A stretch of DNA of 63,985 nucleotides, counting the filler, from Psammoneis japonica (Eukaryota), in the NCBI GenBank assembly GCA_008632985.1. It is 3 parts of 3 records of this genome, joined end to end, with 100 filler letters (N's around TTAATTAATTAA, not from the genome) between each part and the next. Parts side by side here need not be neighbours in the genome. Positions count along the whole stretch, not along the records: positions 27,721 to 55,223 come from QPGO01000412.1; 2 more parts are not named here. One strand, 5' to 3'. The translations under genes were made by a program, and so were the position numbers. Positions 1-63,985 of the stretch are shown here, piece by piece. Within the stretch, counting starts at the first letter, position 1, and the number at the start of each line of letters is the position of its first letter. The notes under the pieces were generated by a model. It made no database searches, had not been told where the DNA came from, and was given only the letters and a program-made list of their open reading frames with translations.

Positions 1-3000
1 GAGAAAACAACGCGTTGAGAGATGAGACATGTGCTCTTATCTGTGCAGCCTCCAACAAACTGCAACCGCCGACATGCAGCGCAGTCTCGGCGAGACTCTG
101 CCTTACCTTGTTCCTCGACACTCACATCTGCTACGGCGTCAGATGTGGTATAGATCGGATCGTACATAATGACATTGTGGCACGCAGCTTGCAGGTTATG
201 ACCTGCAGCCTGGATGAAGTCAAGAACAAGAATGCGGGGGCGATTTCGCTCTTCTGAGTTCGCGTCCACATGTCGAAACCAAGAGATGATTTCGTTTTGT
301 CTCTCAACAGAGTCGCGTTCGTTTGAAACATGACAAAAATCGAAAGTGGAGGACTCGAGAGCCGCACATGCACTCGCATACCCCGGAGTGGTTGCGAACA
401 CAATGATTTTTGTCGATGGATCATCCGACAGGATTGATTGAACAGTCCCAACCAATGCATTCTGACGGGCAGTTGACGCAGCTGTGATTTGGATAATGTT
501 GTCAGTCTCCTCGCCAAGATGGTCGACGTTCACACCGAATGTCTCCAACTGGAGAGGCGGATTGCCCACGGCCGCAAGGAAGTCTTTTCCTTCATTGGCT
601 GACATGTTAACGCACACTTGTTCTCGTTGCAACTGAACAGGCAGCGATTCGCCACGGTTTCGTTGACAGGCCTCTCGGACATACCCATGAGCTGCCGATT
701 GAACCGAGCATCGGTACTCCCGACTGAAAACAGACTCCGTCTGGGAAAGGAACATATCACGGCCACTCTCTCGTTCCTCCTTCCGCCAATGGTGAGCGGC
801 GCCAGTGATGTATGTACCCCCCATCAAGTTCGCAAGCTCGGTCACTCTAGCTTCCGTTTCCAACAATGGCGTCCCTGTCAGACCCCACACGCCTACGGCG
901 GCGCGAAGAGGCCGTTTCTTGGGATCTGTTTGGGCAACACCAAGAAACTCCCGCGCGCCACGGCGTGCCACGTCCTTGAAGTCGTCTTTCTTGAAGCCTT
1001 TTCCAGTGACTAAGACCTCATGGGCTATAATTTTCGTCGGAGGGAATGGAAATACACAATGGTGAAAAGTTTAGAGTGAAAAATGAGAAAACCGCATGGC
1101 TCACAAGGCAGCGGTCATGAATTCATGAAACCAATACGAGTTTTGCACACGTACCTTCATCTACGACGATGCGGTACCAAGTAAACCATTCCAGAGGAAC
1201 GCCTTTGTCAGATTCACTAAATCGCATGGATCGAAGCTTTTCAATGGCAGAAGCATAGGCGTGCGAGTAGTAGGCCATTTGGTCCCGATCTTGTTGGTTT
1301 CCTTTGTTTCCCACGTAGATCTCCGGGCCTGATGCCATGTTCCGCACCCACGTTCCTTCGATGGTTGGTGCTTCACGCTGTCCAATAGCCTTGGGAGCGG
1401 CAGGGACAGGCTTGGACTTAGCCTTCATGCGCAGGTTCTCAGTATACGGGCGCTTCTTTGCAGCTTCCTCCTCGATGATTCCAGCGGGGCAGATCACAAT
1501 ATCAGCGCCGCAAATGTCCTTGACGGTTGTTCTCTTGAGTGTGTTCACTGAATCGATAATTTTCAGCTTCAACTGGTTTCCAGTAAATTTTTTTACCTAT
1601 CGAACGGAACAGAGAACAGAGCTTTTTAGACCAGGCCAGGGACAAGAGGGGTGTGAACAGCAACAGCAACCCCGCAAAAGATTGTATTTCTAGTTCTACA
1701 CCATCAACAAAGACATTCATACACATACCTCGTCCTTCCACTGTACAACCAATCCTGGTGGGACGACGATCAGAGTAGCACCGCTGCGGCCCAACTTGGT
1801 GTTTCGGCTGGAACGAGATATTTCAATGCTCTTCACGATCAAAGCAATGGTGATTACAGTCTTGCCACTTCCGATCGCATCTCCAAGGACTCCACCCCGT
1901 AAAGGTGATTCCTTGAATGCCCTGGCAATCGCGCACCACTAAGGGAAAAGTGCAAAATTGAATAGATGAGAAATCGTGCATGGGGATTTTAGCCACATCA
2001 TGATGCTTCAATAGTGACAGGCTCTTCACATAAATAACTTCTGAACTTACCCCGACTCCGTTAAGCGTCTCCTCGGCACGCTCCTCTTCGGGGAAAATGA
2101 CTTTCCCTTTCTCGATGTCCATCATACGGGTAAGCGCCTTGGCTTGCCTGGTGTAGAGAGGAAGGGTGAGGTCGACGCTAGTAGGTTCGTAAGCGTCTGA
2201 ATTCGGGACTTTGAACTCCCGGGCAAGTGGCTCGCCCATACTTGTAAGTTCATTGAGACTCCATTCTACCTTGACGTTCTCTGTCTCTTCTCCTCCTAGC
2301 GTGGCAGCTGCTCTATGTGCGAGCGAGTATGGGTTGACTCGAACTGTCAAAGAGGAGTTGGCTGTATCAACATCAACATGAAAGGCAGAAGGCCTGTCCA
2401 ACAGTTTCTGACGAGTAAAGGACACACACAAAGACAGGAATGAGGAAACAACAAAAGGAACAACGTTGGTCCTCTGATGCGTGGCATGTCCACAGTTATG
2501 GACTCACGTGGAAGTAGCTATTTGACTCTTCGGGGTCGTACTGCCGAAAGAAAATAGAACCGGATTTCTTGATCCATTTTGGCTCCGGTCTAGTCGGGCA
2601 GTACAGTTCTGAACGGCCCAAGTCAGGAATTTCGCTGGCTAGACTATAAAACCTTGAAAATTGGATTGGGAGGTTCCCAGACGCAGCAAACTTTAGAAGT
2701 GTTGGCCCCGCAACAATCGAAAGACGCTTCGCATTGCGAGTTCCGAACTTTCCTGTGAGGTCAATTGCTGTGAGTCCTGCACTGACACTGTCACCTTGTC
2801 TGAATTCCATAAGTGAGGAGACAACTTCATCGGGAATGTGCGTAACTTTGCAAAGCATGGGCCCCGACGTCTGATTTGGATCGTGGCTGACGATTTGATG
2901 GTAAAAATGTGAAGAGTCTTCGGCCGCGACATCCATGATGGCTTTCGGGATCTCCACGCCAACCTTTGGCGTTGACGACCAGGCCAGCAGCTTTCCCTTT

Positions 3001-6000
3001 GTCTTGTGAGTCCGCTCGTTCAACGCATTTTCTGGAATCCAGTCATGCAGCTCACAAATTTCAAGACCATCCTTATAGGATGGTGACGGAGAAAAGACAG
3101 CAACATCCAGTGAGGCACGGACAACATTGGGACGGAAGAACAGGTGCATTGGCTCAGATCCGCCTTCGCGCCGCCACAACGCTGACAGAGTTACGGTGTG
3201 GGTGCAAGCCATTTTTGTGTATCGACCATTGACCACGCCACTTGGATCATCCGAGACAACAATGACACCAGGCCATTCTTTCCAAATCTTGGGATAATGC
3301 TTCAGTGGGTTGCGAGAAGCAAAATGAGGTTCAAATTGTTTCGAAACTTTGTGGTTTCGAAGTTCTTTTGCGACTTCGTCGCTAAAACCAATCAACGCTC
3401 GTTGGGATTGCACCCGCTCAGATTTTTCATCTTCCTTGAGGGTCAAGCTGCATGTAACAGGCTTGTCTGGGGTTTCCCAGACAGGTTGAGACCCCTGTCC
3501 TGCGACGTACACAATTCTGGCCGCATCCGTGAGTCGCCCCCTCTTTGGCTTTTCATCTCGAATAGCTGGCGCAAAGCAACGGATGAACGCAGCTGCCCCT
3601 AGATCCGAACGACGTGCAAGCCTTCCAAAGTCCAAGCGGATCTCGGCAACTTGTCGGCCGGAGCCAAAGTCTTCCCAGGCGCCGTAGATCAGCTGCCACT
3701 TGCCAGCCTTTCTGTCCACTTGTTGAAGCTGAAAGCTGTATGACTCCAGGCCACGGCCGTTGACCAGCACACTCTCAGAACCATCAGCAAGCCTTAAGAT
3801 AGAAGGAGCTGCATTCCGCAGCTTGCGCTCGAACAGATGAGGGTCGGGGCGTTGGCTATTCTGGAACTTGACCTCTGCCAAATCGTGGGTTGACACGATG
3901 TACCTGTCGGCCCCACTGTGAGAAACTTGCCATCCACAATTTTGGCACTCAAGGAATTTGGAGTCTGTCGTGCAAGTGCCGGAGCTCTCAGATGTACAAA
4001 GGACTGAAGATTCGTACGCGTCAACGGAAAGGCTCTCGCCAACCTCACGCACAACGTCTTCTAGTCCACGCGATTCGGTCGCACGTTCGGCTTCGTGGAG
4101 ATCCCCACGTTCTGCTAAAACAGCTCCTTTTTTGTCGGAGCCGTGCTGCAGCTTGATTTCAAACTTTGACAGATCGAACTTGCTGTTCATCCGGCGTTGA
4201 TCCCGAAGGTAAGGGGCGCAGATTGCAGCAAGAATTGTTGCTCCGACCACAGGCACTGACATGGCATTTCCCGCGAGATCGGAGAGTTGAACCTCGGTTT
4301 CCTTTCCTAGAACAAGCCGACTAAACGGTATGCCTTGCAAAAGGAGCTTCTCATAGCCCATCAGTGTCCGACCAAGATGAGGCATAAGCAGCTCCCCTCC
4401 CGGAGTGACACAGCCACTCACTCCTACCGTGGCCGACCGAAAAGGCGCCCTCGTGACATTCTGGGAGAGGTCCCAAACAAATGACGAGTGCATCGGGTCT
4501 CTTGAGATGGCATCACGGATAGCAGCGCCAGCAAAGCAATCAACCATATCAAGACGTCTATGGTTCCAGCAATCCAGAAGCTCCGGGAAAAGGCCAGGCG
4601 CGAGCTTCTTCTCTCCCCGAGGGGCCCATCCAGTCAACCAACGCATCTGGTCTGGGATGCCATTTCGTTGTCGAAAGGCGACGTGATTTCCAAGATCTTT
4701 CACCCTTGACAACTCCCAGTCCCAAAAGTCTGTAGTGAAAGAATTGAAGTGAGCGGGGTGAGAATAGCGTTCGCAAAGCGTACGCAGAGAACTGCGCGTA
4801 ATATGACACAATGATGAGAATCATACCTGTTTCTTTTGCCCTGTCTCTCTTCACCATCAAACCAGGACCAGAACGGAGGGCTTCCCGAAAGCATCTGATA
4901 CGGTCATGAGTGTCGGGCAAGAGGAAGGACTCCATAGAGTACAGCAGGTCCGTCTAAATAGACAAAAAGTGAAGCAAGATCTGAGTACATTGCAAAAACG
5001 GCACTGTCTTCCACTCTCATTCAATAATTGCAACTTACCTTCAAGTAATCCATAATCTCCGCGAAATAATCTCCCAAGTCATCGGTCGGGTCGTCCGTGC
5101 GCCACAAGAACAAGTACTTCCTGTTGCGAGTCTGAGGCAATCCATATTCCTTCGTGTCGAGTTTGAAAAGACGGGTACAGTACTTCACTTTCTTGTCGAA
5201 AACCAAGAAGTCTCCTTGTGATGTCAATTTGCCGGATGTATCAGAGTTTCCAAGGTGGATCTTGTGTCTCTTGGCCAGCTGACCAAGACTGATCTCTACT
5301 ACATCCTTAGCGTCGGCGACGATTTGGCGAACGCGTTTTGGGTCGCAAAGCTTTGCTACACCTTTCAAAGTGGAACCAGCTCGGATTCCCATCTGAGGAG
5401 GCACGGCTACCACTTCGTACTGTCCATCGTCGTTCACCTTGAATTTTAGATCTCGTTCGGCGTTGTCTTTCTTTTTCTTTGAGCTTGATACCGTAATGGC
5501 CTTGTTTTTGTTACGGTACGTCAAATCGACTTTGGCGAAATGAAGGAGGAGCATATATAGTGAGAGCAAAATCTAACACTTTCCAGTTCACAGAAAAACT
5601 ACGTCAAAACTATCGAACATGAATCTCGTAATGATGACGCACCTCGACCGGTTATATATTCTTGCATCTGAAACGAATAAGCATGTATGAAAGTCAGAAA
5701 CAATCAACTTCCACTTTCGCAGAGCCCAACTTCGCCGTGTGCTTGACGTACCTTACCCCACGGGGCACCGTCCACATTCTCAAAGATGGCGAAAGGAGGT
5801 GCATATAACTCCAGGTATTCAACTGCCGCCAGGAATGTTTGTCCAGACTGACCCTTGTCTTCAATATCCAGACGATACGATGTCTTGAGCATAGAGAAAT
5901 CTGATGTCGACATATGAGTGTGAGACAAGATCAACAGAATCACTACATTATCGTGCTGAGCGAAAGCGACGCTGAGTTCCTACCTTTACAGCTGGTGCCT

Positions 6001-7942
6001 GCGATGAAGAGACACGCCGAAGGGATTGAGTGCAGCCGCCCATACACATCTTCCACTGGTTGAGGTCTGCCTTCGTCGTCTGTTTCCGAGAGACGGGTGA
6101 TATCTGGGAAAGAACGGTAAAAACGAGATGATGGTTGGATGAAAAAATCAATGTGGTCTGAGACAAAAACCAAGACTGACAGTAACAACGTACCAGGAAA
6201 GAGCAATGCACCAGGGAAGTTTCGACCAAGGTATCCCTGCTTGAAGGATTCGATCTCACAACTCATCAGATGCTCATACGAGAACTTGTTATCTGGTTGC
6301 ATCTTACTGAAACACTCCTCGATGAGACTAAGTGCAATAGACGGGGCGTCGGTGCCAGAACATGCCGTCGACAGCTTGATTGGGTAAGACAACCGTCCCT
6401 TATCACTGATCGGTGTGGCATTGGAACGTGCAAGGACCTGTGTCAGGAGGCCACCAACCTTCCGTACCTGCTCACTCATGATACGTTCCACAATTCCATC
6501 GGTCGGATCGACGCCGACGGAGTCGACGAATTCTTCCTTTGGCATCTTCTGCGGGTTATTCTGTGGCTTGTACGACTTCTTTTCTTTCTCAACCTTCTCG
6601 TTGAATTCCTTCCAGATATCGCCGTCCTTGTCCTTTTTATTGGACGCCTTCGACTTCACCGTCGTTTCTTTCGTCCTCGCTACCTTCTTCGTCGGCTTCG
6701 TTGACGTCTTCTTCTTTTTGATAACCAACGTGTCGTCGCCGAGATCCTCCTCCTCGTCCTCCGTGAAATCCTCCTTGCTCGAAGCCTCCATGAAATCACT
6801 GTCCAGATTGTCGTCATCCACTGGTGCACCATCATCCATAGCATCGTAATCATCGTCGCTGTCATGTTTTCGTTTGGGTTTCTTTGACAACACGGCCCTA
6901 CGAGTGACGACGGGGGCTTTGTCGTAATCGTCATCAAACTCCATTTCGTCGTCACTCTCCTCCTCATAGTTGACTTTACTGCGTTTTGATAGCCGGTCTG
7001 GTGAGCGTCTCACATTCGAAGCAGAAGAACAAGACGAAGATTTCTCGACTGGACGTTTCTTCGTCGCTCGTTGAGGTGACGACGGCTTGGACATGGGCTT
7101 TTTGGCCGAGCTCGTTTTCTTTTTCTTCTTCTTTTCCTTCTCGTACAGGGTCTTACAATCACAAAGATCTGACTCAACCATAATCTCATAGTCTCCATCC
7201 TCGTATAGGACCGTGTACAACATTCGTTTCGTTCCATCTGCCGTACTACCATCTTCCTCTCCACCGTCGACGACTTGGCCTTCATAAATGTCACGACCGA
7301 AACGTTTTGCGACTCTAGTACCGATATGGTTTGCAAGTGCCTTGAATTCTTCAATTTGTTCTTCGGTATACCGATCGGTCTGCGTTGTAGTAGCAGCATC
7401 GTGACGGGGACTGTTCGTACTGTTGCTGGAACTCGTAACGCTTTGGGGACTGTCTTCACCACTACGTGACGGTGTCGACTTGGATATAGTGGCTGCTGCT
7501 GTAACAGCCGGTGACGGCTCATACAGACGGTCCTTCCACACAACGGTCCACTCATCTTCCTCTTGGTTCCCTCCGGCTTCATCATTGGAGGACGATTTCG
7601 GATGGAATTCCTTCACGTACCCTTGAGCAAAGACTGGAGGTTGGTACTTGCCATCATCTCCCGATGGCTCGATCGCCATTGTTACTTTCTGCAAAAACAA
7701 AAAACAAAAGATCTTGACGGTTAGATTCTTCCACATGAAAGAGGAGACCATGTACAAAAGCAACAAAAAGGACGCACCTTTAGAACATTCGACGTTATGC
7801 CCAACTCGAATTTGGACTTCCTAGCAGCACCAGGCGTCGTAGTATTCTTTTTGGGCATCGTCGTGAAGAAAAAATCCGTCATTGCTTTCTGTCCCTTGAG
7901 AGGCGACGCCGGGCTGCCGCCGCCCTTCTTCTTCCCGGCCAT
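1..7942 (-). CDS. DNMT5: DNMT5-type C5-cytosine DNA methyltransferase fused to SNF2-family ATPase; multi-exon, 3' end runs off the window
   Basis: ATG at 7942 (MAGKKKGG), first GT-AG intron 7777-7689. MTase motifs in order across exons: I LSTACSGTDAP, IV FIAGTSCK/DFS (SC instead of PC, typical of DNMT5), VI FAIFENV, VIII LDTKEYGLPQTRNR, X DLAGNAMS. SNF2 motifs follow: LPLYTRQ, GGVLGDAIGSGKT, YRIVVDE/AHE, WGLTGTP, AAGHNLQ. Tudor-like segment (IGTRVAKRF...LYTVLYEDGDYE) near the N-terminus. Confidence 0.9.
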
Positions 7943-8124
7943 GATGACTTGATGGGTGTGAATGAATGTCACACAACACTCCACAAAATCCTACTCTACA
8001 GTGTGGTGGTTGCCTTTTTGAGTTGTGCTCGCTGCTTCCTTTGTTTTATATGTCAGAGACAGGGTAACGCAGTTTTATTGTTGCCAAAGCAGCTTTTGCC
8101 AAAGCGACGCTCTGTTATGTTGTC

Positions 8125-9890
8125 TGCAAAAACAGGCACACATTTCTTTTTTAAAAAAAGCACAGATTTGCAGTAAGCAGTGAGCACCCACGTAGAAACG
8201 CTCGTAGAAATCTGTGACGCTCCACAAAATTTTGAGGGACATCCACGACTAAATCGGCATTTTCGCCCCAAATCTCACAGCACCCATCACACCCACTAGC
8301 AGCATCTGAGATTCATTCATACGATGACGACGCCTGTACGTGCAGCACCCGACCTCCTCTTGTCCCATGAGGAGAAAGATCAATGTATTTGTAGCTGGGG
8401 TCTAAAGTGCCGTGAGATGCAAGAGAGTTTTCGTGCTCGAGCCGAAGCGGGCGAAGACGAACCTCGTGCTGGGCGATGTGTGCGTCTGCGACTTGGAGGC
8501 AAGTCGGAGAAAGCAGAGAAATGGAGAGAAGCAGTGTTGGTGAACCTTGGAATATCTTGTGATGCAATTGACAACTTGGGTCAGGTTCCTGTTGCAAGGC
8601 ATCACTGGACCGTCAATCAGCTGCGTTCTTTTGACGGCGGCAAGAAACCATCTGCACCCCTGCCCTCGGCGAAGATGACAACTCTCACGGAAGTGGTCGA
8701 CCATCAGCACTTTATGAAGAAGGGATCTGATAAGTCACATTTTCACTGTCCCAACGTGCCAATGAATTCATTGTTGATGGAGACGAGGAAGTCGCCACAC
8801 AGCGTGCGCAGCCAAACATTTGACGAGCACAAGGCGTTTGCGAAGCTGAAGGGACACCAAGATAGATTCAACCAACTCACTCTTGGTAATTATATAAATG
8901 ATGGAGAAGCATTGCATGACAAAGAGAATGAGCCTCCAAAGGACATGGAATTGGAAGTGATTAAAGAGAGAGCCGAGGATGCGCAACAGCAGTCATCACG
9001 CCTCAAACAATGCAACCGGATGAGCGCGTGTGGGAAGCGTAAATCGGACGTATCAACTGCCGGTGTAGCTGAGCCTTTGTATGATGGCTGTGATGTTGAA
9101 GAATTTGCTGCAGATTTTCTTGATTCAAATTCTGCTTCTCGTTGTCAACTTGCATCGCCCAAATGGCACGCAAACAATCCAACAGCTTGCAAGGACATGT
9201 TCGGGTTTCATGCTTTGGAGGAGATGAAACAGCACATCTCCTGCTTTTTTGTTGATGTGCCACTTCTTGTGTCTGAAATCTATTTTGATGGAGATGACAG
9301 AAAGCTTGAGTGCAGTCCTGCCGATCCAACGGAATTTGAACAGCTGCTGATTGTGAAGCACTTCATGCAGCATTGCCCGGTGCATAAGATCACTGGCACT
9401 GCTTTTGGCATGTCACGATTTGCAGTGAAGAGACACATTGAAAAATGGGCACCACGGTGGGCCAAGCATGGAGAATTTCTTTCGATTCTCCCGATGCCAC
9501 GTGATTGCTTTGACAAGGAAATGCCGGACGAGTTTGCTGAAATGCTTCTTGACTCGGTGGCTTTTCTTTTTGATGGAAAAGACACTCCCACAGAAACAAA
9601 GCGCAAAGACTTTGTGGCATGTTTTATGAAGCCACACCGATGTGTCAATCCCAATTCTTTTTCCACTGGCCTCAGCAAATGGTGCAGACTGTGCCTTGTT
9701 GACATGGGTTGCTGATTCCCATCGTCGAGGTGTCGAGGGTGTCGTGGAATGATGTGCAAAAGTGCAGCGTCGAGCATCGAAAACAAGTTTCAGCAGTGGA
9801 TGTCCCTCAAAATTTTTTCGTGCATCACATCTGCGCCAGCACTGGTGCTCACTGCTTGTGGTTCGGCTGAAACTGGCGTTTGTTTTTGCC
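8125..9890 (+). mobile_element. Degenerate, internally deleted PIF/Harbinger- or ISL2EU-like DNA transposon
   Basis: ORF 8324-9715 has a THAP-like N-terminus (CICSWGLKC...ARHHW), an HTH-like region and FLFDGKDTPTE resembling the first Asp motif of DDE_Tnp_4, then truncates. Imperfect inverted repeats flank it (aagcagtgagcacc and aaattttgagggacatccac at ~8175-8247 vs reverse complements at ~9796-9857). Confidence 0.5.
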
Positions 9891-9899
9891 GGAATTTTT

Positions 9900-12410
9900 T
9901 TGGCGCGGTCGGTCCAGGCAGGTCCGGCCGGCGCGGTCCAGATTTTCCGTTCAGAACAGATGCCAAAACTGAATGTGATTCAAAAATCGAGACAGATGCA
10001 AGGGCACATGCACTTGCCATGTGCCCAGACAGAGCACTGTCGCTTTGCTCGTCAGTCCTCTTGTGGTGATCTGGCCATTCTGGCAGCAAATGGTGGCATC
10101 TGTTGGACTGGGCAGGTTTTGCTGGCTGCCGAATCGAAAAATTTGCGACATCGCAAAATTTGCAACAAATTCCAAATCCCCGCACAGTCATCACGCGGCG
10201 AGTCAAGAAATGACCCTTGTCACCCTCCAAGATCGTCTTTGCGATGCGGCCAACATCCTCTGGTGCAATTCAAGGTGCAGGCATTCTTTCTGCTTCGATT
10301 AAGAAAAGACATGATGCACGAGAAATGACAAGAAATCCTCATTTTCAAAGGAAATTGCCTTCTCGTGACAGCAACTCATGCCGACGCATCGCAAGATTTC
10401 AACAAAAATGACCTTTTTGGATGATTGCACCTCCTTTCCTCACAAACAAAACGTCACACAGCTCTTCACAATGATGACAATCTGATTGGTTTGTCATTTC
10501 ATGTCACTTGCAGACCTGCGGTTGTCGAAACAGTGGCACCCGCTCATTTGAAGCAAAAAATGAAGCACTCAGAGACCTCGCACGTGCTTTCATCGTGAAA
10601 AAATTCGAGCTGTTTGTTTTTGTAAATTAATTTGCGATTTGCAAATTTTGCGTTTCAGTGGCTGGCACAAGTGCTGACCCCAACCCCGTTCCCAACAAGC
10701 TGGAGCTGCCTGCACAGCCTGCACAGCCGCCAGAGGGTGGGAGAGAGGTCGTGGGAGCGGCTGAGTGTGTCCACTGGACTTGCTGCTGAGCTCTTCAGAA
10801 GAATGAGTGAAGGCAGCCAATGAACAAAAAAAACAAATGGTTGCCTGTGATGTGGTGCGCTCACCAGCACTCACCCTCTGCACACTTGATTTTCACAACC
10901 CGCCACTGCACTTGGGCTGCTGGAGCTGCTTTTTTAGCAAAAATTCCTGCTGCCAAACAACACGAGTGCTCCAGTTTGATGGCAGTTGGCTTGCCCTGAT
11001 CAGTGCACACCCACACAACAACACATGACAAGCATTGGGGGGGCTTGGATGTGGTGCAGTTCTTGAGTCACCCTGATCCTTGAAACCAGAACAAAGTGGG
11101 CTGACGTTGCATTTCAATGGACAGGCACTGAGTGCATTCATGACAGGCAGTCTTGGAGCTGGCACAAGCCATGTTTATCTTTTCACACTTTGCACCCGGC
11201 TTGGTGGCATTGGCGCAGTCAATGGTGGAGCTGGCAGGTTGCTGAACCTGGCTTTTTGTCAGCCTCTGGGCGGCAGCCACACAGAGGCTCAATCTGCACC
11301 AAAAATTTCATCAAACTCATCACCACCCTTGTCATTGGTGGACTCAACAATCCACCCTGGAAGGAAATTGCAGCCTGCATCTAAAACTTGTCATTGTCAA
11401 TGTCATCTTGACAAGTCAGTTGATCTTGACAAGTTGGCTGATGGTGGTGCTCCATGCCAAGTTCGTGGGTCATCACACAACTGACCTTGGAACAATGGGG
11501 GGGCATCTTGGAAGTGAGAAAGACACAAACACAAAGAGGACAACATGGAGCTTGCACTCCCTCCTCTCATGTGCAACATGCATCCTGCTGAGCTGTTGTT
11601 GCGCCAGTGTGCCAGCGAAATGAACGCTGCCACCCCCCGCCACCCCAGTTGCCACCTGCACTGTGCTGCACACTAACCTGCCACTGCTGCTGGTGCAGCC
11701 TCTGCCACTGCTGCCACATCTGCCGCCTGCCCCACAACTGCTGCTGCTGTGGTCCACACCACAACATTGGCAACCACTGTCACCACAGCCAGTGCCCAGT
11801 GCCGACGCCAGCTCTTCCACCACTGCTGCTGTGGCCCACACCACCTCTCAGCTGGCAGCTGCTGCCACTGCAGGTTTTTGCCACCACTGCTGTGGCTTGT
11901 GCCACCAAACTCCATCATTGCTGCCACAGCCACTGCTGATGCTGCCACTGCAGGCTGCATCGCCACCACTGTGGCCTCCACAAACTCAGCTGCCATGGCC
12001 ATGACTGCCAATGCCACCATGGCCTCCTGGTGGGTGCAACATGTCACCCCACTGGTGCTGTGGCCAGTGCCAATGCTGCTGTCATCATGACCTCCAGAAC
12101 AAAAAATGCTGGTGCCACTGACACCACCGCCACTGCCACCGACAGCACTGCCTGCACAATTTTGAAATTGAAAGTGCTCCTGTCACCACCACCATCACAA
12201 CAAATGCTGCCGCCAACTCCTCCAGCATCAAATTCTCTGCTTTTGCCATGAAAGCTGGTGCTGTCAGCACCTCTGCCACCATCGCACCCCCTCTGCACAA
12301 GCATCTCTGCCCACGCCATCAATCCCACCACCACAGCCACTGCTGGTGTCACTGTGCTCAAGCCGGACAAAGACCTTGACACAACCTTGGAGAGATCCAT
12401 TTTGAACATG
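9900..12410. repeat. Heavily decayed repeat/TE relic, TG/CA-rich, with low-complexity (CCA/CTG)n tract at ~11600-12350
   Basis: TpA is almost absent and CpG is strongly reduced. Many overlapping Cys/His-rich ORFs, none with a recognisable domain. Confidence 0.5.
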
Positions 12411-12821
12411 GTAATTATGACAGCGAAGGCAGCTCATGGACGAGCTTATCCGATTGGTCTTTACACAAGGTTCATCAAAAACAAGCAGCAAATCGAAATC
12501 ATTTCTCATCTCTCTCTCTCTCACTCTAGCGACAGAAAATGCAAAATAGAACGAAAATGCCAAATGCCAGCAAATAGTGTTTTGCAGCGATATGAAAACT
12601 AATCAGGAAATGAATAACTAGCTCCTTCACAGGCAGTTTGCGTCAACAATTTGCTCTTCATCTGGCAGGGCGCGCTTCCGGTCCCTGGCAGACTTGCAAG
12701 CCCACCGCGAAATCTGTCGTTTGTGCGGGGGCAACTCGATACCTAACAATTCGGATGAGTGAACTCCACTTTTCCTAGAGGACAACATTGATTCACCCAG
12801 CTGAAGCACCTTTGATTCATC

Positions 12822-14429
12822 TTAAACACTTTTCTCTCGTGAATGATCGGTAGCCTCGGTGCTATCAGAGACTGAAGAGTCCGTATGACTCTCTCCACCC
12901 AAAGAGCTATCATCACTACTACACGTCTCCCCGTCACAGTCACCATGATCAACACTTCTCTGATGCTGTTTCACCATGTGTTCGACTTCGATCAAGTTGA
13001 GCCCCAGTGTCTCCTTGCGCACGCACAATCCATCTTGAGCAACCAGCGCTGTGTCAAGGTCGTTTGCAGCTCTCGCAAGTCTCTCATCGGTGACGTCTCG
13101 TTGAGTCCATGCCAGATACGGGTCAATATAGAGACGATTCCCAAGATAGTGACATTCACTTTTGTCCAGAATAGCTCGGATATGTAGCAGGCTCCGTACT
13201 ACACAGCGGCGTCCGTTGGTAACAATACGAACCACCTGATACCAGCAGTGAATGGCGAGTTCGAAGTTTCGCAAGTATGGATAGATGAGTGCTCGCCTCA
13301 CGGAATCAGATACAATGGTTTGAACCTTGTCAATTCTGGTAGAGCCATAATCTTCCAACCAACTAAGACTCGAGCTCAATGTGCAAATTGTCCATGAAGA
13401 TTCGATAGTCGGATCTCCATCTGTTGTCAAGTGGTCGTACACGTAGGCAAACAAGATATCGAACAAACCCATAAACAGGTACTTCTCCTGTTCGGCAGTG
13501 ATGTCCCCCGGTAAGAGTGGATATGGAATAGATGCCAACTGAAGGGTTTCATCAGGAGTGAAGTATGTTGAGGTCGTTTTGGTTTCGGACCTGCTCCGGT
13601 CGTTCGTCGTGAGTTCCGACATGCTCAAGGCTAGCGACTCTAGATTGGTGCCCTGATGGTCCTTGTGTCTTTGCTCTTCCTGTCGCTTCTGGTGTTCAAC
13701 ATTCCAGTGTGGCTGCATAGCCATGGCACACTGATATATGTAATCATCTGCCAGATCAAGATCGCCCAGGTACCGGTCGGCGTCAAATTTTTCCTGTTCG
13801 GTTTGTAGTCGCAGAGTTCTACGGTCAGCTGCGTCGGTCTCATCTGGGCACTTCAATTCGAGCATTTCAGCCGCCAGACCTTCTCGAGCCAAGTCAACAA
13901 ACACACCAACATGCTGGTTGAGGAAACCGTAATGAGGTTTAAGAACATCTGTGAGGCTCGGCAAACTTTCTGTCGTTGACGTTGCTTCGTTTCGTTGCAA
14001 TTCCGACATTGCTTCATTTTTGTTCTCACCGTCGTCTGCCGCTAAAGACGACGATGACAAGACCGAGATGATTTTTGTAGTTCGTCCACCATTTGCTGCC
14101 ACTCCTCGTTTTGGCTGCCTAGGTGTCATGAGATTTGCCATCATATCAAGGTCCGGCCAGTGAGCCGCTTCTGCCTTCTTTAGTCGCAGAGAGATTGTCC
14201 CTCCGTTGCGGGAAGGATCGTACGTGGCACATTCGGCCTCGTCTTGTTGAACCAACGCAGCCGGAAAGGACAAAACCAAGAGATAGGGCGGACTGGAGAA
14301 ATGCAGCACCGAATCATCCACCACAACTACTTCCACAGACTTTACGGAGACACGAACGTGTGGTACGCTAATGTCCACAACAACCTCTGATAGGGACTGA
14401 GAGAGAGCAAAACGGGGAGTCACGGGCAT
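12822..14429 (-). CDS. SHQ1: H/ACA snoRNP assembly factor SHQ1
   Basis: 535-aa ORF with N-terminal CS domain (TPRFALSQ...ISVPHVRV...FSSPPYLLVLSFP), the YGF motif, EKFDADRYLGD, and the SHQ1 domain (DILFAYVYD...ESSWTICTLS...RRALIYPYLRNF). Normal TpA content. Confidence 0.92.
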   Translation of the reverse strand: MPVTPRFALSQSLSEVVVDISVPHVRVSVKSVEVVVVDDSVLHFSSPPYLLVLSFPAALVQQDEAECATYDPSRNGGTISLRLKKAEAAHWPDLDMMANLMTPRQPKRGVAANGGRTTKIISVLSSSSLAADDGENKNEAMSELQRNEATSTTESLPSLTDVLKPHYGFLNQHVGVFVDLAREGLAAEMLELKCPDETDAADRRTLRLQTEQEKFDADRYLGDLDLADDYIYQCAMAMQPHWNVEHQKRQEEQRHKDHQGTNLESLALSMSELTTNDRSRSETKTTSTYFTPDETLQLASIPYPLLPGDITAEQEKYLFMGLFDILFAYVYDHLTTDGDPTIESSWTICTLSSSLSWLEDYGSTRIDKVQTIVSDSVRRALIYPYLRNFELAIHCWYQVVRIVTNGRRCVVRSLLHIRAILDKSECHYLGNRLYIDPYLAWTQRDVTDERLARAANDLDTALVAQDGLCVRKETLGLNLIEVEHMVKQHQRSVDHGDCDGETCSSDDSSLGGESHTDSSVSDSTEATDHSREKSV

Positions 14430-15280
14430 TCTTCCTCTATGATCCTACTTTCGATCGAGAGGATTGAGGGATCAAGAGAGCGAATGAGAAATCCCAGTCC
14501 TTTTGAGAAGGAAAATCGGGGCTTGTTGTTGCTTGTTGCTCGCTTACTGTACTTGGTTGGGGAAACTTATTGTTGCCACAAAATTGAAAATTGAAAATGG
14601 GTGGAGAGACCGCGCACGATACGCGACAGGGAAGGAATTTTGGTGTGGGTGTGCGCGCGAGGTGCGCCATCGTGCGTCGGCGGTGCTGCGCACTGTGCGA
14701 TCGGAGCTCCACCATCACCCCACTTTCATCATCCATCATTGATCATGATGTTGAGACTTCGATTCTGTGATTCTGTCTGATCGATGTCCGCACTGATGAG
14801 TTGCGAGATTTCGGCCATTTGTTTTGACACTGCCAATTGATGAATGATGAGCTCAAACTTTGTGGCGGCAGTGCTTTCTTTTGAAGGAGATTGTGTGGAT
14901 GAGTTCTTGCACTCAAAGCAAAACATGGGGCTGTGCAAAGTGCACGGCTTTTGCCAGCTTTCAAGCATTTGGTTATCACTGAAAAGAGCCATGTGCAAGG
15001 GCACCATTTTCAAAATGTTGTGTGGCCATCTTGAAAAAGAGTCGCTCTTTGCTTCTGACAATGAGCGTGGCACCCCAGTGGACCCAAGGACCTTGTGGCA
15101 AAAAAGATTTGGGGCATGTTTTGCAGCCTGCATGTTTCACAAAGAACACTGCCAAACTGAGCTTGTGCCAATGAGAGTTGGGCTCAAGCAGTCAACTTTG
15201 AAACAGCGGAACTCTGGCAGCAGATCATGAGCGCCACCTTGAAACCCCAACCCAGTGCAAGCATGTCCCTGGGGGGGGGG

Positions 15281-15661
15281 TGCAGTGTGCATTGTTGTGT
15301 GCGTTGCACACATGCACAGCTGCATATAAAATGAATTTATGTTCCAATCGTACGTCAATCGTGGGTTCGTACGAGGACAGATCAATCACACAGAGTTGAT
15401 CGGATGTCGAGAATCGCGAATGCGACTGTGCGATGATGTTGACATCTCATGTGTCAATGTCAATCGTATCCGGACAATCTGTTGTCACGATTGCATTCTC
15501 CGAAAGGCCTTTTGTCTGTGGGAGCAGTGCAAAAGGTTTGGGCTGTTGAGAACCCGTTCAGAAAAACCCAAAATGATCATGCAGAAATGATTCTCACAAT
15601 TTTCACTTTTTGAACTTTGCTCTACTTTCATTGTTTGCACTCGTTCTTCAAGCATGGTGCA
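15281..15661 (+). repeat. Ty3/Gypsy 5' LTR (copy 1)
   Basis: TG...CA termini; homologous to 21707-22087 and 24917-25293. Confidence 0.85.
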
Positions 15662-15697
15662 TTGTGTGTGCACACCACAGAAGGCAACTAGTTCAAG

Positions 15698-16786
15698 ATG
15701 AAGCTTTCACCTCAGGTGGCCAAGGCCAAGACTTCGTTGAGGCAGGAAAGAATTGTTCCTCAACCGTTGGAATCGAATTCCGAGCCGAAGAGCCTCAAAC
15801 CGAGCCAGCATCTCAAGATGGAGCAGTGTTTTCATCCCGAGAAGAAGGACAGTCGGACCCACACGATCAACGTCGAGTGCTGCAAGAAACAGGGTGTTCC
15901 CAAGTGCATCGAATTTTTAAAGAGCTGTGATCAACTTCCAGTGGGCCAGAACATCAGCAAGCAAGCCGACAAGTTCCGTCTCATGCGCACGTTGCCACAA
16001 GGAGACGCTCTACGTGCTTTCGAGAATGCAGCGGCAAACATTGAAGACGAATCTATGGAAGGAAGCTTCAAGAAATGCCTGCAGCACCTCACGAAACACG
16101 TGTTTCCTAAGAATGCACTTTCGGTTCAGAAACGTCATCTGCGTCGCGATCTCAAGAAGCCCGAGTCAATGAAAGTGTGCGAGATTGCTGCTTGGGTCCA
16201 GGAAGTCAACGAAGACCTCAAGTTCTATCCTCCCTTTGGAAAGGATCAGAAGATCAAGGAGGACAAGCTCAAGAACATCCTCTTCAATCTTGCACCTCGA
16301 AAGTGGCAGCGCCAGTCAACCGTCCAGGGTTTCGAAATTTTGAAACATGCCTGCGACGAGTTGGTTGAGTTTTTGGAGCACCTGGAGGTCGCTGAGGATG
16401 TGTTCGACGGCATTCATGCCAAGGCTGATCCCAGCGGCAGTGCTGGATCGAAAGCCAAGAGTGGTTCCCAACGTGGTTCCAAAAATGGTCACCAACATGG
16501 TGCCAAGAAATCTCAGTCCGACAAGTGGTGCATTCCATGCGAAAAATCCACTCACAACACGGACAAGTGCTGGTCGATTAAAAGACTTGCAAAAGAACGC
16601 CATGGGAACTATGAACCCGACCCAAAATGGCGCCGTTCAAATGGCAATCGCACATGGTCTCGTCGTGACAACAACAACGCCACTCGCAAAGAAGAGTTGA
16701 ATGCCATGGCAGTCCAAGCAGTTCAAAAAATTGCTCAAAGCGAGTTCTTCGAACAACGACAACAAGCGCAAGAGCAAAGATTGTGA
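15698..16786 (+). pseudogene. Gypsy gag (copy 1), TpA-mutated
   Basis: Downstream of the LTR; zinc knuckle CIPCEKSTHNTDKC (CX2CX4HX4C); Tyr nearly absent with apparent Cys/His replacement. Confidence 0.8.
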
Positions 16787-17025
16787 CTCTGATGCCCTTG
16801 ATGAGGAGAATTGTCAGTTTGAAAAAATGATGTGCAGCAATTCTGAGGAATGACTTGCACCGCAAGAGGAGTCTTGCGCACTGCTGGACATCAGGAAGCC
16901 CGGAAAAAGGGCCAAGATGACTCACGCTAGTCCAGTTGTCGCAGCTTGTGTGAGCACCTCTGTTTTCAGGGTTGTCCAATGTGCTGACAGCCTTTGGCGT
17001 AACAGCAATCTGTTGAGAGTTGCCT

Positions 17026-17078
17026 GACATACAAAGCTCGATGATGTGAGCTTTCGCTTTCGCTTCATCAGTGTTGTC
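17026..17078 (-). ncRNA. Minimal type I hammerhead ribozyme (3' pLTR)
   Basis: Minus strand reads GACAACA-CUGAUGA-A-GC-GAAA-GC-GAAA-GCUC-acaucauc-GAGC-UU-UGUAUGUC. The catalytic core and stems I, II and III can all be drawn. Confidence 0.8.
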
Positions 17079-17484
17079 GGCTGTTTTTCGAGCTAAAAAA
17101 TTCGAAATCGGCATTTTTCTACGGCTGTCGTCGCAGCTGACGTTACAGGCGTTGAAAAAGCCGCATCAGAAAGATCCACCCGTGCGCGGTGCGCATGGTG
17201 AGTTAATCGTGTGGATCACAGATCTCGAATGCGCGCGAAGCGCGCATGAGAATGAGTGAGGCATCATCAACTCAAAAAACTCCAACGGTGTTGGAGAAAG
17301 AGCGAGTTGATGTTGCTGCTGTCAGATGTAGAAGCATGCTCTACTGCAGCAAGTGCGCAAGTGAACAAACTCAAAATGTAAAACAAAAAAACTCAAAACG
17401 GGCATAAGCCGTAGCGCCGTGGCACGGTGGGCAGCCCGTTTGAGTTTTTTACCGGAGGTGACTCGTCGCGACGGAGTCGCCTAA

Positions 17485-19410
17485 TCAGAGCTCCGGTGTG
17501 TCAGAGAGTTTTTTAATGACATCTGAAGCATGCTGCCCATTGGGTTCCTTTGGTGGTGTTCGTGTGAGGGCGTCTCTTAGATTTTTGGGTCTTGAGCACG
17601 CCACTGCTAACCGGTTGAACCCGCTGTGCCCTTCGCAGGTTTTTTCACACGCTCTTCTTATTTCAGTGCGAGCTGTCCCGCGTGGGTGACACTCTTGGTG
17701 AAAGAAAAGAGTGTTGGATGGGTCAGCGACATTGGAGCGTGGGGCCTTTTTCCGGTGGACAGTGGCGGCTGCATCCACAAAGAGGTTCTTGAGGCACTCT
17801 CTGTTGTGGCCTCGCGCTGTCAGCCGGTTGAAGAGCTGGGCCACTGTTTTTTGGCAATCCTTGTTGTTTGGATTTTGTGCCCGATGCGTCCGAAGGTTTC
17901 CATGCACAACACTTCTCAGTGCTCCAGGTGGATGTGCTGAGCTTGGGGGCATGCAGAGGTGCAGGTTCATGGCCTTCTGGTACGTTCTTGTTTCAACACA
18001 CCGGTTTGCTCCAATCTTGACATCGAGATCCAGAAATGCAACTTGGTCACTGAGCTCGGAGGTTTCCCATTCCAAGGTGCCGAAGTCATTCAGTTCATGT
18101 TTGAACTTCTCCCATGTTTCACCTTCACCGCCTGTCCACACGCCGAGCATGTCATCTGTGAATCGTCCACAACAGGGCAGGTTCAAGTTGAATCGGGTTA
18201 GCACACTTTGGCGTTCGTGGAGAGCCTTGTACATGGTGGCGTACATGCAGGCTGTGCTGGTTCCCATGGCTGTACCATCGATTTGGAGCCAGCAGGTGTC
18301 GTCAAACTGGATGACATTTCTTGTCATGACGATTTCCAGTGTGGTGAGGAAGAAGTCAACTGGGAAGTTTTTTGGCATCTCATCGGGGTGCTCAAGGAAC
18401 CACCGGTGGAATGTTTCCAGAGCATGGTTGGTGTTGACATTGGCATGCATTCCTGCTGCATCGACTGTGAATGGCTTAGCATCTGGTGGCAGCTTTCCAA
18501 GTGATCGTAAGTCGGCGAGGACTTGGTGAGAGTCTCGGATGTACGTTCGCGATGGGGGTGGAAGTTCTTTCATTTTGAAATCTGACCATTTTGAAAACAC
18601 TTCATTTTCACTGTTGATGCAGCTCACTGTTGGTCGTGTCGTCCACGGTTTTTTGTGGACTTTCGGAGTGATGCAGAACTGTGGCATGCGGTGTTTCTTT
18701 TTGAAACTTCTTTCGAAGTAAGTTTTTTCCGCTTCAGAGAGGCTNNNNNNNNNNNNNNNNNNNNNNNNNNNNNNNNNNNNNNNNNNNNNNNNNNNNNNNN
18801 NNNNNNNNNNNNNNNNNNNNNNNNNNNNNNNNNNNNNNNNNNNNNNNNNNNNNNNNNNNNNNNNNNNNNNNNNNNNNNCTTCGCGCTCCATGATGGCTGG
18901 ACCAAGATTCTTGTCCGTAAGGCACACGACGAATCGTCTGTCATTTTGCAATGTTCGCAGCGTTCGACACTGCTGAGGCGTCAAATTAAAGCGGGGTCGT
19001 TGGCGGTTGGCTGTTCGACTGGCTCTGTCTGTCTTGTTTGCGAAGTCCATCATTCGAAGTTCTATTGTCCCGTCTTCAATCGGTGGAGGGTCGAAATCAG
19101 AGGGGACGTGTGGGTGTGGGTTGCACCCGTCTTCGTCGTTTACGAGTTCGGAGTTCTCGATAAAGTTCCGTAGACGTATGGTTCGTCGGAAGCGTTGTAC
19201 GCCTCGGCGGTTGTGTGGGAACGGGGTGCTTGATTCTATACAAAACTTGTGTCCAAGTCCTAACAGTAATCCAGTACCCGGGGGTGGTTGCAGCTTTGTA
19301 CAGAGGTCATGGTAAGACATGTTGTCCAGGCGGTTGAAGCATGCCGTAGCTTTCATCTTGCCGATAGCCGTTGCTACGTTTTCCCACAGGGGGGCATCAG
19401 GATTTGGCAT
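17485..19410 (-). pseudogene. Penelope-type reverse transcriptase (TpA-mutated; N gap 18745-18878)
   Basis: TDKNLG, PKVHKKPW...RP, QIDGTAMG, RFTDD, FLDL, TYQKAMNLHL..PSSAHP (PLE thumb). The frame stays open upstream of the ATG and overlaps the end of ORF1 in the -1 frame. Confidence 0.88.
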
Positions 19411-19499
19411 GAATCCATGGATTCTGACGCAGTAGCGGTCCGATTGTTTCTCGGCAATTTTGATGGGGAGCTCGGTGCGTTGGTAGAGGAGTTTCGCCT

Positions 19500-20981
19500 C
19501 TAGTTTCGCCTGTTGCTTCTCTTGCCTCTTTGCTCGCCTCTGTGCTGTCCTCCGTGATTCCCTTTTCTTTTTCCGTGGCGGTTCTTGGCTTCGTTCTTTT
19601 GTCTCTTGGCGGATGGTTTCCCATTCGTCTTCGAGGCTTGGGGTTGGCGTTTCCGCTTTCCTTTTCCTTTTTGCGTTTCGTTGTCTTTTGCTACGTCGTT
19701 CTTTCGTGCCGGTGGGGCTTCCCGACCGCCCTTGTCGTTTTTTTGCCGACGGTTTGCCTTCTTGTGGAGCTTTTTGAGGCTTGCGACTTTTTTGTCAATC
19801 TTTTTGTTGATCAACTCGTCGAGGGCGGGGGATTGAACTGTCGGTTCGTTTTCAAGAGCTGTTGCGACGAGGTCAGCTGCTTGTTCCTTCTTGCGGCGTT
19901 TCCACTTTGCCTCTAGCTTGGCGTTGACCGATTTCAATCGTTCTTCTTTGTCCAGGGCGTGTTGCAATTGCATGGTGACTTGTTCATAGAACTGTTTCAT
20001 TTCCTTGAACACTTCTTCTTTCACAACTTTCTCACCTGTTGAAAGTTCGTGGTTCACGCACTCACTTTCGAGCAGGGGGTTCAAGTTTGCTGCCAGTGCG
20101 GCCTGAGTGCGCGTGGCATCCTCTTGTGTGTGCACGTCTTCGGTGCTCTCTTGAGTTGAGGGAGGGGTGCTGTCTTGGGTGCTCTCTTGAGTTGAGGGAG
20201 GGGTGCTGTCTTCGGGACTGAAGGGTCCTTCATGTCGAAGCTGGCGTTCAACTTCCTTGATGATTTCTTTGGGAGAAGTCTCAAGGCAGTCTCTCAGGAA
20301 GCTCGATGGCAGCACGTCACACAAGTGGGGCATGAGTGGCACTCCACTGAGTTGACGCGTTGTTAGGTCTGTAGAGCCTTTGAACTCTTTTACATGGTCA
20401 ATGTAGAATTGGAAGAGAACAAGGCTAGCTTCGACCAATTCTCGTATTCGGTTTGTTTTCACAACCTCAAGTTCACGTGAGGCCATCTTGTGTGCGAGTT
20501 TGGCTGCATCCTTTTCGAAGCATGCAACCAGGTCTTTCATCTCCTGGACGAGCTCTTGGGCAGCAGCATCATCGTTGAGCCGGTCCGCATGTGTGAGGTT
20601 CACATTGAGCCTGCAACATTTGGGGATGTGTGGATTGTCATCAGTGCCGGGGAAAGCCGATAGACTTGGCTTTCTGCTCTTTACAAGCCCGCACTGAGTG
20701 ATCACACGAGTGGCTAGTGACTCGACAATGTCCTTGAATCCTGTTAGCTGCGTCTCAATCGCTTCGCGACAAGGGGCTGGTTTGTCCAACTTACGTTGGT
20801 TAGCTGCCAAGATCTGTGGCGCCGAAGGCGCCGTTGACGGCGCCGCAGGCGCCGTCATTGTCACTGCTGCTGCGGTGGCGAATCGCACGGTGCGTGCGGC
20901 TGCGTTGTTTCGTCTGTTGCGAGCAGGTGGGGTTGTCGGAGTGGACGCGCTGGCTGCAGTCATTGTTGGAAGTCTGTGCAC
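19500..20981 (-). CDS. PLE ORF1, coiled-coil with highly basic C-terminus
   Basis: 493-aa ORF directly upstream of the RT and downstream of the pLTR; K/R-rich tail; internal 36-bp duplication (DSTPPSTQEST x2). Confidence 0.65.
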   Translation of the reverse strand: MHRLPTMTAASASTPTTPPARNRRNNAAARTVRFATAAAVTMTAPAAPSTAPSAPQILAANQRKLDKPAPCREAIETQLTGFKDIVESLATRVITQCGLVKSRKPSLSAFPGTDDNPHIPKCCRLNVNLTHADRLNDDAAAQELVQEMKDLVACFEKDAAKLAHKMASRELEVVKTNRIRELVEASLVLFQFYIDHVKEFKGSTDLTTRQLSGVPLMPHLCDVLPSSFLRDCLETSPKEIIKEVERQLRHEGPFSPEDSTPPSTQESTQDSTPPSTQESTEDVHTQEDATRTQAALAANLNPLLESECVNHELSTGEKVVKEEVFKEMKQFYEQVTMQLQHALDKEERLKSVNAKLEAKWKRRKKEQAADLVATALENEPTVQSPALDELINKKIDKKVASLKKLHKKANRRQKNDKGGREAPPARKNDVAKDNETQKGKGKRKRQPQASKTNGKPSAKRQKNEAKNRHGKRKGNHGGQHRGEQRGKRSNRRN

Positions 20982-21048
20982 ACTGTTTTCGGGGTTGTCT
21001 GATGTGCTGACAGCCTTTGGCGCAACAGCAATCTATTGAGAGTTGCCT

Positions 21049-21101
21049 GACATACAAAGCTCAATGATGTGAGCTTTCGCTTTCGCTTCATCAGTGTTGT
21101 C
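21049..21101 (-). ncRNA. Minimal type I hammerhead ribozyme (5' pLTR)
   Basis: Same as 17026-17078 with one change in loop III; lies just upstream of ORF1. Confidence 0.8.
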
Positions 21102-22123
21102 GGCTGTTTTTCGAGCTAAAAAATTCGAAATCGGCATTTTTCTACGGCTGTCGTCGCAGCTGACGTTACAGGCATTGAAAAAGCCGCATCAGAAAGATCC
21201 ACCCGTGCGCGGTGCGCATGGTGAGTTAATCGTGTGGATCACAGATCTCGAATGCGCGCGAAGCGCGCATGAGAATGAGTGAGGCATCATCAACTCAAAA
21301 AACTCCAACGGTGTTGGAGAAAGAGCGAGTTGATGTTGCTGCTGTCAGACATAGAAGCATGCTCTACTGCAGCAAGTGCGCAAGTGAACAAACTCAAAAT
21401 GTGAAACAAAAAAACTCAAAACGGGCATAAGCCGTAAATGTTGTGTGGCCATCTTGAAAAAGAGTCGCTCTTTGCTTCTGACAATGAGCGTGGCACCCCA
21501 GTGGACCCAAGGACCTTGTGGCAAAAAAGATTTGGGGCATGTTTTGCAGCCTGCACATTTCACAAAGAACACTGCCAAACTGAGCTTGTGCCAATGAGAG
21601 TTGGGCTCAAGCAGTCAACTTTGAAACAGCGGAACTCTGGCAGCAGATCATGAGCGCCACTTGAACCCCAACCCAGTGCAAGCATGTCCTGGGGGGGGGG
21701 GGGGGGTGCAGTGTGCGTTGTTGTGTGCGTTGCACACATGCACAGCTGCATGTAAAATGAATTTGTGCTCCAATCGTACGTCAATCGTGGGTTCGTACGA
21801 GGACAGATCAATCACACAGAGTTGATCGGATGTCGAGAATCGCGAATGCGACTGTGCGATGATGTTGACATCTCATGTGTCAATGTCAATCGCATCCGGA
21901 CAATCTGTTGTCACGATTGCATTCTCCGAAAGGCCTTTTGTCTGTGGGAGCAGTGCAAAAGGTTTGGGCTGTTGAGAACCCGTTCAGAAAAACCCAAAAT
22001 GATCATGCAGAAATGATTCTCACAATTTTCACTTTTTGAACTTTGCTCTACTTTCATTGTTTGCACTCGTTCTTCAAGCATGGTGCATTGTGTGTGCACA
22101 CCACAGAAGGCAACTAGTTCAAG

Positions 22124-23212
22124 ATGAAGCTTTCACCTCAGGTGGCCAAGGCCAAGACTTCGTTGAGGCAGGAAAGAATTGTTCCTCAACCGTTGGAATC
22201 GAATTCCGAGCCAAAGAGCCTCAAACCGAGCCAGCATCTCAAGATGGAGCAGTGTTTTCATCCCGAGAAGAAGGACAGTCGGACCCACACGATCAACGTC
22301 GAGTGCTGCAAGAAACAGGGTGTTCCCAAGTGCATCGAATTTTTAAAGAGCTGTGATCAACTTCCAGTGGGCCAGAACATCAGCAAGCAAGCCGACAAGT
22401 TCCGTCTCATGCGCACGTTGCCACAAGGAGACGCTCTACGTGCTTTCGAGAATGCAGCGGCAAACATTGAAGACGAATCTATGGAAGGAAGCTTCAAGAA
22501 ATGCCTGCAGCACCTCACGAAACACGTGTTTCCTAAGAACGCACTTTCGGTTCAGAAACGTCATCTGCGTCACGATCTCAAGAAGCCCGAGTCAATGAAA
22601 GTGCGCGAGATTGCTGCTTGGGTCCAGGAAGTCAACGAAGACCTCAAGTTCTATCCTCCCTTTGGAAAGGATCAGAAGATCAAGGAGGACAAGCTCAAGA
22701 ACATCCTCTTCAATCTTGCACCTCGAAAGTGGCAGCACCAGTCGACCGTCCAGGGTTTCGAAATTCTGAAACATGCCTGCGACGAGTTGGCTGAGTTTTT
22801 GGAGCACCTGGAGGTCGCTGAGGATGTGTTCGACGGCATTCATGCCAAGGCTGATCCCAGCGGCAGTGCTGGATCGAAAGCCAAGAGTGGTTCCCAACGT
22901 GGTTCCAAAAATGGTCACCAACATGGTGCCGAGAAATCTCAGTCCGACAAGTGGTGCATTCCATGCGAAAAATCCACTCACAACACAGACAAGTGCTGGT
23001 CGATTAAAAGACTTGCAAAAGAACGCTGTGGGAACTGTGAACCCGACCCAAAATGGCGCCGTTCAAATGGCAATCGCACATGGTCTCATCGTGACAATGA
23101 CAACGCCACTCGCAAAGAAGAGTTGAATGCCATGGCAGTCCAAGCAGTTCAAAAAATTGCTCAAAGCGAGTTCTTCGAACAACGACAACAAGCGCAAGAG
23201 CAAAGATTGTGA
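22124..23212 (+). pseudogene. Gypsy gag (copy 2)
   Basis: CCHC knuckle; duplicate of 15698-16786. Confidence 0.8.
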
Positions 23213-23342
23213 CTCTGATGCCCTTGACGAGGAGAATTGTCAGTTTGAAAAAATGATGCGCAGCAATTCTGAGGAATGACTTGCACCGCAAGAGGAGTCT
23301 TGCGCACTGCTGGACATCAGGAAGCCCGGAAAAAGGGCCAAG

Positions 23343-24890
23343 ATGACTCATGCCAGTCCAGTTGTCGTCGCTTGTGTGAGCACCTCTCTGGGCAAAGCAA
23401 AAAACAAGCCTCTGCATGTTCTCCTCGACAGCGGAACATCGTCAACCACAATTTTGCGCAAATTCACGCGGAAACTCAGAACCAAACCATCCGCCACCAA
23501 ACTCTGGGAAACCAAAGGAGGGCTCTTTATGACTGACAGTCAATGTAAAATCCAACTCTCCTCACCCGAATTTGATGAACATGAGATGATCGAAACAACG
23601 GCACATGTTGACAATTCCTCTTCCTCTTCGAGTCGTTATGACATGATCATGGGACGTGACTCAATGTCGAGTCTTGGGACAACATTGGACTTCTCGAATG
23701 AAGAAATCAAATGGGGGGATGCGACTGCTCCCATGAAGAATGTTGGTGCACTCTTCGATGCCGATGTTTTTAAGTTGATTGCCGATCACATTGAGGAATC
23801 TCATGCAGTGATTGGCCTTGATGACAGGGTCAATCGGATCCTTGACTCAGACTGTCACGCCGCAAACCTCAATGATGTGACAGCAGCAGCCACTCATCTA
23901 ACTCCTGAAGAGCAGAAGCAGCTAAACTTCCTCTTAAAAAGATTTGAAAACCTTTTCGATGGTTCTCCAGGCAAATGGACCGGGAAACCAGTGGATTTAA
24001 AGTTGAAATTGGGCGCGAGTCCGCATCATGCTAAACCATTTCCCGTGCCACAAGCCTTAGAGGCGACTGCTCGCAAGGAGGTTGAAAGACTGTGCAAGTT
24101 AAAAATCTCAAGAAAAAAACTGTGTGTGGATCTCATTGGGCCACACAAAATGCGTCGTAAGGGAAAGAAAGAACCCCTGGTCCTGAAATGTTTGACAATG
24201 ATTGATCCAGCAACCGGATGGTTTGAAGTTGTGGAAATCCCAAATGAGGAATCCATGGCTGTGGCTGGACTGCTAGAACGAACGTGGTTGAGTGGATGTC
24301 CTTGGCCATCGTCAATTGCACATGACCGTGGCAGTGAGTTCATCGGACACCAATTCAAAGACATGGTGCAAGAGGATTGTGGCATTAAAGTCAAGCCCAC
24401 AACTGCACGAAATCCACAAGCAAACGCAATTGTTGAACGCGTACATCAAGTACTCGGAAATATGATCCGCACACTTGATTTGCAACATACACCTCTAGAT
24501 GCTGAGGATCCCTTCGCTGGAATATTATCAGCAGTAGCTTTTGCTGTACGTTCTACGTATCATACTACTACGCAAGCTACACCTGGACAATTGGTCTTTA
24601 ACAGAGACATGATATTTAACGTCCAACATATCGCAGACTGGAAATTAATCCAGCAGCGAAAACAAGAAATCATAAATAAAAATAACGCTCGGGAGAATGC
24701 TCGACGCACTCATTATACGTACAGAGTAGGAGAGAAGATACTACTCGAAAAAGACTCGCAGAAATTAGAACAGCCCTACGTTGGACCGTATGTAATAATA
24801 ACGGTACACACTAATGGCACAGTACAGATCAAACGCGGTGACGTCATTGACACTGTCAACATTCGTCGAATAATGCCGTTTAACGACTGA
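23343..24890 (+). pseudogene. Gypsy pol remnant: aspartic protease + start of RT joined to integrase core
   Basis: LLDSG...DMIMGRD (protease); KPFPVP..EVERL (RT start) jumps to LCVDLIGP...DRGSEF...NPQANAIVER (D,D,E) and YVGPY (GPY/F). Confidence 0.9.
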
Positions 24891-25737
24891 CTCTAATGTG
24901 CAATTAGGGAGGCGAATGCAATATGCGTTGTTATGTACGTTATATATATGTATATGTATATATAAAATAAATTTATATTCCAATCGTACGTCAATCGTGG
25001 GTTCGTACGAGGACAGATCAATCACACAGAGTTGATCGGATGTCGAGAATCGCGAATGCGACTGTACGATGATGTTGACATCTTATGTGTCAATGTCAAT
25101 CGTATCCGGACAATCTGTTGTCACGATCGTATTCTCCGAAAGGCCTTTTGTCTGTAGGAGCAGTGCAAAAGGTTCAGGCTGTTGAGAGCCCGTTCGGAAA
25201 AACCAAAATGATCACGCAGAAATGATTCTCACAATTTTCACTTTTTGAACTTCGTTCTACTTTCGTTTACACTCATTCTTCGAGCACAGTGCAGGGATGC
25301 CAAGGCAACAATTTGGACAATGCATGAATCTGTGCGGTTGGCAGGTGGGTTGCCCTCTGTCACTCTCTGACTGCTCTCCTCTTGTGTCTGCTGGCACGCT
25401 CTTGGATGAGCTCTCTGGTTGGTTGTGGTCCAGGCCATGAGCACCACCAGACCTCAAACCAGGTCCTTGGAACCCAGAGTCAGAAACTCTGGCCAGCTGC
25501 CAGAGCAGAGAGTTGCAAAGGGTGGGAGTTGCAGGCCACAAGTGAAACATTGCTCTCAACTCACAGCGCAACACAGCACTGACAAAAGAAATGAAGAGTG
25601 AGCTTGCTGTGGCTCCAGCAGTGCTTGTAGACTCACGCACTGCATCTGCATGGCAAAAGCAAAGAAAAGCAGATCATGGAAAACAACCCTCCACTTGTGC
25701 AGGGGAAGGCACAGACCATTGTCTCGCGTTGGTCTCT

Positions 25738-26050
25738 GATCTGCGCTGAAGATGTTGTCAGACCCCTTTCTGCTTTTGCCTTTGGATCAGTGGTGTGGGC
25801 TTGAAGAACTCACAGATGTTGGTCTCTGCTGGTGTCCGACTCATTGTGGTGGTGCAACTTGCAGTGAAGATTCTGTGAGAGTGGCCAAAAGCTGTTGAGT
25901 CGATCTGCACTGAAGATGTTGTCAGACCCCGTTCTGCTTTTGCCTTTGGATCAGCGGTGTGGGCACAAAGAATTCACAAGTGTCAGTGTCTGCTGGTGTC
26001 CGACTCATTGTGGTGGTGCAACTTGCAGTGAAGAGTCTGTGAGAGTGGAG
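25738..26050. repeat. Two imperfect ~163-bp tandem units
   Basis: gatctgc(g/a)ctgaagatgttgtcagacccc at 25738 and 25901. Confidence 0.75.
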
Positions 26051-27620
26051 GCAAAAAGCCATCAAATCTTTTGATGCACGCACCAAAGATTTGCAAGAAA
26101 GGAACACAAAATGCGACGTGTTCCAGCCGCACGTGAACCAAATCGTGCACAAAAACGACATTTGCGCGATTTTTGCGCGGTCCCTAACTTGCGATCGAAC
26201 TTTCACCACCAAAAGTGCAGATTTGTGCAAATGCAAATGTTTTGCAACACTGACAAGACTCATGTGAGTGTTGCAATGTCATTGTCATTGTGCCATCTAT
26301 GTTTTTCATTGCGTTGAAAGATTTGCAACACAATGGATGATTTTCGGCGAAAACATTGCCATCATTTGGATGTTGCCCAAATGTGTCTTTCTACGATGCC
26401 ACTTGGTGGGTTTTCTACCTGCAAAAAAATCTCAGCATAAATCCACTGACGTGCAATCAGTGTTGAGTCTGCTGAGGAAGTTTGTGATGCACATCCCATG
26501 AGGATTTGAGTGCCCCTCAAAAAACTGTTTAAATGTTCACACTCTAGAAGCCTGCAAAAGTCAATCCGTCCAAGCATTTTCATTGAAATGCTGTGTGCAC
26601 TAAAACATGCATAAATTGTGTTCAAAATCCGATTGTCGTTTTGTGCATCACCTGGGATGCATCATCCAGGACATCCAGGACATGAGTTAGCCAGGGCAGG
26701 GCTAGTTGGTCGCGCACGTTTGGGTTCGATGCAGCCATGCAACTGGCCACACCCTGCAGGAAAAGCTGTTGGTGGCGCGAGAGCTGAAGCAACAAAGCAA
26801 AGAACACGGCGTGGGTTAAAACGTTGTAAAATGACGCAACAAAAAGCAGCGAGAAGAAACCCAACTTGACCCATGAATGCAGCGCATGCATGTTGTCCAA
26901 CCACTTCAATGGCATCTTGCATTCCCAGCTTGTAGATGAGGGGACGGCGTTCGCGTTTCTCGCCATGGTGTTGTTGTGCGTTGTCATGTTGTTTGCACGC
27001 GAAGAACACGAGATCTGTTCATGCGACAGTGACTCTGTTTTGGCAACAGCAGATGTTTTGCTGTGCGCAATGTGAAGTCATTTTGAGAAGCGCTTCGGGG
27101 AAACTCTGTGCGGACCGTCAAATGGAATTTTTTTAATCCAGATTCCACAGTTCTTTCGGGGTGTTCTGTCAGACTTTTGAGTTGGCACATGTGTGTGTTG
27201 GAGGCACGAGCAAATTCAATGATGTGTGACAGCCTCAGAGACCTGCACAAATTTGTGTTCCATGCAGACCACGCAGATTGTGCACGGGCAGAAAATCCAC
27301 CGCCTGTCAACTCATCAGCAGCAATTCTGCGCATGCTCCACTTACACCTCACACACGCACACACGCCTGCACAGTCGAAGACCCTGTCCAAACTGGGTCA
27401 TGCGACGCATGATCACACCTGACGTCATAAAGCCCAAAATTAGCCTGTTCAAAAAAATTGGTGGTCATCAGCCCCATGCATGATGCAATTTTAGGCCGTG
27501 CGATTTTTCCAGAGGAACAGTTTTCTCACGATGACACTGTTGGGGTCGACACATGAAACGACCCAGAAGCAGCTTTTTTGATGCAATCAAAGCACTTGTG
27601 GCTGCATCCTGTCCAAGACA

Positions 27621-27720
27621 NNNNNNNNNNNNNNNNNNNNNNNNNNNNNNNNNNNNNNNNNNNNTTAATTAATTAANNNNNNNNNNNNNNNNNNNNNNNN
27701 NNNNNNNNNNNNNNNNNNNN
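27621..27720. other. Artificial contig linker
   Basis: N-run + TTAATTAATTAA (stops in six frames) + N-run, repeated at 55224-55323. Confidence 0.93.
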
Positions 27721-27880
27721 ACCCACCATGGCGCTGCGCGAGGAACCTTCCGATTCACCCGACGCCGATGCCCCGTCTCATGGCAAAGATGATGAATGCG
27801 AACATGTTTTCACAAATGGATTGGGGATCACCGATGAGAACGAAAAGGCAAAACTCCGTGTCTAAAGCTTTGCCAATGAG

Positions 27881-30658
27881 TTGATGAAATTTCTTCAACT
27901 CCCACACCTTGGTCATTTGGTTGCACACAACAAAATTTTGCCACATGTCCCAGAAAAAAACAACAACCCGGAGCACTGGCTGTGTCGGCTCCATCGCGAT
28001 TGCGACACTCAGGAAAGGCACATGTCTTTTATGAACAATTTTTTGGCCTTGTCTCACTGCGAGACCACCAAGGATGACAACCCCCTCACCCATCCCGTTT
28101 TCGTGAAGAACCTCTTCGCCGAGAAAGGAAACGACTGGGAAGCTTTCATGGCCAATCAAATGACAACCGTCGAGAGGATTCAGTTGCACTCCAATCACGT
28201 TGACCAAAAGCTCGTGGCCACTGTCAAATGTCGTCGGCGCATTGACCCCGCCGATGATTCAGGAACGAGTGAACGTGCCCGTGATCGTTGCAAGGCAATG
28301 TGGCAAGCCCGACTTCGTGATTGGGCGTTGCACCACAAGAAAAAGGGGCTGGGCAGTGTGTTCCCATCCATCACTTGTGAAGCAAAGAAACACAAAGCCA
28401 CAGCCTCTCTCTGTTCCGATCAGGCCACCCCATCCAAGAGATCGACGCAGGAAACGCCGGTTCTTTCTTCCGACCCCCTGGAAGGGTTGCTCATGTTCGA
28501 GGAGCATCTGGCCAAGTCGCGCGAGGTTTGGCGGAAAAAAAAAGCCCAAGCACTTGTGTTGCCGCCTTTGCCCGACAATTTTGAAGAGGATGAACTTAAA
28601 CTCCGGTTCCCTGATTCATGCCCGCTGGCCAGCCCTGCAGACGTCAAGAGACACCACTCCCACCTTTCCATTTTGGAGAAAACCCCACCCATGGGAAGCC
28701 TGCCGCCCAACGCAGTGCGTCACATTCTCCTCCACACCACCGCTGATTGCTGCCTCGTTGATGATCTGCGCCAGTGCCATCACGGCTTCTACAATGGGTC
28801 TTTGCCCAGCGATCCGATGAAGGAGCCAGCAGTCACCACCACGTGCTCCACGGAAGCTTCGTCTCACTTGACGGACAAGGTTTCTTTTCTCAGGTTTTCC
28901 AACCCGATTTTTCAAAAACACTTTGGTCCTGTGCGGGCGAACATCCCGTCCCTTGTTAGAGCTGTTCTGCAGCATGGCAGCCCTGGCAAAGACAGGGATG
29001 GCCGCGGCAGCAAGATGCGTTGCCGCATCGAATTTGGTTGTTCCGGACAGAATTGCGTTGAGGCTCTCCCCGAAGAAGCGGAGGTTGGACCAGTCAGCAA
29101 ACCCGGTGCCACGCACGGGATGGATCTGTGGTCCAAGCTCCCCGAAGTTGTCCAACGAATGACAGCGGAGCTTCTCGACGCCATGCAAAGATGCGAGGAC
29201 GAGACAGAGGTCGCTGGTTTCCAAAACCAACGCCCTTTCAACGACGAAGCTCGTGACAGCCAATGTGCAGCTCAGCTCAGGGCTGCAATTGGCGCCTTTG
29301 TTTTTAGACGAGAAGACGTCACCCTGCAGTGCAAGTGTTTGTCTTTGCAAGCAGCAAAGCACAACCAAGGACCCAATTTGTGTGATCCGTCATTGCAGGA
29401 TGCAAATGATGACGGCGCACACAATGCTCCCGACCACCCAGCCGAGCCTCCGTCGTTGCAGGACGGGAATGAAGGAGAATCACCAACGTCAGCCGACGAC
29501 ACAGCCGAGCCACCTCTTGCTGACGAGAACGTCAATGATGACCGAAATGCACGTTCCCAGGACACACTGGGTCATGAAGACTCTGAAAATTGCACCAAAA
29601 AGGGCTGCTCAAAGACCAGCACCTTTTGCGCCAACATTGCTGACATTCGTGGACATGTGTGGTCCTTCAAGGCTGTCACCAATGGCAAAGGTAAAATCGG
29701 CAGATACATGGACTCCAAGTGCGACCACAAATGTCTAAAAGATCGAGTGGGAATGCACCTTTCCTGTCTTGATGCTTCATGCCAAGCTCAGATGATGCTG
29801 CACAAGGGTCCATGCCGTCCGTCAGAAGGCAAGCTCACACACAAAAACTTGATCGAATTCTTTCTAGATCGCCACTGTGAATTCATTGAAGAAAACATTG
29901 GGAGGGAGTCACGCAATGGTGACTCAGTCAAGCCACCCGTGGTGATGGCGCGTCGCATTGTTCATCCGTTCGCCATCGTGAGAGACTTCTTCCTCTCTCT
30001 TGCGGCGACTGCCATCTTTGGTCTGCTCCCCCACATCGGTGTCAGCAAAGCCATTCACTTGGCAATCATGGCGGGTTGCAAGACCGGTCACTTGCGATTT
30101 TGCCACATTCTCAGTGACATGCACGCGGTTGTCTCGGCACAAGACCCCATTCTCCACTGTCATCAAGAGGCGATGGCCAAGTTTGGAAGCATTGCTGGCG
30201 ATAGAAACAATGCTGGGCTTTCGTCTCCTGGCGTTGATTTCAAAAAGATCTTCATCAGCAAGTGCGGCAAGCGTTTGAGCTCTGTGATGGATGACATTGA
30301 ATGCGGGGTGCGTGAAGCCACATCTTGGATCAATGGCAATGTTGGAACCGAAGCTTTCAATCATGAATCTGTCGAAGCCAAATTCCAAGACATTGCCAGG
30401 AAATGGGAAGGAAAAGGCGCCGATTGTGCCGAGTTCCGATTCATGATCACTGCACAAATTTGCGTGCCAATTGGATTGGGTGTGAAGCCACACCCGGATC
30501 TTTGCAACCTTGTTTATCCTGTGTCGACCTCAGGCGCTGCGAAACAGATGCGCGTCATGGGGACACCCAAAGGCGCCCGCCCTGCCATCATGAGACGTCT
30601 GACAAACGATTTTGGTCTTCAAAAGTGTGGGTTGAATGGTGCCGAGGGATTGATGTGA
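27881..30658 (+). pseudogene. Large unknown ORF (925 aa), TpA-mutated
   Basis: Long frame nearly devoid of Tyr with excess Cys/His; contains HEDSEN (HxDxxN); no family securely recognised. Confidence 0.5.
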
Positions 30659-31682
30659 GACGTCAGTGACGAGCGATTCGACATGGGCATCTGCGACGTT
30701 TTCATGTGCGGGCAGGATCTTCATTTACTTTTCCCTGATGGTCGCCCCATGATTAAAAAGTTTGATTCTTACGAGTGGCACACCGTGGCTTTTACGCCGT
30801 TGGACGACTGGTCCCCCGCCACCGACTGGTGAGTTCATTCACACCATGATGACACCTGCATTTTTGGCCTGCATGCTGGTCAACACAGCATTTTGTTTTT
30901 TTGTTGTCCTGTCGCATTTCAGCGCCTGTGCCATTTGTTTGGCGCCCACAGTTGGAGACATTGCTTGCCTGGCTGCCGATCATTCCACCACGGGTGAGGA
31001 AAACGATGCAGGCGTAGTCCGTGACATGAGCGTCGACGAGACCAATTCTCAAACTTCTGAGTGCAGTGGATTGTCCCAGGAGATGGACGATTTTATCCGC
31101 AAAATGGAAATCAACTCCTCCAATGAGAGATTTCGCGACTGCCACGAATGACCCAGCAAGTTTCGAGTGTGTCTACAACAGGACAGGACCAGTCAGTTTG
31201 GTGTGATCGAAAACAGGCGTGTCTCACATTTTTTTTGATCGCGTCTGTCGGAATCACATCCCCCGACGCACGCGTAAACTCGAACTCACAATTTCCAAAC
31301 AAAACCACATTTTCTTTTTTGCGAAAGCCACACGCAGTTTTTCACCATGAGCGATCGTCGTCAAGCCTTCCTTTCCAGTGGAGAAGAAGTCAGTAGAATC
31401 AGCGACCGCCTCGCCGATCGGTTGGCCAGAATGAACACTTTGACCCAGCGGTTGTCCGAATCAACAACCGACACCGGAGCAGCCGCACAATCCGTCACTC
31501 AAACCACAGCAATCCGCACCCTTAGAGACGAAATTGGGGACACTCTCCAAGAAATCAGGCATTGTTTGGGCCGTCTAATGGCACGGGTGTCTCACCTGCG
31601 TCATGCAACAAATTACGGATTTTTGTCTGGTGAAGAGGACTCAGGTGAAGACCAACTTAGCTGCGAGGAAAGACAATTTTGG

Positions 31683-34600
31683 GAAGGTTCTTCGTTCGAA
31701 GAGAATTCGATTCACGAGGAATCATCCATCGGCAGTCGGCCGAGCAGGCCCAGTGAAGAATCATCCATCAGCAGTCGGCCAAGCAGGCCCAGTGAAGAAT
31801 CATCCTCTGCATCAATCAACAGTCGGTCAAGTCGGCCGAGCGAAGACAGTGACGAAGAATCCGAATCATCGGAACGTCATCATCTCACCCTTGCAGATTG
31901 TCACATTGGGGAACGTGTTCGAATGTCAAATCTTGTCAACACCGCAACCTCGATGCAATTGGCACTGTGTCGCACATGACTGCGTGACGACAACACATGC
32001 AAACCGACAATGGCAGATTGATTCAACGATCTGCAAATTACGTCGAGCCTGTGGAGACACAAGAAGACCGTTGAACAAGCCCACAATGACTCTTCTCTGC
32101 ATCATGTCTCTCGTTCAATTGGTGCCTTTATGCTGGCTTGAACTGCAGTCTTTTCATCGCTTTTGGCAACTGCACCCGTGGTGGATCTGGACGCGGGGCT
32201 CCATGCAATTCCTGCTCCGGGAGACACAAGACCACCGGAAAGCCCCTCAAGCATGTTTCTGCAATCGACACAAATGCAAGTCTACACATTTTTCTGTGAT
32301 TTTAACTTCTCATTTATCAGGTTGACATTTCGTTCACATCGGATTCCGCACTTGGGGCGGGGTGGCTGATTGGTCAAGCTGGGAAAGTTTCACCACCAGC
32401 CTGGCGCATGATGCCATGAAATTGCATGTTCCTGTTGGATCGCAGGCATGTTTCGATCCTTGGCGTCTCGCCACCTCTCTCAATCGCATGTTTTTTGCAC
32501 AGCGCTGTGCATGCATGGCAGCGAAAGCCGGGTCCACCGACCATGTCAGTGAGACCACCACCATGAACGCTGTCACCACGCCACACCAACACCGATTTGT
32601 GCTTTGCCGACACCTCAAGCGGCACTTGGTAAAGCTTCGAATTCTCTGGCGTGCTTCCGCACACACCACAGCAATTCAGTTTCAAGCCACCCACGCCCAG
32701 CCCCATGTCGCAACTGCGCGGAAGGATTGCACTTCGTTCGTGCAAGCGCTCAAGCATGGAGTGAGAGTGGTCGACATGTGGTTTTTGAACGGTTGGATCC
32801 AGCCCAACCTTGGCCTCCGGGGCTGCACAGAGAAACGCATTGGTGAATCTAGGTTCCCATGATTTGTCAGCACCACACTCTGTTGTCAAGAATTTCTTGA
32901 GGCAAGCCACGAAAAGTTCCTGTGCGCGATGGGATGCCTTTTCATTCCCGAAATAAAAGCAGGTGCCGTCGCCCCGTGGTGTCAGCCACCATGTCCCCCC
33001 ATTCGTGATGGTGTTCACATTTTTCCAAGCAAGTGTTTTTCGTCGCTTCTTTTCCTTTACTTCCTCTTCTTTCTTCTTTCCTTCCCTTTCTTTCTTCTTC
33101 TTCTTCCTCTCTTCCATGGTTTCTTTCCTTTTGCAACACCTCGCCTTGTCCAGGAATGCCTCGTGAATCTCGTCTACAGTGCTGTTCCCCTCGAAAAAGG
33201 AAGAAGGTTCTTCGTTCGAAGAGAATTCGATTCACGAGGAATCATCCGTCGGCAGTCGGCCGAGTGGGCCCAGTGAAGAATCATCCGTCAGCAGTCTTCC
33301 AAGCAGGCCCAGCGAAGAATCATCCTCTGCATCAATCAACAGTCGGTCAAGTCGGCCGAGCGAAGATGGTGACGAAGAATCCGAATCATCGGAACGTCAT
33401 CATCTTGCCCTTGCAGATTGTCACATTGGGGAACATGTTCGAATGTCAAATCTTGTCGAGCCCACATTAGACCCTGCAAACCAACGCTGCAACACTCGTT
33501 GCATCACTCGACAACACCGCAACCTCGATGCAATTGGCACTGTGTCGCACACAACCACGCGACGATTGCACGTGCAAACCGACAACGGCAGATTGATTCA
33601 ACGATCTGCAAGTTACGTCGAGCCCATGGAGACACAAGAAGACCGTTGAACAAGCCCGCAATGACTCTTCTCTGCATCATGTCTCTCGTTCAATTGGCAC
33701 CTTTATGCTGGCTCGAACTGCAGTCTTTTCATTGCTTTTGGCAACTGCACCCGTGGTGGATCTGGATGCGGGGCTCCGTGCAATTCCCACTCCGGAAGAC
33801 ACAAGACCACCGGAAAGCCCCTCAAGCATGTTTCTACAATCGACACAAATCCAAGTCTACACATTTTTCTGTGATTTTAACTTCTCATTTGTCAGGTTGA
33901 CATTTCGTTCACATCGGATTCCGCACTTGGGGCAGGGTGGCTAATTGGTCAAGCTGGGAAAGTGTCGCCATTGGCCTGGCACATGATGCTGTGAAATTGC
34001 ACGTTCCTGTTGGATCGCAGGCATGTTTCGATCCTTGGCGTCTCGCCACCTCTCTCAATCGCATGTTTTTCGCACAGCGCCATGCATGCATGGCAGCGAA
34101 AGCCAGGTCCACCGACCATGTCAGTGAGACCACCACCATGAACGCTGTCACCACGCCACACCAACACCGATTTGTGCTTTACCGACACCTCAAGCGGCAC
34201 TTGGCAAAGCTTCGAATTCTCTGGCGTGCTTCCGCACACACCATGGCAATTCAGTTTCAAGCCACCCACGCCCAGCCCCATGTTGCAACTGCACGGAAGG
34301 ATTGTGTTTCGTTCGTGCAAGCGCTCAAGCGTGGAGTGAGAGCAGTCGATGTGTGGTTTTTGAACGGTTGGATCCAGCCCAACCTTGGCCTCCGGGGCTG
34401 CACAGAGAAACGCATTGGTGAATCTAGGTTCCCATGATTTGTCAGCACCACACTCTGTTGTCAAGAATTTCTTGAGGCAAGCCACGAAAAGTTCCTGTGC
34501 GCGATGGGATGCCTTTTCATTCCTGAAATAAAAGCAGGTGCCGTCGCCCCGTGGTGTCAGCCACCATGTCCCCCCATTCGTGATGGTGTTCACATTTTTC

Positions 34601-34778
34601 CAAGCAAGTGTTTTTTGTCGCTTCTTTTCCTTTACTTCCTCTTCTTTCTTCTTTCCTTCCCTTTCTTTCTTCTTCTTCTTCCTCTCTTCCATGGTTTCTT
34701 TCCTTTCGCAATGCCTCGCCTTGTCCAGGAATGCCTCGTGAATCTCGTCTGCAGCGCTGTTCCCCTCAAAAAAGGAAG
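31683..34778. repeat. ~1.5-kb tandem duplication (31683-33202 / 33203-34778)
   Basis: Both units start gaaggttcttcgttcgaagagaattcg; the junction has gaag microhomology; copy 1 lacks ~58 bp near 31937. Confidence 0.92.
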
Positions 34779-35307
34779 CAGGTGGCATTCCCGCAAAATC
34801 CATCTGGCACACTTCCTTTGGCTCGAATGAATCATGCTTCAACAGAGGAATTTGCTGCTCACATGTTGCTTTGTGGATGCTGCGTGCCACCCGGGTCAAG
34901 CCCGTGCGATTTCTCGTAGTCCGAGCGAGACTGTCGAGCCAATTCTGTTTGCAGCATGAAGACCAAAGAGCCGCAATCTGGGTGCACTCCTCTGTGCACT
35001 CTTTGTCTGTGGGATCCCCCTCCAGATTGGTGCACAACAACGCCTTGACACCCTCGGCTCTCTTTTTATCGCCCCTGTGTGATGTGCATGCATCGTGCGT
35101 TTCGACGACAAAAAGAAACCCTCGCAGCTCATTGCATTTGTCCGACCCTTCGTTGTTGACGTGATGCTCGAACAATTCTTTGCAAGACGCTAAAATGGAA
35201 GAATTGACAGGCCTCCATTCTCCCGGCGGGCACCCGTTGTCAACGGATGCGTCATCATGGCTGGGACGGTTGCATGCCATCTCCCATGGTTGTTGTGAAT
35301 CCACCAC
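33949..35307 (-). pseudogene. 2OG-Fe(II) dioxygenase-like (PhyH-type) ORF; partial duplicate at 32374-33117
   Basis: C-terminal QKPHID ... VLVWRGDSVHGGG ... FRCHAC matches the HxD...H...R arrangement of double-stranded beta-helix dioxygenases. Confidence 0.55.
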
Positions 35308-35624
35308 TTTTTGGGGGCGTGCTGATGATGCACGATCCTCATCTCTTCAACCTGCGAGAAAATTCTACGGCTTTGCAATGCTGCAATCTCGTGGCTGCTT
35401 TTTTTTGTGATGACGTGTTTGTTGCTGCTTCCATCGTATGGTCTGCCCCCCACACCCACGCGATCGAGTAGATCGCATCGTCAAAATGACGTCGAGAAAA
35501 GTTCAATGTCCATTCCATGACGCAGTGCTCATGCATGACGGACTCACAGACGAGCGAGCGATGGATGATTGCACTGGTGGGTGGACATGCGGTCTGCCCC
35601 TGACTTTTTTCCGGACATTCTTCA

Positions 35625-35932
35625 ACCTGCGAGAAATGCCTGCGGCTGTGCAATGCCACAACACACCCTCAACAGACGGTTGCACTTACGTCTGAGTGCG
35701 CATTTTCCCGAATTTCTTCGACCAACGAGAAAAACCTGCGGCTTTGCAATGCCGCAATCCTGCGTGATTGGACCGCCAACTACGAGAAATGCCTGCGGCT
35801 GTGCAACACCGCAACACACCCTCGACGGATGGTTGCACTCACGTCTAAGTGCGCATTTTCCCGAATTTCTTCGACCAACGAGAAAAACCTGCGGCTTTGC
35901 AATGCCGCAATCCTGCGTGATTGGACCGCCAA
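35625..35932. repeat. Two ~153-bp tandem units
   Basis: cgagaaatgcctgcggctgtgcaa...gcattttcccgaatttcttcgaccaacgag repeated at ~35630 and ~35783. Confidence 0.75.
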
Positions 35933-36465
35933 CTTCGATTCCATCTCACACATTTCCCCCGCGCAAACCCACCAGGTGCAGCAATCTCCGCACTCCCTTC
36001 TGCGGCTGCTGCTTCCGAGAGAATCATCGTGTGGAACTGCGTGGGCCAAATCAGCACAGATTTGGCAAATCAGATCTGCCCGGCATGTTTTCCATGGGAA
36101 TCTGCCCACGCAAGAAATCTCCTGACTTTTGTGTTACGAGCGTCAGCCACCATGGCTGCTCGCGGTGGCATCCCCCCCCGCTGCATGGTGCTCCGTTTGT
36201 TCTTCTTTTGCAGCAGGATGAGTTTTGTGTCAACTGTCAATTTTTACCATCACGTCCCGCCCCCGCTTGTTGACGACAGCTGACGTTTCCCAAGCGTTTT
36301 TGCGAGCCACTCGTTTTCGGCGTCATGCTCCGCGCTCCATTTTTGGCCCTTTTTGGCCAAAGAAACATTTGTGAGTGCACCAAATAAAAAGCTTTTTTGC
36401 GATCTACTCGTTTTCGGCGAAATGGTTTGCGGTCTATTTTTTTGCGGTTTGAAGCCAAAGAAACA

Positions 36466-39400
36466 TCAAACAATTGTGAGTTCACGCACAAATCCTCCGT
36501 GTGTGATTTTTGAAACTAACTGAGTTCCCTGCTCCATCATTCTTGTCTGTTGCAATCCGTGCGGAGTGCCATTTTCGTAAATGGAGCTGTTTGGAGAATC
36601 ACTGTCCCCACTGACCGTGCTGTCCTCCTGCTCCGTTTCGCCCTCCGTGTCATGCCCTTCGTCATCTTTCTGAGTTGGACAACTCATCCCGCCATGAAGC
36701 TTGTCACATCCTCCGATGCTGTTTTCGTCCTCTGATGACGAGTGCACAACGTTCCCTTTGGGTTTCTTCCGCGTCGAATGCCAGTCTCCACTGTCCATCC
36801 GCCTGGACCCGTGCAAAATGTGGCAGCCATCATCCTCCGATGCTTCGCCAGTGCATCCCCCTTTGTTGCTCACATTGCCGTCGGTGTCGTCCTCTGACGA
36901 TGAGTGGAGACAATCGCTTCGGCATTTCTTTCTTTTTGCCCCGTGCCTGGACAGGTTCTGCGTCTCCCGTCCTTCGTCGATTCCTGTGCACCCTCCGCCG
37001 ATGCACATGTGTGCATCTTCCTCCACGTCGCCAGAATCCAACTCCACGTGCAAATCTGACGCACCCGAACTGCAGCTTTGGTCGGTGCAGGTGTCACCCA
37101 GCTGATTTGCTCTTTTTGCCCTTTGGCTGTTCGTGTTTGGTTGGTCATCACAACCATCGTTGGTTTCTTCATCGTCGCTGCAACACGAGGACTCGTCGGA
37201 GTCGGAGTGGGCGTCGTTCCTGGTTGCCAATCGAATGGCTCATTGTCTCTTGTCGAAAATGCGATGCACGTCTTCGTCGTCGGATTCATCGTCTGCCACC
37301 GGGTGCAATTGGCGAAGGACTTTCCGCATTGTTTTTCTCTCTGCACAACCAATCTGTGTGGCAATTTGACAAATGACATCCGCGGGGCTCATGTCGCACC
37401 CCTCCTTCCAACACGTGTCCAGGCACCCCGTGATTCTCTCAAGATCTGTTTTTTGCAGTTTGTCCTTGGCTTTTCCGCGATCTTTTCCGTTGTCCTCGGC
37501 CCCTTTCTTTCTCTTCGACAACGTCCCTGTGCTTGCTTCGCCTTGGCTGTTTGGACTTTGGACCTCGACAGCTTGACTGCTTTCGCTTTCTTCGGCCTCA
37601 TTTTCAGTCAATCTGTTGCCCTTTGCACCTTTGTCTTCTTCAGCGTCGTCCTGGCTGTTTCTCTCTTGTCTGTCTTTTCTTTTTTTCGGCCCAAAACATG
37701 TGGGTGTGTTGCCCTCCACCAAAAGGTGCAGCTGTTCAAGGATGTTTGGCATCGCGAGTTTGCCCTTGGAAGTTTTCCGCCTCAGTGCCAACACTGTCTG
37801 CTCTCCCTCGGACTCCAACCTCAACGACGGGTCCACCACCGTTTTGGACATTGTGTCTTGCACAAATGCTGCCAAAGCCGGCTGTGTCTTTTGGTCGTAG
37901 AAATCTTTCCCGCCAAGTGTCACTGGAACCTTGCTCCTGGGATGCAGCGCCATTCCGACGGATTCGAACATTTTCAATCGGTGGCATTTCCCCCTGAACA
38001 TGTTGTGGTGGAGACAGGCGAGTTTTTTGTCCCACCCGCAACCATGCTTCTCGACCAGTTCCGTTGTCATCAATGGCAACATCGAGCAAACTGCCCCAAG
38101 TGCGATCGCCTTCTCATTCTCTTTCTTGCTCCTGGAGCCCTGGAATTGCTTCGAAGATTCCCTCACCCTGCCTTGTGAGAATTGGAATGCCTCCCAGAAC
38201 AGCGTGACGCAGTCCGACATTGCCGCCGGGCACCAGCTGTGGGACTGTGGCAGTCGCTCTTCCGTGTTCCCTGTTTGGATGTGACGGGACATGAGCTCCA
38301 TCGCGTTGTTGATCTGTGACTTAGTCTGCGCAAAACAGTCGAGGAAATGCCATGATGATCTCACCCACTTGTCCGAGAGTGTGGTTTTCCGGGCTCGCAG
38401 CATCCCATCCTCGTTGCAATCGGCCTCCTCTGCTGCCCGACAATGGATTGGTTCCAGAGTCTGTCCAATCTCCTTCGCCATGCTAACTCTGTCTGCTCCC
38501 AGCTCCACCACCTCCCTCAGGAATTTGCCCCTGCTCACTCGCCCTCCCTCATTTGGATCGTTCCATGTTGTGTCAAATCCAAAATGCTTGATCGCGACAA
38601 GCAGCAGCCCCCCGCGCCTTTCGTTTGCCAGTTTCATCAACTGGTTGTGCCGGTGTTTGTATGCCCTCGGTCCGCTTTGCCTCGCCGTTTCTGGGTTTGG
38701 GACGTCAAACAGGCTCTCTGTCACCACACCCAGGTCGAAAAAGCCTTTTGGTTTCGTTGTGCAGTGTCGCAACAAGTCCATTGTTCTGCTCGCAATTGGT
38801 TGCAGAAAAACAGGTGAGTTTTGTTTGTTTGTTCCCTTTTTTTTTTGGCCACGTTCTTTTTGTTTTGCCTTGAAACTGTTTTACAGACTTGCCGGTTCGT
38901 CCCCTCGCATGCTGCGTTTTCCCATTCAACTCTCTCTGCTGACGCAATGGACCACTTGAACATGTTGCGCACTGCGTCGGCCAGCCCCTCCTGGTTGTTT
39001 CTCTTGGGCATGCACACCGTCACGCTTCGCCGGCTTGAATGGAATGCCCCCGCTGCTTGTTGGTGCCTGTTCATCACAAGATGTGGGATGCCTTGTGCCA
39101 TCTCTACCTGGTTTTCTCTGTTTGGTGTCGACAAACAACAATGATGTTGCAATGACGCCAGAATTTCGTTTGCCGATGTGACCGGTGAAACAAAGACCGG
39201 CGATGCCACCCGGGGCATCCCCCACAGAGCCAGGTTGGCCAACCCTTCATCATGGTCGACATGTCTTGAAACGAACGAAATCTCTCGTCCGAGGGGTGTT
39301 CTCTTGAATGCTTCCTTCAGGTTGCCATGCTCCGCGAATGCTTTGCACAGATCCATCGCTGTGACACCTCCGTCGTGCAGTTTCTGCATCACCAGCAGTG

Positions 39401-39872
39401 TCTCGACAAACCCCCTGCAGGTGCAATCTCCCACCCCCTCCTCCATGACGATGTCTTTGGAAGCTGCCACTCTCCTTGTCACCCGTCTGATGTGCATCAT
39501 GTCAGGTGCATCTGCAGGTCTTGATCCAACGTTGTTGATGTGTCTGTTCCGCAAGAACAGGCTGCACAATGGGGTCAAGATCGTTGGATCGGATTTGTCA
39601 CCCGTCATTGGGGAGGTGGCGGAACCGACAAACCCCGCTGGCTCACTGACGTCATCTGACATCCATTGCCTCCGTCTGTCTTGCTTCGACGAAAGCACGA
39701 AGGAAGAGTTTGACATGGCAAACTCTTTCGCATCTCCGCGCAGTTTGTCGGACAGGGTTTTGGCAGCACCGAGTGATGCATCTCGCCCGATGCACGGCAG
39801 AGTCATTGGCGCGAGAGCAAGGCGACTGTGCCCTCTGCTCAACTGCTCCATGTGGACAAAGAGGGCCAGCAC
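36466..39872 (-). pseudogene. Large fragmented unknown gene (ORFs 38721-39872, 37240-38781, 36466-37230)
   Basis: Consecutive same-strand ORFs with protein-like composition and an acidic tail; TpA-depleted. Confidence 0.4.
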
Positions 39873-40574
39873 TCATCCATCCACCACAGTTCGGAACTTG
39901 TCGAAAACACACGTGTCGGCATCTTCATCACCTTCCGCCGTTTGACTGAGGGATGTCATGCCTGATGCTTGGCCCTGAGCACACCGTTGGAATTGTTTGT
40001 TGTGTCACGGTGTGTTTTGCTCGTGTGCATTCCCTTGCCCCTGCGTGCACCGCGCGTTGTCATTTTTTTTGAAATTCTGACACGATTGCGATTTGAATTT
40101 TGAATTTTTCAAATTTTTACCGTTTGTTCACTGTTGTTGTTTTTCAGCATCCCGCACACGGTTTCTTGGCCGTTTTTTGTTCCCAAACTGGCAGTTCCCT
40201 TTTACCAACTTCCCAATTCACGAACCAATCAACTTCAAATTGCTGCTGGTCTGCAGATCAGCATTGTTCAAACCGCCAGATTCTCGCGGATCCGGTGACT
40301 GTTTGTTCTTTCAAACATTTTGTGCACCACAAAATCCCAACTGCCGAATCATTTCATCCCCTCTGACATTGTCCTGTCAGCCGGTCTCATTCGTTGTGGC
40401 AACAACCAAACGATTCACCCCTTGCTTTTTTTTCACGGCACGAAACCTCGGGCGCGGACAGTTGACGTAGCGTCACGACTTGTCATCGAACATCTCGCTT
40501 GCCAAGACTGCAACTGAGGATTCAATCGATCGCTCTCCAAGACTTGCATCAGGCATCCCTTTTCCCTGGCTCAT

Positions 40575-41560
40575 TGACTCTGTCATCCGAGAAATGGCCG
40601 CATGCCTCACCCAACAGCCCGGAATGGGAGCAAGTGGAGGGAGCTGGTTTTGGTTTCTTTTCTGATTGACTGTCTCCAAACACAAGATTTCCCGAGAGCC
40701 TTTGTTTCCACGCTCGCTGCTTTCCGCCGCTCTGTCATCCGAGAAACGGCCGCATGCCTCACCCAACAGCCCGGAATGGGAGCAAGTGGAGGGAGCTGGT
40801 TTTCGTTTCTTTTCTGATTGACTGTCTCCAAACACAAGACTTCCCGAGAGCCTTCATTTCCACGCTCGCTTCTTTCCGCCGCTCTGTCATCCGAGAAACG
40901 GCCACACACCTCACCCAACAGCCCGGAATGGGAGCAAGTGGAGGGAGTGGCTTTTTTTGTCTCTCTGTGATTGGCTTTGCGCGCAGCAACAACTTTTCCC
41001 ACAAGACTTCCCGAGAGCCTTCATTTCCACGCTCGCTGCTTTCCGCCGCTCTGTCGTCCGAGAAACGGCCACACACCTCACCCAACAGCCCGGAACGGGA
41101 GCAAGTGGAGGGAGTGGCTTTTTTCGTCTGTCTGTGATTGGCTTTGCGCACAGCAACAACTTTTCCCACAAGAATTCCCGAGAGCCTTCATTTCCACGCT
41201 CGCTGCTTTCCGCCGCTCTGTCATCCAAGAAACGGCCACACACCTCACCCAACAGCCCGGAACGGGAGCAAGTGGAGGGAGTGGCTTTTTTCGTCTCTCT
41301 GTGATTGGCTTTGCACGCAGCAACGACTTTTCCTGCGTGCTTTGTCGTCCAAGTGGCGACCACAAACCTCACCCAACAGCCCGGAATGGGAGCAAGTGGA
41401 GGGAGTGGTTTTTCGCATCTTTGTGATTGGCTCACCGTGCAGACACGACTTTCCTTTTCGAGACTTGTCATCCGGGAGACGCCTCACCCAACAGACCCCA
41501 ATGGGGAGCAAGTGGAGGGAGCGCCTGTTCGTGTCCTTGTGATTGACTCCCCCAACACCC
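40575..41560. repeat. Tandem array, 7 variable units (~152,152,167,167,124,115 bp spacing)
   Basis: Core ctcacccaacagcccggaa(t/c)gggagcaagtggaggga at ~40606, 40758, 40910, 41077, 41244, 41368, 41483. Confidence 0.9.
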
Positions 41561-41719
41561 TTTGTCACCCGAGAAACTGCCATGCACCCTCACCCTTTGC
41601 ATCTCGTCGTTGACACTTCCTGTCAAGATTGACCCCCCATTCCTGGTTTGTTCTGTAGACCGCTGTTTATTCACATCTCTCTCTCTCTTCGTTGATGTCA
41701 CCAATCTCACGGCCTCGCA

Positions 41720-44700
41720 ATGGTTGCCGTCCAATGCTGCCCCTTCGCTGGCTTGGTTTGCCTCGGTTGCAACAACAAGGCCGGTTGGGACAGAGATTTG
41801 GTCCACAGTGTCAAAAGACACACAGAAAAATTTTGCGGTGCCTGCAGGTTGCCATCCAAAGTCAGCCGATGCCAGCTTCTTGTTAAAGGCGCCCTTGCCG
41901 ACCTCAAGTCACTTGCCAAGACTGTCGCGTTTCTCTCCGACGAACAGTTCCACACACATTTGGTGAACACCTGCACCGTGCCCGTGAGTGGTGCGGTGCA
42001 TTGTCCCGACTGCAAGGCGATTGGGCCATCTGACAGAAAAATGAAAACACTTCACCAAGCAGGTAGAAAAAGGGGTTGCAGCCGACGATGCCAATGCGTC
42101 CAATGTTGCAAGTCTAAGGTTTTGGACTCTCACATGATTCCAAAACGTTTTGCACCAGCCGACACGGCTCCCTGGTTCAAGCGTTGCGTCCTTTGTGCAA
42201 GAGAGCGGGGAATCGGTTTCCCTTCATCTCTTGTGCCAACGACAACCGTTCCACACGAACCACCCACGGCGCCTGTTTCTTCTACTTGTCGCCCAACTTG
42301 GCACTTTTCTCAGCAGTCTGTGTCACCCTGCATTTTCCAGTCATTCGAAAACGGCATCATGTCACTGCCCTGCCATGACGAAGTGCACATCAACAATTTT
42401 GTGTTGGAACTCGAGCGACTCACCCTCCCCTGCGTTGCGCAACCTGAGCTCATGCAGTTCGCCACTGAAGTTTGCGGCTCGATGGCTCTCCGTCACTTCG
42501 ACGGATCATTCACTGCGATGGCCCGTTGTTTCGTGGAAATGACAACTGAGCCAAACAGGTCATGGGAGAAAAACATGATCGATGCGGACTGCCGATTCAT
42601 GGAGCGTGCATTCGATCAACTCGAATCTGTGAACCCCTCATTGTTGATTGATGCACAGAAGGTTGGAAAGTGTGACAACAACGCGTCTTGCAGGAGGACC
42701 AACGTTGCCTTGAAAGACTTCTTGGATGGACTTGAGCGAGTTGTCGATGAAGATGGAGCTGTGACCCACCTGCCGACTGATGAAGACAAAGATCTCTTGT
42801 TCGACCAGGTCTCCTCTCTTGCTGAAAATTTCGACACAGCTGGTGCCATGCCAAGGAAGCTGGGAAAGTTGTCCGTTGACACTCGAAAACGACATGCCTC
42901 CCATTTTTGTGGGATGTTGCTCTTCCTTGCGAGAAGCGCCTCTGAGTTTATGGACCAGACAAGCACGTCCATGATTTCCCAATGCGCTGAGCTGTTCCAC
43001 GCGGGTTCCTGCGAAACAACGGAAGGTCAGGAATTGGCTCTTGGCGCCATTGCGTCTCTCCTTCTGACGTGTTTGCAGGTCGACTCAGAGGTCAGTTACA
43101 GCAGCATGGTCATCAAGTCACATTCCATGCCCGCTGTGTGTTCAATGGCCAGGTCCATCAATGTTTGTCTCGGCAAGGACAAGATTTGTTGTTTCCGTCT
43201 AGAAAGTCCCAAAAAAACTGCATGGCATTTGCTCGGCTTTGCTGCACACGCTGAGGGCAGGATGCGTTGCATGCATGGTGCATGCTTCCTTGTCCGGTGA
43301 TTCGTCTCTGCAGAGGTGTTCACCGGACGCTTCACGTTTGGTGCGCTCGTGTCCCATCATGGAGCTGGCAAACATCGGCCGCCTGTGCAAGACATGCGAA
43401 AGGTTTACATCTCGAGGCAGCGAGAAAGCGCAGCACAAAGTCATTGATGGTGCGGACTCATTCGTCATCAAACACGCAACAGAGTCTTCTTCGTCCGTCA
43501 CAATGGCCCAGCCCCCAATCAAAACTGCTCTGCACAAGTCCTGTTTGGAGTTGGAGGAGAAGATGAAGCGATTGCTTGTTCCAGCGCTTTCTGGGAAGGA
43601 GGTTGAGGTGTTTGACCGCGATGGTGCAAACCTGGACAAAATCAAGCTAGCAGGCGAATTCCTTGATGCCGTTTTGCGTGGTTTGTTCAGCAATTTGGCC
43701 AGTTGCTGTGACTGCGGTGCCTGCCGGTTGTGCACCGAGACTGTCGAGCAGATGAATCGCGTCAGTGGTCGGGCCCCCCAAGGAATCTGAGCCATGCGCA
43801 AGCACCATGGCTGCCTGTTTCTTCTTCCGTCTGCCCAATGGCAAGGTTGCCAGTTTGGATTCATTTCAGCTTGCATTGCTTTTTGCGGAATCTCTTCTCG
43901 ACAACAGCTCCCTCCGGCAGCTCTACGAGGAGGAAGACTTCAAGATCAAATCCTTGTTTGGATCTCAATTTTTTTTTGCCATGCGCGGCTCTGGTCGGCC
44001 ATGGGAAGTTGTCATGTTTCAGTCAGGCGTGACCAACGACACCCAGACCAGCCCGTTCCGGCCCTCAGTTTTGGCCGGCTGGGGCAGGGGTGGTGAGATG
44101 CTCAGCAAACTGTGCTGCAGTTTCGTTCATGGGGAAAGTTGGTGGAGATGGAGTAGACACCGGGTTCTTGGGCCTGCCGGAGATTTCGGCTCAGTTGTTG
44201 ATGGTCTTCCTTTCCATTCATTGTTCTGCTGTTGCAATCCATCTCGGCCGTGAACTCGGTCTTGACATTGGACGCAAACATCTGCTGCAATTCTTCAAGG
44301 TGCTGGAGTTGACTGCTGGGGGGAAGCCACACTGCAAGCCGTGGCCTGACCTCGAGGACACATTTTGTCGCCGTCTCAAGCGGCTTTTTTGTCTGGAGCG
44401 TGGTTCGATGACACTCGGTTCCTTCCGACAGGTTTTCTGTGCTGTTTCTAAGCGCCAAGACGAAATGATGGAAGAAATCGGCCATGTCAGGCAGGGCCAA
44501 AAAGAAACTCTCCCAACATGTGTCCCGCGTGCAAGCAGGGGGCTTCAACCACACTGTCAGCACCCACTTTCGCAACTGCAATTTCTCTGTCCAAATGGGC
44601 AATCAATTGATCGACCCAGATCAGCGCTCGTTCAACGACCAAATGGATGATTTCCACCACGACTGCATTGGAGCTTCACTCCTCGTTCCTGTTCGATCTT

Positions 44701-47671
44701 TGGAGCAATCCAATCACATGGGTCAAGATCAATGGAGGCGACCCCATTTGATGACAGACTCTCAGTGTCTTGGATTCCAGAGAGCCCATGCTGCCATCCA
44801 TTGCGAAATGAAATCTCCGATTCAGCGCATGACACTAACTGAGCCGGTCTCAATGATGCGCGATGCTCTCATCGTAGCCCCTTGTGGCTCGGGGAAGACT
44901 GGCACAATTGCCGCATCAAGCACGCATGCAAGGTTCAGCCATCTTTCAAGGCTGGGCAGAGAGGGCATGCAGCAATGCTTCGAACAGCACCAAGTGGACT
45001 CTGATGTTTTGGATGACCCCGCCGTGCAAGATTTTCTGGAACACTGTGCGACTGACGAATTCCCACCTCCTCCCCACGGTTTTGCCCTTTTGTGTTGTCC
45101 CTCATCGTGCCGCGATGGATGACACAATCTCCAATTTAAACAAAATGCAGTTTGTCACAGCCACTGGTTGGCGTGCTGCGGATGAAATGGAGGCCTTGCT
45201 GCAGCGTTCCGCATTCGCTGGTGATTTAAACTCGGAAAGCGTGGCAGGTTTCGACGTCCTGGTTCCAACAGTGGCGAAGGCTTGCTCCGACGAAGCGCGT
45301 CGATTTGTCGAAGATTGTTGCCGCGCAAAAGTGCTTTGCGCTGTTGTCACGGATGAACCACACATGTTTGTGATGGAGTTGGAGCACATGACATGCCTTG
45401 TCACATTCGTCAACCTCATGTCCAGATTCTCGCACGTGCGCCACCCGGGTGCCAAGGTTTCATCTTAGCGGCAGCAGCCCTGCCTGCTTGTCCACGAGCA
45501 TCGCGACAGTGACAGGATCCTCCTTTGGGAGCGCACCACCAACATGGTTGAACAGTTGTACGATCGGCCACTCTCGCTGCACGGGGCACGACGATCCCGA
45601 AGAGATTCTCGCGGAATGTGCTCAGAAGAGAGGCATTTGGCGACCCAGTGACACCGTCCCATCAAATGTCGCACATGCTGTCTGCAAGGTTCCATCCACC
45701 AATGACCACCGGCATGCTGAGTGCGCCCTGGCACGGTTGAAGCCTTTGCTTGCACAAAAGAACGACTCTGGGTGCCAACCAGACAAGATCCTCATTGTCT
45801 GCAAAACAAAAAACTTGGCACGTCGCGTTCACCTGGTTTTCGGTTCATCCTCTGTCATGCTGCTCGGCAGGGACAGAGACACCCCCGATGACCAGATGCA
45901 GGTCTTTCAAGAGAAATGGATCAATGGCAGCGTGCAGGTTGGTGTCGGCACATCAGTTCTTGCCCAGTCCATCAACCAGGGGAGGTGCAACCTCGTTGTT
46001 TGCCTGGACATGTTGCACAACGCTGTGCTCTGCATGCAGGCATCCGCTCGTGGCGGGCACCGCGGCCAGCCCTCGCTTAGCTTGTTTCTCTGCCGAGAGC
46101 AACAACACAGGCGATGCCTGTCGCCGAAGCCTTTTGACTTCAACGAGCTGCGCATGAGCGGCGTTGACATCGACGACCCCTCATTGAGCCATTCTCTTGG
46201 CACTGAGTCGCTGAGTGGCTTCATCAAAGCCGACGTTTCCCAACACATTTGCAGACGTGTCCACCTCAAGAGAGAGATGGACAAGGCTTTTGACAAATCG
46301 GACGCACATGTGACCAGATTTGAATCTTGTGCAGATCGCGACTGGTGCTGCAATCTTTGTTCTGCCAAGGTGGTTGATGTCATGTCTGTGATGGGTTTTC
46401 ATGGTTACGAAGACCAAGATGCAGACACAATGGATGTTGAATCCGATCCCTTCTTGCCCTGCACAGCCACCCCCATCGCCCTCGATGATGTTGCGTCACT
46501 TGACGGCGATGACGCAAGCACGACGGAGGTGGCACCAAGTCCCTTCTCTCCATCCACCGCCTCTTCCGATGACAGATCATCACCCCCTGATGAATGTCCG
46601 CCAGCCGTCACTCCTCATGATCACTTTTTGACTGCCAACGGGGCTGACTTTGAGGCCGAATTGTGCAATCTTGTTGACTCCGCATCGACAAACAACTCTC
46701 TCCTTGCACCTGACACTGCCAACACAGATGGCTTGCCAGGAGGGGAGGAAACGGCAGCCATGGCTGTTGCTTTGTCCGAATCAAACGGCTCAAACTCTCC
46801 TGGCAATTGTTTTTCCAAGTTGCCTGGCACCAATTTCCCCAGGGGCCGATCCCGTTCTCGGGTTGTTTCAAAAATCAAGCGGCGACAAAAGCCCGATCTT
46901 TTTACCCAGATGCCACAAGAAACCCAGCCCAGGACTCGTTCCTGCAGCCGCTCGAGGGATCGCACAGATCGTGCGATGAGACAAGTTCCGTTGTTTTCCA
47001 CCCGTGGCAACGCGCCTTCCAACAGAGCTGCGGCAGATCCCGCTGTTGCACGAGACACTTTTCCCAAACACAGCTGCCCCGTGCGCGCATTTGTCACCGG
47101 ATCTGACAGACGGCTGCTCCACAGCTGTCCCTGGCACTTTCAAATGGGCCTTCCTCCAGTTCCACGCCATCGAGGGCTGCTTGCAGAGAATCCCTTTGGC
47201 AGCCCCGAGTGCCGGGTTTCCTTCTGCAAGGCACTCAGAGGATGCACAGCCAAATCATTCTGTTTTAAGTGCGGCAACGATGGCATTTCCTGCTCATCGA
47301 AAGCCTTCGATATCAACACCTGCCGCTTTGGTGGTCTCCAAAGCGGCCAAGGTTGTTGTTGTTTTTGCGGCATTTGTCATGACGTGGGGGATGCACATGT
47401 GCGAGAAGCTTGTCTTGGAAATCGCCTTTGGGGGCTTGTTGTGTGGGCTTTCAGGAGTCCCTCCGGGCACAAGCTGGTTGCTGACAGGTGGATCCGCTCT
47501 GGAGCGAAAGGACTCCTTGGGTTTCCGTTTCCTGATCTGTGTTTGTTTTGTGACGTTTCGCCAGAAAAATGGAAGAAGGCTCTGAAGTTTCTCGTTGACA
47601 ATCGTCACGTTAACTGCTGTTTTTGGAGGTGCGTCCTCCATGTCCTCCACGAGCACTCCTTTCGCATTTGA
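41720..47671 (+). pseudogene. Telomere-linked-helicase-like (RecQ family) gene, ~2000 codons, frameshifted
   Basis: N-terminal LVCLGC...VKRH zinc-finger-like segment; motif I LIVAPCGSGKT, II VVTDEPH, III LSGS, IV ILIVCKTK, V VGTSVLAQSIN, VI QASARGGHRGQ; RecQ Zn module CRRVHL...CCNLC. Confidence 0.75.
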
Positions 47672-48264
47672 GCATTGGACTTGTTCATTTCGCGCAAACT
47701 GCTGCACCTGGGACGCCGCCCCACCCCTTCTCTGCCAGCGTTCTCTTTTTGTTTGTTTTTGTTGTCAATGTTAAATGCACTTTTCGAGAACACGCATTTC
47801 CTCTAACACTTGTTCTGCAAGAGCCCCGCCACTGCCGCGTCACATTCTCGCGCGCACTGCGTCACGTTCTCGCGCGTTTTGGGCGCGCGGCAACAACCAC
47901 ACAGCACACACAAACAACACCGCCAAGACGCAGTTGCACACACACACCGTCGAACTGCATCCTGCGCTGCTGCCGACACCCCACCCCTTCTCGACTTGTT
48001 TGCAATTGACGCTGCATTTGTGAGTGCAATGATCTTTGTGGAACTGTTGGTCTCCTGCGATGCGGACTGGCAGCAATGATGGCATTGTTGCCCCATCTAA
48101 TTGGCTGTTCCCCTTTTTTTGTCCACTGCAATTTCCATTCAAATGGGCAATTCCCGCATCTGTTCGGATTTTTTTGTGCAGATTGCAGCAACATGTGCGC
48201 CAGACGCCCCACCACCGTGACGCACCACAAGTTTCTTCCCAGCTGCTTTTTGCACCCCGGTTGT

Positions 48265-49050
48265 CTTGTTGCTGCATCTCTGCATCTTCTGACAATTGTG
48301 CAGCAACGGACGAGTGGGACTGCCAGTCCGTCGCCCAGCAACATTCCGCCAATCGGTTTTCAACAACAAGACCTGGAGAACTGGCTGGGGCACCCTCGTT
48401 GTGTTGTGCAGTTTGACGAAAAAAGGCGCGGCTGATCTTGGTTGCGTTGATGGACGGCGCAAGCGCATTCTGCGTGTTGACATTGGCAACAACATGTTCT
48501 CCCCAGCTGCATGTCGGCGGCTTTGCTCTTGTCTGTGTCTGTCTCGCTGCTGCATCTCTGCGTCTTTTGACAATTGCACAGCAACGGACGAGTGGGACTG
48601 CCAGTCCGTCACCCAGTGACATTCCGCTGATCGGTTTTCAATGACAAGACCTCGAGAACTGGCTGGGGCACCCTCGTTGTGTTGTGCAGTTTGACGAAAA
48701 AAGGCGCGGCTGATCTTGGTTGCGTTGACAGACGGCGCAAGCGCATTCTGCTTGTTGACATTGGCAACAATGTGTTCTCCCCAGCTGCACATTGGCGGCT
48801 TTTGCTCTCGTCTGTGTCTGTCTCGCTGCTGCGTCTCTGCGTCTTCTGACAATTGCACAGCAACGGACGAGTGGGACTGCCAGTCCATCGCCCAGTGACA
48901 TTCCGCCAATCGGTTTTCAACAATGAGACCTGGAGAGCTGGCTGGGGCACCCTCGTTGTGTTGTGCAGTTTGACGAAAAAAAGGCGCGGTTGTTCTCGGT
49001 TTCGTTGATGGACGGCGCAAGTGCATCTGCTTGTTGACATTGGTGATGAC
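48265..49050. repeat. Three ~278-bp tandem units
   Basis: gcaacggacgagtgggactgccagtcc at 48303, 48581, 48860. Confidence 0.9.
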
Positions 49051-49112
49051 ACATTCTCCCAAGTCACACATCGGCGGCTCTGCTTCGTCGTTGTTGTCTC
49101 GTTGCCATTGGC

Positions 49113-50522
49113 TTGGAATGTCGGTCGACAATGGAATGGATGCTCTTGCCGATGCGGCTGTTCTTGCATCGCAAGAACAGGACGAGGAAAGCCGGTCGTC
49201 ACAGGAGGAGAGCAACCAGAATCACGGGGGGGGGGGGAAATGATGTTTCACAGCAGGAAGAGGAAGATGTGGATTCCACAACAAGGGACAATGATGTTTC
49301 ACAGGAGAAGGAAGATGTGGATTCTACCCCAAGATCACCCAAATCCAACGCGGGTGACATTGAAAACATTCCCACCAAGCTCAGGGATTTCGTGACTCTC
49401 GTCAACGGTGACATGGCAAAGCAGGTGTGGGAAAACGTCTTTCGCCATGTTGGTTTGTACGATGTTGTTGACCCAAGCACAGAAACAAAATCACTGTGTA
49501 AATTGGCCAACTCTGGGCTCCGGCAAAATTCCGGGAAAAGGCACGTTTTGGTGCATCACAACCAGAAGGGATTGTCACCTGACATCTGCAAACTTCTCAG
49601 TGAATTTGAACAAGAAAACGAAGGCGACATCGTCGACTTGTTGAGCAACAAACACACCCACATTTTGGCAGTTTGCGCAGTTGACGGCGATCGTTGTGTC
49701 ATCGCGACCGATCTCGTGGCGGTGTTGTTGTGTCGGTGCATTCAAAAAGTGCCAGTCACAATTGTTGACTGCATTCGAGTCGACAAGAACGCCCAGGTCC
49801 ACAATTGTGGGATGTGCCCTTTCCTCATCGGCGTGGCTCAATCTGTCGGCTGCACAGTTGTTGGCACATGGGACACGATGCTGCATTGTCAAGTGAAGCT
49901 CAAGCAATGCCACTGTGAAACTCTGGGTTTCGAGGATGTCACAGATGAAATGAACGAGGAACCGTCTTTGGAAAGAGTGAGGCACCATTGGAATTGGGAG
50001 GATTTGATCAAAGAGGACGGAGAGAACACCCATGCACTCATGGTGAAACGCAAAGTCACCACATGCTCTGCAAGAATTGCGCTGCCCATCTCGCACACAG
50101 AGGATGCTTTTCAACACAATGCAAAATGGTGGCGGGACCGTGATGGGTTCTGGAGCAGCAACAAGGAACCATCAGAGCTGCACAGAGATTTGGTGGAAAA
50201 AGAGAAAGACGTGATTTGCAAATCCTCGGCAGTGATGGTTGGCAGGACGACACTGGACTCTTTCAAACACTCATGGGAAATGTTCATGGATGGTCGACAA
50301 TGGCTTGACATTGGGAGGTGCGTTTGCGAATCCTGCGAAATTTGCATTGGTGGAGTCGACAAGGCCAACAACATCAAGTCACATTTCGAGACAACGGCTT
50401 TGTTTGCAGCAAGCGTCCACTTCTCCTGTCGAACAAGTGAGTTGGCAAACGATGAAACATGGGATGGAGCGACGTGTCGATCAAGCGATTCGGAGTTGGC
50501 CCAAAGGGCCAAATGTGTGTGA
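49113..50522 (+). pseudogene. GNAT-acetyltransferase-like ORF
   Basis: TIVDCIRV...NCGMCPFLI...QCHCETLGF; reading C/H back to Y gives IVDYIRV and YYETLGF, resembling GNAT motifs A/B. Confidence 0.5.
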
Positions 50523-51575
50523 GGCCTTTTTGACTCGACCAAGGAGTCGGTTGCTGACAACCGGAAGTGTGTTCTCAACCCCAAGCATTGCCAGCGCAGT
50601 CGGAGCAATTCGGATGAAGACATGGAGAATGAAATGCCTTTGGGTGGCGACGGACCTCCCTGTCAGCATCTTTCAGCAATGTGCTTGAAGTGCAACACCT
50701 GCGACTTGTCCGTGCACATCGATTGCAACCAGGAAAGTCAACGAGGCCTTTCTCCAGCAGCAACTTTGTTTTCTGAGCTTGCAGGCCCTTGCTGCGACCA
50801 TGCAATGTGCGCTCGGGGCAAGCACCCCATTTGCGCTGCACAAAACAGAAGTGCAGTGCATGAGTTGCTGGTTGGTGCAGCACAAGAAGACAGAGAAACT
50901 CTGAAGGACCCAGAGAGACGCCGTGCTGCTTTGAACAAAAAGGATTTCTTTCAGCAGCCTTTGCAGCACATTGCCATTTGGTGCAAAGAAGCGGAAAAGC
51001 TGCGCTGGTGCAAGACAAACAGGTCAATTTGACAACACCGTTTCACACAGCTGGCCAAGGAGGCAGTGCTCCACCGAAAACTCTCTGCCAGTGGAAACAA
51101 GAGAAAAAAGAAGAAACCGAAACCCAAACAGGTGGATGGCGGCCTGGAGGTGGAAGAGTCTGATTCGGAGCCGGAAGATCAAGGTCTCCTCGTTTCACGA
51201 CGAAGAGTGTTGTCTGCTGTCGATGAGAAACACCAAGATCTTCATTTTGAAGCGAGGAAGTTGTGCGAGGATGCAAAAGACTTGGGACAGATGCGTCATC
51301 TTGAATGGGTTGATCCGGCGTCACGGCCGGATCACAGTGAGACACCAGGTGATGCCGTCCAGTGCGAAGGGCGAGTTTCATTTGGATGGTTTGAAGTTCT
51401 CAAACACGGCAGAACATTGGCTGACGATTGTTTTGGAGCGGACAATGACAAGATCATCGGAGGAGGGAGGGTGAACCTTGTTCGAAACGCCGTTGAGGAA
51501 GCCAAGCGGAGACCCAACACAAAAGTCTCTCTGAGCTGCAGAGAAAAGTGACAGATTGGCAACAGAGCTGATCAC

Positions 51576-52436
51576 GTGACAAACAAAGGTCATGTTCACA
51601 AAGTGAGGCGGCTGACAGATGGGGAGCGAGCCAAGGGGCTTGCAGCCAATGATGATTTTGAAGGTCCTGCGGGAACGCCAGAATTCATGGGGGTTGGCAC
51701 AAGGAACAAACCCCGCCATTGTGCCATGGAATGGGCAAGAGCCAATTTTCAGAAGCGATGTCCTGCAGTGTGCAAGGCCATGTGTGATTTGAAACCAGGC
51801 AAAGCATGGCGCAACCTGCCGGAGGGCAACGTGTCAGACAAAAGCGAGCTGGAATTTCCTGCATCGGGGCCACGAGTCAAACATCAACAAGGCGAGAAAG
51901 ACGCTTGTGTGCTCTCTAGCCTGGCCAGTGTCCTCAGTTGCATGGGAGACGAAAGGATGGAGCAACATGTTGTGAAGTGCAAGGAGCATTTTTGCAGGTT
52001 GGAGATCACCAACAACAAATGGCTGGAGTTCGCTGTCGGCATGTTGTTGGGGCAAAAGCAGAAAATGTGCCCTCCAACGGCCACATCAATGAAGTGGCAT
52101 GAATGCAAGAGGCGTCAGAAGATGGCAGCTGGCAAGAATGGATTCTTTGATTTGACCACACACATTGCAGATGACGTCGTTCTTTGTCGGTTGAAAAACA
52201 ACCATTGCACTGCTTTGCACAGTGGGTGGATCTTCGACTCCAATCATGAATTCACTCTTCCTGCCAAAGACATTCAGTGGTTGAATTGGTGTCTTGGGAA
52301 TGAAACGTTTGAAATGGGTGCACTGGTGGAAGACCCAAAACCAGCAGCGGAGGAAGCAGTGTTTTTCCAACTGCCGAAGGCTGTCCAAACAAGGTTGCGC
52401 AAACGCAAGAGGCCAGCTGATGTGTCTGCATTTTAG
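51576..52436 (+). pseudogene. Papain-fold cysteine peptidase-like domain (possibly the C-terminus of a long gene starting near 49113)
   Basis: QQGEKDACVLSSLASVL (Q..C), NNHCTAL (H), WIFDSN (D/N). Confidence 0.55.
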
Positions 52437-52489
52437 CTCTAAAAAGGGACGCTGGTGCGTTCATGCTTTTTTGTGGTTGGGGTCATGCG

Positions 52490-53612
52490 CTGGTCCGAAC
52501 ATGAGATTTCTAGAAAAAGAGTGAAGTGAGCCCCTGATTGTGTGAACCCAACCCACAAGTGCTGGCAGATGGCCTTGGCTGTCTCCTGTGGATGGCAGAG
52601 GACACTTTGACGACAAAGGTTGAGCACCAAAAGGCCCATCTTGTGCAGTTGAGGCCCCACCTCACTTTGTTTCCGCCAGGTTTGGACATGAAATTTCTAG
52701 AGTTAGAGCAAAACGAGCCCATGATTGGGTGAGCCCAGCCCAAAGGTGCCGGCAGATGGCCTTGGCTGTCTCCAGTGCGTGCCAAGGGACGCTTTGACAA
52801 CCAAGGTTGAGCACCACAAAGCCAATCTCGTGCAGTGACAGCCCACTTCAATTTGTTTTCACCAGGGCGGCTTGTGAAATTTCCAGATTCAGGTGAAATG
52901 AGCCCCTGATTTGGTGAACCCAACCCATGGCTGCTGGCAGATGACCATGGCTGTCTTTTGTGGGTGCCAGAGGACACTTTGACAACCAAGGTTGAGCGCA
53001 ACAAGGCCCATCTTGCGCAGTTGAGGCCCCACTTCACTTTGTTTCCACCAGGGCCAGACATGAGATTTCTAGAAAAAGAGTTGGATGAGCCCCTGATTGG
53101 GTGAACCCAACCCACAAGTGCCAGCAGAGGGCCTTGGCTGTCTCCAGTGGGTGCCAGGGGACACTTTGGGAGCCAAGGTTGAGTGTGACAAGGCCCTTCT
53201 TGTGCAGTTGAGGCCCCACTTCACTTTGTTTCCACCAGGGCCAGCAATGAGATTTCTAGAAAATGAGTGAAGTGAGCCCCTGATTGGGCGACCCCAACCC
53301 ACAAGTGCAGGCAGAGGGCCATGGCTGTCTCCAGTGGGTGCCAGGGGACACTTTGACAGCCAAGGATGATCGCAACAAGGCCCATCTTGTGCAGTTGAGG
53401 CACCACTTCACTTTGTTTCCACCAGGTTTGGACATGAAATTTCTAGAGTTAGAGTGAAATGAGCCCATGATTGGGTGAACCCAACCCGCAAGTGCAGGCA
53501 GAGGGCACTGGTTGTCTCCAGTGGGAGCCAGAGCACACTTTGACAACAAAGGTTGGGCACAACAAGGCCCGTCTTGTGCAGTTTCAGGCCCTGCTTCCCT
53601 TTGTTTCCGCCA
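52490..53612. repeat. Subtelomeric satellite, six ~187-bp units
   Basis: atga(g/a)atttctaga...gagccc at ~52501, 52688, 52875 (diverged), 53060, 53248, 53434. Confidence 0.92.
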
Positions 53613-53688
53613 GGGTCAGGGTTGGGGTCAGGGTTGGGGTTGGGGTTGGGGTTGGGGTTGGGGTCAGGGCCAGGGTTGGGGTTGGGGT
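53611..53688 (+). repeat. Degenerate internal telomeric tract
   Basis: Hexamers TTGGGG, TCAGGG, CCAGGG; no intact TTAGGG. Confidence 0.85.
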
Positions 53689-54016
53689 CGGTGTGCCGCA
53701 TCGTGGCATTCGAACTCGGATGCGAAACTCTGGCTCGCATGTTGCTGTTGAAAGGATGGAGTCACTCGAGGCAGGATGGTGGGAAACCTTGCAAGTTGGA
53801 GTGCAGAAGAGCACCCGCGATCGAACAAATGACATCGGTGGATTTTTCTGAATCAGAGACAGCAACAAACATGATGGCGAAGGTGCCCCTCTTGTTTGTT
53901 GTGTTGAACGATCCCAATCTGTTGGATCCCAGCTCCAGCGAGCCCTTGGTGAACCACGTTCAACCCCAAAGCTTTGCCAATGAGTTGATGAAATTTCTTC
54001 AACTCCCACACCTTGG

Positions 54017-54096
54017 TCAGGGTTGGGGTTGGGGTTGGGGCCAGGGTCAGGGTCAGGGTTGGGGCTGGGGTTGGGGTTCAGGGTTGGGGGTTGGGG
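54017..54096 (+). repeat. Second degenerate internal telomeric tract
   Basis: Hexamers TCAGGG, TTGGGG, CCAGGG, CTGGGG. Confidence 0.85.
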
Positions 54097-54658
54097 TGAC
54101 AGAAAATGAAGGCAAATGGCAAGAATTCAAACAACAACTCCTTGCTGCTGTCTAAACAGCAGATGAGTCTCCGCTCAGAGACCGCTGCAGGAGCCGAAAG
54201 ACGTGCAAGTCGGTGTGATCGGGCTGCTGTTGTTGTTCTTGTGAGCCTTGTGGCTCGAAAGCAAACCACATCGCACGTGAACGCGCGGAACTGGAGCACA
54301 CAAAACTGTGCGCGGCAAACTAAACAGCGCGCGACACTTCGCGCGCATCCAAATCCTGTTCAAATCCTGTCACTCCCCAGTTTGCTTGAGGAGCCACAGA
54401 AACAGATTCGACTTCGGATGGAATGAAGTTCCAGAACATGAGGGGGCGGAGAAGGTCCCAGATTTGGGAGTAACCCCAATGCTTGCTGAGAATGTCAGCA
54501 GGGTTGCGGGAGCCTTCGATGAAGTGGAGCTCAAGGCAACCAGAGGCAATTGCCTCACGCACACGGTGGAACGACAGTGCGGTGTGTCGCTTGTGTAACT
54601 TGGAGTGCGGGATGGTGGCACTGTCTACAACCGACTTGTTGTCACCGAACATGTAACT
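54097..54658 (-). mobile_element. 3' end of Ty1/Copia element: RNase H C-terminus, PPT and 276-bp 3' LTR (54097-54372), truncated by the telomere
   Basis: FGDNKSV...KRH...FHRVRE...NPADILSK (Copia RNase H); PPT ggggag; LTR with inverted termini TGACAG...CTGTCA. Confidence 0.88.
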
Positions 54659-54659
54659 N

Positions 54660-55223
54660 GTTAGGGTTAGGGTTAGGTTAGGGTTAGGGTTAGGGTTAGG
54701 GTTAGGTTAGGGTTAGGGTTAGGGTTAGGGTAGGGTTAGGGTTAGGGTTAGGGTTAGGGTTAGGGTTAGGTTAGGGTTAGGGTTAGGGTTAGGGTTAGGG
54801 TAGGGTTAGGGTTAGGGTTAGGTTAGGGTTAGGGTTAGGGTTAGGGTTAGGGTTAGGGTTAGGGTAGGGTTAGGGTTAGGGTTAGGGTTAGGGTTAGGGT
54901 TAGGGTTAGGGGTTAGGTTAGGGTTAGGGTTAGGGTTAGGTTAGGGTTAGGGTTAGGGTTAGGGTTAGGGTTAGGGTTAGGGTTAGGTTAGGGTTAGGGT
55001 TAGGTTAGGGTTAGGGTTAGGGTTAGGGTTAGGTTAGGGTTAGGGTTAGGGTTAGGGTTAGGGTTAGGGTTAGGGTTAGGGTTAGGTTAGTTAGGGTTAG
55101 GGTTAGGGTTAGGGTTAGGGTTAGGGTTAGGGTTAGGGTTAGGGTTAGGTTAGGGTTAGGGTTAGGGTTAGGGTTAGGGTTAGGGTTAGGGTTAGGGTTA
55201 GGGTTAGGGTTAGGTTAGGTTAG
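54660..55223 (+). repeat. Telomeric (TTAGGG)n array
   Basis: ~560 bp of TTAGGG with occasional 5-mer variants, ending at the contig linker. Confidence 0.98.
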
Positions 55224-55323
55224 NNNNNNNNNNNNNNNNNNNNNNNNNNNNNNNNNNNNNNNNNNNNTTAATTAATTAANNNNNNNNNNNNNNNNNNNNN
55301 NNNNNNNNNNNNNNNNNNNNNNN
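55224..55323. other. Artificial contig linker
   Basis: N-TTAATTAATTAA-N. Confidence 0.93.
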
Positions 55324-57720
55324 AACAGTCGCATGCTGCAGAAAATTCAACGCCCCAAAAATGAACCATGAACACCTTCCATTGTGAGCTTGATCTGCTG
55401 CACAAGAAGGTTGTTTCTTTCAAGATGCACATCTTTGGCTTTTTTCTCTCTCCCTGCTCTGTCTGTTTGTGTGCTGGCTCATCTCTTCTGTGCAATGCTC
55501 TGTTGTGTGTGTGTGCTCTCCTTTTGCCAGAAAAAAATGTGGCTGTGGGATGTGTGCTGCCACTTGCTTTGAATCATGTCTGCAAGTGCGTGCCATTCTT
55601 TCGCTGAAGTGCAGCATCCTGTTGGGCAAATTCAAATTGTTGTTGACACAAGTGCCCATCAACATGATCATGGCAGAGTCTGTTTTTCTCTGCGCTCTTG
55701 ATCACAGCATTGTGTGTGCCAAAGAAATGAAAACAAACAACAAGTGTCTGTGCCAAAGAAATGAAAACAAACAACAAATCTTCTTTGGCTCTCTTGATCT
55801 CAGTGTGCAAAGCTCTTGTTGGTTGAATTGCCGCTCAAAGTGTTGTCATCAATTGACAAGAGCTGGCACTCTTCAACATGGGTGTTTTTTCCTCTTGTGT
55901 GTCATGGCAAGCTCACCCCAAAGGGGTGGCTCAAGCAAAAGCTGCACTCAGCAACCACAGTGTTTTCTGCTAAAATCAACAGAGCTGCAGCCAAATCTGA
56001 TGCTGGGTGATCTGGCACAAATGTCAATTGTGTGGTGGTGCCTGAGGCCAATGACTGATGCCTCAAAAAACACATTTTGGGTCTCTTTGCATGTGTGCAA
56101 AATGTGTTTTTGACAACAACAATTGCTCTCTTTTTGTTGCAAACCTCCTCACAATGCATCATTGACAAATCTGCCACACCCACTCTCCCAGTTTCCGGTT
56201 TCCAGTGTTGCCCCATTTAAAATTGAGGCATTGCCCCAGACAAAAAATCAGCACTGCACAAGCACCAGATCACCCCAGCTGCTTTGTTGCCTGTTTCCTG
56301 TCACTGTTGTTGTGCGCCATTGTCATCATTGCTTGCAAAGTGAGTCACTTCGCCAGCTGCTTTGTGGCACCACACAAGAAGTTTTGCGCATCATCTGCAA
56401 GCTCTGCAAAATGACGTGGTCTTTCTGGGGCCTGCTGGAAATTTTGGTCACATGCATTGAAAAGGTCAACATGAGCAGCAAGCCACAAGAGCAGGACCTG
56501 GGTGCATTGTTGTGCTGTTTCTGAACTCTGAACATTTTTCTTTGGTTGTGCATTTTCCTCATGGCACCATTTTTGGAGATGCTTCCACACATTTCTGTGC
56601 ACAGCCAGCTGTTTTTGAATTAGACAGCCAACCAAGCAGCTGGCAACCACCCAAACAACCACAAAGTTTTCACTGCCACAAGCCTGGAATGCCTGGCACA
56701 TGACACTGGTGCTCCTCAACTCTGAAGCACAACCCCCTGGGTTGGCCAGCGCTCCTCAGCTCTGAAGCACCGCCTCCTGGGTTGGCTGCTGAGCTGGTCA
56801 AAGTCAAGAGATTAGAGCACAAAAGCAAAGCTGCCTCAAGGAGCAAGTGCACATGTGCTGGTCATCTGAGCACACTTGCTTGCACCATGAAAAAGCAAAA
56901 AGGCTGCTGAGTTCAGGAAAAGTGCACAGTTTCTCAGCAGTGTTGAGGTCACTCAGAGTCTCTCTTCATTTCAGACCTCCTGGCTGTGCTGCTTGCCTGC
57001 ATTTGCAGCAGCAGCAATGCCAAAAGACCCTCTGTCTCAGCTGCCAGCATTGGCTGCAGCCCATTAATCAGACCATGATGTGCTGCCTCCAGAGCCAGTG
57101 AAAGACTGTCTCTTTGGCACATCTGCCCCCCTGGCAAGACATTGGCGTGCGCTGCGCTTTGAGCGCAGCTGATTGTGAAAATTTGAGCCGAGAGAGAGAG
57201 AAGAGCAGTGTGCCTCATTTCTTTGAGGGGCTGTCTGATTTGTCTCTCTTCTGCTGCAGGCTTAATTTTCAACATGCACGGCAACAAATGGCGGCACTGC
57301 ACCCCTGCCAGGGCATGCAGCAACAGCGTGGCGCGACAGCCCCACATGGGAGAGAAAAGCCTCCACAGGGTTTGCAGTCACCAGCTCAACAATCAACTTG
57401 CAGAAGAATGGGTTTTCTTTCACAACAACTGCCCTTGTTTTTTTTTTCTGACAAGAGACAAAAGAGGTCACCTGCCGCCACAAAAGTCCCTTGTTTTGGC
57501 AAAAAAAGCTGCTGCAGTGCCCAGAAGCCGGTGCTGGAGAGAGCCCCTCCTCCATTTGACAACAACATCATGTGTGCAGTGCAGTGATGCAGGACAACCT
57601 TGACAATCATGAACGAGACCAGTTTTCTCATCAATGGGGAGAAACACTGGGCAGTTTCAATGCGATTGCCCGCCACTTTGACGTGAGCAACTTTCGACGA
57701 CTGGGGGTGTGACGAAAAAA
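55324..57720. repeat. Extremely decayed TE relic (TpA- and CpG-poor)
   Basis: TG/CA-saturated; no recognisable protein. Confidence 0.5.
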
Positions 57721-57760
57721 CTTTAAAATTATAATACATTTTTCATTTCGTGTACTGTAG

Positions 57761-57842
57761 GACATCGTGCCGGAGTGGTAAACGGGATAGATTGCTAATC
57801 TATTGTGCTATGCACGCCAGAGTTCGAATCTCTGCGATGTCG
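57761..57842 (+). tRNA. tRNA-Ser(GCU)
   Basis: Acceptor stem GACATCG/CGATGTC, anticodon arm ATAGA-TTGCTAA-TCTAT, long variable arm GTGC-TAT-GCAC, T arm CAGAG-TTCGAAT-CTCTG, oligo-T terminator downstream. Confidence 0.95.
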
Positions 57843-58070
57843 AATTTTTTTGCTTGAAACGCCTCATCTTGGGCGTATTGTACCGGCAGGTCTACGGGTA
57901 CCTAAGTACATACCGTACACACTATGTGCTATTTGGTTTCTGAAAGTACTACGGAGTATTATTTTACTTAGTAGTCTACGGTACACCCTACAGTACCGGT
58001 AGGGCCCCATCTTACGGTACCGGTAGGTCGTAGGGATGCTTCGTACAAGGGATTATCCCTTGCTTCGTAC

Positions 58071-58197
58071 CGCTTTTCCTCCACATTTCTGCGTCATTCA
58101 ATCTATGATGGCGATCTTTCTGCATTGATTGTAGTACTGCTTTTCCTCCACATTTCTCCGTCATTCAGTCCATGATGGCGATCTTCTGCATGGATTA
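58071..58197. repeat. ~67-bp imperfect direct repeat x2
   Basis: gcttttcctccacatttct...atgatggcgatctt at 58072 and 58139. Confidence 0.75.
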
Positions 58198-58510
58198 CTT
58201 CGAATGCATGAAGAAACGCGAGAGGACGAATGAGAAAGGTCTTTACATATGGCAAAAGCAGATGAAATTGGCTTAGGGCATAGCACTACCAACTGGAGAC
58301 TACTAAAGAAGAATACTACATTCGTAAAGTGTTACTGGTGGCAGCCACCAAAGCTGAATATTACATTCGTACAATGACATCAGCTACCCAAGTAGAATGC
58401 AAGAGATTGAGAGGCTATCCCCTAGACTCAAAATGAGCTCCCAATTGTACTTCTTGGTTTCCGAGACCACAAAACAATGCCCATCATGTAAGCGGCCGTT
58501 CCCTTTCTGT

Positions 58511-59359
58511 TTACTCCCCCCGTTTACTCCCCCCAGCGCCTGCCTCTTCCTCGAATGCAGATGGATCTTCCCGATAGAGACGGCACTGGTTGTGAAGCAA
58601 ACCTCCTTGCATCAGCCATCCACGCTCACGAAGCTCGTCATCCGTGGCTGACTCCCAACGCCTGACGATGCGGTATGGCTCGTTGAATTTCCAATACACC
58701 GTGTCTCCAGGCAAGATGCAACACTTGCCACCACAGGCGGTTTCTTCCATCATACTTTCGGGATCAATTTCTCCATGACACCCATAATTGACAAAATCCA
58801 TGAAAGCTTCTGATGGCCCATGTGAACTCCGCCACAGACATTCTCCTCCATAAACTCACGGTAGAGAGGACGAAGCTGGCCTTCGGTCAAGTAAGAGCCA
58901 TCCTGGTTCTTCAAGTTTGCTACACTTGGCAGCCATTCTCGAATCGAATAGAGCGCCCCACCAATGGTGGTGGACGACATGACGGCCGACCACTCGCGTG
59001 TATGAAACTCACGTGCACCAAAGCCCCGTGGCATGTTCCCATTTACCCCTCCCCAGCCCACCCCCTTCTTGAAGATGCAAGGCTTCCCCAAAGACATGTT
59101 CGGTCCCCATACACATGTCGAGTTTGACTTTGTAGTGACAAGAGTCTTCATTAATTTCCCTGGCTGGATGGCCCGCCGGCGTATAGCTCTGAATGTGCTT
59201 TAGCACCCCGATGACATCCGCCAGAGCATTCGCGGTACTTTCTTCTTGTTGCACACACCACAGAAAACAGTAGAAACGACTCTTGTGGATTTCATGAATC
59301 TTTTTGAAGCGCCTGTTCCATGCATTTTGCATCGTCGGAATGACTGCCGTCAATGACAT
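58511..59359 (-). pseudogene. Unknown coding-like region in three overlapping frames
   Basis: Successive minus-strand ORFs (59009-59359, 58750-59151, 58511-58801) with protein-like composition and normal TpA content. Confidence 0.3.
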
Positions 59360-60100
59360 GGTGTCGACCGCGTTTACAATCCGAAAGTGTCTCGTTACTC
59401 ACACGAAGAGTGTGATTACTCACACGAAGAGTGTGATCATGTGATCACAATGTGCCATGTTCAATGTGCTCGAGGATCGCGAGGAGGAGGAGTCGCGCGC
59501 GAATACTCTCTTAGCTAGCTCTCTAGCCCCTACTCGCTCTACTCTAGTAGTAGTAGCTAGTAGAGCTAGCTCTCTAGCTAGAGTTTTTCGAGCTAGAGTT
59601 CCTCTAGCTAGAGTAGAGGTATGAAAAATAACTCTCCCACAGTCAACGCTCTGCACAAGAAAAGCACCATGCGATGTGCAGTACCATCTTCACAACTTGT
59701 TACCGGGTGCGACTATTACTGTGTAATACGAGTACCGGGCGGTAGGAAAGGGATGTTCCACTTCAATTGACGTAGGCTACGTAGAAACCTAGATTTTACC
59801 AAACTAGACACAGGCCCAGAAGCCCGCTCATCGTGGCATGAACAAGCGTACTGTAACGGAGAAGACGCGACCAAACTCGACAACATCGATCGAAAGGAGC
59901 GAAAAATTGCGTAACGAACCAAAGGCATTGACGTTGTGTTTCCTTCCATGTGGGAAGGATTCAGATTGCAGCGTTCACGTCTGGTACACCTCCAACGGCC
60001 GTGTAACAATGGTAATTGATTGGACGCTGCTTTCACGGCTGTTACTGCTTGACAAAATTTGATCGAGTATCACCTCGTGGCTTTTCATAACTCATCCCAA

Positions 60101-61661
60101 TCATGCAGCAACATCATTAGCATGGGCGTTGCCAACAACATGGCTTTGTCGGTTGTCTTCTTCCCACAGTAAGCGTTCGAAAGTCTCCTCTGGGGAACGC
60201 AGCAACACGTCTTCACTCAAGTGCTTTGTCGCGGCATTCAAAATCAATTCAGAGATGGGAGGTTTGCCAGACAGCGAGACGCCCTCTCGCAAGTACTTCT
60301 TCGGAAGTGAAGCAATCTCATCCAATTCGATGCGATATCGCTTCGAGTTGGGTTCTCCAGCAAACAACTGACAAACCGCTTTGACAATGAATCGCCGGAT
60401 TTTTGCAGGATCCCATAGATTTTCTTCCTCATCGGCATGTCGACCGTATTCTTGAAGTATTTCTAGCCGATTCAAATGTCTGCAGGAGTCATCCTTGTAG
60501 AGTAGACGGTCCGCCATTGCAAAATTCCAAGGCTGAGCGGCAAACGAACGCCCGACCATTACCCCTAGCAAACCGGGACATTCGTCAAATTCCGTCTGAG
60601 CATCAGTCAAGCTACCGATACCACCATTGACCGAAAACGTAAGCTCTGGATAGTCTTGTACAAGTCGTCTGACTAGTTCGCGTTTCAGAGGTGGTATTTT
60701 TCGATTGTCCGCAGGCGAGAAAGATTTCTGAAGAACGGCAATACGTGCGTGCACAGAAAAGTCGGTCACGACATTGTTCGCCGCTACTCGTTCAATGAAG
60801 CTGCAAAGTTTGGAATACTCCATCTCAGGATCAATGCTGTCGTAAGCCTTTCGAGTGAAAGACTGGTCATTTGACGTTCCAATTCTACATTTGACCGTCA
60901 CTGGCAATTTCCCGCCGGTACCGTCATGTAAAGCAGAAGTGAGTTCTGCTACCAGATCTGGATCGTCCATCAGAGCAGCTCCAAAGCATCCTTTTCCGGC
61001 TACCTTTGGAGAAGGGCAGCCGCAGTTCAGGTTGATGGCGGTGTAGTCGCACCATCCTCGGTCAGTCATGTCCATCACAGTCTGGGCTGCTTCATACATT
61101 TGCTGAGGATCTGAACCACCTAATTGCAACACGGAAGCGCCCTCAAGCGGTTGTATTAGCCCTTGGCCAAGGTAACGCCTCATAAATTGATCATCATAGC
61201 CCTTTCGTGCTTGTTCTGGGGTTGCTGTTGGATTCTGGCTTATGAATTCGTCCTCTTTGTCACGACGCTCGTGAACCAAGGCATTTGCTGCAACCATCTC
61301 GGTATAGAGCAAGGTGCGGTTCGAAATGAGCCTTACCAAATGCCGAAAATGCCGGTCTGTGTACTCCATCATCTATTCATCAAAGGACATGCAAAAGAAG
61401 AAAGTGGAGTTACACAATGCGTGAGACGCATGAGACAAAAAAAGAAGAAAGTTAGAGCGAACATACCGGTGCGAGAGACAAGCGGCTTGCTTCCATCAGT
61501 TCTTTGTATTTTGTCTCCCTCGTGGCTGCATTGTCCTCACTGGACTCTGTCGATGTTGTGACCTGGTACAGGTTTCGCCGAGAAAGAGCTTTCCTTTGTG
61601 TAAGGGAAGCAAAAGCAGGTACACGGCCAGCCGCCGACCCTCTCATTTGCAAACCGTACAT
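60101..61661 (-). CDS. dusA: tRNA-dihydrouridine synthase, DusA-type; intron 61373-61466
   Basis: Spliced SLAP|MMEYTDRHFR, LLYTEM, QLGG, NLNCGCPS, VKCRIG, HAR, NGGI, GVMVGR; start codon uncertain (61661 or 61646). Confidence 0.9.
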
Positions 61662-61882
61662 TACAACGCAGCTGTATTCAATCGATACAATAACAGATAG
61701 AAGCTGCGGTCCCACCTCATGAGGCACGTTGACAAGTTTCTGAGTCGCTATTGGGCTGCTTGGCTACTTCTGACTTCTGATGATGCATGTCGCTGTTACT
61801 GTATTACCGTATGGTACCGGTATGGATCGATACCGGTATGTGAGGCGAGGGTTTGGAGTTTGGATGGAGGCGAGTTGATGTA

Positions 61883-62205
61883 CCCTGATTATCATAGAAA
61901 ATCTGTACGAAAATCAAAATCTGTAGCCCTACCTATTTTTGAGGGGCTTGAAAAAATCTGTACCTATTCTGAACGGAAATCTGGAATCCGTACCCCAGTA
62001 CAAATGTACGTAGGATGTACGTAGAACGCGCCAGGCCTACCTGGGAAGGGGTTCTTCAAATCTGAGAAAATCCAAAGCCAGTTTTAGCGAAATCAATGAA
62101 AATCTATACTTTTTGAGAATCTGTACCTATTTCTCCGGAAGCCTTGAAAATCTGTACCTGTTTTTAACCAAAATCTGGAGTACAGATTTTCTATGATAAT
62201 CAGGG
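61883..62205. mobile_element. MITE, Tc1/mariner-type
   Basis: Perfect 26-bp TIR ccctgattatcatagaaaatctgtac, TA target duplication on both sides, internal repeats of aaatctgtac. Confidence 0.9.
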
Positions 62206-62375
62206 TATGCCGCTTCTTCAAATTTCGTATTATTTCTCTAAATTAATGTATTGTTGCGTGAGACTTTGAAATGAAATTGCAAGATGTACTTGTGACGGTC
62301 TGGCTGTTGCTAAGTTCTCCCGATACGATCACTATTCTAGAGCTAGAGAGACAGTCAAACCCTTTCAATTTCAAT

Positions 62376-63145
62376 CTAGAAGCCAGCGTTAAAATCAATC
62401 GGATAGCCAGCCAACGAGTTGATGACATAAGGATCATGCGTGGGGAGCATTTCGTGGACCATTAATCCCAGAATCCCCATCATTGCCGCACGGCCATTGT
62501 TAAGCTCAATGCCCCGCTTACGTTCTTGCTCTTCAGGAGAAAAGGTGTCCCAACCGAGATCGAAGGCCTCGTTCCTAAAGTCTCCCACAAGCTCGCTACC
62601 AACGAGGTCTTTCATCACTGCCAACTCGAGAAGACCGCAGAAGAGAAAGATCTGCAAGAGCCCAGCCGGCGGGACCTTGGAAAGCGCCGCAATTCCAGCT
62701 TTGGAGAAGAAAACAAATCAGACGCATGTTTTAGTAACTGGCATAGTATAGGTGAAGCTTTCAAAAGAGGAATGAATGGAGCACATATTGACTATTCGAT
62801 ATTAGAGAACAGCTGCAAAACCGACTTACTTGGGATAGAGTCAAACGAGGTGCCATGGTAATCAATGTCACCGGGAAGACGAACTCCGCCGGTCGTGACG
62901 ATATGTCCGAGCACAGCGAGCATCGAAACACGACCATGCTTCAGCTCAACATAGCGCAGGCGGTTGAAACGAGCGTCATCGGCATCATCCAGCAGGCCGA
63001 GGGGGTCGAAGAATCCAAGTGGCGGTTGCGCGCCCAGCTCATTTTCAAAGGACATCTTGGTAGACACAGAGGTGCCCACTCCCGTCTGAGACGGTGCGAA
63101 TGCCGCAGTGGCGGTAGCAAAGAGCGGTAGGATGGAAAGTCTCAT
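62376..63145 (-). CDS. Lhcf: Fucoxanthin chlorophyll a/c light-harvesting protein; intron 62699-62829
   Basis: Signal peptide + AAFAP, FENELGAQPPLGFFDPLG, ELKHGRVSML, ELNNGRAAMMGILG. Confidence 0.95.
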
Positions 63146-63985
63146 GGTGCCTGGCTTTGTTTTGCTCTGAAGTGACCGGCCGAGTTGCACTGCAACACAA
63201 GATCTCTTGCGAGCCCTGTCCTTGGCGAGCCGCCGCGAAAAGATCCAAAAGATTTTCGAGAATAACCCGGATGTTGGATGCTGGATGTTGAATGTCAAAT
63301 AAAATGGACGACGACTCATGACTGACCTTGAACCTCTCGTACAAACTATTCTGCTTTGATTGCTTTTTCGCTCTTCTTGTGTTCACTGTTGATTGTCGCA
63401 CGGTTGTATCTGACTTGTGTTGCATGAATGGGAGATGCAACCAGCGGAGCCATGGATAGAGCGACGGAGAATGTGGTGACGATGGAAAACGCTGATAGTC
63501 TGAGAGCAGAACACGAGAAGCAACGTATGAATCTCACCTCAATCCATCAGAAAGCGTTGGCTCGTCTTTTTCCTCCTTTGGACTCGACGAAAACCGGTGC
63601 AAGAAAGATTTCCAACAAATCAAAGAATTGCAAAAGAAGCGAAACAAGCTGAGGGATCGTCGAATTTTCCTTTTCTCAGAAATCAAAAGGCTTGAAGCCA
63701 CAGAGATTTGCTCCAGTGTGGCGTTTGATCTGACTGGGGTGCGAGGGAGCTCGAATCTACCTTTTGTACGTTCCTACTCTAGTAGTCGCCCTTCGCAATT
63801 AGATGATAACGCGAAGGACGATTTCTATCAAGATCTAGCAACAAGATGAAGAATATCCGTTCCAAACGAAGAGTTGTTGGTGCTCACTGCGTTTCCGGGA
63901 TATCCCTTTTGCCCCGTAAGGATGACAGCACTTTTGGTGTTCGTTTCGACATTGCTGTCAAAGGACGCTACAGTACCGGTCACGT

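Follow-up and report, generated by a model that had tools for sequence, protein, structure and literature searches.

We consider it probable (roughly 0.8) that transposon-derived and subtelomeric DNA of the alga Psammoneis japonica underwent a TpA-specific A:T to G:C hypermutation, carried nearly to saturation, in which each TpA would become TpG or CpA depending on the strand struck. The change runs from TA to TG or CA, is limited to TpA and strikes the two strands about equally; it was independent in tandem repeats, a telomere-like tract and dispersed copies, all of which changed in place after they had been duplicated, and the true telomere is exempt. As read from this historical footprint, the process appears to be ongoing or recent. 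It is a second case, in another lineage and far more saturated, and not the first description, because the same TpA-only hypermutation was measured in Bigelowiella natans in 2026, according to the available text of that report.

The window, that is, the whole stretch of 63,985 nucleotides that was analysed, is composed of three contigs (1-27620, 27721-55223 and 55324-63985) with artificial N44-TTAATTAATTAA-N44 spacers between them. Its features are collected in Table 1.

Extent and composition of the TpA-poor DNA

TpA density in the transposon and subtelomeric part of the window, 43.3 kb in all, is about one sixth of what it is in the host part, 17.7 kb (264 per 43,270 positions against 628 per 17,684; Fisher p = 5e-146), with symmetrised frequencies of 0.0061 and 0.0355. 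Symmetrised rho, depleted versus host, is 0.10 versus 0.54 for TA, 1.48 versus 1.15 for TG/CA and 0.74 versus 0.95 for CG; ApA/TpT is enriched (1.31 versus 1.13), ApT is also retained, and GC content is 51.3% versus 48.9% (+2.4 points). The TpG/CpA surplus balances the deficit of TpA and CpG: per 10 kb, 401 TA and CG are lost and 438 TG and CA are gained.

Calculated by kb, the TpA observed/expected ratio is 0.00-0.29 across most of 9-12.4, 14.7-24.4, 25.2-54.0 and 55.3-57.7 kb, and 0.30-0.80 in host-gene DNA. The longest run free of TA is 2,418 bp in depleted DNA (49499-51917) and 232 bp in host DNA, and fully depleted blocks hold 2.5-9.3 TA/kb against 35.9 TA/kb in host DNA. Block edges are sharp, within a few hundred bp of host genes: depletion begins at about 9.1 kb on the left, on contig 3 the final sparse TA is found at 57263, with TA dense from 57724 onward, and around the SHQ1 island, which stands between two depleted blocks, TA returns at 12412 and ceases after 14620.

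The TpA ratios and counts confirm an earlier note on this DNA, which had described transposable-element (TE) and subtelomeric sequence on all three contigs as nearly free of TpA and host DNA as not, and the edges of the blocks fall where it had placed them. Its block at 14.7-54.1 kb is mostly depleted but not uniform, as 24441-25160 is TA-rich and 16960-21323 is half depleted. As for its label 'TE', Pfam recognises almost nothing over 27.7-54 kb apart from Helicase_C, so that to call this whole block 'TE' is to infer it.

The loss is visible in coding potential. Depleted DNA contains 344 TAA and TAG triplets against 1,745 TGA; six long depleted ORFs hold 0.1-0.5% Tyr and 2.9-6.9% Cys, where four host ORFs hold 2.1-3.3% and 1.6-2.1%, respectively.

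A second and distinct process, CpG decay, has left its mark as well: CG rho is 0.74 overall and falls to 0.12-0.30 at 11-12, 52-54 and 55.3-57 kb, and single CG to TG/CA differences, in either direction, are frequent between copies. This change of CpG to TpG/CpA with CpG depletion is that of 5mC deamination, which cannot remove TpA. CpG decay also gives TG and CA and can account for some of the TG/CA double differences between copies.

Table 1. Features of the window (positions along the whole stretch).
Feature	Position	Strand	Description
TA-depleted block 1	9100..12400	.	3.0 TA/kb; mostly single-copy depth; repeated core near 9963-10616; no Pfam matches, no recognisable domain
Host gene SHQ1	12822..14444	-	Pfam SHQ1 E 8e-46; normal-TpA island (control); Tyr 3.3%
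Ty3/gypsy-like copy 1	14650..16959	+	LTR and gag-like ORF 15692-16783; 7.4 TA/kb
Nested Penelope-like element	16960..21323	-	16.1 TA/kb, partly depleted; RT ORF 17488-18744 (-)
Ty3/gypsy-like copy 2	21324..24440	+	LTR, gag-like ORF, 5' part of pol remnant; 9.3 TA/kb
Pol-remnant ORF, integrase core	23280..24887	+	536 aa; Pfam rve E 4.5e-7; 737 homologues E<=1e-10
TA-intact patch	24441..25160	+	720 bp, 90 TA/kb; 3' end of integrase ORF and 5' part of 3' LTR
Very high-copy repeat DNA, TA-depleted, to contig 1 end	25161..27620	.	8.9 TA/kb
Subtelomeric block, most depleted	27721..54019	.	26.3 kb; 4.3 TA/kb; TA-free runs <=2,418 bp
Helicase-like ORF of subtelomeric block	45392..47668	+	759 aa; Pfam Helicase_C E 7e-6; Tyr 0.1%, Cys 5.9%
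Interstitial telomere-like tract	54020..54100	+	0 TpA; TTGGGG (7), T/CCAGGG (5), CTGGGG (1)
Terminal telomere array	54660..55223	+	79 TTAGGG, 97 TpA, 0 TpG, 0 CpA; unaffected
TA-depleted block, contig 3	55324..57700	.	2.5 TA/kb; CpG O/E 0.12-0.15; host genes from about 57.72 kb

Direction of the change

The polarity can be read inside a single ORF, because the pol remnant of the second gypsy-like copy, in which protease is followed by integrase and RT is missing, spans the sharp boundary between TA-poor and TA-intact sequence at about 24440. In the TA-intact part the frame is open and the conserved Tyr of 60 homologues are kept; in the TA-poor part the homologues' GPYK, SRYPWP and DYGIK read GPHK, SGCPWP and DCGIK. 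Single-step TpA to TpG (7) or TpA to CpA (3) changes make up 10 of the 31 mismatches at conserved columns in the TA-poor part and 1 of 28 in the TA-intact part (p = 0.006).

Two other elements behave in the same way. Against a set of 105 homologues, a distant one of which (P0218) carries RVT_1 and GIY-YIG, the Penelope-like RT shows 18 TpA-type mismatches among 44 at conserved columns (9 TpG, 9 CpA), and its 10 conserved Tyr now read 3 Y, 4 C, 2 H and 1 K. The helicase-like ORF was compared with 25 representatives at E<=1e-3, the best of about 2,000 aa with DEAD and Helicase_C, and three conserved Tyr have become Cys. The peptides quoted in the earlier note are all present in the translations (SGCPWP, AHDRGSEF and EDCGIK at 24291-24389 on the plus strand, CCGRFTDD at 18151-18174 on the minus strand), and its reading of Tyr as Cys or His in unrelated elements is borne out by these homologues. 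The same comparisons support its proposal of a TpA-specific change of T:A to C:G that affects both strands in transposon and subtelomeric DNA and spares adjacent genes.

The LTRs give a nucleotide-level view, in which the TA-intact patch appears to show the ancestral state. Its 25 LTR TpA correspond in the two sister LTRs to TG/TG at 10 sites, CA/CA at 8, TA/TA at 4, TA/TG at 2 and TA/CA at 1, so that 18 of the 25 are converted in both sisters (TG 10, CA 8), by transitions only and with CG at no site. TpA changes are the largest class of LTR differences and not the sole one: 18 of 39 lie at TpA, 6 at CpG and 15 elsewhere, old divergence being inseparable from the process in this count. As the patch is 720 bp long and belongs to a very high-copy element, it may stem from chimeric assembly or from gene conversion and so mark no true edge of the process.

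Conversion in place and on both strands

Copies of the same sequence often carry different products of the same site. Double differences between TG and CA number 8 in D9/D10, 7 and 9 in D5 and 3 between the gypsy copies, and at least 3 separate the window from other genomic copies in the public run X1 (17499/500, 17520/1 and 17597/8, among 40 of 390 variants listed). Such doubles among tandem and dispersed copies indicate that resident DNA was converted where it lay, on both of its strands. In the interstitial telomere tract the units now read TTGGGG and TCAGGG, whereas the terminal array is clean TTAGGG. An identical 51-bp sequence lies at 27866 and 53970 in the subtelomeric block, which has tandem repeats inside it and long ORFs without Tyr and rich in Cys and His.

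The Penelope-like element is bounded by 98% direct repeats (16960-17259 and 20983-21282) and, being nested, is younger; it is also less depleted (16 TA/kb, against 3-9 in the other blocks and 36 in host DNA). The two gypsy-like copies are 98.5% identical across 1,772 bp (copy 1 against 21436-23212) and share the derived state at 18 of 18 LTR sites, so that one copy had mutated before it was duplicated, possibly by retrotransposition.

Surviving TpA sites, compared across differing kinds of sequence, suggest an extended preference for RTAY, with TTAA spared.

Copy number and reads

X1 is a single sample, perhaps the source data of the assembly itself; its platform is not on record and its independence is unproven. 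Over 9334-10154, 10592-12418 and 25264-25854, which are TA-poor and 3.2 kb in sum, its 31-mer contigs of word depth 28-51 match with 0 other letters. Word depth is 31-34 at the first two of these and 28-51 for host pieces. Summed depth reaches 2,000-5,600 in gypsy-like copy 1 and 1,500-12,400 over 25161-27620, where the contig at 25264-25854 is the one of single-copy depth. TA-poor stretches at single-copy depth mean that present-day repetition is not required, and the term 'repeat-targeted', used earlier for this process, does not fit these three stretches; the single-copy depth of some depleted blocks was judged at >=90% likeness, and these may be old diverged repeats. The exact reproduction of TA-poor blocks at this depth argues both against a basecalling artefact and against strict repeat dependence.

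Chemistry and alternative explanations

For the hypermutation proposed here, the leading guess on chemistry, at somewhat below even odds, is deamination of DNA adenine by an enzyme of the TadA/ADAT type: adenine in 5'-TA would be converted to hypoxanthine, which would then be fixed as G at replication. The remaining weight goes to modified thymine or error-prone repair. A Pfam search of the window found no deaminase domain. The role would be one of defence, inactivating foreign or mobile DNA by destroying Tyr codons and leaving proteins rich in Cys and His.

A different chemistry with the same TpA-specific outcome on DNA is rather unlikely. One version has TpA in silent DNA carrying a modified thymine, such as 5-hydroxymethyluracil or a base-J-like residue, which mispairs with G and gives T to C; the other has Pol eta-like, error-prone patch repair acting at WA motifs. 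Favoured T followed by A is a feature of 5-hydroxymethyluracil in dinoflagellates and of base J in the telomere repeats of kinetoplastids. Both versions predict symmetric TA to CA/TG change confined to marked chromatin, and the data of the window fit A-first and T-first chemistry alike. Pol eta-like WA mutagenesis, a candidate of the earlier note, is disfavoured because ApA/TpT is not depleted, and transversions at TpA sites are few. Against this chemistry also stand the changes in B. natans, which are solely transitions at TpA in the available text of the preprint (bioRxiv 10.64898/2026.01.13.699255).

Editing could also have taken place off the chromosome, on transposon RNA by an ADAR-like A-to-I activity with a 5'-U preference or on cDNA by deamination, followed by insertion. 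Many of the affected sequences are retroelements and the two gypsy copies share their derived LTR sites, as expected under such a course. We hold it improbable: sense-strand A>G and T>C are near equal (7:3, 9:9, 10:8), which editing of sense RNA cannot produce, copies were converted independently after duplication, and tandem repeats of 152-279 bp, the interstitial telomere tract and DNA without retroelement features are converted too. To our knowledge ADARs occur in animals only.

A sequencing or assembly artefact, in which a modified base at heterochromatic TpA is miscalled and TG/CA are absent from the DNA, is very improbable. Many one-base deletions in the telomere array (TTAGG, TAGGG) hint at long-read assembly data, and the unrecorded platform of X1 would leave room for such an error; noisy long reads could not, however, give the TA-poor 31-mer contigs of X1 with 0 other letters. 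Moreover, independent miscalls on two strands would make CG, which occurs at no site, the identical context GGTTAGGG yields both TCAGGG and TTGGGG in the interstitial tract, and two copies agree at all 18 sites.

Equally remote is the reading that there was no hypermutation or that its polarity was the reverse, the elements being intrinsically TA-poor (through selection, or because they came from another genome) and the TA-rich patch a RIP-like product of CpA/TpG to TpA change, or GC-biased gene conversion having acted near the telomere: the patch does exceed host DNA (90 against 36 TpA/kb) and subtelomeres are prone to recombination, but this reading is already contradicted by the integrase Tyr, by the depleted sister LTR at 15 kb (c15k), all 7 TpA of which recur in the intact copy, and by related Penelope-like loci from metagenomes, with normal TpA (rho 0.56-1.08 in 80 of 80), while GC-biased gene conversion does not discriminate between dinucleotides, and neither ApT, ApA nor TpT has been lost.

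Comparison with known systems

Fungal RIP turns C:G into T:A, for the most part at CpA, so that new TpA and stop codons arise. The process in P. japonica is like RIP in being a dinucleotide-biased transition hypermutation of mobile DNA that leaves neighbouring genes intact, can saturate and converts duplicated copies independently. Unlike RIP, it changes A:T to G:C and eliminates TpA as well as two of the three stop codons; RIP as a class was therefore rejected, its polarity being opposite to that found in the integrase, LTR and Penelope-like RT comparisons, which agrees with the earlier note's description of the effect as the reverse of RIP.

ADAR in animals, TAD2/TAD3 in the fungal sexual stage and the tRNA deaminases TadA/ADAT act on RNA. 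In their tRNA substrate, U33 invariably precedes A34, and this would account for a TpA rule. The resemblance lies in A being read as G with U or T favoured just 5', a preference that the available text of the B. natans preprint states for ADAR (bioRxiv 10.64898/2026.01.13.699255). The difference is that here both DNA strands and sequence of a non-transcribed type are affected, and heritably. ADAR-type hyperediting fixed by retrotransposition was rejected as a class, since the changes are not A>G on one strand and tandem repeats were converted in place.

APOBEC and AID change C to T, and Pol eta acts at WA, including ApA, and makes transversions. These systems share with the present one a host-driven, local deamination or error-prone repair directed against mobile DNA or used for diversification, as in the APOBEC editing of LTR retroelements (PMC4866542, in the part available). 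In the present DNA ApA escapes and TpA sites undergo transitions; Pol eta WA-motif mutagenesis as a class was rejected on the ApA/TpT rho and on TpA sites that show transitions only.

The closest system is that of B. natans. In the available text of their preprint, Mettrop et al. (2026) report that integrated viral DNA is hypermutated specifically at TpA: two viral inserts had acquired 231 new mutations, of which 230 were A>G or T>C, all at TpA, and the directly measured rate of new mutation was raised about 1000-fold in some lines (bioRxiv 10.64898/2026.01.13.699255). The genome has 124 clusters poor in TpA, rich in CpA and TpG and enriched in RT and DDE domains, as well as a candidate ADAT2-like deaminase, and the hypermutation was proposed as a genome defence (same source), so that the earlier note's statement that no such defence was known is out of date. 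Diatoms are unmentioned and the word 'context' is absent in that text.

As far as that text goes, the likeness extends to A:T to G:C change at TpA only, giving TpG or CpA by strand; to foreign or mobile DNA as target, next to normally mutating host DNA there and TA-normal host genes here; to a long-term signature of TpA loss with CpA and TpG gain; to depleted sequences that include RT and transposase domains; and to the possibility of a single-copy target. The host here is a diatom-like stramenopile, so assigned on FCP and Dus similarity, and B. natans a rhizarian; rho falls here to about 0.1 across tens of kb, a far deeper depletion than the 0.45 of the NCLDV insert; the affected DNA comprises LTR and Penelope-like retroelements, a subtelomeric helicase block, tandem repeats and a telomere-like tract instead of viral inserts; and the pattern is a historical footprint instead of a measured rate. 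The two are quite probably the same kind of process.

Implications

With Tyr codons and TAA/TAG stops gone, long spurious ORFs arise in every frame of affected elements, and searches based on Pfam or on words miss them, with practical consequences for their annotation. Genome-wide confirmation would make P. japonica the second organism, and the first among stramenopiles, to show TpA-specific A:T to G:C hypermutation of mobile DNA, and would turn a single-species curiosity of one preprint into a candidate for a widespread defence. Some diatoms are genetically tractable, and the saturated footprint offers thousands of sites from which to read the target rule; this would provide a route to the enzyme. 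The base-editing field would take an interest in a natural A-to-G DNA enzyme with a defined dinucleotide target.

Tentatively, and with the odds against it, we suggest an old genome defence across SAR, at least in Rhizaria and stramenopiles, in which an unrecognised DNA adenine deaminase or an equivalent would act in a short palindromic double-stranded context (RTAY preferred, TTAA spared), guided by chromatin or small RNAs and not by repetition, and saturating in diatoms. If true, it would be, in function, fungal RIP in mirror image, and would amount to a natural editor of A to G in DNA.

TpA depletion of mobile and subtelomeric DNA

The dinucleotide TpA is scarce in the transposon-derived and subtelomeric blocks of all three contigs and spared in the gene-bearing host DNA, as the earlier note had claimed. 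Observed/expected ratios per kb are 0.00-0.29 over most flagged spans versus 0.30-0.80 in host DNA, and TpA occupies 264 of 43,270 positions in depleted DNA versus 628 of 17,684 in host DNA (Fisher p = 5e-146). The window comprises three contigs (1-27620, 27721-55223 and 55324-63985). The spacers between them (27621-27720 and 55224-55323) are artificial, of the form N44-TTAATTAATTAA-N44, and their TA is to be excluded from dinucleotide counts. With strand-symmetrised counts, the observed/expected ratio rho is 0.10 in depleted versus 0.54 in host DNA for TA, 1.48 versus 1.15 for TG and for CA, and 0.74 versus 0.95 for CG, at a GC content of 51.3% versus 48.9%. Per 10 kb, a loss of 401 TA+CG is offset by a gain of 438 TG+CA. 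The longest TA-free stretch measures 2,418 bp in depleted and 232 bp in host DNA. Counted over both strands, the stop trinucleotides TAA and TAG together number 344 in depleted DNA versus 1,745 for TGA; because TAA and TAG are almost absent, this DNA is rich in long ORFs in all frames.

The depletion has sharp limits. Normal TpA persists in SHQ1 and its short flanks, an island with a depleted block on either side, and on contig 3 the density of TpA rises abruptly at 57724. TA density is 35.9 per kb in host DNA, 16 in a nested Penelope-like element and 2.5-9.3 in the other depleted blocks, and a TA-rich patch lies inside a flagged span (Table). At the left edge of the first depleted block, TpA declines gradually from about 8.5 to 9.4 kb across an ORF of 471 aa without Pfam matches, which may be either a host gene that the process has reached in part or one end of an old element.

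The host genes are recognisable. The best matches of the light-harvesting ORF are diatom fucoxanthin-chlorophyll proteins (E 1e-38 and below), and the nearest clusters to the Dus ORF are mostly from Bacillariophyta and Oomycota. These two genes point to a diatom or a close ochrophyte as the host. Among 42 + 148 stop-to-stop ORFs searched with Pfam, depleted DNA gave just rve, Helicase_C and a weak DUF1758; Barwin, IGFL, PARP, KRTAP and other weak matches were below the cut-off and were taken as chance.

Table. Features of the window
Feature	Coordinates	Strand	Remark
ORF at edge of first depleted block	8300-9715	+	
SHQ1	12822-14444	-	host gene
Nested Penelope-like element	16960-21323		
Reverse transcriptase (RT) ORF	17488-18744	-	
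Gypsy-like copy	21436-25300		
pol-remnant ORF	23280-24887		
TA-rich patch	24441-25160		720 bp, 90 TA/kb
930-aa ORF	27866-30655		head of contig 2
Tandem array	35627-35932		unit 153 bp, subtelomeric block
Tandem array	40577-41425		unit 152-167 bp, subtelomeric block
Helicase-like ORF	45392-47668		
Tandem array	48262-49081		unit 278 bp, subtelomeric block
Tandem array	52501-53546		unit 187 bp, subtelomeric block
Interstitial telomere-like tract	54020-54100		
Telomere (TTAGGG)n	54660-55223		end of contig 2
Dihydrouridine synthase (Dus)	60101-61372	-	host gene
Light-harvesting protein	62792-63382	-	host gene

Architecture of the subtelomeric block and of the gypsy family

A 51-bp sequence at the start of the 930-aa ORF (27866-27916) is repeated at 53970-54020, directly before the interstitial telomere-like tract. 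The second occurrence looks like a truncated copy of a subtelomeric unit of about 26 kb that was capped by a telomere and later became internal, for which yeast Y' elements offer a parallel. The 930-aa ORF itself has no relative among the viral contigs searched and no Atlas match. In the terminal telomere array (54659-55223), which a single N precedes at 54659, one-base-short units (TTAGG, TAGGG) are common; they could stem from errors in a long-read consensus or be genuine variant repeats.

The gypsy-like copy retains protease-like and integrase parts and lacks RT and RNase H, so it is internally deleted and non-autonomous. Its summed read depth in the public sequencing run X1 is in the thousands, which points to a family that is very abundant and includes TA-poor as well as TA-intact members.

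Direction of the change

The best explanation, to which we assign a probability of roughly 80%, is that mobile and subtelomeric DNA is the target of an A:T->G:C hypermutation that acts on DNA and is specific to TpA. The direction, which is the core of the earlier proposal, is borne out by outgroup proteins and by paralogues in the window, both of which polarise the changes as TpA->TpG/CpA.

The pol-remnant ORF, which spans the boundary between TA-poor and TA-rich DNA near 24440, was aligned to 60 of the 120 Ty3/gypsy homologues listed (737 at E<=1e-10). In its TA-poor part, GPYK, SRYPWP and DYGIK of the homologues read GPHK, SGCPWP and DCGIK, and its TA-intact part retains the Tyr that are conserved in STYHTT, YxVG and PYxGPY. 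When only columns on which at least 60% of homologues agree are counted, single-step TpA-type changes account for 10 of the 31 mismatches of the TA-poor part (seven TpA>TpG, three TpA>CpA) versus 1 of 28 in the TA-intact part (Fisher p = 0.006). The RT ORF belongs to a Penelope-like family, since its distant homologue P0218 has RVT_1 and GIY-YIG domains; ten conserved Tyr are now three Tyr, four Cys, two His and one Lys, and 18 of its 44 mismatches are TpA-type, nine on each strand. The helicase-like ORF gave no matches in a word-based homologue search and 25 representatives in a full HMMER search; the best of them, about 2,000 aa long, carry DEAD and Helicase_C domains, and three Tyr conserved among the relatives are Cys in this ORF. 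The replacement of Tyr by Cys or His in unrelated elements, remarked on in the earlier note, therefore holds in these alignments (in the helicase as Cys). Across six long depleted ORFs, Tyr amounts to 0.1-0.5% and Cys to 2.9-6.9%, against 2.1-3.3% and 1.6-2.1% in four host ORFs.

Paralogues agree. Three LTR copies were aligned. Within the homologous block, the copy from the TA-rich patch holds 25 TpA; its two sisters read TG/TG at 10 of these, CA/CA at 8, TA/TA at 4, TA/TG at 2 and TA/CA at 1, with CG at none. Conversely, all seven TpA of the sister near 15 kb are also TpA in the TA-rich copy. Similarly, the units of the interstitial telomere-like tract are seven TTGGGG, five T/CCAGGG and one CTGGGG, and the terminal array holds 79 TTAGGG with zero TpG and zero CpA.

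If a sequence was duplicated before it lost TpA, the resulting copies would be expected to show two neighbouring changes at a site, with TG in one and CA in its counterpart. Doubles of this kind are frequent, numbering eight between the D9/D10 repeat copies (1.5-kb spacing), seven and nine between adjoining 278-bp tandem units (repeat pair D5) and three between two gypsy copies; between the window and other genomic copies in X1 they occur at 17499/17500, 17520/17521 and 17597/17598, among the 40 variants listed of 390. CpG decay can also yield them, but such discordant doubles should be rare relative to CpG singles because CpG depletion is mild (rho 0.74). At 18 of 18 LTR sites the derived state is common to both gypsy copies, and three further TpA distinguish them, which indicates that a mutated copy was duplicated and that the process continued afterwards. 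The nested Penelope-like element, which must be younger than the copy around it, is depleted less.

Sequence context and chemistry

Surviving TpA, relative to host density, reaches 0.87 in TTAA and 0.43 in CTAA/TTAG, 0.15-0.20 in CTAG, ATAA/TTAT, GTAA/TTAC and CTAC/GTAG, and 0.02-0.05 in ATAG/CTAT, GTAC, ATAT and ATAC/GTAT (0.02-0.03 in the last three). Loss of TA+CG and gain of TG+CA correlate weakly across contexts (r=0.20), so that only totals and extremes of this comparison were used: GTAC shows the greatest loss and GTGC+GCAC the greatest gain, and TTAA shows neither. This comparison, made between unlike sequences, suggests a target preference for RTAY on both strands.

As to the chemistry, adenine deamination would be the leading option, albeit a tentative one. 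A modified thymine is a live rival, and so is error-prone repair; its Pol eta-type form, a candidate in the earlier note for its WA hotspots, is disfavoured because ApA/TpT is undepleted in depleted DNA.

CpG decay is a second, separate process, presumably from 5mC in part of the hypermutated regions. It is strong solely at 11-12, 52-54 and 55.3-57 kb, where CpG observed/expected is 0.12-0.30 (11001-12000, 52001-54000 and 55324-57000) versus about 0.8 in other TA-poor DNA.

Rival origins of the TpA deficit

RNA editing followed by reverse transcription might also produce changed copies. Against this, tandem units and the telomere-like tract are not retro-copied individually, and the sense strand carries A>G and T>C in roughly equal numbers. 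The hypermutation acts on chromosomal DNA, in place and on both strands.

A sequencing artefact was examined with public data, all from one sample; X2 (12/30 bins, low depth) and X3 (no coverage) were left out as evidence. The contigs of X1 show no differing letters over 9334-10154, 10592-12418 and 25264-25854, and 31-mer word depth on single-copy DNA is 28-51, equal in depleted and host pieces. Contigs like these can be built only from accurate reads, in which modified A/T is not turned into G/C, and this speaks against an artefact; the match is strong evidence, short of independent proof, as X1, of unrecorded platform, is possibly the assembly's own source. Some depleted blocks are single-copy in X1 at a likeness of at least 90%, although they may be old repeats that have since diverged; "repeat-targeted", the earlier wording, is not supported as stated. 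In the host-gene region 12575-14210, the sole X1 contigs over some sites show scattered mismatches with many transversions (among the 40 of 390 variants listed), which look like ordinary allelic or strain variation rather than the TpA process.

An intrinsic bias fares no better. All 80 Penelope-like metagenome loci have a TpA rho of 0.56-1.08 (median 0.78), with no TA-poor relative among them; the family is not intrinsically TA-poor, and the loci are uninformative on the frequency of the process elsewhere, since the search patterns included Tyr and mutated copies would escape. Three further alternatives were weighed and rejected: GC-biased gene conversion, selection against TA, and a RIP-like process of reverse polarity.

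Relation to known systems

In its chemistry, and in what it does to TpA and to stop codons, the process is the mirror image of fungal RIP. The earlier note knew of no description of it as a genome-defence system, but the same signature is already in a preprint on the chlorarachniophyte Bigelowiella natans by Mettrop et al. (bioRxiv 10.64898/2026.01.13.699255). In full-text searches outside subscription-only papers, this was the sole description of TpA-specific hypermutation, and no diatom report was found. In mutation-accumulation lines of B. natans, 230 of 231 new single-nucleotide mutations were A>G or T>C, every one of them at TpA, with a rate of about 6e-7 per site per generation. They lay in two regions, one from an integrated giant virus and one from a virophage; the genome holds 124 TpA-poor, CpA+TpG-rich clusters, and RT and DDE domains are over-represented among its TpA-poor coding sequences. 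The preprint puts forward a regulated defence and an ADAT2-like adenine deaminase; term searches of its text found diatoms unmentioned and the word 'context' absent (10.64898/2026.01.13.699255).

In the features compared, both cases are TpA-specific, local and on both strands, with coupled dinucleotide shifts, read here from sequence. Host lineage, targets and depth differ between them, rho being 0.1 in the window versus 0.45 in the B. natans viral insert. The process is probably of the same kind in both. The window thus joins a very recently described class of hypermutation, and its interest is high: it carries the phenomenon into diatoms and makes its saturated end state visible.

Follow-up and report, generated by a model that had tools for sequence, protein, structure and literature searches.

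Three LTR copies in the genome of the diatom Psammoneis japonica (GCA_008632985.1) differ from one another mostly at TA steps, which raises the question of whether TA was lost or gained, when the change occurred and what process produced it. The copies lie in a 63,985-nucleotide stretch of DNA (the window) made of separate contigs joined end to end, with the LTRs on contig C412 and positions 27721-55223 corresponding to contig C413. Judged by its sequence features, the element is a Ty3/gypsy retrotransposon with a full length of ~5.18 kb (Table 1). Its family has TG...CA LTRs, a polypurine tract and a 4-bp target duplication, which is perfect in 30 of 38 LTR pairs and imperfect in the window copy (GGGG versus GGGA, three of four positions), and the sequence just downstream of the 5′ LTR is conserved among element copies. 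The pol order RT, RNase H, integrase was found in outgroup P0004, with which all three full-length copies tested were collinear. The window copy retains residues 3-221 and 751-1010 of P0004 pol, the ~1.6-kb deletion having removed RT, RNase H and the integrase zinc finger. Diatom-type Ty3/gypsy elements share the TG...CA LTRs, polypurine tract, 4-bp target duplication and RT-RNaseH-integrase order, and the element is otherwise ordinary, whereas the window copy differs by its deletion and its interruption. Among 150 gag relatives found by a HMMER search, four contained <1% Tyr; a text-based search for gag gave no match.

The TA observed/expected ratio was 0.14 in the element versus 0.50-0.57 in the host genes Dus and SHQ1. 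The best named relative of the SHQ1 protein is that of the diatom Fragilaria crotonensis (49% identical), followed by that of Seminavis robusta (43%). On the other side of SHQ1, positions 9000-12500 form a second block that is both TA- and CG-erased (observed/expected 0.09 and 0.46, respectively).

Table 1. Positions of the retrotransposon, its LTRs and the surrounding features in the window (obs/exp, observed/expected).
Feature	Position	Strand	Remarks
5′ LTR, first copy	15281..15661	+	7 TA remaining
5′ LTR, second copy	21707..22087	+	4 TA remaining; GGGG immediately upstream
3′ LTR	24917..25293	+	25 TA; last 130 bp partly hit; 4 bp shorter; GGGA immediately downstream
Polypurine tract upstream of 3′ LTR	24906..24916	+	Identical in other element copies
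gag-like ORF	22118..23212	+	TA-erased; 1 Tyr in 364 aa; duplicate at 15692-16786
pol remnant	23280..24890	+	Protease region fused to integrase core by ~1.6-kb deletion near 24117-24119
Spared block	24440..25160	.	TA obs/exp 1.04 versus 0.14 elsewhere in element; integrase tail and first two-thirds of 3′ LTR
1.95-kb direct duplication, first copy	15013..16961	+	Unique flank, 5′ LTR and gag; flanks putative Penelope-like insertion
1.95-kb direct duplication, second copy	21436..23387	+	
Putative Penelope-like RT element	16962..21436	-	452-bp direct terminal repeats 16962-17413 and 20985-21436; assembly gap 18745-18878
Non-repeated 5′ flank	14600..15280	.	TA-erased as well (obs/exp 0.05), reaching the SHQ1 gene edge
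Host SHQ1 gene	12822..14444	-	Not TA-erased (obs/exp 0.57)

An earlier note on this DNA had quoted the three LTR sequences, which we found to match, and had described their differences as mostly TA versus TG or CA. This description holds: the 3′ LTR has 25 TA steps, 21 of which correspond to TG or CA in the 21707 copy, and the TA steps left in that copy all have a counterpart in the 3′ LTR, with no TA gained. Between these two LTRs, A>G or T>C differences were concentrated at TA steps, with 21 of 50 bases affected there and 6 of 177 among the remaining A/T bases (Fisher P = 3.7e-11), and 15 of the 19 differences in the first 63 LTR columns fall on TA steps. The 5′ LTR copies additionally lost five to six CpG steps. 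The 3′ LTR is itself partly hit, with two TG-versus-CA doublets and 25 TA versus 31-32 in the least-hit copies; it is the less hit LTR, not the ancestral state. The window 5′ and 3′ LTRs probably belong to one insertion, since the spared block and the hit part of the window copy have the same nearest relatives (L073, L043, L075 and L042) and the LTRs show only six differences outside TA and CG, as low as any LTR compared and equalled by two LTRs of other elements.

The 5′ LTR and gag are doubled around an insert that we take to be Penelope-like. Its RT-like features score 0.97 to RVT_1/HTH_animal clusters, which is a lead only, and a Pfam search with three mutated and gapped insert frames gave no match, the GIY-YIG endonuclease included. 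Direct repeats of 452 bp were found in five copies of the insert, and direct duplications of 0.6 to ~2 kb flank it in the window and in three of the four other copies (contigs C2, C386, C280 and C214); the available passages on duplications flanking Penelope-like elements give 8-10 bp (PMC3846280). Because these other inserts are likewise flanked by long duplications, the doubling of the 5′ LTR and gag is most likely real; a haplotype mis-join was considered for the 1.95-kb duplication and rejected on the same ground and because the repeat spacing fits the other copies. Long duplications of this kind provide dated pairs for the mutation process. The two 5′ LTR copies differ by five substitutions, namely three TA losses (all in the 21707 copy), one CpG loss and one other T>C. 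From such differences it had been claimed that mutation continued past the duplication, and this holds, though the effect is modest: five TA losses were found over ~1.93 kb, and CpG losses outnumber them. Since the duplication, 5 of 16 remaining TA and three AA changed, all in the second copy, alongside 13 single CpG losses and three doublets, two of the latter CG-derived.

The direction of change was assessed across genomic copies. We retrieved 55 stretches around other copies, which together with the window gave 38 LTR pairs and 35 aligned elements; two loci with nested insertions (L037+38 and L039+40) and L068, whose flanks are those of L067, were left out of the alignment, as were 16 retrieved loci without a complete LTR pair. 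At sites where TA occurs in at least two copies, 267 of 325 also hold both TG and CA, and the derived states comprised 3,387 TG and 3,486 CA cells, with only 56 CG cells. The co-occurrence of TA, TG and CA at sites almost without CG rejects a TG, CA or CG ancestor, and the presence of both TG and CA at one and the same site requires a TA ancestor; across these copies, the alignment shows TA to be the ancestral state. The concordance of the TG/CA choice between copies was 0.65, versus 0.64 predicted from site bias alone in the same data. The earlier note had held that a family consensus of TG or CA would make the 3′ LTR the derived state, which proved to be the wrong test: TG or CA is the majority at many sites, yet both derived states co-occur. 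The proposed direction itself, TA>TG/CA, was upheld by four independent tests, the three-state sites of the 35 copies being joined by Tyr>His/Cys replacements, one-sided losses within LTR pairs and telomere-like hexamers. Positions of conserved Tyr, compared with 120 outgroup pol proteins, carried His or Cys at six of nine positions in the TA-poor part and at none of six in the TA-rich part, and Leu>Ser/Pro and Ile>Met/Thr changes in pol are also consistent with TA>TG/CA. Among internal telomere-like hexamers, all 21 counted units had TTG (15) or TCA (6) and never TTA, versus TTA in 90 of 90 counted units of the terminal TTAGGG-type array; judged by these units, the internal repeats are erased by the same TA process. 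Telomere-like arrays lie at 53613-54097 and 54660-55223, separated by N at 54659.

The claim that the change followed insertion was likewise sustained, by one-sided TA losses within LTR pairs that have intact target duplications. The 38 pairs (30 with a perfect 4-bp target duplication) showed 406 TA-type differences (196 TG and 210 CA), together with 195 TG/CA doublets, 138 CG-type, 52 AA and 21 GA differences and 75 transversions. TA loss was confined to one side in L036 (20:0), L069 (25:0), L060 (0:25) and the window (21:0), and many other pairs were hit on both sides; in L036, all 20 differences are at TA in one LTR and no CpG was lost. A general bias between 5′ and 3′ LTRs, apparent in the first copies, disappeared with more pairs (18 versus 19 of 38). 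In the duplication flanking another Penelope-like copy (contig C2), the two sides lost 35 and 2 TA, respectively. The one-sided LTR pairs, this duplication and the erased non-repeated 5′ flank show that chromosomal DNA was altered after insertion, each copy separately, and the one-sided losses indicate that pairing of two copies is insufficient to explain which is hit. Both strands were equally hit in every region and copy, without strand runs: the TG share per copy was 0.42-0.56, and adjacent events were of the same type at a frequency of 0.52 versus 0.50 expected.

At the kilobase scale, blocks are either close to saturated or spared, and the spared blocks are recurrent. Among the 35 copies, 9 were spared from ~4.2-4.4 kb through the 3′ LTR, 10 were spared up to ~4.0-4.2 kb (their upstream limit lying in most cases at 2.5-3.2 kb), 3 were spared across both blocks, 3 only patchily and 10 nowhere, the share with a spared 3′ end being inflated because copies were chosen by similarity to window queries, which favoured this class, with no query lying over the upstream one. 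In the 21 copies with spared blocks, private transversions were 0.90 per kb in hit and 0.70 in spared parts (P = 0.47) and non-CpG G>A was alike in the two (P = 0.30), whereas CpG decay was ~9-fold higher in hit than in spared parts (13.6 versus 1.5 per 1,000 CpG bases, P = 8e-10) and A>G outside TA ~4-fold higher (2.4 and 0.6 per kb, P = 1e-7). Since transversions and non-CpG G>A are similar in the two parts, the spared blocks are, by these measures, as old as the remainder of the element and were spared rather than refreshed. CpG density showed no correlation with the spared fraction along the element in the 35 copies (rho 0.00). TA-site density was rejected as a predictor of sparing, as its correlation (rho 0.80, or 0.66 after partial correction) is confounded by site finding.

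The process is highly specific. In hit blocks, TA changed at 83%, a figure partly built in because blocks were defined from neighbouring TA sites, versus 1.45% for AA>AG, 1.25% for CA>CG and 0.67% for GA>GG, and CpG decay reached 7.9%, versus 0.8% in spared blocks. TA and CG losses tended to be greater on the same LTR side (Spearman 0.65 in 37 pairs, L068 left out). Per-strand change rates of 0.52 for TAC, 0.50 for TAT, 0.31 for TAG and 0.26 for TAA show that the putatively edited A favours a 3′ pyrimidine (TAC/TAT > TAG > TAA). The best-surviving contexts were TTAA and CTAA and the worst was ATAT, both in the element and among the 117 residual TA of 27721-54600, a 27-kb subtelomeric stretch (TA observed/expected 0.08) in which both strands carry long open frames and positions 45392-47671 give a helicase C-terminal match. 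TA change is near saturation versus ~0.9 private transversions per kb, which may point to a rise in rate of ~1,000-fold order. CpG on one side of TA was without effect on TA survival. CGTACG sites (LTR positions 71, 90 and 150 in both LTRs) resist change even in hit LTRs at five of six sites, and are perhaps protein-bound; protection of TA with CpG on both sides (52 of 106 left) was rejected as a general rule, since only six LTR sites account for it and one of these is unprotected.

Taken together, these patterns make it reasonably probable that a host process converts A:T to G:C at TpA in silenced chromosomal DNA, with an adenine deaminase acting in methylated chromatin. The CpG decay in hit blocks suggests that these would correspond to CG-methylated (DNMT5-type) heterochromatin of the element; DNMT5 is described, in the available text, as methylating and repressing TEs in Phaeodactylum (PMC9998398). 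A TadA/ADAT-like adenine deaminase recruited to methylated DNA would convert A to inosine in duplex DNA, and inosine would be read as G and fixed at replication. The raised A>G outside TA agrees with off-target deaminase activity. The spared blocks may be stretches that are often unmethylated or protein-bound, namely the 5′ LTR, ~2.9-4.1 kb and ~4.3-5.05 kb of the 5.18-kb element, with a putative barrier near 4.1-4.4 kb. The outcome would be irreversible missense inactivation of the element, not the creation of stop codons. Several points count against this explanation: the same stretches are spared without relation to CpG density, only 2 of 79 metagenomic relatives carry the signature, and TadA-type enzymes need a single-stranded substrate, whereas the corresponding strand bias was not seen here. 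TadA-derived editors are reported, in the available text, to prefer YA/YAY (bioRxiv 10.1101/2025.05.14.653640).

The genome encodes a TadA-like protein (L179), an ADAT2-like protein (L183), two A_deamin loci and several C5 methyltransferases. ADAT2-like and TadA-like genes are expected in any eukaryote; the deaminase candidates look like ordinary tRNA-editing or nucleotide-catabolism genes, and no fusion to a chromatin domain was found among them in the frames scanned. The two A_deamin loci (ADAT1/ADAR-type, L199 and L200) are separate. There are 27 C5 DNA-methyltransferase matches in the genome, and those at L189, L190, L191, L195 and L198 lie within TA-erased DNA (observed/expected 0.03-0.11) and are probably carried by mobile or viral elements. 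More broadly, and with slightly less than even confidence, we propose that diatoms may carry a chromatin-guided defence in which a DNA adenine deaminase at CG-methylated DNA saturates TpA soon after insertion, and which would be shared with rhizarians and may be ancestral to, or spread across, SAR. If true, the enzyme would be an adenine base editor of duplex DNA that occurs in nature and has TAY as its motif.

Other sources of the same transitions were considered. An oxidised or alkylated T of TpA that mispairs with G would give T>C under the same targeting, and A>G on one strand is indistinguishable by sequence from T>C on the other, the motif being equally R-T-A. One locus (L182:319-1791, minus strand) encodes a guanine-deaminase-like domain joined to a 2OG-Fe(II) dioxygenase, and thymine dioxygenase is among the best solved relatives of this fusion; however, the fusion is equally compatible with free-base catabolism and our literature search found no precedent for thymine modification, which we regard as unlikely. 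A Tet_JBP search of the genome gave no match, and its control likewise matched nowhere. Error-prone repair synthesis of the polymerase eta/iota type, triggered by T:G mismatches after methyl-CpG deamination and mutating nearby A:T, would account for TA loss and CpG decay in the same places and for AA>AG weakly tracking the same side (Spearman 0.34, P = 0.04). The mutation signature of polymerase eta is WA, and TA was hit ~57 times more often than AA, which is far stricter; moreover, transversions were not raised in hit blocks and one LTR of L036 lost 20 TA but no CpG, making this explanation quite unlikely. RNA editing by an ADAR-like enzyme, or reverse-transcription errors during retrotransposition, could draw on the two A_deamin loci and on the 5′ U preference of ADAR cited in the available text of a preprint on Bigelowiella natans (bioRxiv 10.64898/2026.01.13.699255), but both strands are equally hit, the two LTRs of one insertion differ, and DNA that was never retrotransposed is hit, including the unique flank, one side of a duplication (35 versus 2 TA losses) and the telomere-like repeats, leaving an RNA stage extremely unlikely.

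The polarity and the mosaic structure can also be read differently. If RIP-like C>T had enriched the 3′ LTR in TA, TG or CA would be ancestral, as their being the commonest state at many columns might suggest; the 267 three-state sites without CG, the replacement of Tyr in the TA-poor but not the TA-rich part (six of nine versus none of six) and the TA observed/expected ratios of 0.61-1.12 in 77 of 79 metagenomic relatives leave this reading a negligible probability. The other two, the gypsy relatives L148 and L161 (integrase identity 57% and 60%), are depleted of both TA and CG (TA/CG observed/expected 0.06/0.05 and 0.19/0.04, respectively) and carry Tyr>His/Cys changes. Alternatively, gene conversion from cDNA or young copies could have overwritten the spared blocks later, the 3′ LTR among them, in keeping with block edges that recur at similar element coordinates and with nominally fewer transversions and non-CpG G>A changes in these blocks. 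These differences are non-significant, however, the spared block and hit part of the window copy have identical nearest relatives, and the 3′ LTR has its own deletions and substitutions, so that we consider gene conversion very unlikely. It is highly improbable that collapsed repeats produced the mosaic during assembly or polishing: although the contig carrying the element is short and gapped, and among contigs of one sample none bridged both spared-block edges, perfect target duplications were found in 30 of 38 elements, and unrelated repeats agree in spectrum, protein polarity and context ranking. One short-read contig matched the 3′ LTR end and flank without difference, but it possibly comes from the source sample and so is not independent.

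These findings make a putative natural A-to-G DNA mutator accessible to experiment, through its motif, its presumed link to methylation and the blocks it repeatedly spares, in organisms for which gene editing is available. Several practical consequences follow from the pattern itself. LTR-divergence dating fails here, with 20 changes in 379 bp of which none is neutral; majority-rule repeat libraries are incorrect at TA sites; and the loss of stop codons creates long false ORFs that inflate gene counts.

Among known systems, RIP in Neurospora and other ascomycetes changes C>T at CpA to give TpA, mutates both duplicate copies, is premeiotic and depends on RID/DNMT. A paper on Rhizoctonia, considered as a precedent, concerns RIP indices rather than TpA erasure in its available text (PMC7884421). 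RIP and the diatom process share dense, context-specific transitions in repeats after insertion, a link to cytosine methylation (presumed in the diatom) and leakage into flanks, but they run in opposite directions, the diatom process destroying TA, raising GC, removing rather than making stop codons (2.2 versus 3.4 stops per 100 codons) and often hitting a single copy of a duplication. The substrates of ADAR and APOBEC enzymes are RNA or cDNA, and the resulting changes are strand-biased and common to both LTRs. Such editing has in common with the diatom process deamination-type transitions, a preference for the 5′ neighbour and parasitic nucleic acid as target, whereas the latter acts on chromosomal DNA and on both strands.

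The closest parallel is the TpA hypermutation of integrated NCLDV and virophage DNA in B. natans, for which the available text of the preprint describes the same spectrum measured directly in mutation-accumulation lines, a ~1,000-fold raised rate active in some clonal lines only, enrichment of TE-related domains in TpA-poor sequences, a proposed adenine deaminase and an ADAT2-like candidate enzyme (bioRxiv 10.64898/2026.01.13.699255). The word 'diatom' is absent from that preprint, and our literature search, with most subscription papers outside its coverage, returned no report of TpA erasure in diatoms. Transitions confined to TpA, with both TpG and CpA outcomes and a regional distribution that spares host genes, were all seen here; judged by the same text, both systems show TpA>TpG/CpA on both strands, regionally, in parasitic DNA and against the usual AT bias. 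They differ in that B. natans is a rhizarian in which two viral inserts are affected, the rate comes from lines and TEs are merely hinted at by composition, whereas the diatom is a stramenopile in which retrotransposons, unique flanking DNA and telomere-like repeats are affected, near saturation; the available B. natans text mentions neither a TAC/TAT preference nor a coupling to CpG decay nor spared blocks that recur. Our findings extend the process from viral inserts of a rhizarian to diatom transposons, with LTR-level proof of direction and timing, and confirm that the TA-erasing process is real and its polarity correct, representing a transposon-directed, putatively methylation-coupled and block-structured diatom form of a kind known from one preprint.

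Follow-up and report, generated by a model that had tools for sequence, protein, structure and literature searches.

A possible composite element built around a tyrosine recombinase-RecQ fusion gene near a chromosome end of the diatom Psammoneis japonica

A block of repeat-like DNA close to a telomere of Psammoneis japonica carries a gene, F, that encodes a predicted tyrosine recombinase (YR) fused to a RecQ-type helicase and is paired with a divergent partner, gene E. We tentatively read the block, with our own opinion almost evenly divided, as what is left of a composite unit, now dead, that measures at least 20 kb, comprises genes A to F, has the E-F pair as its core, and is laid out like a telomere-linked helicase (TLH) region. 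That F and E represent a class of large DNA element not yet described in eukaryotes, mobilised by YR-RecQ, favouring chromosome ends, and exchanging DNA- or chromatin-modifying cargo with Plavaka and CACTA transposons, is a bolder proposal, and one that we doubt more than we believe. The window is the whole stretch of DNA analysed, 63,985 nucleotides with filler included (three parts of GCA_008632985.1 joined end to end); its features are collected in Table 1.

Table 1. Features of the block and of the adjoining chromosome end, in window positions.
Feature	Position	Strand	Remark
Artificial contig spacer N44-TTAATTAATTAA-N44	27621..27720	.	block begins at contig edge
Gene A	27721..30658 (ORF 27866-30658)	+	PlavakaB-type accessory-gene family, about 42% aa; HxD motif
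Gene B, small ORF of unknown kind	31278..31979	+	C400 copy 40% aa over 126 aa
1.58-kb tandem duplication (92%)	31683..34783	.	carries second, 5'-truncated 2OG copy
Truncated second 2OG copy	32374-33231	-	inside 1.58-kb tandem duplication
2OG-Fe(II) dioxygenase-like gene	33949..35346	-	HxD...H...R residues
153-bp tandem repeat, 2 copies	35630..35938	.	repeat analysis
Gene E, ~1,040-aa unknown family	36466..39872	-	faces away from F; pairing conserved
167-bp tandem array between E and F	40578..41558	.	array also on C197
Gene F, ~2,000-codon YR-RecQ fusion	41696..47671	+	head-to-head with E
F N-terminus, Zn-finger-like		+	motif reading
F tyrosine recombinase domain (predicted)	about 42870-44600	+	fold of relative, catalytic residues
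F RecQ-type helicase	about 44850-46390	+	PDB profile matches
F C-terminus, Cys-rich		+	
278-bp tandem array	48262..49105	.	common to CACTA-like G-family element
Gene G, one ~1,160-aa gene, 3 TGA stops	49050..52436	+	CACTA-like accessory family
187-bp array, 6 copies	52495..53615	.	array also at start of contig C374
Two relic telomere tracts, TpA-erased	53611..54097 (53611-53689, 54015-54097)	+	enclose A piece
333-bp piece of gene A 5' part	53687-54019	+	between relic telomere tracts
End of high-copy retroelement-like repeat	54097..54658	-	cut by present telomere
Present telomere (TTAGGG)n	54660-55223	+	TpA-intact

Limits of the block and loss of TpA

The block spans 24.7 kb and makes up most of contig G000:C413. 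A sequence-only reading had proposed an element of more than 25 kb starting at 27721; this position is the first base of the contig, directly after an artificial spacer, and is ruled out as an element terminus. The same reading had described a subtelomeric place, long ORFs, tandem arrays, and no reverse transcriptase (RT), DDE transposase or capsid, and in these respects it was right: the telomere is assembled, the ORFs lie where it put them, the arrays have periods of 153, 167, 278, and 187 bp, and a Pfam search of 19 block ORFs and a telomere-side fragment gives no RT, DDE or capsid match. Ten transposon-derived queries, five transposase pieces among them, give no tblastn match to the contig at E<=1e-3. 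The termini and empty sites that it had proposed to define did not appear: no TIRs, direct repeats, termini or empty site were found for the block on a contig that lacks its left end, and no element end was found in C285 or in the flank of C400.

Between 28 and 54 kb every kilobase has an observed/expected TpA of 0.00-0.15; parts with host genes have 0.3-0.8. TpA is lost also at window 9-12, 15-16, 22-24, 25-27, and 55.4-57.5 kb, and in all 21 loci that were profiled the repeat part is depleted likewise. The uniform mutation seen earlier is how repeats behave across this genome and is no evidence for a single element; as an element boundary it is rejected. Per kilobase, TAA occurs 1.6 times and TAG 1.2 times in the block (5.5-10.8 in host regions), so long open frames come easily here. 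When an intact F homologue is aligned to the window, 26 of its 40 tyrosines fall on Cys or His and 2 on Tyr; much of the block's Cys richness is former Tyr. Cys-rich segments, previously counted as features in their own right, are mostly rejected as Zn domains: many columns mix Cys and His across copies, although a few Cys/His are fixed.

A recombinase-helicase fusion and its partner gene

F belongs to a family of about 1,800-2,200 aa that has no name as yet (25 representatives), and the alignment to this family covers 41903-47662. The genome holds one copy (10/10 candidates scored). In the helicase part the best PDB matches are RecQ and WRN (E 7e-14); Pfam gives DEAD and Helicase_C with a weak RecQ_Zn_bind, and recQ_fam falls below cut-off. 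The middle domain is predicted to have the catalytic and core-binding fold of a tyrosine recombinase. The prediction comes from an AF2 model of this domain in an intact relative (pLDDT 76.8), a protein 24-34% identical to the window's own. Structure comparison places recombinases at ranks 1-8 with Z 7.3-8.9, values that barely exceed the tool's caution level of 8; the model aligns with IntI over 263 residues (Z 8.8, rmsd 6.3), and ranks 1-16 are YRs or TopIB exclusively. Foldseek with the same model returned no match. The initial guess of a recombinase and RecQ is borne out by both domains.

Residues R763, K808, R906, and H938 are invariant in 12/12 homologues, and the nucleophile is Tyr in 10/12 and His or Cys in 2/12; the His of the HxxR motif is not retained in the family. 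In the window the nucleophile position reads TGC (Cys) at 44577, the catalytic Tyr having been lost because of TpA hypermutation. The frame is broken by six changes into seven segments, none with an internal stop. Real decay was considered for these changes, but 5/6 are absent from short-read contigs of one sequencing run, possibly the assembly's own sample, and are read as assembly errors.

The divergent gene of the sequence-only reading also proved real; it is one gene, E, with an intron and a conserved place beside F. Its intron (about 38786-38892) is spliceosomal-type and conserved: in L095, a distant metagenome contig, the intron interrupts the same phase-2 Arg codon, and in the window its donor is TpA-erased. 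An in-frame TGA at 37240 is followed by an acidic tail (36466-37239). No unmutated host copy of E or F was found in the genome.

Genes around the core

Compared with C400, gene A (the 925-aa gene) has a deletion of about 420 bp at 27863/27864, in its 5' part. The PAG-carrying elements tabulated for Bostrychia may be relevant to the A family. Its family is the accessory gene of dispersed PlavakaB TIR transposons (93 matches), with CATCA..TGATG ends in 7/7 copies, 2-bp TSDs exact in 4/7 and one transition off in 2/7, and a weak Pfam Plavaka match below cut-off (E 0.0075); these features liken the family to PlavakaB as described in the accessible parts of PMC12730594 and 10.1101/2025.02.11.637652. 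Gene G has 78% nucleotide identity with the accessory gene found in a CACTA-like family of 18.2 kb, dispersed (85 matches) as TIR elements with CACTG..CAGTG ends and 2-bp TSDs, which resemble EnSpm/CACTA (CMCT) elements in the available descriptions. Across copies of its C-terminus, a papain-like set is kept at Q in 25/27, C in 24/27 (never H or Y), H in 25/25, and D in 24/25. The set appears genuine, and a peptidase function is predicted; profile searches give no match to this peptidase and no GNAT match for the N-terminus, whose GNAT label is motif-level, and the G model has pLDDT 28.

The dioxygenase-like gene keeps HxD...H...R in 4/4 copies, an unmutated homologue in a host region of C214 (37% aa) included, and is a candidate 2OG-Fe(II) dioxygenase gene; unlike in the earlier reading, it is partly duplicated. 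Neither it nor the host homologue has a Pfam or PDB match, and the cargo genes as a whole have none in Pfam, NCBIfam, PHROG or PDB searches. The HxD motif of gene A may be TET-like or aGPT-like; an aGPT-PPlase resemblance of A to the 529-aa ORF of the G family received no support from BLAST (E >= 0.75). On motifs, A, 2OG, and G could represent DNA- or chromatin-modifying cargo.

Recurrence of gene order

Contig C400 carries A-B-2OG-E in the same order and orientation at 65-87% nucleotide identity, and stops inside E. C197 repeats the junction of the E 5' part, the array, and the F 5' part at 74-76% over only 1.9 kb. On L095 the two genes also lie head-to-head, with E matching at 1e-34 and 1e-35, F at 24-34% aa, and the pair at 24-29% identity, and this one contig is the outside context for the pair; within 10.6 kb it shows no A, 2OG, G or telomere repeat. 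Syntenic copies, for which the sequence-only reading had proposed a search, exist in parts, but no second full copy of the block was found, and as no second locus joins A and F, the link between them is transitive. Locus scans of viral contigs and prokaryote genomes, and a first metagenome scan, gave no match, and pairing homologues of E and F through the lengths of their contigs yielded no case other than L095.

Copies of A, 2OG, and E differ at dN/dS 0.32-0.47, and their substitutions at third positions outnumber those at second positions by a factor of 1.7-2.3; three young-copy controls give dN/dS 0.56-0.71 and ratios of 0.7-1.0. The test is weak (transition-biased method, one control at 0.44, overlapping intervals), and the values are signs of protein-level constraint between copies.

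The strongest competitor, unlikely in our judgement, is a subtelomeric patchwork in which a TLH-like E-F module with a telomere-related role sits amid PlavakaB- and CACTA-like remnants, and C400 and C197 arose by ectopic recombination or segmental duplication instead of YR activity. It draws strength from A and G being accessory genes of dispersed TIR families, from the host homologue of 2OG, from termini that were not found, from the absence of cargo on L095, and from a chromosome end that shows repeated break-and-heal and sequence capture. The sequence-only reading had named such unrelated origins of the ORFs as what would speak against one element; they are found for A, G, and 2OG, yet the order A-B-2OG-E is conserved, and in the window these genes stand with no TIR or transposase. 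A patchwork also fits poorly with the third-position excess in the divergence of copies and with a YR residue set kept throughout a deep family.

Gene G and the chromosome end

The join from the F end to the 278-bp array is bridged by one short-read contig. G beside F is known from the window locus alone; none of 11 close G loci has F, E or the window's A subfamily nearby. Beyond the 187-bp array, the last 52 bp of the A piece are identical to 27864-27915 (52/52), and the repeat cut by the telomere is 96-97% identical to at least 28 copies among the matches listed. The chromosome end past the block has been broken and healed at least twice. Assembled telomeres are present on 3 contigs among 100 of 170 telomere-repeat matches listed, and the last 20 kb of two others, C108 and C297, show no E, F or G.

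Could everything up to a relic telomere tract, G and both its neighbouring arrays (278 and 187 bp) included, be one unit, followed head-to-tail by a second of which the A fragment is the stump? We regard this as distinctly unlikely. The physically real F-to-array join agrees with it, as do the similar divergence of G from its TIR family (78%) and of the other genes from their second copies (74-87%), the dN/dS of 0.33-0.39 for G, the block orientation of the A fragment and its 52/52 identity to the window's A, and the arrays flanked by telomere repeats that TLH regions of Fusarium form in the available part of 10.1101/2024.02.27.582403. Against this, the 11 close G loci lack F, E, and this A subfamily, G has 3 stops where F has zero, and the A fragment begins within A and not at a unit end.

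Improbable is a giant element of Plavaka/CACTA type that took up E-F and whose transposase and TIRs were lost or lie left of the contig edge: both flanking genes come from accessory families of such elements, multi-gene giant Plavakas are known (10.1101/2025.02.11.637652), and C197 has a CACTG-type motif 1.5 kb away from its fragment. That motif has no partner end, however, and its flank is unlike the window or C400. The contig, its left end missing, has no TIR, 2-3-bp TSD or DDE transposase of PlavakaB/CACTA type and no transposase match, and C400 has no TIR in the about 230 bp between A's start and unrelated repeats. A remnant of an integrated DNA virus is very improbable: the large, intron-poor genes and the signature recall the TpA hypermutation (T/A to C/G) of viral DNA in Bigelowiella natans (10.64898/2026.01.13.699255, as available in part), but there is no capsid, ATPase or polymerase match in Pfam or PHROGs, E has its conserved intron, and ordinary transposons, arrays, and relic telomere tracts here bear the same signature.

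Relation to known systems

TLH genes and regions are known from fungi and Monosiga (PMC1635262; 10.1101/2024.02.27.582403), and we compare F with the parts of these papers available. F shares with TLH a RecQ helicase, a long conserved middle domain, and a 3' end toward the telomere; the distance is 5.9 kb to the nearer relic tract and 7.0 kb to the present telomere, and M. oryzae has 2.2-5.5 kb. The N-terminus of F has Zn-finger-like motifs. About 160 bp before F's probable start a tandem array stops (181 bp for M. oryzae TLH), and further arrays and interstitial telomere tracts follow downstream. The first of two C2H2 motifs in F fits both published TLH patterns and the second is C2HC-like; 3/12 homologues strictly fit one published pattern. 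Unlike TLH, F has one copy, is missing from two other assembled ends, and comes with a conserved divergent partner and transposon-type cargo. The word 'recombinase' is absent from the available text of both papers. A literature search, largely of open-access papers, gave no telomere-linked helicase paired with a tyrosine recombinase.

Cryptons, which include CryptonS of oomycetes and a diatom, resemble F in relying on a eukaryotic YR as presumed mobiliser, in having no TIRs or long repeats and, in some cases, in the presence of a papain-like C48 peptidase (PMC3212892, in its accessible part). They differ in having no helicase ('helicase' has 0 occurrences in that paper), and F is about 2,000 aa long; their 4-6-bp terminal direct repeats were not located for the block, whose left end is off the contig. 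One paper that covers both Cryptons and RecQ treats them as separate subjects. F itself has no DUF3435 match among Pfam results and no OrsD match in a search that had no working control. Starship elements of fungi are large YR-associated units with variable cargo. The block differs from them in its internal, RecQ-fused YR and the missing DUF3435 match, and from PlavakaB and CACTA elements, which share gene families with it, in lacking their TIRs and transposase within the contig.

A possible history of the unit

Under the composite-unit reading, intact units would move by YR-mediated excision and re-integration, the mobile form probably being a circle like that proposed for Cryptons. Recombination or telomeric intermediates may be unwound by the RecQ part of F, and E may serve as an accessory factor. 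TIR transposons would have been the source of A and perhaps of G, and the host that of the 2OG gene; G, together with its array, may be late cargo or a neighbouring remnant.

Implications

The locus is an example of how TpA erasure misleads annotation, by removing stops and by turning Tyr into Cys or His; here it also changed a splice donor and a catalytic Tyr. TLH function becomes open to direct test through the conserved catalytic residues of the recombinase domain, the constant partner gene, and the cargo derived from transposons. If the proposed element class is real, it would be an algal counterpart of Starships, and telomere-linked helicase regions would have to be seen as selfish elements; if the units move, giant cargo-carrying recombinase elements exist in algae.

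Limits and mutational state of the block

The sequence-only reading placed a candidate giant, cargo-carrying subtelomeric element at window positions 27721-52440. The genes of this block are, from left to right, A, B, 2OG (2OG-Fe(II) dioxygenase-like), E, F, and G. Its left limit fails as an element edge: N44-TTAATTAATTAA-N44 spacers stand between separate contigs within the window, and bases 27721-55223 are the entire contig C413, so the block begins at a contig edge. The right end lies about 2.2 kb short of a (TTAGGG)n telomere.

The block had also been called uniformly mutated. TpA is indeed nearly absent throughout (observed/expected 0.00-0.15 over 28 to 54 kb), but the loss is not block-specific; it extends to repeats of adjacent contigs and to the repeat part of 21/21 profiled loci, and it is a repeat signature across the whole genome, similar to the TpA signature described in a Bigelowiella preprint. 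TAA and TAG occur at 1.6 and 1.2 per kb in the block versus 5.5-10.8 in host regions, Tyr makes up 0-0.4% of residues under TpA erasure versus 1.7-3.3%, and the window F carries Cys or His opposite 26 of the 40 Tyr of an intact homologue. Because erasure strips TAA, TAG, and Tyr, ORF length and Cys content are weak evidence in the block.

Features located in the window and on other contigs of the assembly (G000:C, contigs; L, loci)
Feature	Location	Remarks
Possibly a small TIR element	window 8213-9829	Partly TpA-depleted 471-aa ORF between 41-nt inverted repeats
Ordinary host genes, SHQ1 and dihydrouridine synthase	window 12822-14444 and 60101-61372	Pfam
LTR-retrotransposon-like repeat	window 15013-25267	Three copies; duplicated 364-aa ORF; integrase/protease ORF at 23280-24890
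Region upstream of E	window 39887-40061	Short-read contigs at about 2x local depth differ from the window, a hint of extra copies unseen in the assembly search
Relic telomere tracts	window 53611-54097	TTAGGG rewritten to TTGGGG/TCAGGG
PlavakaB-type element	G000:C108:195527-207653 (L045, L046)	Long transposase-like region faces gene A; weak Plavaka match
Unmutated 2OG-type gene	G000:C214:16906-17514 (L106:7906-8514)	Adjoins other dioxygenase-like ORFs; closest unmutated relative found
CACTA-like family copy	G000:C34:109553-127799 (L019, L020, L061)	6 other end-mapped copies; identity about 95-97%
Array of 187-bp unit	G000:C374:1-3025	Long; at contig start
Another multi-gene repeat	G000:C197:121879-130411 and C3:92119-100612	In common at 82-85%; distant G-like gene

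The E-F core

The core of the block, the gene pair E-F, is real. On L095, a 10.6-kb metagenome contig that is not TpA-erased and is the single outside context for the pair, both halves of E lie head-to-head with an F homologue, as in the window (E-values 1e-34 and 1e-35; identity 24-28%). The homologous protein P0035 (1,043 aa) joins both halves, and an intron falls in the same phase-2 Arg codon in the window (GC donor) and L095 (GT donor). E drew no family match; in this genome, it occurs only on C413, C400, and C197 (5/5 candidates checked).

F (41.7-47.7 kb), present as one copy in the assembly, matches over its full length an unnamed protein family of about 1,800-2,200 aa, represented by 25 sequences from metagenomes and public runs. 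Its rear half is a RecQ-type helicase. In the middle part, R, K, R, and H are invariant in 12/12 sequences, with Tyr nine residues past the His in 10/12. An AF2 model of this part from the intact L095 relative (pLDDT 76.8) gave no match in Foldseek; a wide structure search placed Xer, IntI, XerD, Cre, XerH, and phage integrase on top (Z 7.3-8.9), and ranks 1-16 were taken up solely by tyrosine recombinases (YRs) or TopIB. The Z values are modest, and therefore the prediction that this part is a YR leans on uniform ranking and residue pattern. The earlier recombinase/RecQ guess is borne out.

In the window F, the catalytic Tyr position reads TGC. Six frame changes separate it from the family; five are one-base differences missing from short-read contigs, and the other, near 43780, is probably real. 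None of its seven segments contains a stop. The catalytic Tyr is replaced by His or Cys in two F homologues, P0004 and P0015, and P0004 shows further Tyr-to-Cys/His changes; the two may originate in other organisms that undergo TpA erasure.

Gene A, 2OG, and second copies

A has at least 93 matches in the genome (49/298 candidates scored); the 8 dispersed loci that were compared share about 42% identity with the protein of the window. For seven of the 8, the mapped ends define elements of 8-12 kb that terminate in CATCA..TGATG and mostly have 2-bp TSDs, the PlavakaB signature in PMC12730594. Apart from the C108 element (Table), the six remaining end-mapped copies lack most of the transposase-like region. 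The TET-like and aGPT-like labels for A, and the GNAT label for G, denote putative resemblances. The unmutated 2OG homologue on C214 lies amid host genes (37%), and HxD, H, and R are retained in 4/4 2OG copies.

Gene order is partly kept in second copies. Window 27722-38277 (A, B, a single 2OG copy, and E) recurs on C400 at 65-87% identity until that contig stops within E, and 39405-41778 (E start, 167-bp array, and F start) recurs on C197 at 74-76%; G stands beside F in the window alone. On C400, unrelated repeats begin about 230 bp ahead of A, with no TIR there. Between copies, dN/dS is 0.47 for A, 0.40 for 2OG, 0.36 and 0.32 for E, and 0.46 for the E tail; third-position excess is seen in A, 2OG, and E and is absent in the E tail. 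Because young-copy controls span 0.44-0.71 (0.56, 0.71, 0.59, and 0.44), the signal is only suggestive of protein-level constraint.

Most likely, though tentatively, A-F is a dead composite unit, putatively YR-moved once. The YR would have moved the unit with RecQ helping, and the unit would have gathered genes from TIR transposons and from the host. By analogy with Cryptons (PMC3212892), such a unit would excise, form circles, and select its targets.

The chromosome end

Past the 187-bp array, two TpA-erased telomere tracts flank a 333-bp piece of the A 5' region. The window's own A lacks most of this captured piece, the last 52 bp of which are identical to window A. Beyond them, the present telomere truncates the end of a high-copy retroelement-like repeat. 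As a rival to the composite A-F unit, at clearly lower probability, a two-gene module would sit within a subtelomeric patchwork. E, F, and G are all missing from the terminal 20 kb at two further assembled chromosome ends. C108 has a comparable relic tract ahead of its telomere; a distantly A-like fragment (28-35% aa) also lies within its terminal 20 kb, some 4 kb short of the telomere.

Gene G and the CACTA-like family

Among 85 matches to G, the 11 closest loci belong to an 18.2-kb family that carries, besides G, an aminotransferase III gene and a transposase-like ORF. Both ends could be read in 7 of these loci; they are CACTG..CAGTG and are flanked by 2-bp TSDs (exact in 6). The block shares only the 278-bp array and G with this family (78%), and its G has 3 stops. 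A papain-like peptidase had been proposed here; the Q-C-H-D set is genuine, not Tyr-derived, but the fold model failed (pLDDT 28).

One short-read contig bridges the F end and the 278-bp array, so the join is real, but it is unique to this locus; that the whole block including G forms one telomere-bounded unit is unlikely. The block's ORFs do occur independently in part, A and G lying inside dispersed TIR families. Other ORFs of the 18.2-kb family have no match anywhere in C413, and A, E, and F are found at none of the 11 closest G loci. A Plavaka/CACTA giant missing its ends is improbable, and a viral remnant is the least credible account. Scans of viral contigs and prokaryote genomes, and another metagenome scan, returned no E-F context beyond L095.

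Comparison with known systems

The locus resembles the fungal telomere-linked helicase (TLH) region in layout (PMC1635262 and 10.1101/2024.02.27.582403) and is at most a candidate member; presence at many chromosome ends, as expected of TLH genes, was not observed. Within incomplete literature coverage, we found no publication on TLH or RecQ joined to a tyrosine recombinase. New here are the conserved partner gene E with its intron and the linkage to cargo.

Follow-up and report, generated by a model that had tools for sequence, protein, structure and literature searches.

The window, by which we mean the whole stretch of 63,985 nucleotides of Psammoneis japonica DNA analyzed here, carries a TLH-type gene that lies 7 kb from the end of a chromosome, with satellite arrays around it. 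The gene extends from an ATG at 41720–41722 to a TGA at 47669–47671 (41720–47671, + strand, as for all features of the gene given below), exactly the limits given in an earlier note on this DNA, and alignment shows it to be collinear with residues 53–2067 of a 2078-residue homologue, P0004. A terminal array of 96.8 copies of GTTAGG, detected by TRF, occupies 54660–55223 (+ strand), and (TTAGGG)3 with at most one mismatch is found 63 times, and not once in 100 shuffles. The G-rich telomere strand is the + strand, and the chromosome end therefore lies to the right, where the array is directly followed by the contig spacer at 55224–55323 (N / ttaattaattaa / N). As the earlier note had proposed, a very long helicase gene thus faces a real telomere about 7 kb away, with 6,989 bp between its TGA and the TTAGGG array. 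We note as a caveat on the junction of this array that a lone 'n' stands at 54659, immediately 5′ of it; the neighbouring contig carries a chlorophyll-binding protein gene. Among the satellites, a 152/167-bp tandem array of ~7 core copies (40577–41552, no strand assigned) ends ~170 bp upstream of the ATG, while TRF also reports three copies of a 278-bp repeat (48262–49105, no strand assigned), six copies of a 187-bp repeat (52495–53615, no strand assigned) and degenerate telomere-like GGGTTG/GGGTCA repeats (53611–54100, + strand) in two blocks, 53611–53699 and 54015–54100.

The helicase encoded by this gene has a RecQ-like SF2 core. Homologue alignment places motif I (APCGSGKT) at 44877–44900 and motif II (D-E-x-H, reading DEPH in the window) at 45349–45363, followed by a Helicase_C domain at 45776–46060 (Pfam E 7e-06) and, by profile comparison, a RecQ-type zinc-binding-like motif at 46250–46360 (CRRxxL ... 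WCCxxC, with WCCDxC in the family). When the family profile is compared with solved structures, the best match is E. coli RecQ (2.2e-13) and the second best another RecQ (2.3e-12), with DEAD-box helicases scoring nearly equally (2e-11); the RecQ match spans the motif 0/I region, DExH, motif VI and CRR...C..C, and matches to WRN reach the zinc motif. Three IMG clusters are named 'RecQ', one of ten family members matches Pfam RecQ_Zn_bind (E 0.0017), and neither RQC nor HRDC has a Pfam match at E ≤ 1 in any of the ten. The resemblance to RecQ emerges at the profile level only; the window's own pieces show Helicase_C alone in Pfam, in one piece of nine.

A whole-library search returned 25 relatives at E ≤ 1e-3, and seven at E ≤ 1e-30. 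Intact homologues are 1,800–2,200 residues long, and seven lie on contigs of 6.4–7.0 kb, an element-like size, although these ~7-kb contigs may represent transcripts and not repeat units. The homologues compared for the catalytic motifs are only ~20–25% identical as proteins. The N-terminus of the window's product carries a C2H2-type motif (C-x2-C-x11-H-x4-H, 41759–41821) that matches the published TLH pattern, given in the accessible text of 10.1101/2024.02.27.582403 as Cx2-3Cx8-14Hx3-5H and Cx2-5Cx11-16Hx4-5H, and a second motif (CxxC...H, 42002–42055), whose CxxC (C91 and C94 of P0004) hardly varies across the family and whose last ligand is Cys, not His. Of the 15 homologues scanned, four (P0011, P0013, P0018 and P0032) match one or other of these patterns near the N-terminus; several close relatives are N-terminally short. 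At the other end, homologue alignment delimits a conserved Cys/His-rich C-terminal domain at 47072–47647 (CxWH, CFKCG, CxxCG...H). The product is thus ordered as zinc motifs, a long and mostly helical region, a recombinase-fold domain with the R-K-R-H-Y set of the family, the RecQ-like core with its zinc motif, and the Cys/His-rich tail.

The putative tyrosine-recombinase/type IB topoisomerase-fold domain occupies approximately 43800–44700, with limits mapped from a model of the L001 homologue, and contains the three motifs singled out in the earlier note: GRPWE, starting at 43993, SFRQ, starting at 44420, and GFNHTVSTHFRNC at 44541–44579, the last three bases of which are a Cys codon (TGC, 44577–44579). 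These lie in three frames, each of which is the frame where intact homologues align, and so belong to one protein. Four positions are invariant in all 14 homologues, namely the Arg of RGxxRxxE (Arg I-like, 43996–43998), a Lys in the loop that follows the second strand (resembling the β-hairpin Lys, 44135–44137), the Arg of FRQ, where a long helix begins (Arg II-like, 44426–44428), and the His of (N/G)H (44550–44552), which precedes the Tyr position by nine residues. The position of the presumed nucleophile, where the window has Cys, is Tyr in 12 of these 14 intact homologues, and in 15 of 17 distinct proteins once a second set is added. The earlier note had named intact homologues without Tyr here as evidence that would refute it, and this evidence did not appear. 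Cys or His is found at this position in three family members, including the window copy, and (N/G)H-x8-Y recurs in three further, more distant distinct proteins (P0020, P0024 and P0028). Both the R...K...R...H...Y order and the H-to-Y spacing of nine are those of canonical recombinase sets; in the 14-homologue alignment, the family has no His at the canonical HxxR position. Each motif is short, and Pfam shows no recombinase, as would be expected if the motifs had arisen by chance in an ordinary helicase gene. We find this explanation scarcely credible, as it is contradicted by the conservation of the motifs in 14 homologues and by a fold search dominated by one superfamily.

The fold search in question was performed with a model of the L001 homologue region, which shares ~25% identity with close relatives of the window copy and is not the window's own protein. 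The model has a pLDDT of 79.5 and a pTM of 0.79, falling below a pLDDT of 50 in the His/Tyr stretch. Among 48,161 chains compared by VIA-align, ranks 1–17 and 19–23 (22 of the 23 best) are tyrosine recombinases, type IB topoisomerases or the YR-fold protein Ndc10, and rank 18 is QRICH1, which we take to be Crypton-derived. The best match is XerA, with a moderate Z of 9.9 for this model (rmsd 3.4, 168 residues), and further matches include XerD (Z 8.1), XerH (8.1), Leishmania topoisomerase I (7.0) and Cre (6.7); by group, recombinases score 9.9–4.6, type IB topoisomerases 6.4–7.0, Ndc10 and QRICH1 5.1–5.7, and TelK 4.2. Foldseek likewise places Cre, XerH and human topoisomerase I among its weak top rows. 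At the level of sequence, Pfam Phage_integrase gives no match at E ≤ 1 in any of ten family members, and comparing the family profile with Cre, lambda Int and HP1 Int by hhalign gives probabilities below 1%. Taken together, the region upstream of the helicase is modeled as a tyrosine-recombinase/type IB topoisomerase fold, and the recombinase fold foreseen in the earlier note appears in an intact homologue.

The presence of Ndc10 and QRICH1 (Z 5.1–5.7) among these matches would also be consistent with a domesticated, non-catalytic DNA-binding module, comparable to these two proteins, that tethers the helicase to chromosome-end DNA, as would the Cys or His at the Tyr position of three members, the window copy among them, and the lack of a sequence match to active recombinase families. 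However, the invariance of Arg, Lys, Arg and His across all 14 homologues and the Tyr kept by 12 of them, in proteins of only ~20–25% identity, are hard to explain without catalysis, and we consider such a module improbable.

Type IB topoisomerases use an R-K-R-H-Y pentad without the second His, that of HxxR, and the catalytic set of this family likewise has no HxxR His. Taking also into account the Z scores of these topoisomerases (6.4–7.0), the RecQ-like core and the telomere-adjacent position, the protein could be a host enzyme of chromosome-end maintenance, in which a topoisomerase IB-like domain acts as the swivel or strand-passage partner of the fused helicase and dissolves telomeric recombination or replication intermediates; by analogy, it might be a one-polypeptide counterpart of RecQ-Top3 or reverse gyrase. 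A precedent for such a pairing is the Borrelia telomere resolvase ResT, which is reported to combine the same chemistry with ATP-dependent unwinding. We nevertheless regard a maintenance enzyme as unlikely, if less so than a non-catalytic module, as recombinases rank above topoisomerases in the fold search, the window copy lacks the Tyr and is frameshifted, and hence is dispensable here, and the presence and copy number of fungal TLH genes differ among strains in the accessible portion of 10.1101/2022.03.07.483234, which fits a selfish element better.

The condition of the window copy itself has to be judged against the quality of the assembly. Its predicted product of ~1,980 codons is read in seven frame pieces, none with an in-frame stop, and the six +1 shifts between them all fall at homopolymer runs. 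Independent read contigs cover four of these six sites, lacking the extra base at three and keeping it at one. They omit one base, with no other mismatches, at the first (A7 run, 43211–43217), third (G4 run, 44131–44134) and fourth sites (G3 run, 44494–44496), whereas at the second (G3C6 run, 43771–43779) the spanning read contig is identical to the assembly, and the shift therefore stands in both data sets. The fifth (45079–45093, within T4-G-C3-T4) and the sixth (45418–45463, with a C3G3 run inside) lie outside read-contig coverage; the latter measures 46 nt compared to 27 in homologues, and looks like a small partial duplication with a net insertion of 19 nt. Assembly error thus accounts for three or more of the six frameshifts, and the earlier note, in proposing to rebuild the ORF from 'less mutated copies', took the copy to be more mutated than it is. 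Read unitigs break every 200–900 nt, which hints at variants or copies of the gene.

We also considered whether the window copy might be no more than a dead pseudogene that now does nothing, irrespective of the role of its family. Such a state would account for the frameshift at 43771–43779 in both assembly and read contigs, for the apparent 19-nt insertion at the sixth site, and for the Cys at the Tyr position together with a His at a family-invariant Arg position in the motif VI region (46037–46069). We find this somewhat doubtful, however, as assembly error explains three of the four covered frameshifts, the ~1,980 codons are free of in-frame stops, and the loss of family-invariant residues is no higher than normal, the 5 of 68 such columns that are changed lying inside the leave-one-out range of 1–19 of 69–87. 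The combination of Cys for Tyr, His for the motif VI Arg and at least one frameshift present in two data sets means that the copy is probably a young inactive or a non-cleaving variant.

Our preferred reading, held tentatively and with slightly less than even confidence, is that the gene encodes a TLH-type fusion of a recombinase-fold domain with a RecQ-like helicase, that its family is a self-propagating chromosome-end element, and that the window holds a probably young inactive or non-cleaving copy of it. In such an element, DNA would be bound, cut and rejoined by the zinc motifs together with the recombinase-fold domain, by way of a 3′-phosphotyrosine link, and unwinding or branch migration of the joint would fall to the helicase, so that the gene block would be copied or moved between chromosome ends. 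The pairing of the two domains could thus account for the transfer of TLH genes from one chromosome end to another. The recombinase–helicase fusion put forward in the earlier note is supported in part, by the telomere proximity, RecQ-like core, domain layout, fold and the Tyr of the homologues. Counting against our preferred reading are the Cys at the Tyr position of the window copy, its frameshift at 43771–43779 in both data sets, the missing HxxR His, the moderate Z scores and the absence of a sequence-level match to tyrosine recombinases. The window copy is the one copy placed relative to a telomere. At L001, the sole homologous locus that could be read, the 2.6 kb upstream and the 4.2 kb downstream of the homologue contain no telomere repeat, which also counts against mobility, and no flanks shared with the window copy were found on comparing the two loci.

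Compared to known systems, the family resembles tyrosine recombinases (Xer, Cre, lambda Int, Flp) and those of Crypton type in its predicted fold and in the order and spacing of R...K...R...H-x8-Y, and differs from them in having no HxxR His, no Pfam or hhalign match, and a fused helicase. To our knowledge, Cryptons encode no helicase, and literature searches pairing recombinase with RecQ terms found no recombinase–RecQ fusion. Type IB topoisomerases and the telomere resolvases TelK and ResT belong to the same fold superfamily and score below the Xer recombinases; in contrast to the systems of TelK and ResT, the chromosome end here is no hairpin, as it consists of ordinary TTAGGG repeats. With RecQ helicases (E. 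coli RecQ, BLM, WRN, RECQ1/4) the family has its best profile match, which takes in the helicase motifs and a zinc-like motif; RQC and HRDC are not detected here by Pfam.

The closest parallel is with the TLH genes of Magnaporthe, Ustilago and S. pombe (tlh1/2), the three named in the earlier note, and with those of Fusarium, Botrytis and Monosiga brevicollis; these genes are likewise subtelomeric with a very long ORF. The TLH proteins of fungi and of this choanoflagellate are described, in the portion of 10.1101/2024.02.27.582403 available, as having two N-terminal C2H2 motifs, a 'TLH domain' of ~250 residues before the helicase, and RecQ-like motifs. Going by published description as far as accessible, RecQ-like motifs and Cys/His motifs near the C-terminus are common to both, the first N-terminal C2H2 motif of the window copy fits the TLH pattern, and a conserved domain of ~300 residues stands here at the position of the TLH domain (~250–300 residues), directly 5′ of the helicase; the N-terminal extension is longer here, with ~700 residues ahead of the recombinase-fold domain, and, in contrast to fungal TLH, the host is apparently a photosynthetic protist. 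This mirrored layout is accompanied by language-model similarity, as the whole-protein look-alikes are fungal DEAD+Helicase_C clusters, one with PF12013 OrsD in 61% of its members. The accessible text of 10.1101/2024.02.27.582403 and 10.1101/2022.03.07.483234 assigns no fold or function to the TLH domain. It is conceivable, though we consider it rather unlikely, that the TLH domain generally, in fungi, choanoflagellates and the algal family, is an active module of tyrosine-recombinase/topoisomerase IB type, and that TLH genes are unrecognised self-moving recombinase–helicase elements. If so, they would form a widespread class of recombinase–helicases moving by themselves among chromosome ends. 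The yeast Y′ element is similarly a subtelomeric unit, of ~6.7 kb, encoding one long SF2 helicase. This helicase (YRF1/Y′-Help1), mentioned in the accessible part of PMC4522978, is likened to the present family by description, and the homologue contigs of 6.4–7.0 kb are close in size to Y′ itself.

The gene under study occupies exactly the limits first proposed for it, with its ATG at 41720 and its TGA at 47669-71, and comprises successive stop-to-stop ORFs in frames 1, 2, 0, 1, 2, 0, and 1, with no in-frame stops within these frame pieces. When searched against 1.84 billion representative proteins, its last ORF (P0001) has 25 relatives at E ≤ 1e-3, 7 of them at E ≤ 1e-30, several of which are intact proteins of 1,800-2,200 aa, and the N-terminal ORF alone has a relative at 34% identity (E 3e-63). 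Alignment of three intact homologues to the window by tblastn yields one collinear gene, covering residues 53-2067 of the 2078-aa homologue P0004, with six frame changes, all +1, near 43220, 43770, 44130, 44490, 45095, and 45418-45452. All six lie in or beside homopolymer runs: an A7 run at 43211 (site 1), a G3C6 run at 43771-79 (site 2), a G4 run at 44131 (site 3), a G3 run at 44494 (site 4), T4-G-C3-T4 at 45079-93 (site 5), and C3G3 at 45418-63 (site 6). Site 6, which measures 46 nt in the window versus 27 in the homologues, goes beyond a homopolymer issue and resembles a partial duplication of small size. We rejected an intron at site 2, where just one GT...AG span fits (31 nt) and where the homologues run collinear with the gene at every codon.

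The earlier note placed this gene 7 kb from, and pointing toward, a telomere, and the distance from stop codon to array is indeed 6,989 bp, with the gene oriented toward a terminal TTAGGG array (54660-55223, 96.8 units by TRF). The array has its G-rich strand on plus, which puts the chromosome end on its right; allowing one mismatch at most, (TTAGGG)3 matches 63 times, versus none in 100 shuffles. A lone 'n' at 54659 directly precedes the array, and contiguity at this point thus rests on the assembly; a nearby chromosome end is supported by two blocks of degenerate telomere-like repeats in the same orientation (53611-53699 and 54015-54100). We note that TTAGG or TAGGG variants recur within the array about every 29 nt (TRF also gives a period of 29), representing either a real variant repeat or base-calling error. 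The spacer that follows (55224-55323; N-run, ttaattaattaa, N-run) joins two contigs. Satellites surround the gene, namely a 152/167-bp array at 40577-41552 that ends ~170 bp before the ATG, three copies of a 278-bp unit at 48262-49105, and six of a 187-bp unit at 52495-53615.

Elsewhere in the window, SHQ1 (12825-14444, minus strand) has both domains within one ORF, so frameshifts do not affect every gene here. A retroviral-type integrase ORF at 23280-24887 (rve integrase core, E 4.5e-07) lies beside repeats of 98-99% identity spaced ~6.4 kb apart (15013-15570, 21436-21996, and 24907-25206), and together these are probably retroelement remains. With the dihydrouridine synthase (Dus, 60104-61372, minus strand) and chlorophyll-binding protein (62795-63382, minus strand) genes of the second contig, SHQ1 and the integrase ORF are consistent with a photosynthetic eukaryote.

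The three motifs that had been likened to those of tyrosine recombinases, GRPWE (43993), SFRQ (44420), and GFNHTVSTHFRNC (44541-79), fall in three different frames, which are the frames used by the homologues in the tblastn alignment, and thus their true ones. All 14 intact homologues share four residues: the Arg of RGxxRxxE, a Lys ~45 residues on, the Arg of (F/L/W)R(Q/M/K), and the His of (N/G)H. A Tyr nine residues past the His is found in 12 of the 14, the other two having one His and one Cys. The pattern (N/G)H-x8-Y, 110-120 residues before Walker A, also occurs in three further distinct distant proteins that start inside the domain, bringing Tyr to 15 of 17 distinct proteins. The expectation of a family Tyr at the TGC codon is thus borne out by the homologues, the window itself having Cys at this position.

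To describe the fold of the domain before the helicase, we used a model of residues 640-1110 of the intact homologue encoded on the metagenome contig L001, rather than of the window's own protein, built with a 14-sequence alignment (pLDDT 79.5, pTM 0.79; <50 for pLDDT in model stretch 391-408, which holds the His and Tyr). Foldseek gave no match to this model at E ≤ 0.001, its weak top rows including human topoisomerase I, XerH, and Cre (the last at a probability of up to 0.8). VIA-align, run on 48,161 representative chains, placed archaeal XerA first (Z 9.9, rmsd 3.4, 168 aa aligned), with XerD (8.1) and XerH (8.1); only these top rows reach a Z of 8, and lower values may reflect a common arrangement, as for the Brujita integrase (7.7), IntI (7.2), Leishmania topoisomerase I (7.0), bacterial topoisomerase IB (6.7), Cre (6.7), Variola topoisomerase (6.6), human topoisomerase I (6.5), QRICH1 (5.7, rank 18), Ndc10 (5.5), Flp (5.3), and TelK (4.2, rank 43). 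One superfamily dominates this list, with ranks 1-17 and 19-23 all tyrosine recombinases, type IB topoisomerases, or the YR-fold protein Ndc10; QRICH1 is presumably derived from a Crypton recombinase. In the model, the first Arg opens a short helix that follows a long one, the Lys lies in the loop following the second strand, and the second Arg opens a long helix, a predicted placement that appears to match the canonical tyrosine recombinase layout.

At the sequence level, recombinase kinship finds no support: when the family profile is compared by hhalign with Cre, lambda Int, and HP1 Int, probabilities stay <1%, and Pfam finds no recombinase family among 10 members at E ≤ 1. The fold check therefore came out in favor of a tyrosine-recombinase/topoisomerase IB fold in the homologue model, but not of a profile-level match. 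A model of the N-terminal 500 aa of the window protein is poor (pLDDT 66.5, pTM 0.42); it begins with a zinc-finger-like beta-beta-alpha, and Foldseek with this poor model gave no meaningful match.

Turning to the helicase core, Pfam detects Helicase_C in one of the window's nine pieces and nothing else, and in 12 homologues (E ≤ 0.001) Helicase_C in 11 and DEAD in 4, with no other family. Relaxing the cutoff to E ≤ 1 reveals RecQ_Zn_bind in a single member out of 10 (E 0.0017), and RQC, HRDC, and Phage_integrase in none of the 10. When a ten-homologue profile is searched against all solved chains, the list is led by E. coli RecQ (2.2e-13), with another RecQ in second place (2.3e-12), followed by a Vasa-type DEAD-box protein (2e-11), eIF4A-III, DDX19B, BLM, and FANCM, with RECQ4, WRN, and RECQ1 further down; the RecQ alignment spans the pre-motif I region, D-E-A-H, and motif VI. 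In single-sequence searches of solved structures, the helicase ORF drew weak hits, with E 0.048 at best, and two upstream pieces had no match. No longer relatives of the helicase ORF were found by word-indexed homologue search, nor by homologue-alignment search among proteins of 3,862-5,000 aa. The family motif CRRxxL...WCCDxC is present, which we take to be RecQ-zinc-like. Judged from sequence, "RecQ-like" thus seems a fair description of the core, falling short of full RecQ membership: the top solved matches are RecQ proteins, but Pfam found no RQC or HRDC domain.

Taking together the domain order, the conserved residues, and the telomere-adjacent position, which we observe, and the fold, which is that of the L001 homologue model, the family may be a chromosome-end element whose single protein would bind DNA, cut and rejoin it via a phosphotyrosine link, and open or migrate the joint with its fused helicase, such that a block could be copied or moved between chromosome ends. 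Terminal repeats flanking the gene, as element ends, were found neither in the window nor in L001, and type IB topoisomerases stand beside the recombinases among the structural matches. The principal competing reading is that of a host enzyme, whose topoisomerase IB-like module would aid the helicase in dealing with recombination or replication intermediates at telomeres.

Read contigs from the public sequencing run X1, which is from the same organism (it contains 96% of sampled words) and possibly from the sample behind the assembly, provide independent data on the frameshifts. Compared on 41600-47700, they show zero mismatched letters over 41600-44573, and they lack exactly one base at 43211, 44131, and 44494 (sites 1, 3, and 4), so three or more of the six frame changes are assembly over-calls. 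Programmed +1 frameshifting as a general explanation is ruled out, since these three sites vanish in the X1 contigs. The contig at 43033-43936, which spans site 2, differs from the window at 43211 only, and the extra base at 43771-79 is thus common to both data sets; this shift is either real or an error shared by both. The X1 contigs do not extend past 44660, and their coverage takes in neither site 5 nor site 6 nor the codon for Cys; the last unitig stops at 44573, 4 nt short of that codon, where a variant is possible. Unitig breaks every 200-900 nt suggest near-identical variants or copies.

Of 68 columns invariant among ten intact homologues, 5 are changed in the window, within the leave-one-out range of the homologues themselves (1-19 differences in 69-87 columns), and overall constraint therefore looks normal. 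Two of the changes stand out: an invariant Arg of helicase motif VI is His in the window, and one lost invariant Arg falls inside site 6. Given its Cys in place of the Tyr, its motif VI His, and a frameshift seen in both data sets, this copy is probably inactive in cleavage or newly dead. The original description of a mutated copy thus keeps the site 2 shift and the Cys, but loses at least half of its frameshifts.

Metagenomes and run assemblies are the source of all relatives, seven of which lie on contigs of 6.4-7.0 kb; this could be a repeat-unit or a transcript size. Among the metagenome contigs searched, L001 (12.6 kb, GC 44%) is the sole locus, carrying an intact 1,943-codon ORF with no second copy and no telomere repeat; viral contigs gave 44 pattern matches and 0 relatives. 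Tandem and dispersed short repeats at 9553-9896 and 11120-11730 of L001 (including an 83-bp unit x 4), ~1.1 kb downstream of the homologous gene, resemble the satellite-rich setting in the window. In P0006 (5,520 aa, from an insect genome assembly record), 68 separate stretches match the helicase ORF; these are TLH-like fragments in repeated form or else foreign DNA within the insect assembly.

In the literature library searched, no paper combined the terms "tyrosine recombinase" and "telomere-linked helicase", none described a fusion of recombinase and RecQ at a chromosome end, and none reported a TLH gene in a diatom. The locus adds another lineage to those with TLH-type genes, and its unexplained domain is given a fold and a catalytic set. 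A recombinase/topoisomerase IB fold with the R-K-R-H-Y set would give the domain before the TLH helicase a concrete, testable chemistry, and would point to a way for TLH gene blocks to spread among telomeres. The TLH layout would extend to a photosynthetic protist and to uncharacterised environmental proteins of ~2,000 aa.

TLH genes at fungal chromosome ends have been known for more than 20 years. "TLH domain" was found in the literature search only in 10.1101/2024.02.27.582403 and 10.1101/2022.03.07.483234, plus an unrelated paper. In the accessible portions of the former, TLH proteins of fungi and the choanoflagellate Monosiga have two N-terminal C2H2 motifs, RecQ motifs, a ~250-residue "TLH domain" immediately preceding the helicase, and in some cases C-terminal C2H2 motifs, with the function of TLH stated to be undetermined (10.1101/2024.02.27.582403). 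The Botrytis TLH protein has, in the corresponding portions of the latter, the same layout, and its gene has 14 subtelomeric copies in one strain but is absent from two further strains (10.1101/2022.03.07.483234), and those portions of both papers assign no function to the domain ahead of the helicase. By language-model similarity, a full-length homologue resembles fungal DEAD+Helicase_C clusters (0.97-0.98), one with PF12013 OrsD in 61% of members, and the recombinase-fold part alone resembles unnamed fungal clusters (0.90), with a bacterial tyrosine recombinase cluster at rank 20 (0.84); we treat the resulting link to fungal TLH as a lead. The resemblance to TLH first noted for this gene extends to its layout, as the window protein fits the published first C2H2 pattern, has CxxC...H as its second motif, carries a conserved domain at the TLH-domain position ahead of RecQ-like motifs, and ends in a Cys/His-rich tail, in line with the published description.

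Follow-up and report, generated by a model that had tools for sequence, protein, structure and literature searches.

Internal telomeric tracts without TpA in a TpA-depleted subtelomere of Psammoneis japonica, a probable product of regional TA to TG/CA mutation

Dinucleotide mutators and variant telomere repeats

The closest described system is found in the chlorarachniophyte Bigelowiella natans (Rhizaria), where, according to the accessible parts of a recent preprint, TpA>TpG/CpA hypermutation has been measured directly in mutation-accumulation lines and targets integrated giant-virus and virophage DNA (Mettrop et al., bioRxiv 10.64898/2026.01.13.699255). The DNA of the diatom-like stramenopile Psammoneis japonica described here resembles that system, as portrayed in those parts, in the near-exclusive A>G or T>C change at TpA, which yields TpG or CpA depending on the strand. 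It is also similar in the kilobase-scale clustering, with TpA down and CpA plus TpG up, and in that normal genes are spared, and it may be similar in that transposon or foreign DNA is hit. The two cases differ in host, in depth and in targets. The TpA odds ratio (rho_TA) is 0.00-0.15 over tens of kilobases here, compared with the 0.45 given for the NCLDV region of B. natans in the accessible text. The affected DNA here comprises LTR retroelements, satellites, subtelomeric DNA and relic telomere arrays, and a scan of viral contigs with a helicase alignment found no viral relative. Furthermore, the process was measured live in B. natans, whereas here it is read from its sequence footprint alone. 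No word beginning with "telomer" or "diatom" occurs in the accessible main text of the preprint, and searches of the literature on TpA hypermutation in diatoms, algae and transposons yielded this preprint and papers on fungal RIP only, with no report from a diatom among them. The terms "degenerate," "interstitial," and "dinucleotide" are likewise absent from the accessible text of the Phaeodactylum telomere-to-telomere paper (PMC9266582).

RIP of ascomycetes also introduces dinucleotide-specific transitions into repeats and transposons, kills genes and leaves a signature behind. Its direction is the opposite, however, as RIP converts CpA/TpG to TpA and TpA is enriched, whereas here TpA is converted to TpG/CpA and is nearly gone. 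In contrast to RIP, no sign of a dependence on duplication or on the sexual cycle is seen. Hyperediting by adenosine deaminases, such as ADAR on double-stranded RNA, shares the A>G outcome and the preference for a 5′ T/U neighbor, and the accessible part of the B. natans preprint cites reports of ADAT2/3-type enzymes that work on DNA (bioRxiv 10.64898/2026.01.13.699255). Editing at the RNA level would leave its marks on a single strand of sequences copied back from RNA. In the DNA described here, both strand types follow each other within 80 bp, and the hits extend to satellites, to a unique spacer and to telomere relics, all of which points to a change made on the DNA in situ.

A different kind of relative is seen in humans and other vertebrates, whose telomere variant repeats and interstitial telomeric sequences are degenerate hexamers derived from TTAGGG and lie proximal to the telomere (accessible portions of PMC6410037, PMC3919612, and PMC6393293). 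In these portions, TTGGGG and TCAGGG are prominent as well, and the repeats stem from internalised or old telomeric DNA. The tracts described here, unlike the human variants, stand apart from the terminal array, and the base of that array is canonical. In humans, the variants lie scattered among TTAGGG units, and transversion types such as TGAGGG belong to them, whereas the tracts here contain neither TTAGGG nor transversions, carry one hit per TpA and share their type of change with the flanking DNA.

Two internal tracts and an intact terminal array

The window, that is, the whole analyzed stretch of 63,985 nucleotides, is composed of three contigs that are joined by linkers of the form N44-TTAATTAATTAA-N44 (27621-27720 and 55224-55323). 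The middle contig (QPGO01000412.1, 27721-55223) ends in a TTAGGG array, and all observations on the tracts concern this one chromosome end within the 64-kb window. The array (54660-55223) runs with its G-strand on the plus strand, 5′ to 3′, to the end of the contig and is unconverted. It is made up of 97 units (96.8 copies by TRF), of which 78 are perfect and 19 are length variants (TTAGG 13, TAGGG 3, TTAG 2, TTAGGGG 1). TTGGGG and TCAGGG do not occur, and base-substitution variants are absent even from the most proximal units. The initial annotation had read the ancestral state from an intact terminal array; the array is indeed there and free of substitutions, but it ends the middle contig rather than the window and is attached through a single N (54659), which joins it to a truncated retrotransposon. 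Beyond 54658, read contigs from three runs continue for another 60-67 letters at a depth of 24-27. The array is rich in homopolymer-length errors.

Two further arrays of hexamers lie 0.56-1.05 kb inside the terminal array, both with the G-rich strand on the plus strand like the array itself. The distance to the array is 971 bp from the end of tract 1 (53610-53689) and 564 bp from the end of tract 2 (54017-54096), with 327 and 562 bp of other DNA in between, and the hexamers of both tracts stand in register, each ending in GGG. When the 64 kb were scanned for at least three NNNGGG units, nothing came up besides these two tracts and the terminal array except five short matches attributable to chance. 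Counted generously, the tracts hold 25 units (TTGGGG 15, TCAGGG 7, CCAGGG 2, CTGGGG 1). A strict count, in which the first unit of each tract is assigned to the flank, leaves 23 and does not change the outcome: 11 units in tract 1 (53622-53687; TTGGGG 8, TCAGGG 2, CCAGGG 1) and 12 in tract 2 (54023-54096; TTGGGG 7, TCAGGG 3, CCAGGG 1, CTGGGG 1), plus an extra T and an extra G in the latter.

That no internal unit keeps its TA, as initially stated, is borne out in full (0/25), and TTAGGG, TGAGGG, and TCGGGG are all missing among the 25 hexamers, each of which lies one or two transitions away from TTAGGG. The substitutions are far from evenly spread over the six positions of the repeat, with 3 at T1, 9 at T2, 16 at A3, and none at the 75 G positions (G4-6). 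The TpA accounts for 25 of the 28 substitutions and is destroyed by A3>G in 16 units and by T2>C in 9, never by both and never by neither. Under the assumption of independent sites, exactly one TpA hit in every unit has a probability of 2.0e-7 for 25 units and of 3.2e-6 for the strict 23. The remaining three substitutions are T1>C changes and constitute the few double hits that had been noted (CCAGGG twice, CTGGGG once). As the TG-type and CA-type units are interleaved, the claim that both strands are hit stands too, and CpG decay is correctly excluded as the cause because the repeat contains no CpG. Converted units make up 25/25 of the internal but 0/97 of the terminal units (Fisher 1.5e-26), and both tracts sit inside a 703-bp interval without any TA (53450-54153). 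The order of units differs between the tracts, and therefore they are not copies of each other.

Upstream of tract 1 lies a 187-bp subtelomeric satellite (52495-53619, plus strand; TRF period 187, 6.0 copies), whose six copies, delimited by alignment, hold 7 TA versus 60.6 expected. The satellite was dropped as a mutation reporter, as its alignment offers 2 informative columns only. Its last copy runs to CCAGGGTCAG at the junction with tract 1, and the first unit of that tract in the generous count is better read as a continuation of the satellite. Between the tracts lies spacer A (53690-54016, plus strand), a single-copy sequence of 327 bp with no TA versus 19.5 expected. Its last 49 bp and the first 3 bp of tract 2 form a 52-bp block (53968-54019) that is 100% identical to 27864-27915 and includes the TCA preceding the tract 2 units. 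Tract 2 begins exactly where this identity stops, after GGTCA. Both proximal junctions thus show microhomology to the repeat, CCAGGGTCAG|GG in tract 1 and GGTCA|GGG in tract 2, which is what a healed break would be expected to leave. Together with the shared orientation and the position just inside the array, these flanks argue, as far as sequence can tell, for the telomeric derivation that was originally proposed. The 52-bp block is also part of a 924-aa ORF, for which a search found no homologue.

Tract 2 is followed by the 3′ end of a very high-copy LTR retrotransposon of Ty1/copia type (54097-54658, minus strand), which has its LTR end, TGACAG, at 54097, contains the C terminus of pol (54323-54658), and is cut off within pol at 54658. 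The 112-aa pol fragment has 1586 relatives, many with RVT_2 (PF07727), and is 62-72% identical to full-length polyproteins. The summed word depth of the element reaches 1e5-7.6e5, and the sequence before 54097 varies among its copies. The element is partly converted, with 6 TA left versus 30.8 expected, and 2 of 4 CTAA sites survive in the LTR/pol fragment.

The tracts are real DNA. The check was made against contigs (not reads) of four runs. All four runs come from one sample, which may be the one that the assembly was made from, and their contigs reproduce spacer A and the junction of tract 2 with the LTR without a difference, while tract 1 and the last satellite copy lie outside their cover as repeats are skipped. 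A 339-letter contig spans 53699-53997 in spacer A, where the word depth is 20, and a 79-letter contig crosses the tract 2/LTR junction (54044-54122). Word depth over the bins of tract 2 is 794-1120 versus 20 in unique DNA (∼40-55×), and the variant-hexamer words are therefore multicopy, the only hint that such tracts may recur at other chromosome ends. An artefact, be it faulty assembly, an error of the sequencing chemistry at TA sites, or contigs from another organism, would be the least probable source of the pattern: three concatenated contigs, the N at the telomere junction and the homopolymer-length errors of the array could invite suspicion, but the contigs from the four runs match exactly at single-copy depth, depleted and normal DNA adjoin on the same contigs, and we know of no sequencing artefact that would replace TA by a fixed mix of TG and CA.

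Regional TpA depletion and its direction

The loss of TpA extends far beyond the tracts. Over ∼45 kb of the window, the TpA odds ratio is 0.00-0.15 with a TG/CA odds ratio of 1.3-1.6, while the AT odds ratio remains at 0.7-1.0, and the loss is therefore specific to TA and not a general loss of A/T. TA density amounts to 6.4/kb in depleted regions (269 in 42,277 bp) versus 37.2/kb in normal ones (631 in 16,985 bp). By dinucleotide odds ratios, the depleted domain covers all nontelomeric DNA of the middle contig (27721-54658), and in 27721-52494, 106 TA stand against an expectation of 1403 (rho 0.08). Over the full domain, 119 TA remain. A stretch of 2418 bp (49499-51917) is the longest in this contig without any TA, and the stop-to-stop ORFs of the contig contain ∼0% Tyr. 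Among the residual TA sites of the contig, TTAG/CTAA is the commonest context (25/113), and RTAY contexts account for 6. Judged by these survivors, RTAY would be converted fastest and YTAR slowest. Much of the middle contig is without recognizable origin in Pfam and homologue searches.

In the first contig, a depleted block (9001-12500) ends less than 500 bp from the normal SHQ1 gene (12822-14429). Its 500-bp bins from 9001 to 12001 show rho_TA values of 0.17, 0.03, 0.03, 0.10, 0.06, 0.05, and 0.14, compared with 0.47-0.72 in SHQ1. On the other side of the gene, depleted repeats and retroelement remains, including an rve integrase ORF (23280-24887), occupy 14501-27620 with rho_TA of 0.03-0.38 in most 500-bp bins. 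Two bins stand out with higher values, 0.64 at 19001 and 1.18 at 24501-25000, the latter belonging to a TA-rich younger piece at ∼24500-25300 that interrupts the depleted DNA. The third contig starts with a block depleted in both TpA and CpG (55324-57500), in which 55324-57000 has 4 TA versus 117 expected and a CpG rho of 0.12-0.13, and continues with normal genes, a tRNA (57761-57842) and Dus (60101-61372). Rfam finds this one tRNA and no telomerase RNA in the whole window. In the housekeeping genes, rho_TA is 0.4-0.8, and SHQ1, Dus, and the region at 1-8 kb taken together range over 0.3-0.8. Depleted DNA passes into normal DNA within one and the same contig, on both flanks of SHQ1 and ahead of the tRNA and Dus, and the borders, at ∼8.5-9, 12.5, 14.5, and 57.5 kb, are sharp. 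The depleted DNA includes copia pol, the rve integrase, satellites, and a dead helicase of the 2000-aa type. When 16 long ORFs from this DNA were searched against Pfam with E values of up to 0.5 allowed, Helicase_C and rve were the only families found.

The direction of the change can be read independently of the tracts. In a trio of paralogues, the outgroup copy (24917-25293) has 25 TA, of which 18 and 21 are converted in the sister copies at 15281 and 21707. Rooting the trio on sites where the outgroup and one sister keep TA gives three TA>TG/CA changes and none in reverse. Such copy-specific changes, three between duplicates that are 98% identical, are the sole hint that the mutation rate may be raised at present. 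Across six repeat pairs (5054 aligned positions), 39 of the 60 adjacent double differences are CA<->TG, and every other type occurs at most twice. These 39 sites, together with 17 sites of TA versus TG/CA, fit ∼0.9 conversion per TA per copy, whereas CpG decay (64 sites of CG versus TG/CA) predicts only ∼2 CA<->TG alternations in these pairs. In the LTR family, all 21 variable positions are transitions, and at 12 of them other copies carry TA, at 10-97% of depth, where the window has TG/CA. The dead helicase ORF (45392-47668) encodes 0.1% Tyr versus 0.5-4.4% in 25 relatives; in the 24 alignment columns with Tyr in at least one of four relatives, the window has Cys nine times, His twice, and Tyr never. 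The TA-rich outgroup copy could in principle itself be a RIP-like product; against such an origin stand the rooted sites, only three in number, the LTR-family consensus, and the Tyr data. The polarity from TA to TG/CA, which had been deduced from the telomere repeats, is thereby confirmed on other sequences.

Origin of the converted tracts

The sequence shows the pattern of conversion, how it is confined to TpA, the direction in which it runs, how far it extends through the region, and that housekeeping genes are spared. Very probably, all this is due to telomere relics that became stranded and were rewritten by a regional, in situ TA>TG/CA mutation of silent, repeat-rich DNA. For both tracts, TTAGGG is taken as the ancestral state from the terminal array. 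The sequence of events would start with a break in the 187-bp satellite and a later one in low-copy sequence, each healed by telomerase with TTAGGG. The arrays would then be stranded inside as distal DNA arrives, first spacer A and then the copia-type retrotransposon, and would share the fate of the silent, repeat-rich DNA around them. Here, a process acting in situ on DNA would convert the A:T pair of 5′-TA-3′ to G:C on either strand, resulting in TA>TG or TA>CA. The process would end at a site once its TA is lost, which would explain why each unit carries exactly one TpA change and no G is altered. The terminal array would be spared most simply through telomerase resynthesis from its template, or through recent age. 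Alternatively, the tracts could have been copied into place already converted.

The preferred chemistry, which has been proposed for B. natans, is that an enzyme deaminates adenine to hypoxanthine at TpA on one strand or the other, and this would leave the observed footprint. A TET/JBP-type enzyme that oxidizes the paired thymine would leave the same one. Chromatin, small RNA, or repeat recognition may provide the targeting signal. As TTAG/CTAA is the commonest surviving TA context, one would not automatically expect all 23-25 units to be converted. For this, the arrays must be older, be targeted preferentially, or have been homogenized internally.

Ordinary decay of the kind seen in human proximal telomeres and interstitial telomeric sequences, in which random mutations of stranded repeats are spread by slippage or unequal exchange and TTAGGG is lost by drift, is an unlikely explanation, although it has more in its favor than the other alternatives. 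TTGGGG and TCAGGG also lead in human variant-repeat work, as far as the accessible sources go, and the run of five TTGGGG in tract 1 could be slippage. For comparison, 86 metagenome loci that carry an 18-mer common to both tracts were collected. None is related to the window, BLAST matches to it being repeats only, and most have a G+C content of 60-70%. TTGGGG and TCAGGG are the leading variants in these loci, too. Yet the comparator loci keep TA in 125 of 316 nonascertained units (40%) versus 0/19 here (Fisher 1.2e-4), and they carry transversion variants (TTCGGG 27, TGAGGG 6), of which the tracts have none. Flanks with a rho_TA of at most 0.25 occur at only 2 of the 86 loci, L026 and L086, both in unrelated DNA. 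These two loci consist of low-complexity or bacterial-looking DNA. Decay also leaves unexplained the exactly-one-hit rule, the unaltered G positions, the TA-free spacer, and the 45 kb of TpA-depleted flank, and two tracts that differ in unit order are not mutual copies.

Selection has a slim chance of being the cause. Either internal TTAGGG would be purged for its binding of telomere proteins or its breakage, a view that does not account for the TA loss in the spacer and the 45-kb flank, or tract 2 would be coding and its in-frame TAG removed. The latter is attractive in that the ATG frame of the 52-bp block would read TTAGGG in tract 2 as a GGT-TAG stop, from which TGG and CAG are the two transition escapes, while CCAGGG and CTGGGG would be synonymous GGT>GGC changes. 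Tract 2 would accordingly read as Gly-Trp/Gly-Gln repeats, and an ORF (53553-54155) spans both tracts. In tract 1, however, TTAGGG is no stop in the frame of this ORF and conversion is equally complete, the 924-aa ORF with the 52-bp block is without homologue, and long ORFs are a by-product of TAA/TAG loss.

It is slightly less probable again that the tracts were born variant, by telomerase misincorporation, from a former or alternative template, or by recombination-based maintenance. The high copy number of the variant-hexamer words would suit such an origin, and human telomerase and ALT do make variant repeats (accessible part of PMC3919612). But none of the 97 terminal units, proximal ones included, is base-substituted, two interleaved variant types are not obtainable from a single template, and the same TA loss affects nontelomeric flanks.

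If regional in situ mutation is indeed responsible, a broader reading can be offered tentatively, on odds that fall somewhat short of even: diatom-like algae would have a genome-defence mutator that is RIP-like but chemically opposite, acts on duplex DNA in place, and prefers stranded telomere arrays as targets. Such a mutator would erase TpA from silenced DNA almost to completion. That even the otherwise resistant TTAG context was fully converted would imply a preference for telomere-like arrays, by which stranded telomere seeds would in effect be decommissioned. So far reported only in the 2026 chlorarachniophyte preprint, it would now extend to a stramenopile and, with the only other case in Rhizaria, would therefore either date far back in the SAR supergroup or have arisen more than once. 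Whether RIP-like defence is widespread outside fungi becomes a directly testable question. Relic telomere arrays would serve as natural reporters of polarity, strand symmetry, and the rule of one hit per site. Telomere repeats are among the few sequences for which the original state is known without an outgroup, and a stranded array is therefore a built-in reporter, which records the TA to TG/CA direction, hits on either strand, and a single hit per site, and does so on chromosomal DNA rather than on an RNA copy.

The depletion also carries a warning for annotation, as dead DNA loses TAA and TAG stops and gains long false ORFs without tyrosine. Because both stops are lost throughout the domain, long ORFs appear in all six frames, and the depleted DNA of the window contains 91 ORFs of at least 150 aa, most of them with 0% Tyr.

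Unit content of two internal telomere tracts

The middle contig (contig B) ends in a (TTAGGG)n array (54660-55223) whose G-rich strand runs 5′ to 3′ toward the contig end. The array lies mid-window because the window consists of three concatenated contigs, which are joined by filler linkers at 27621-27720 and 55224-55323 (N44-TTAATTAATTAA-N44, a six-frame stop spacer). Perfect TTAGGG makes up 78 of its 97 units; the other 19 are T- or G-run length variants (TTAGG 13, TAGGG 3, TTAG 2, TTAGGGG 1), and base-substitution variants occur in 0/97. A single N (54659) separates the array from a minus-strand LTR retrotransposon, of which a truncated 3′ end is present (54097-54658). Further inward follow relic tract 2 (54017-54096), the unique 327-bp spacer A (53690-54016), relic tract 1 (53610-53689), and six copies of a 187-bp satellite (52495-53619). 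Both tracts run in the same direction as the terminal array.

Read in register and counted generously, the two tracts comprise 25 hexamers (TTGGGG 15, TCAGGG 7, CCAGGG 2, CTGGGG 1), and tract 2 additionally contains one extra T and one extra G. TTAGGG, TCGGGG, and transversion variants are absent from these 25 units. Relative to TTAGGG, T1 is substituted three times, T2 nine times, and A3 16 times, with 0/75 changes at G positions. At the start of tract 1, CCAGGGTCAG extends the consensus of the satellite (CCAGGGCCAG), and in both tracts the opening unit is better assigned to the flank, which leaves a strict set of 23 units with the same picture. Converted units amount to 25/25 internally versus 0/97 in the terminal array (Fisher 1.5e-26), and a whole-window scan for runs of at least three NNNGGG units found nothing comparable outside the tracts and array. 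The statement of the initial annotation that no tract unit keeps TA and that most are the A>G or T>C product at that step holds under either count.

Every one of the 25 units carries A3>G or T2>C, none carries both, and none carries neither. If the two changes were independent at their observed frequencies of 0.64 and 0.36, exactly one change would be expected in 54% of units, which gives a probability of 2.0e-7 for 25 units and 3.2e-6 for the strict 23. One change per unit is predicted for a process that recognizes the TA step, because the first hit destroys its target. Because TA reads the same on both strands, TA>TG and TA>CA are one event on opposite strands. TG-type and CA-type units are interleaved in both tracts; hence, both strands were hit within tens of bases, as had been proposed from the sequence. 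The process may spill over, more weakly, to the neighboring A, as hinted by the T1>C changes of three tract units and by a double change in the LTR, TAA>TGG, at 54293-54294.

For comparison, metagenome contigs were scanned for an 18-mer common to both tracts, yielding 86 loci that belong nearly all to unrelated organisms with 60-70% G+C. The TpA odds ratio (rho_TA) of the flanks is ≤0.25 in only two of them (L026 and L086, both unrelated DNA). With the three ascertained units per locus left out, TA is kept in 125/316 comparator units (40%) versus 0/19 in the window tracts (Fisher 1.2e-4), and transversion types are present (TTCGGG 27, TGAGGG 6). Elsewhere, decay thus commonly yields TTGGGG and TCAGGG, but not a complete conversion confined to TpA.

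Regional TpA loss and its direction

The tracts are not special in their surroundings, as the whole neighborhood has lost TpA. In nearly all 500-bp bins at 9-12.5, 14.5-24.5, 25-54.6, and 55.3-57.5 kb, rho_TA is 0.00-0.15 and the ratios of the product dinucleotides TG/CA are 1.3-1.6, while AT is not depleted. Values of 0.3-0.8 are found at 1-8 kb, in the SHQ1 gene (12822-14429), and at 57.5-64 kb (tRNA and Dus gene). Depleted regions (42,277 bp) contain 269 TA (6.4 per kb) and normal regions (16,985 bp) 631 (37.2 per kb). Contig B at 27721-52494 has 106 TA where 1403 are expected, and spacer A has 0 where 19.5 are expected. Both tracts lie inside a 703-bp TA-free interval; the longest such interval in the window is 2418 bp. 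The SHQ1 ORF is uninterrupted, and its named best relatives are all from diatoms (Fragilaria crotonensis 49%, Seminavis robusta 43%, and others), with further matches up to 56%. For the Dus protein, the closest Atlas clusters are from Bacillariophyta and Oomycota. On these two genes, the source of the window is a diatom-like stramenopile and not Bigelowiella. The tRNA gene (57761-57842, plus strand, Rfam, 58.5 bits) is located just beyond the depleted/normal border of the third contig.

Depleted DNA harbors long ORFs in all six frames with almost no tyrosine, because TAA and TAG disappear. They are by-products of this loss and not genes, and gene callers would over-predict genes in such DNA. 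Overlapping ORFs of 150-550 aa with 0% Tyr occur on both strands, for example, at 36.4-40 kb.

The direction TA to TG/CA, which the initial annotation had read from the telomere repeat, is upheld by an element trio, repeat pairs, an LTR family, and the tyrosine content of a helicase. The trio consists of 381-bp elements: a TA-rich copy (24917-25293) with 25 TA sites and two sisters that are 98% identical, in which 18 and 21 of the outgroup's 25 sites are now TG or CA. At three sites TA is shared by the outgroup and one sister with TG/CA in the other; the reverse occurs at none. The TA-rich stretch 24500-25300 (rho 1.18) contains alternating-TA runs and aligns to 15281-15661 and 21707-22087, which read TG/CA; it is a young or untouched copy beside converted ones. 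Two CGTACG sites keep TA in both converted copies. The blocks 15013-17413 and 20983-23387, 98% identical, flank an assembly gap (N run 18745-18878) in the order A-B ... B-A. Among the few positions at which they differ are copy-specific TA>TG/CA changes, which suggests that the process continued after the duplication. A 15-G run (CCTGGGGGGGGGGGGGGG) at 21688-21705 inside the duplicated block could reflect an assembly or homopolymer artefact.

Across six repeat pairs (5054 aligned positions, 223 differences), CA<->TG accounts for 39 of 60 adjacent double differences, and every other type for at most two. In addition, there are 64 CG-versus-TG/CA and 17 TA-versus-TG/CA sites. Ancestral CpG could also produce CA<->TG, but with 64 CG sites and CpG mostly intact only ~2 cases would be expected. 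By our own arithmetic, the 39 alternations and 17 TA sites fit a conversion of ~0.9 per TA per copy, in agreement with the residual rho of ~0.08. Several TpA-poor blocks show strong CpG depletion as well (11001-12000 and 52001-57000, rho_CG 0.12-0.47). Together with the 64 CG differences, this suggests cytosine methylation and deamination on the same DNA, also feeding the TG/CA excess.

The LTR element beside tract 2 is extremely abundant in reads, and at 21 positions the window copy differs from others, always by a transition. At 12/21 of these, TA in the other copies (shares 10-97% of depth) corresponds to TG/CA in the window copy, and at 4/21 the others have CG (CpG decay); the window keeps TA at 1/21, and 4/21 are other changes. 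The helicase ORF (45392-47668, plus strand), located in the subtelomeric TpA-depleted contig B, is the dead C-terminal half of a ~1900-2100 aa protein whose relatives carry DEAD and Helicase_C domains. It contains 0.1% Tyr versus 0.5-4.4% in 25 relatives from a library of 1.8 billion proteins. In 24 alignment columns with Tyr in at least one of four relatives, the window has Cys in nine, His in two, and Tyr in none, as expected for TAY>TGY/CAY. Relatives were not found in viral contigs, and the helicase could be telomere-linked or element-borne. The telomere tracts are the cleanest line of evidence on polarity, because the telomerase template fixes what their ancestral unit was.

The 113 TA left in 27721-53600 survive best in YTAR (CTAA/TTAG 25, CTAG 11, TTAA 10; total 46) and least in RTAY (ATAT 1, ATAC/GTAT 3, GTAC 2; total 6), a pattern implying that the mutator would favor a pyrimidine 3′ of the targeted A. 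Retention of TTAG, the telomeric context, is 6% to ~40% depending on the assumed ancestral composition, so that the probability of no TTAG survivor in 25 lies between ~0.2 and 1e-4. Full tract conversion does not sit easily with this survival and could mean that the tracts are older than most TTAG sites of contig B, that arrays are preferentially hit, or that slippage removed the last canonical units.

Known systems and alternative explanations

A literature search for TpA-targeted hypermutation found only one preprint, on Bigelowiella natans (bioRxiv 10.64898/2026.01.13.699255). There, A>G/T>C accounts for 230/231 mutations across two integrated viral regions, the GC-biased mutations are all at TpA, the genome has 124 TpA-poor, CpA+TpG-rich clusters enriched in transposon domains, and an ADAT2-like deaminase is the proposed agent. 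Words beginning with “telomer” or “diatom” do not occur in its main text. The window agrees with B. natans in chemistry and targeting but differs in its diatom-like stramenopile lineage, its depth of depletion, and the kinds of DNA affected. Mutation was followed in real time in B. natans, whereas the evidence from the window is its sequence pattern. Relic telomere arrays offer a built-in reporter for this very recently described kind of hypermutation.

The tracts are, with good confidence, former TTAGGG arrays converted in place by a regional TpA process, and the initial reading of TpA-directed conversion of internalized telomere repeats is supported; our confidence in any particular enzyme or targeting signal is much lower. 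Editing of RNA copies is an unlikely origin of the changes, as the affected DNA includes a unique spacer, a satellite, and telomere relics, and TG-type and CA-type changes are mixed at short range. Human-type telomere variant repeats do not fit with 25 units that include neither TTAGGG nor a transversion and with a canonical base of the array. CpG decay fails for the tracts, as initially argued, since the repeat has no CpG, and so does fungal RIP, which acts in the opposite direction.

Proposed history and copy number of the locus

At the start of each tract, an unrelated sequence breaks off at a repeat-like site. The tracts would represent two chromosome ends healed one after the other and later internalized. 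Tract 2 is directly abutted by an intact LTR end (TGACAG), and other element copies are flanked differently here; the element itself therefore terminates at this point. The fragment of pol at 54323-54658 corresponds to the C-terminus of Ty1/copia polyproteins and has 1586 relatives, many with RVT_2, with 62-72% identity to full-length ones. The retrotransposon is cut in pol, where the present telomere begins. Conversion appears to fall off toward the tip, judging from the few sites in the read table: tract 2 is fully converted, the LTR part has one TA left (10 sites with TA in other copies), the pol part has five (two such sites), and the terminal array has 0 converted units.

Contigs of four runs from one sample match 53699-53997 and 54044-54122 with 0 differences at single-copy depth, although these runs are possibly the assembly's own source and not an independent confirmation. 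Contigs from three of the four reach 60-67 letters past 54658. Word depth over tract 2 is 794-1120 versus 20 for unique DNA; the genome therefore contains many copies of the converted hexamer words. This fits similar relics at other ends and allows copying of already converted tracts.

A 52-bp block (53968-54019) is 100% identical to 27864-27915 and ends with the TCA that precedes tract 2. It has sharp borders on both sides, no TA, and a read depth of ~3.6x single copy. At 27864-27915 it holds the ATG and first 10 codons of a 924-aa ORF (27884-30655), for which a homologue search found no match. The block may mark where a low-copy element ends.
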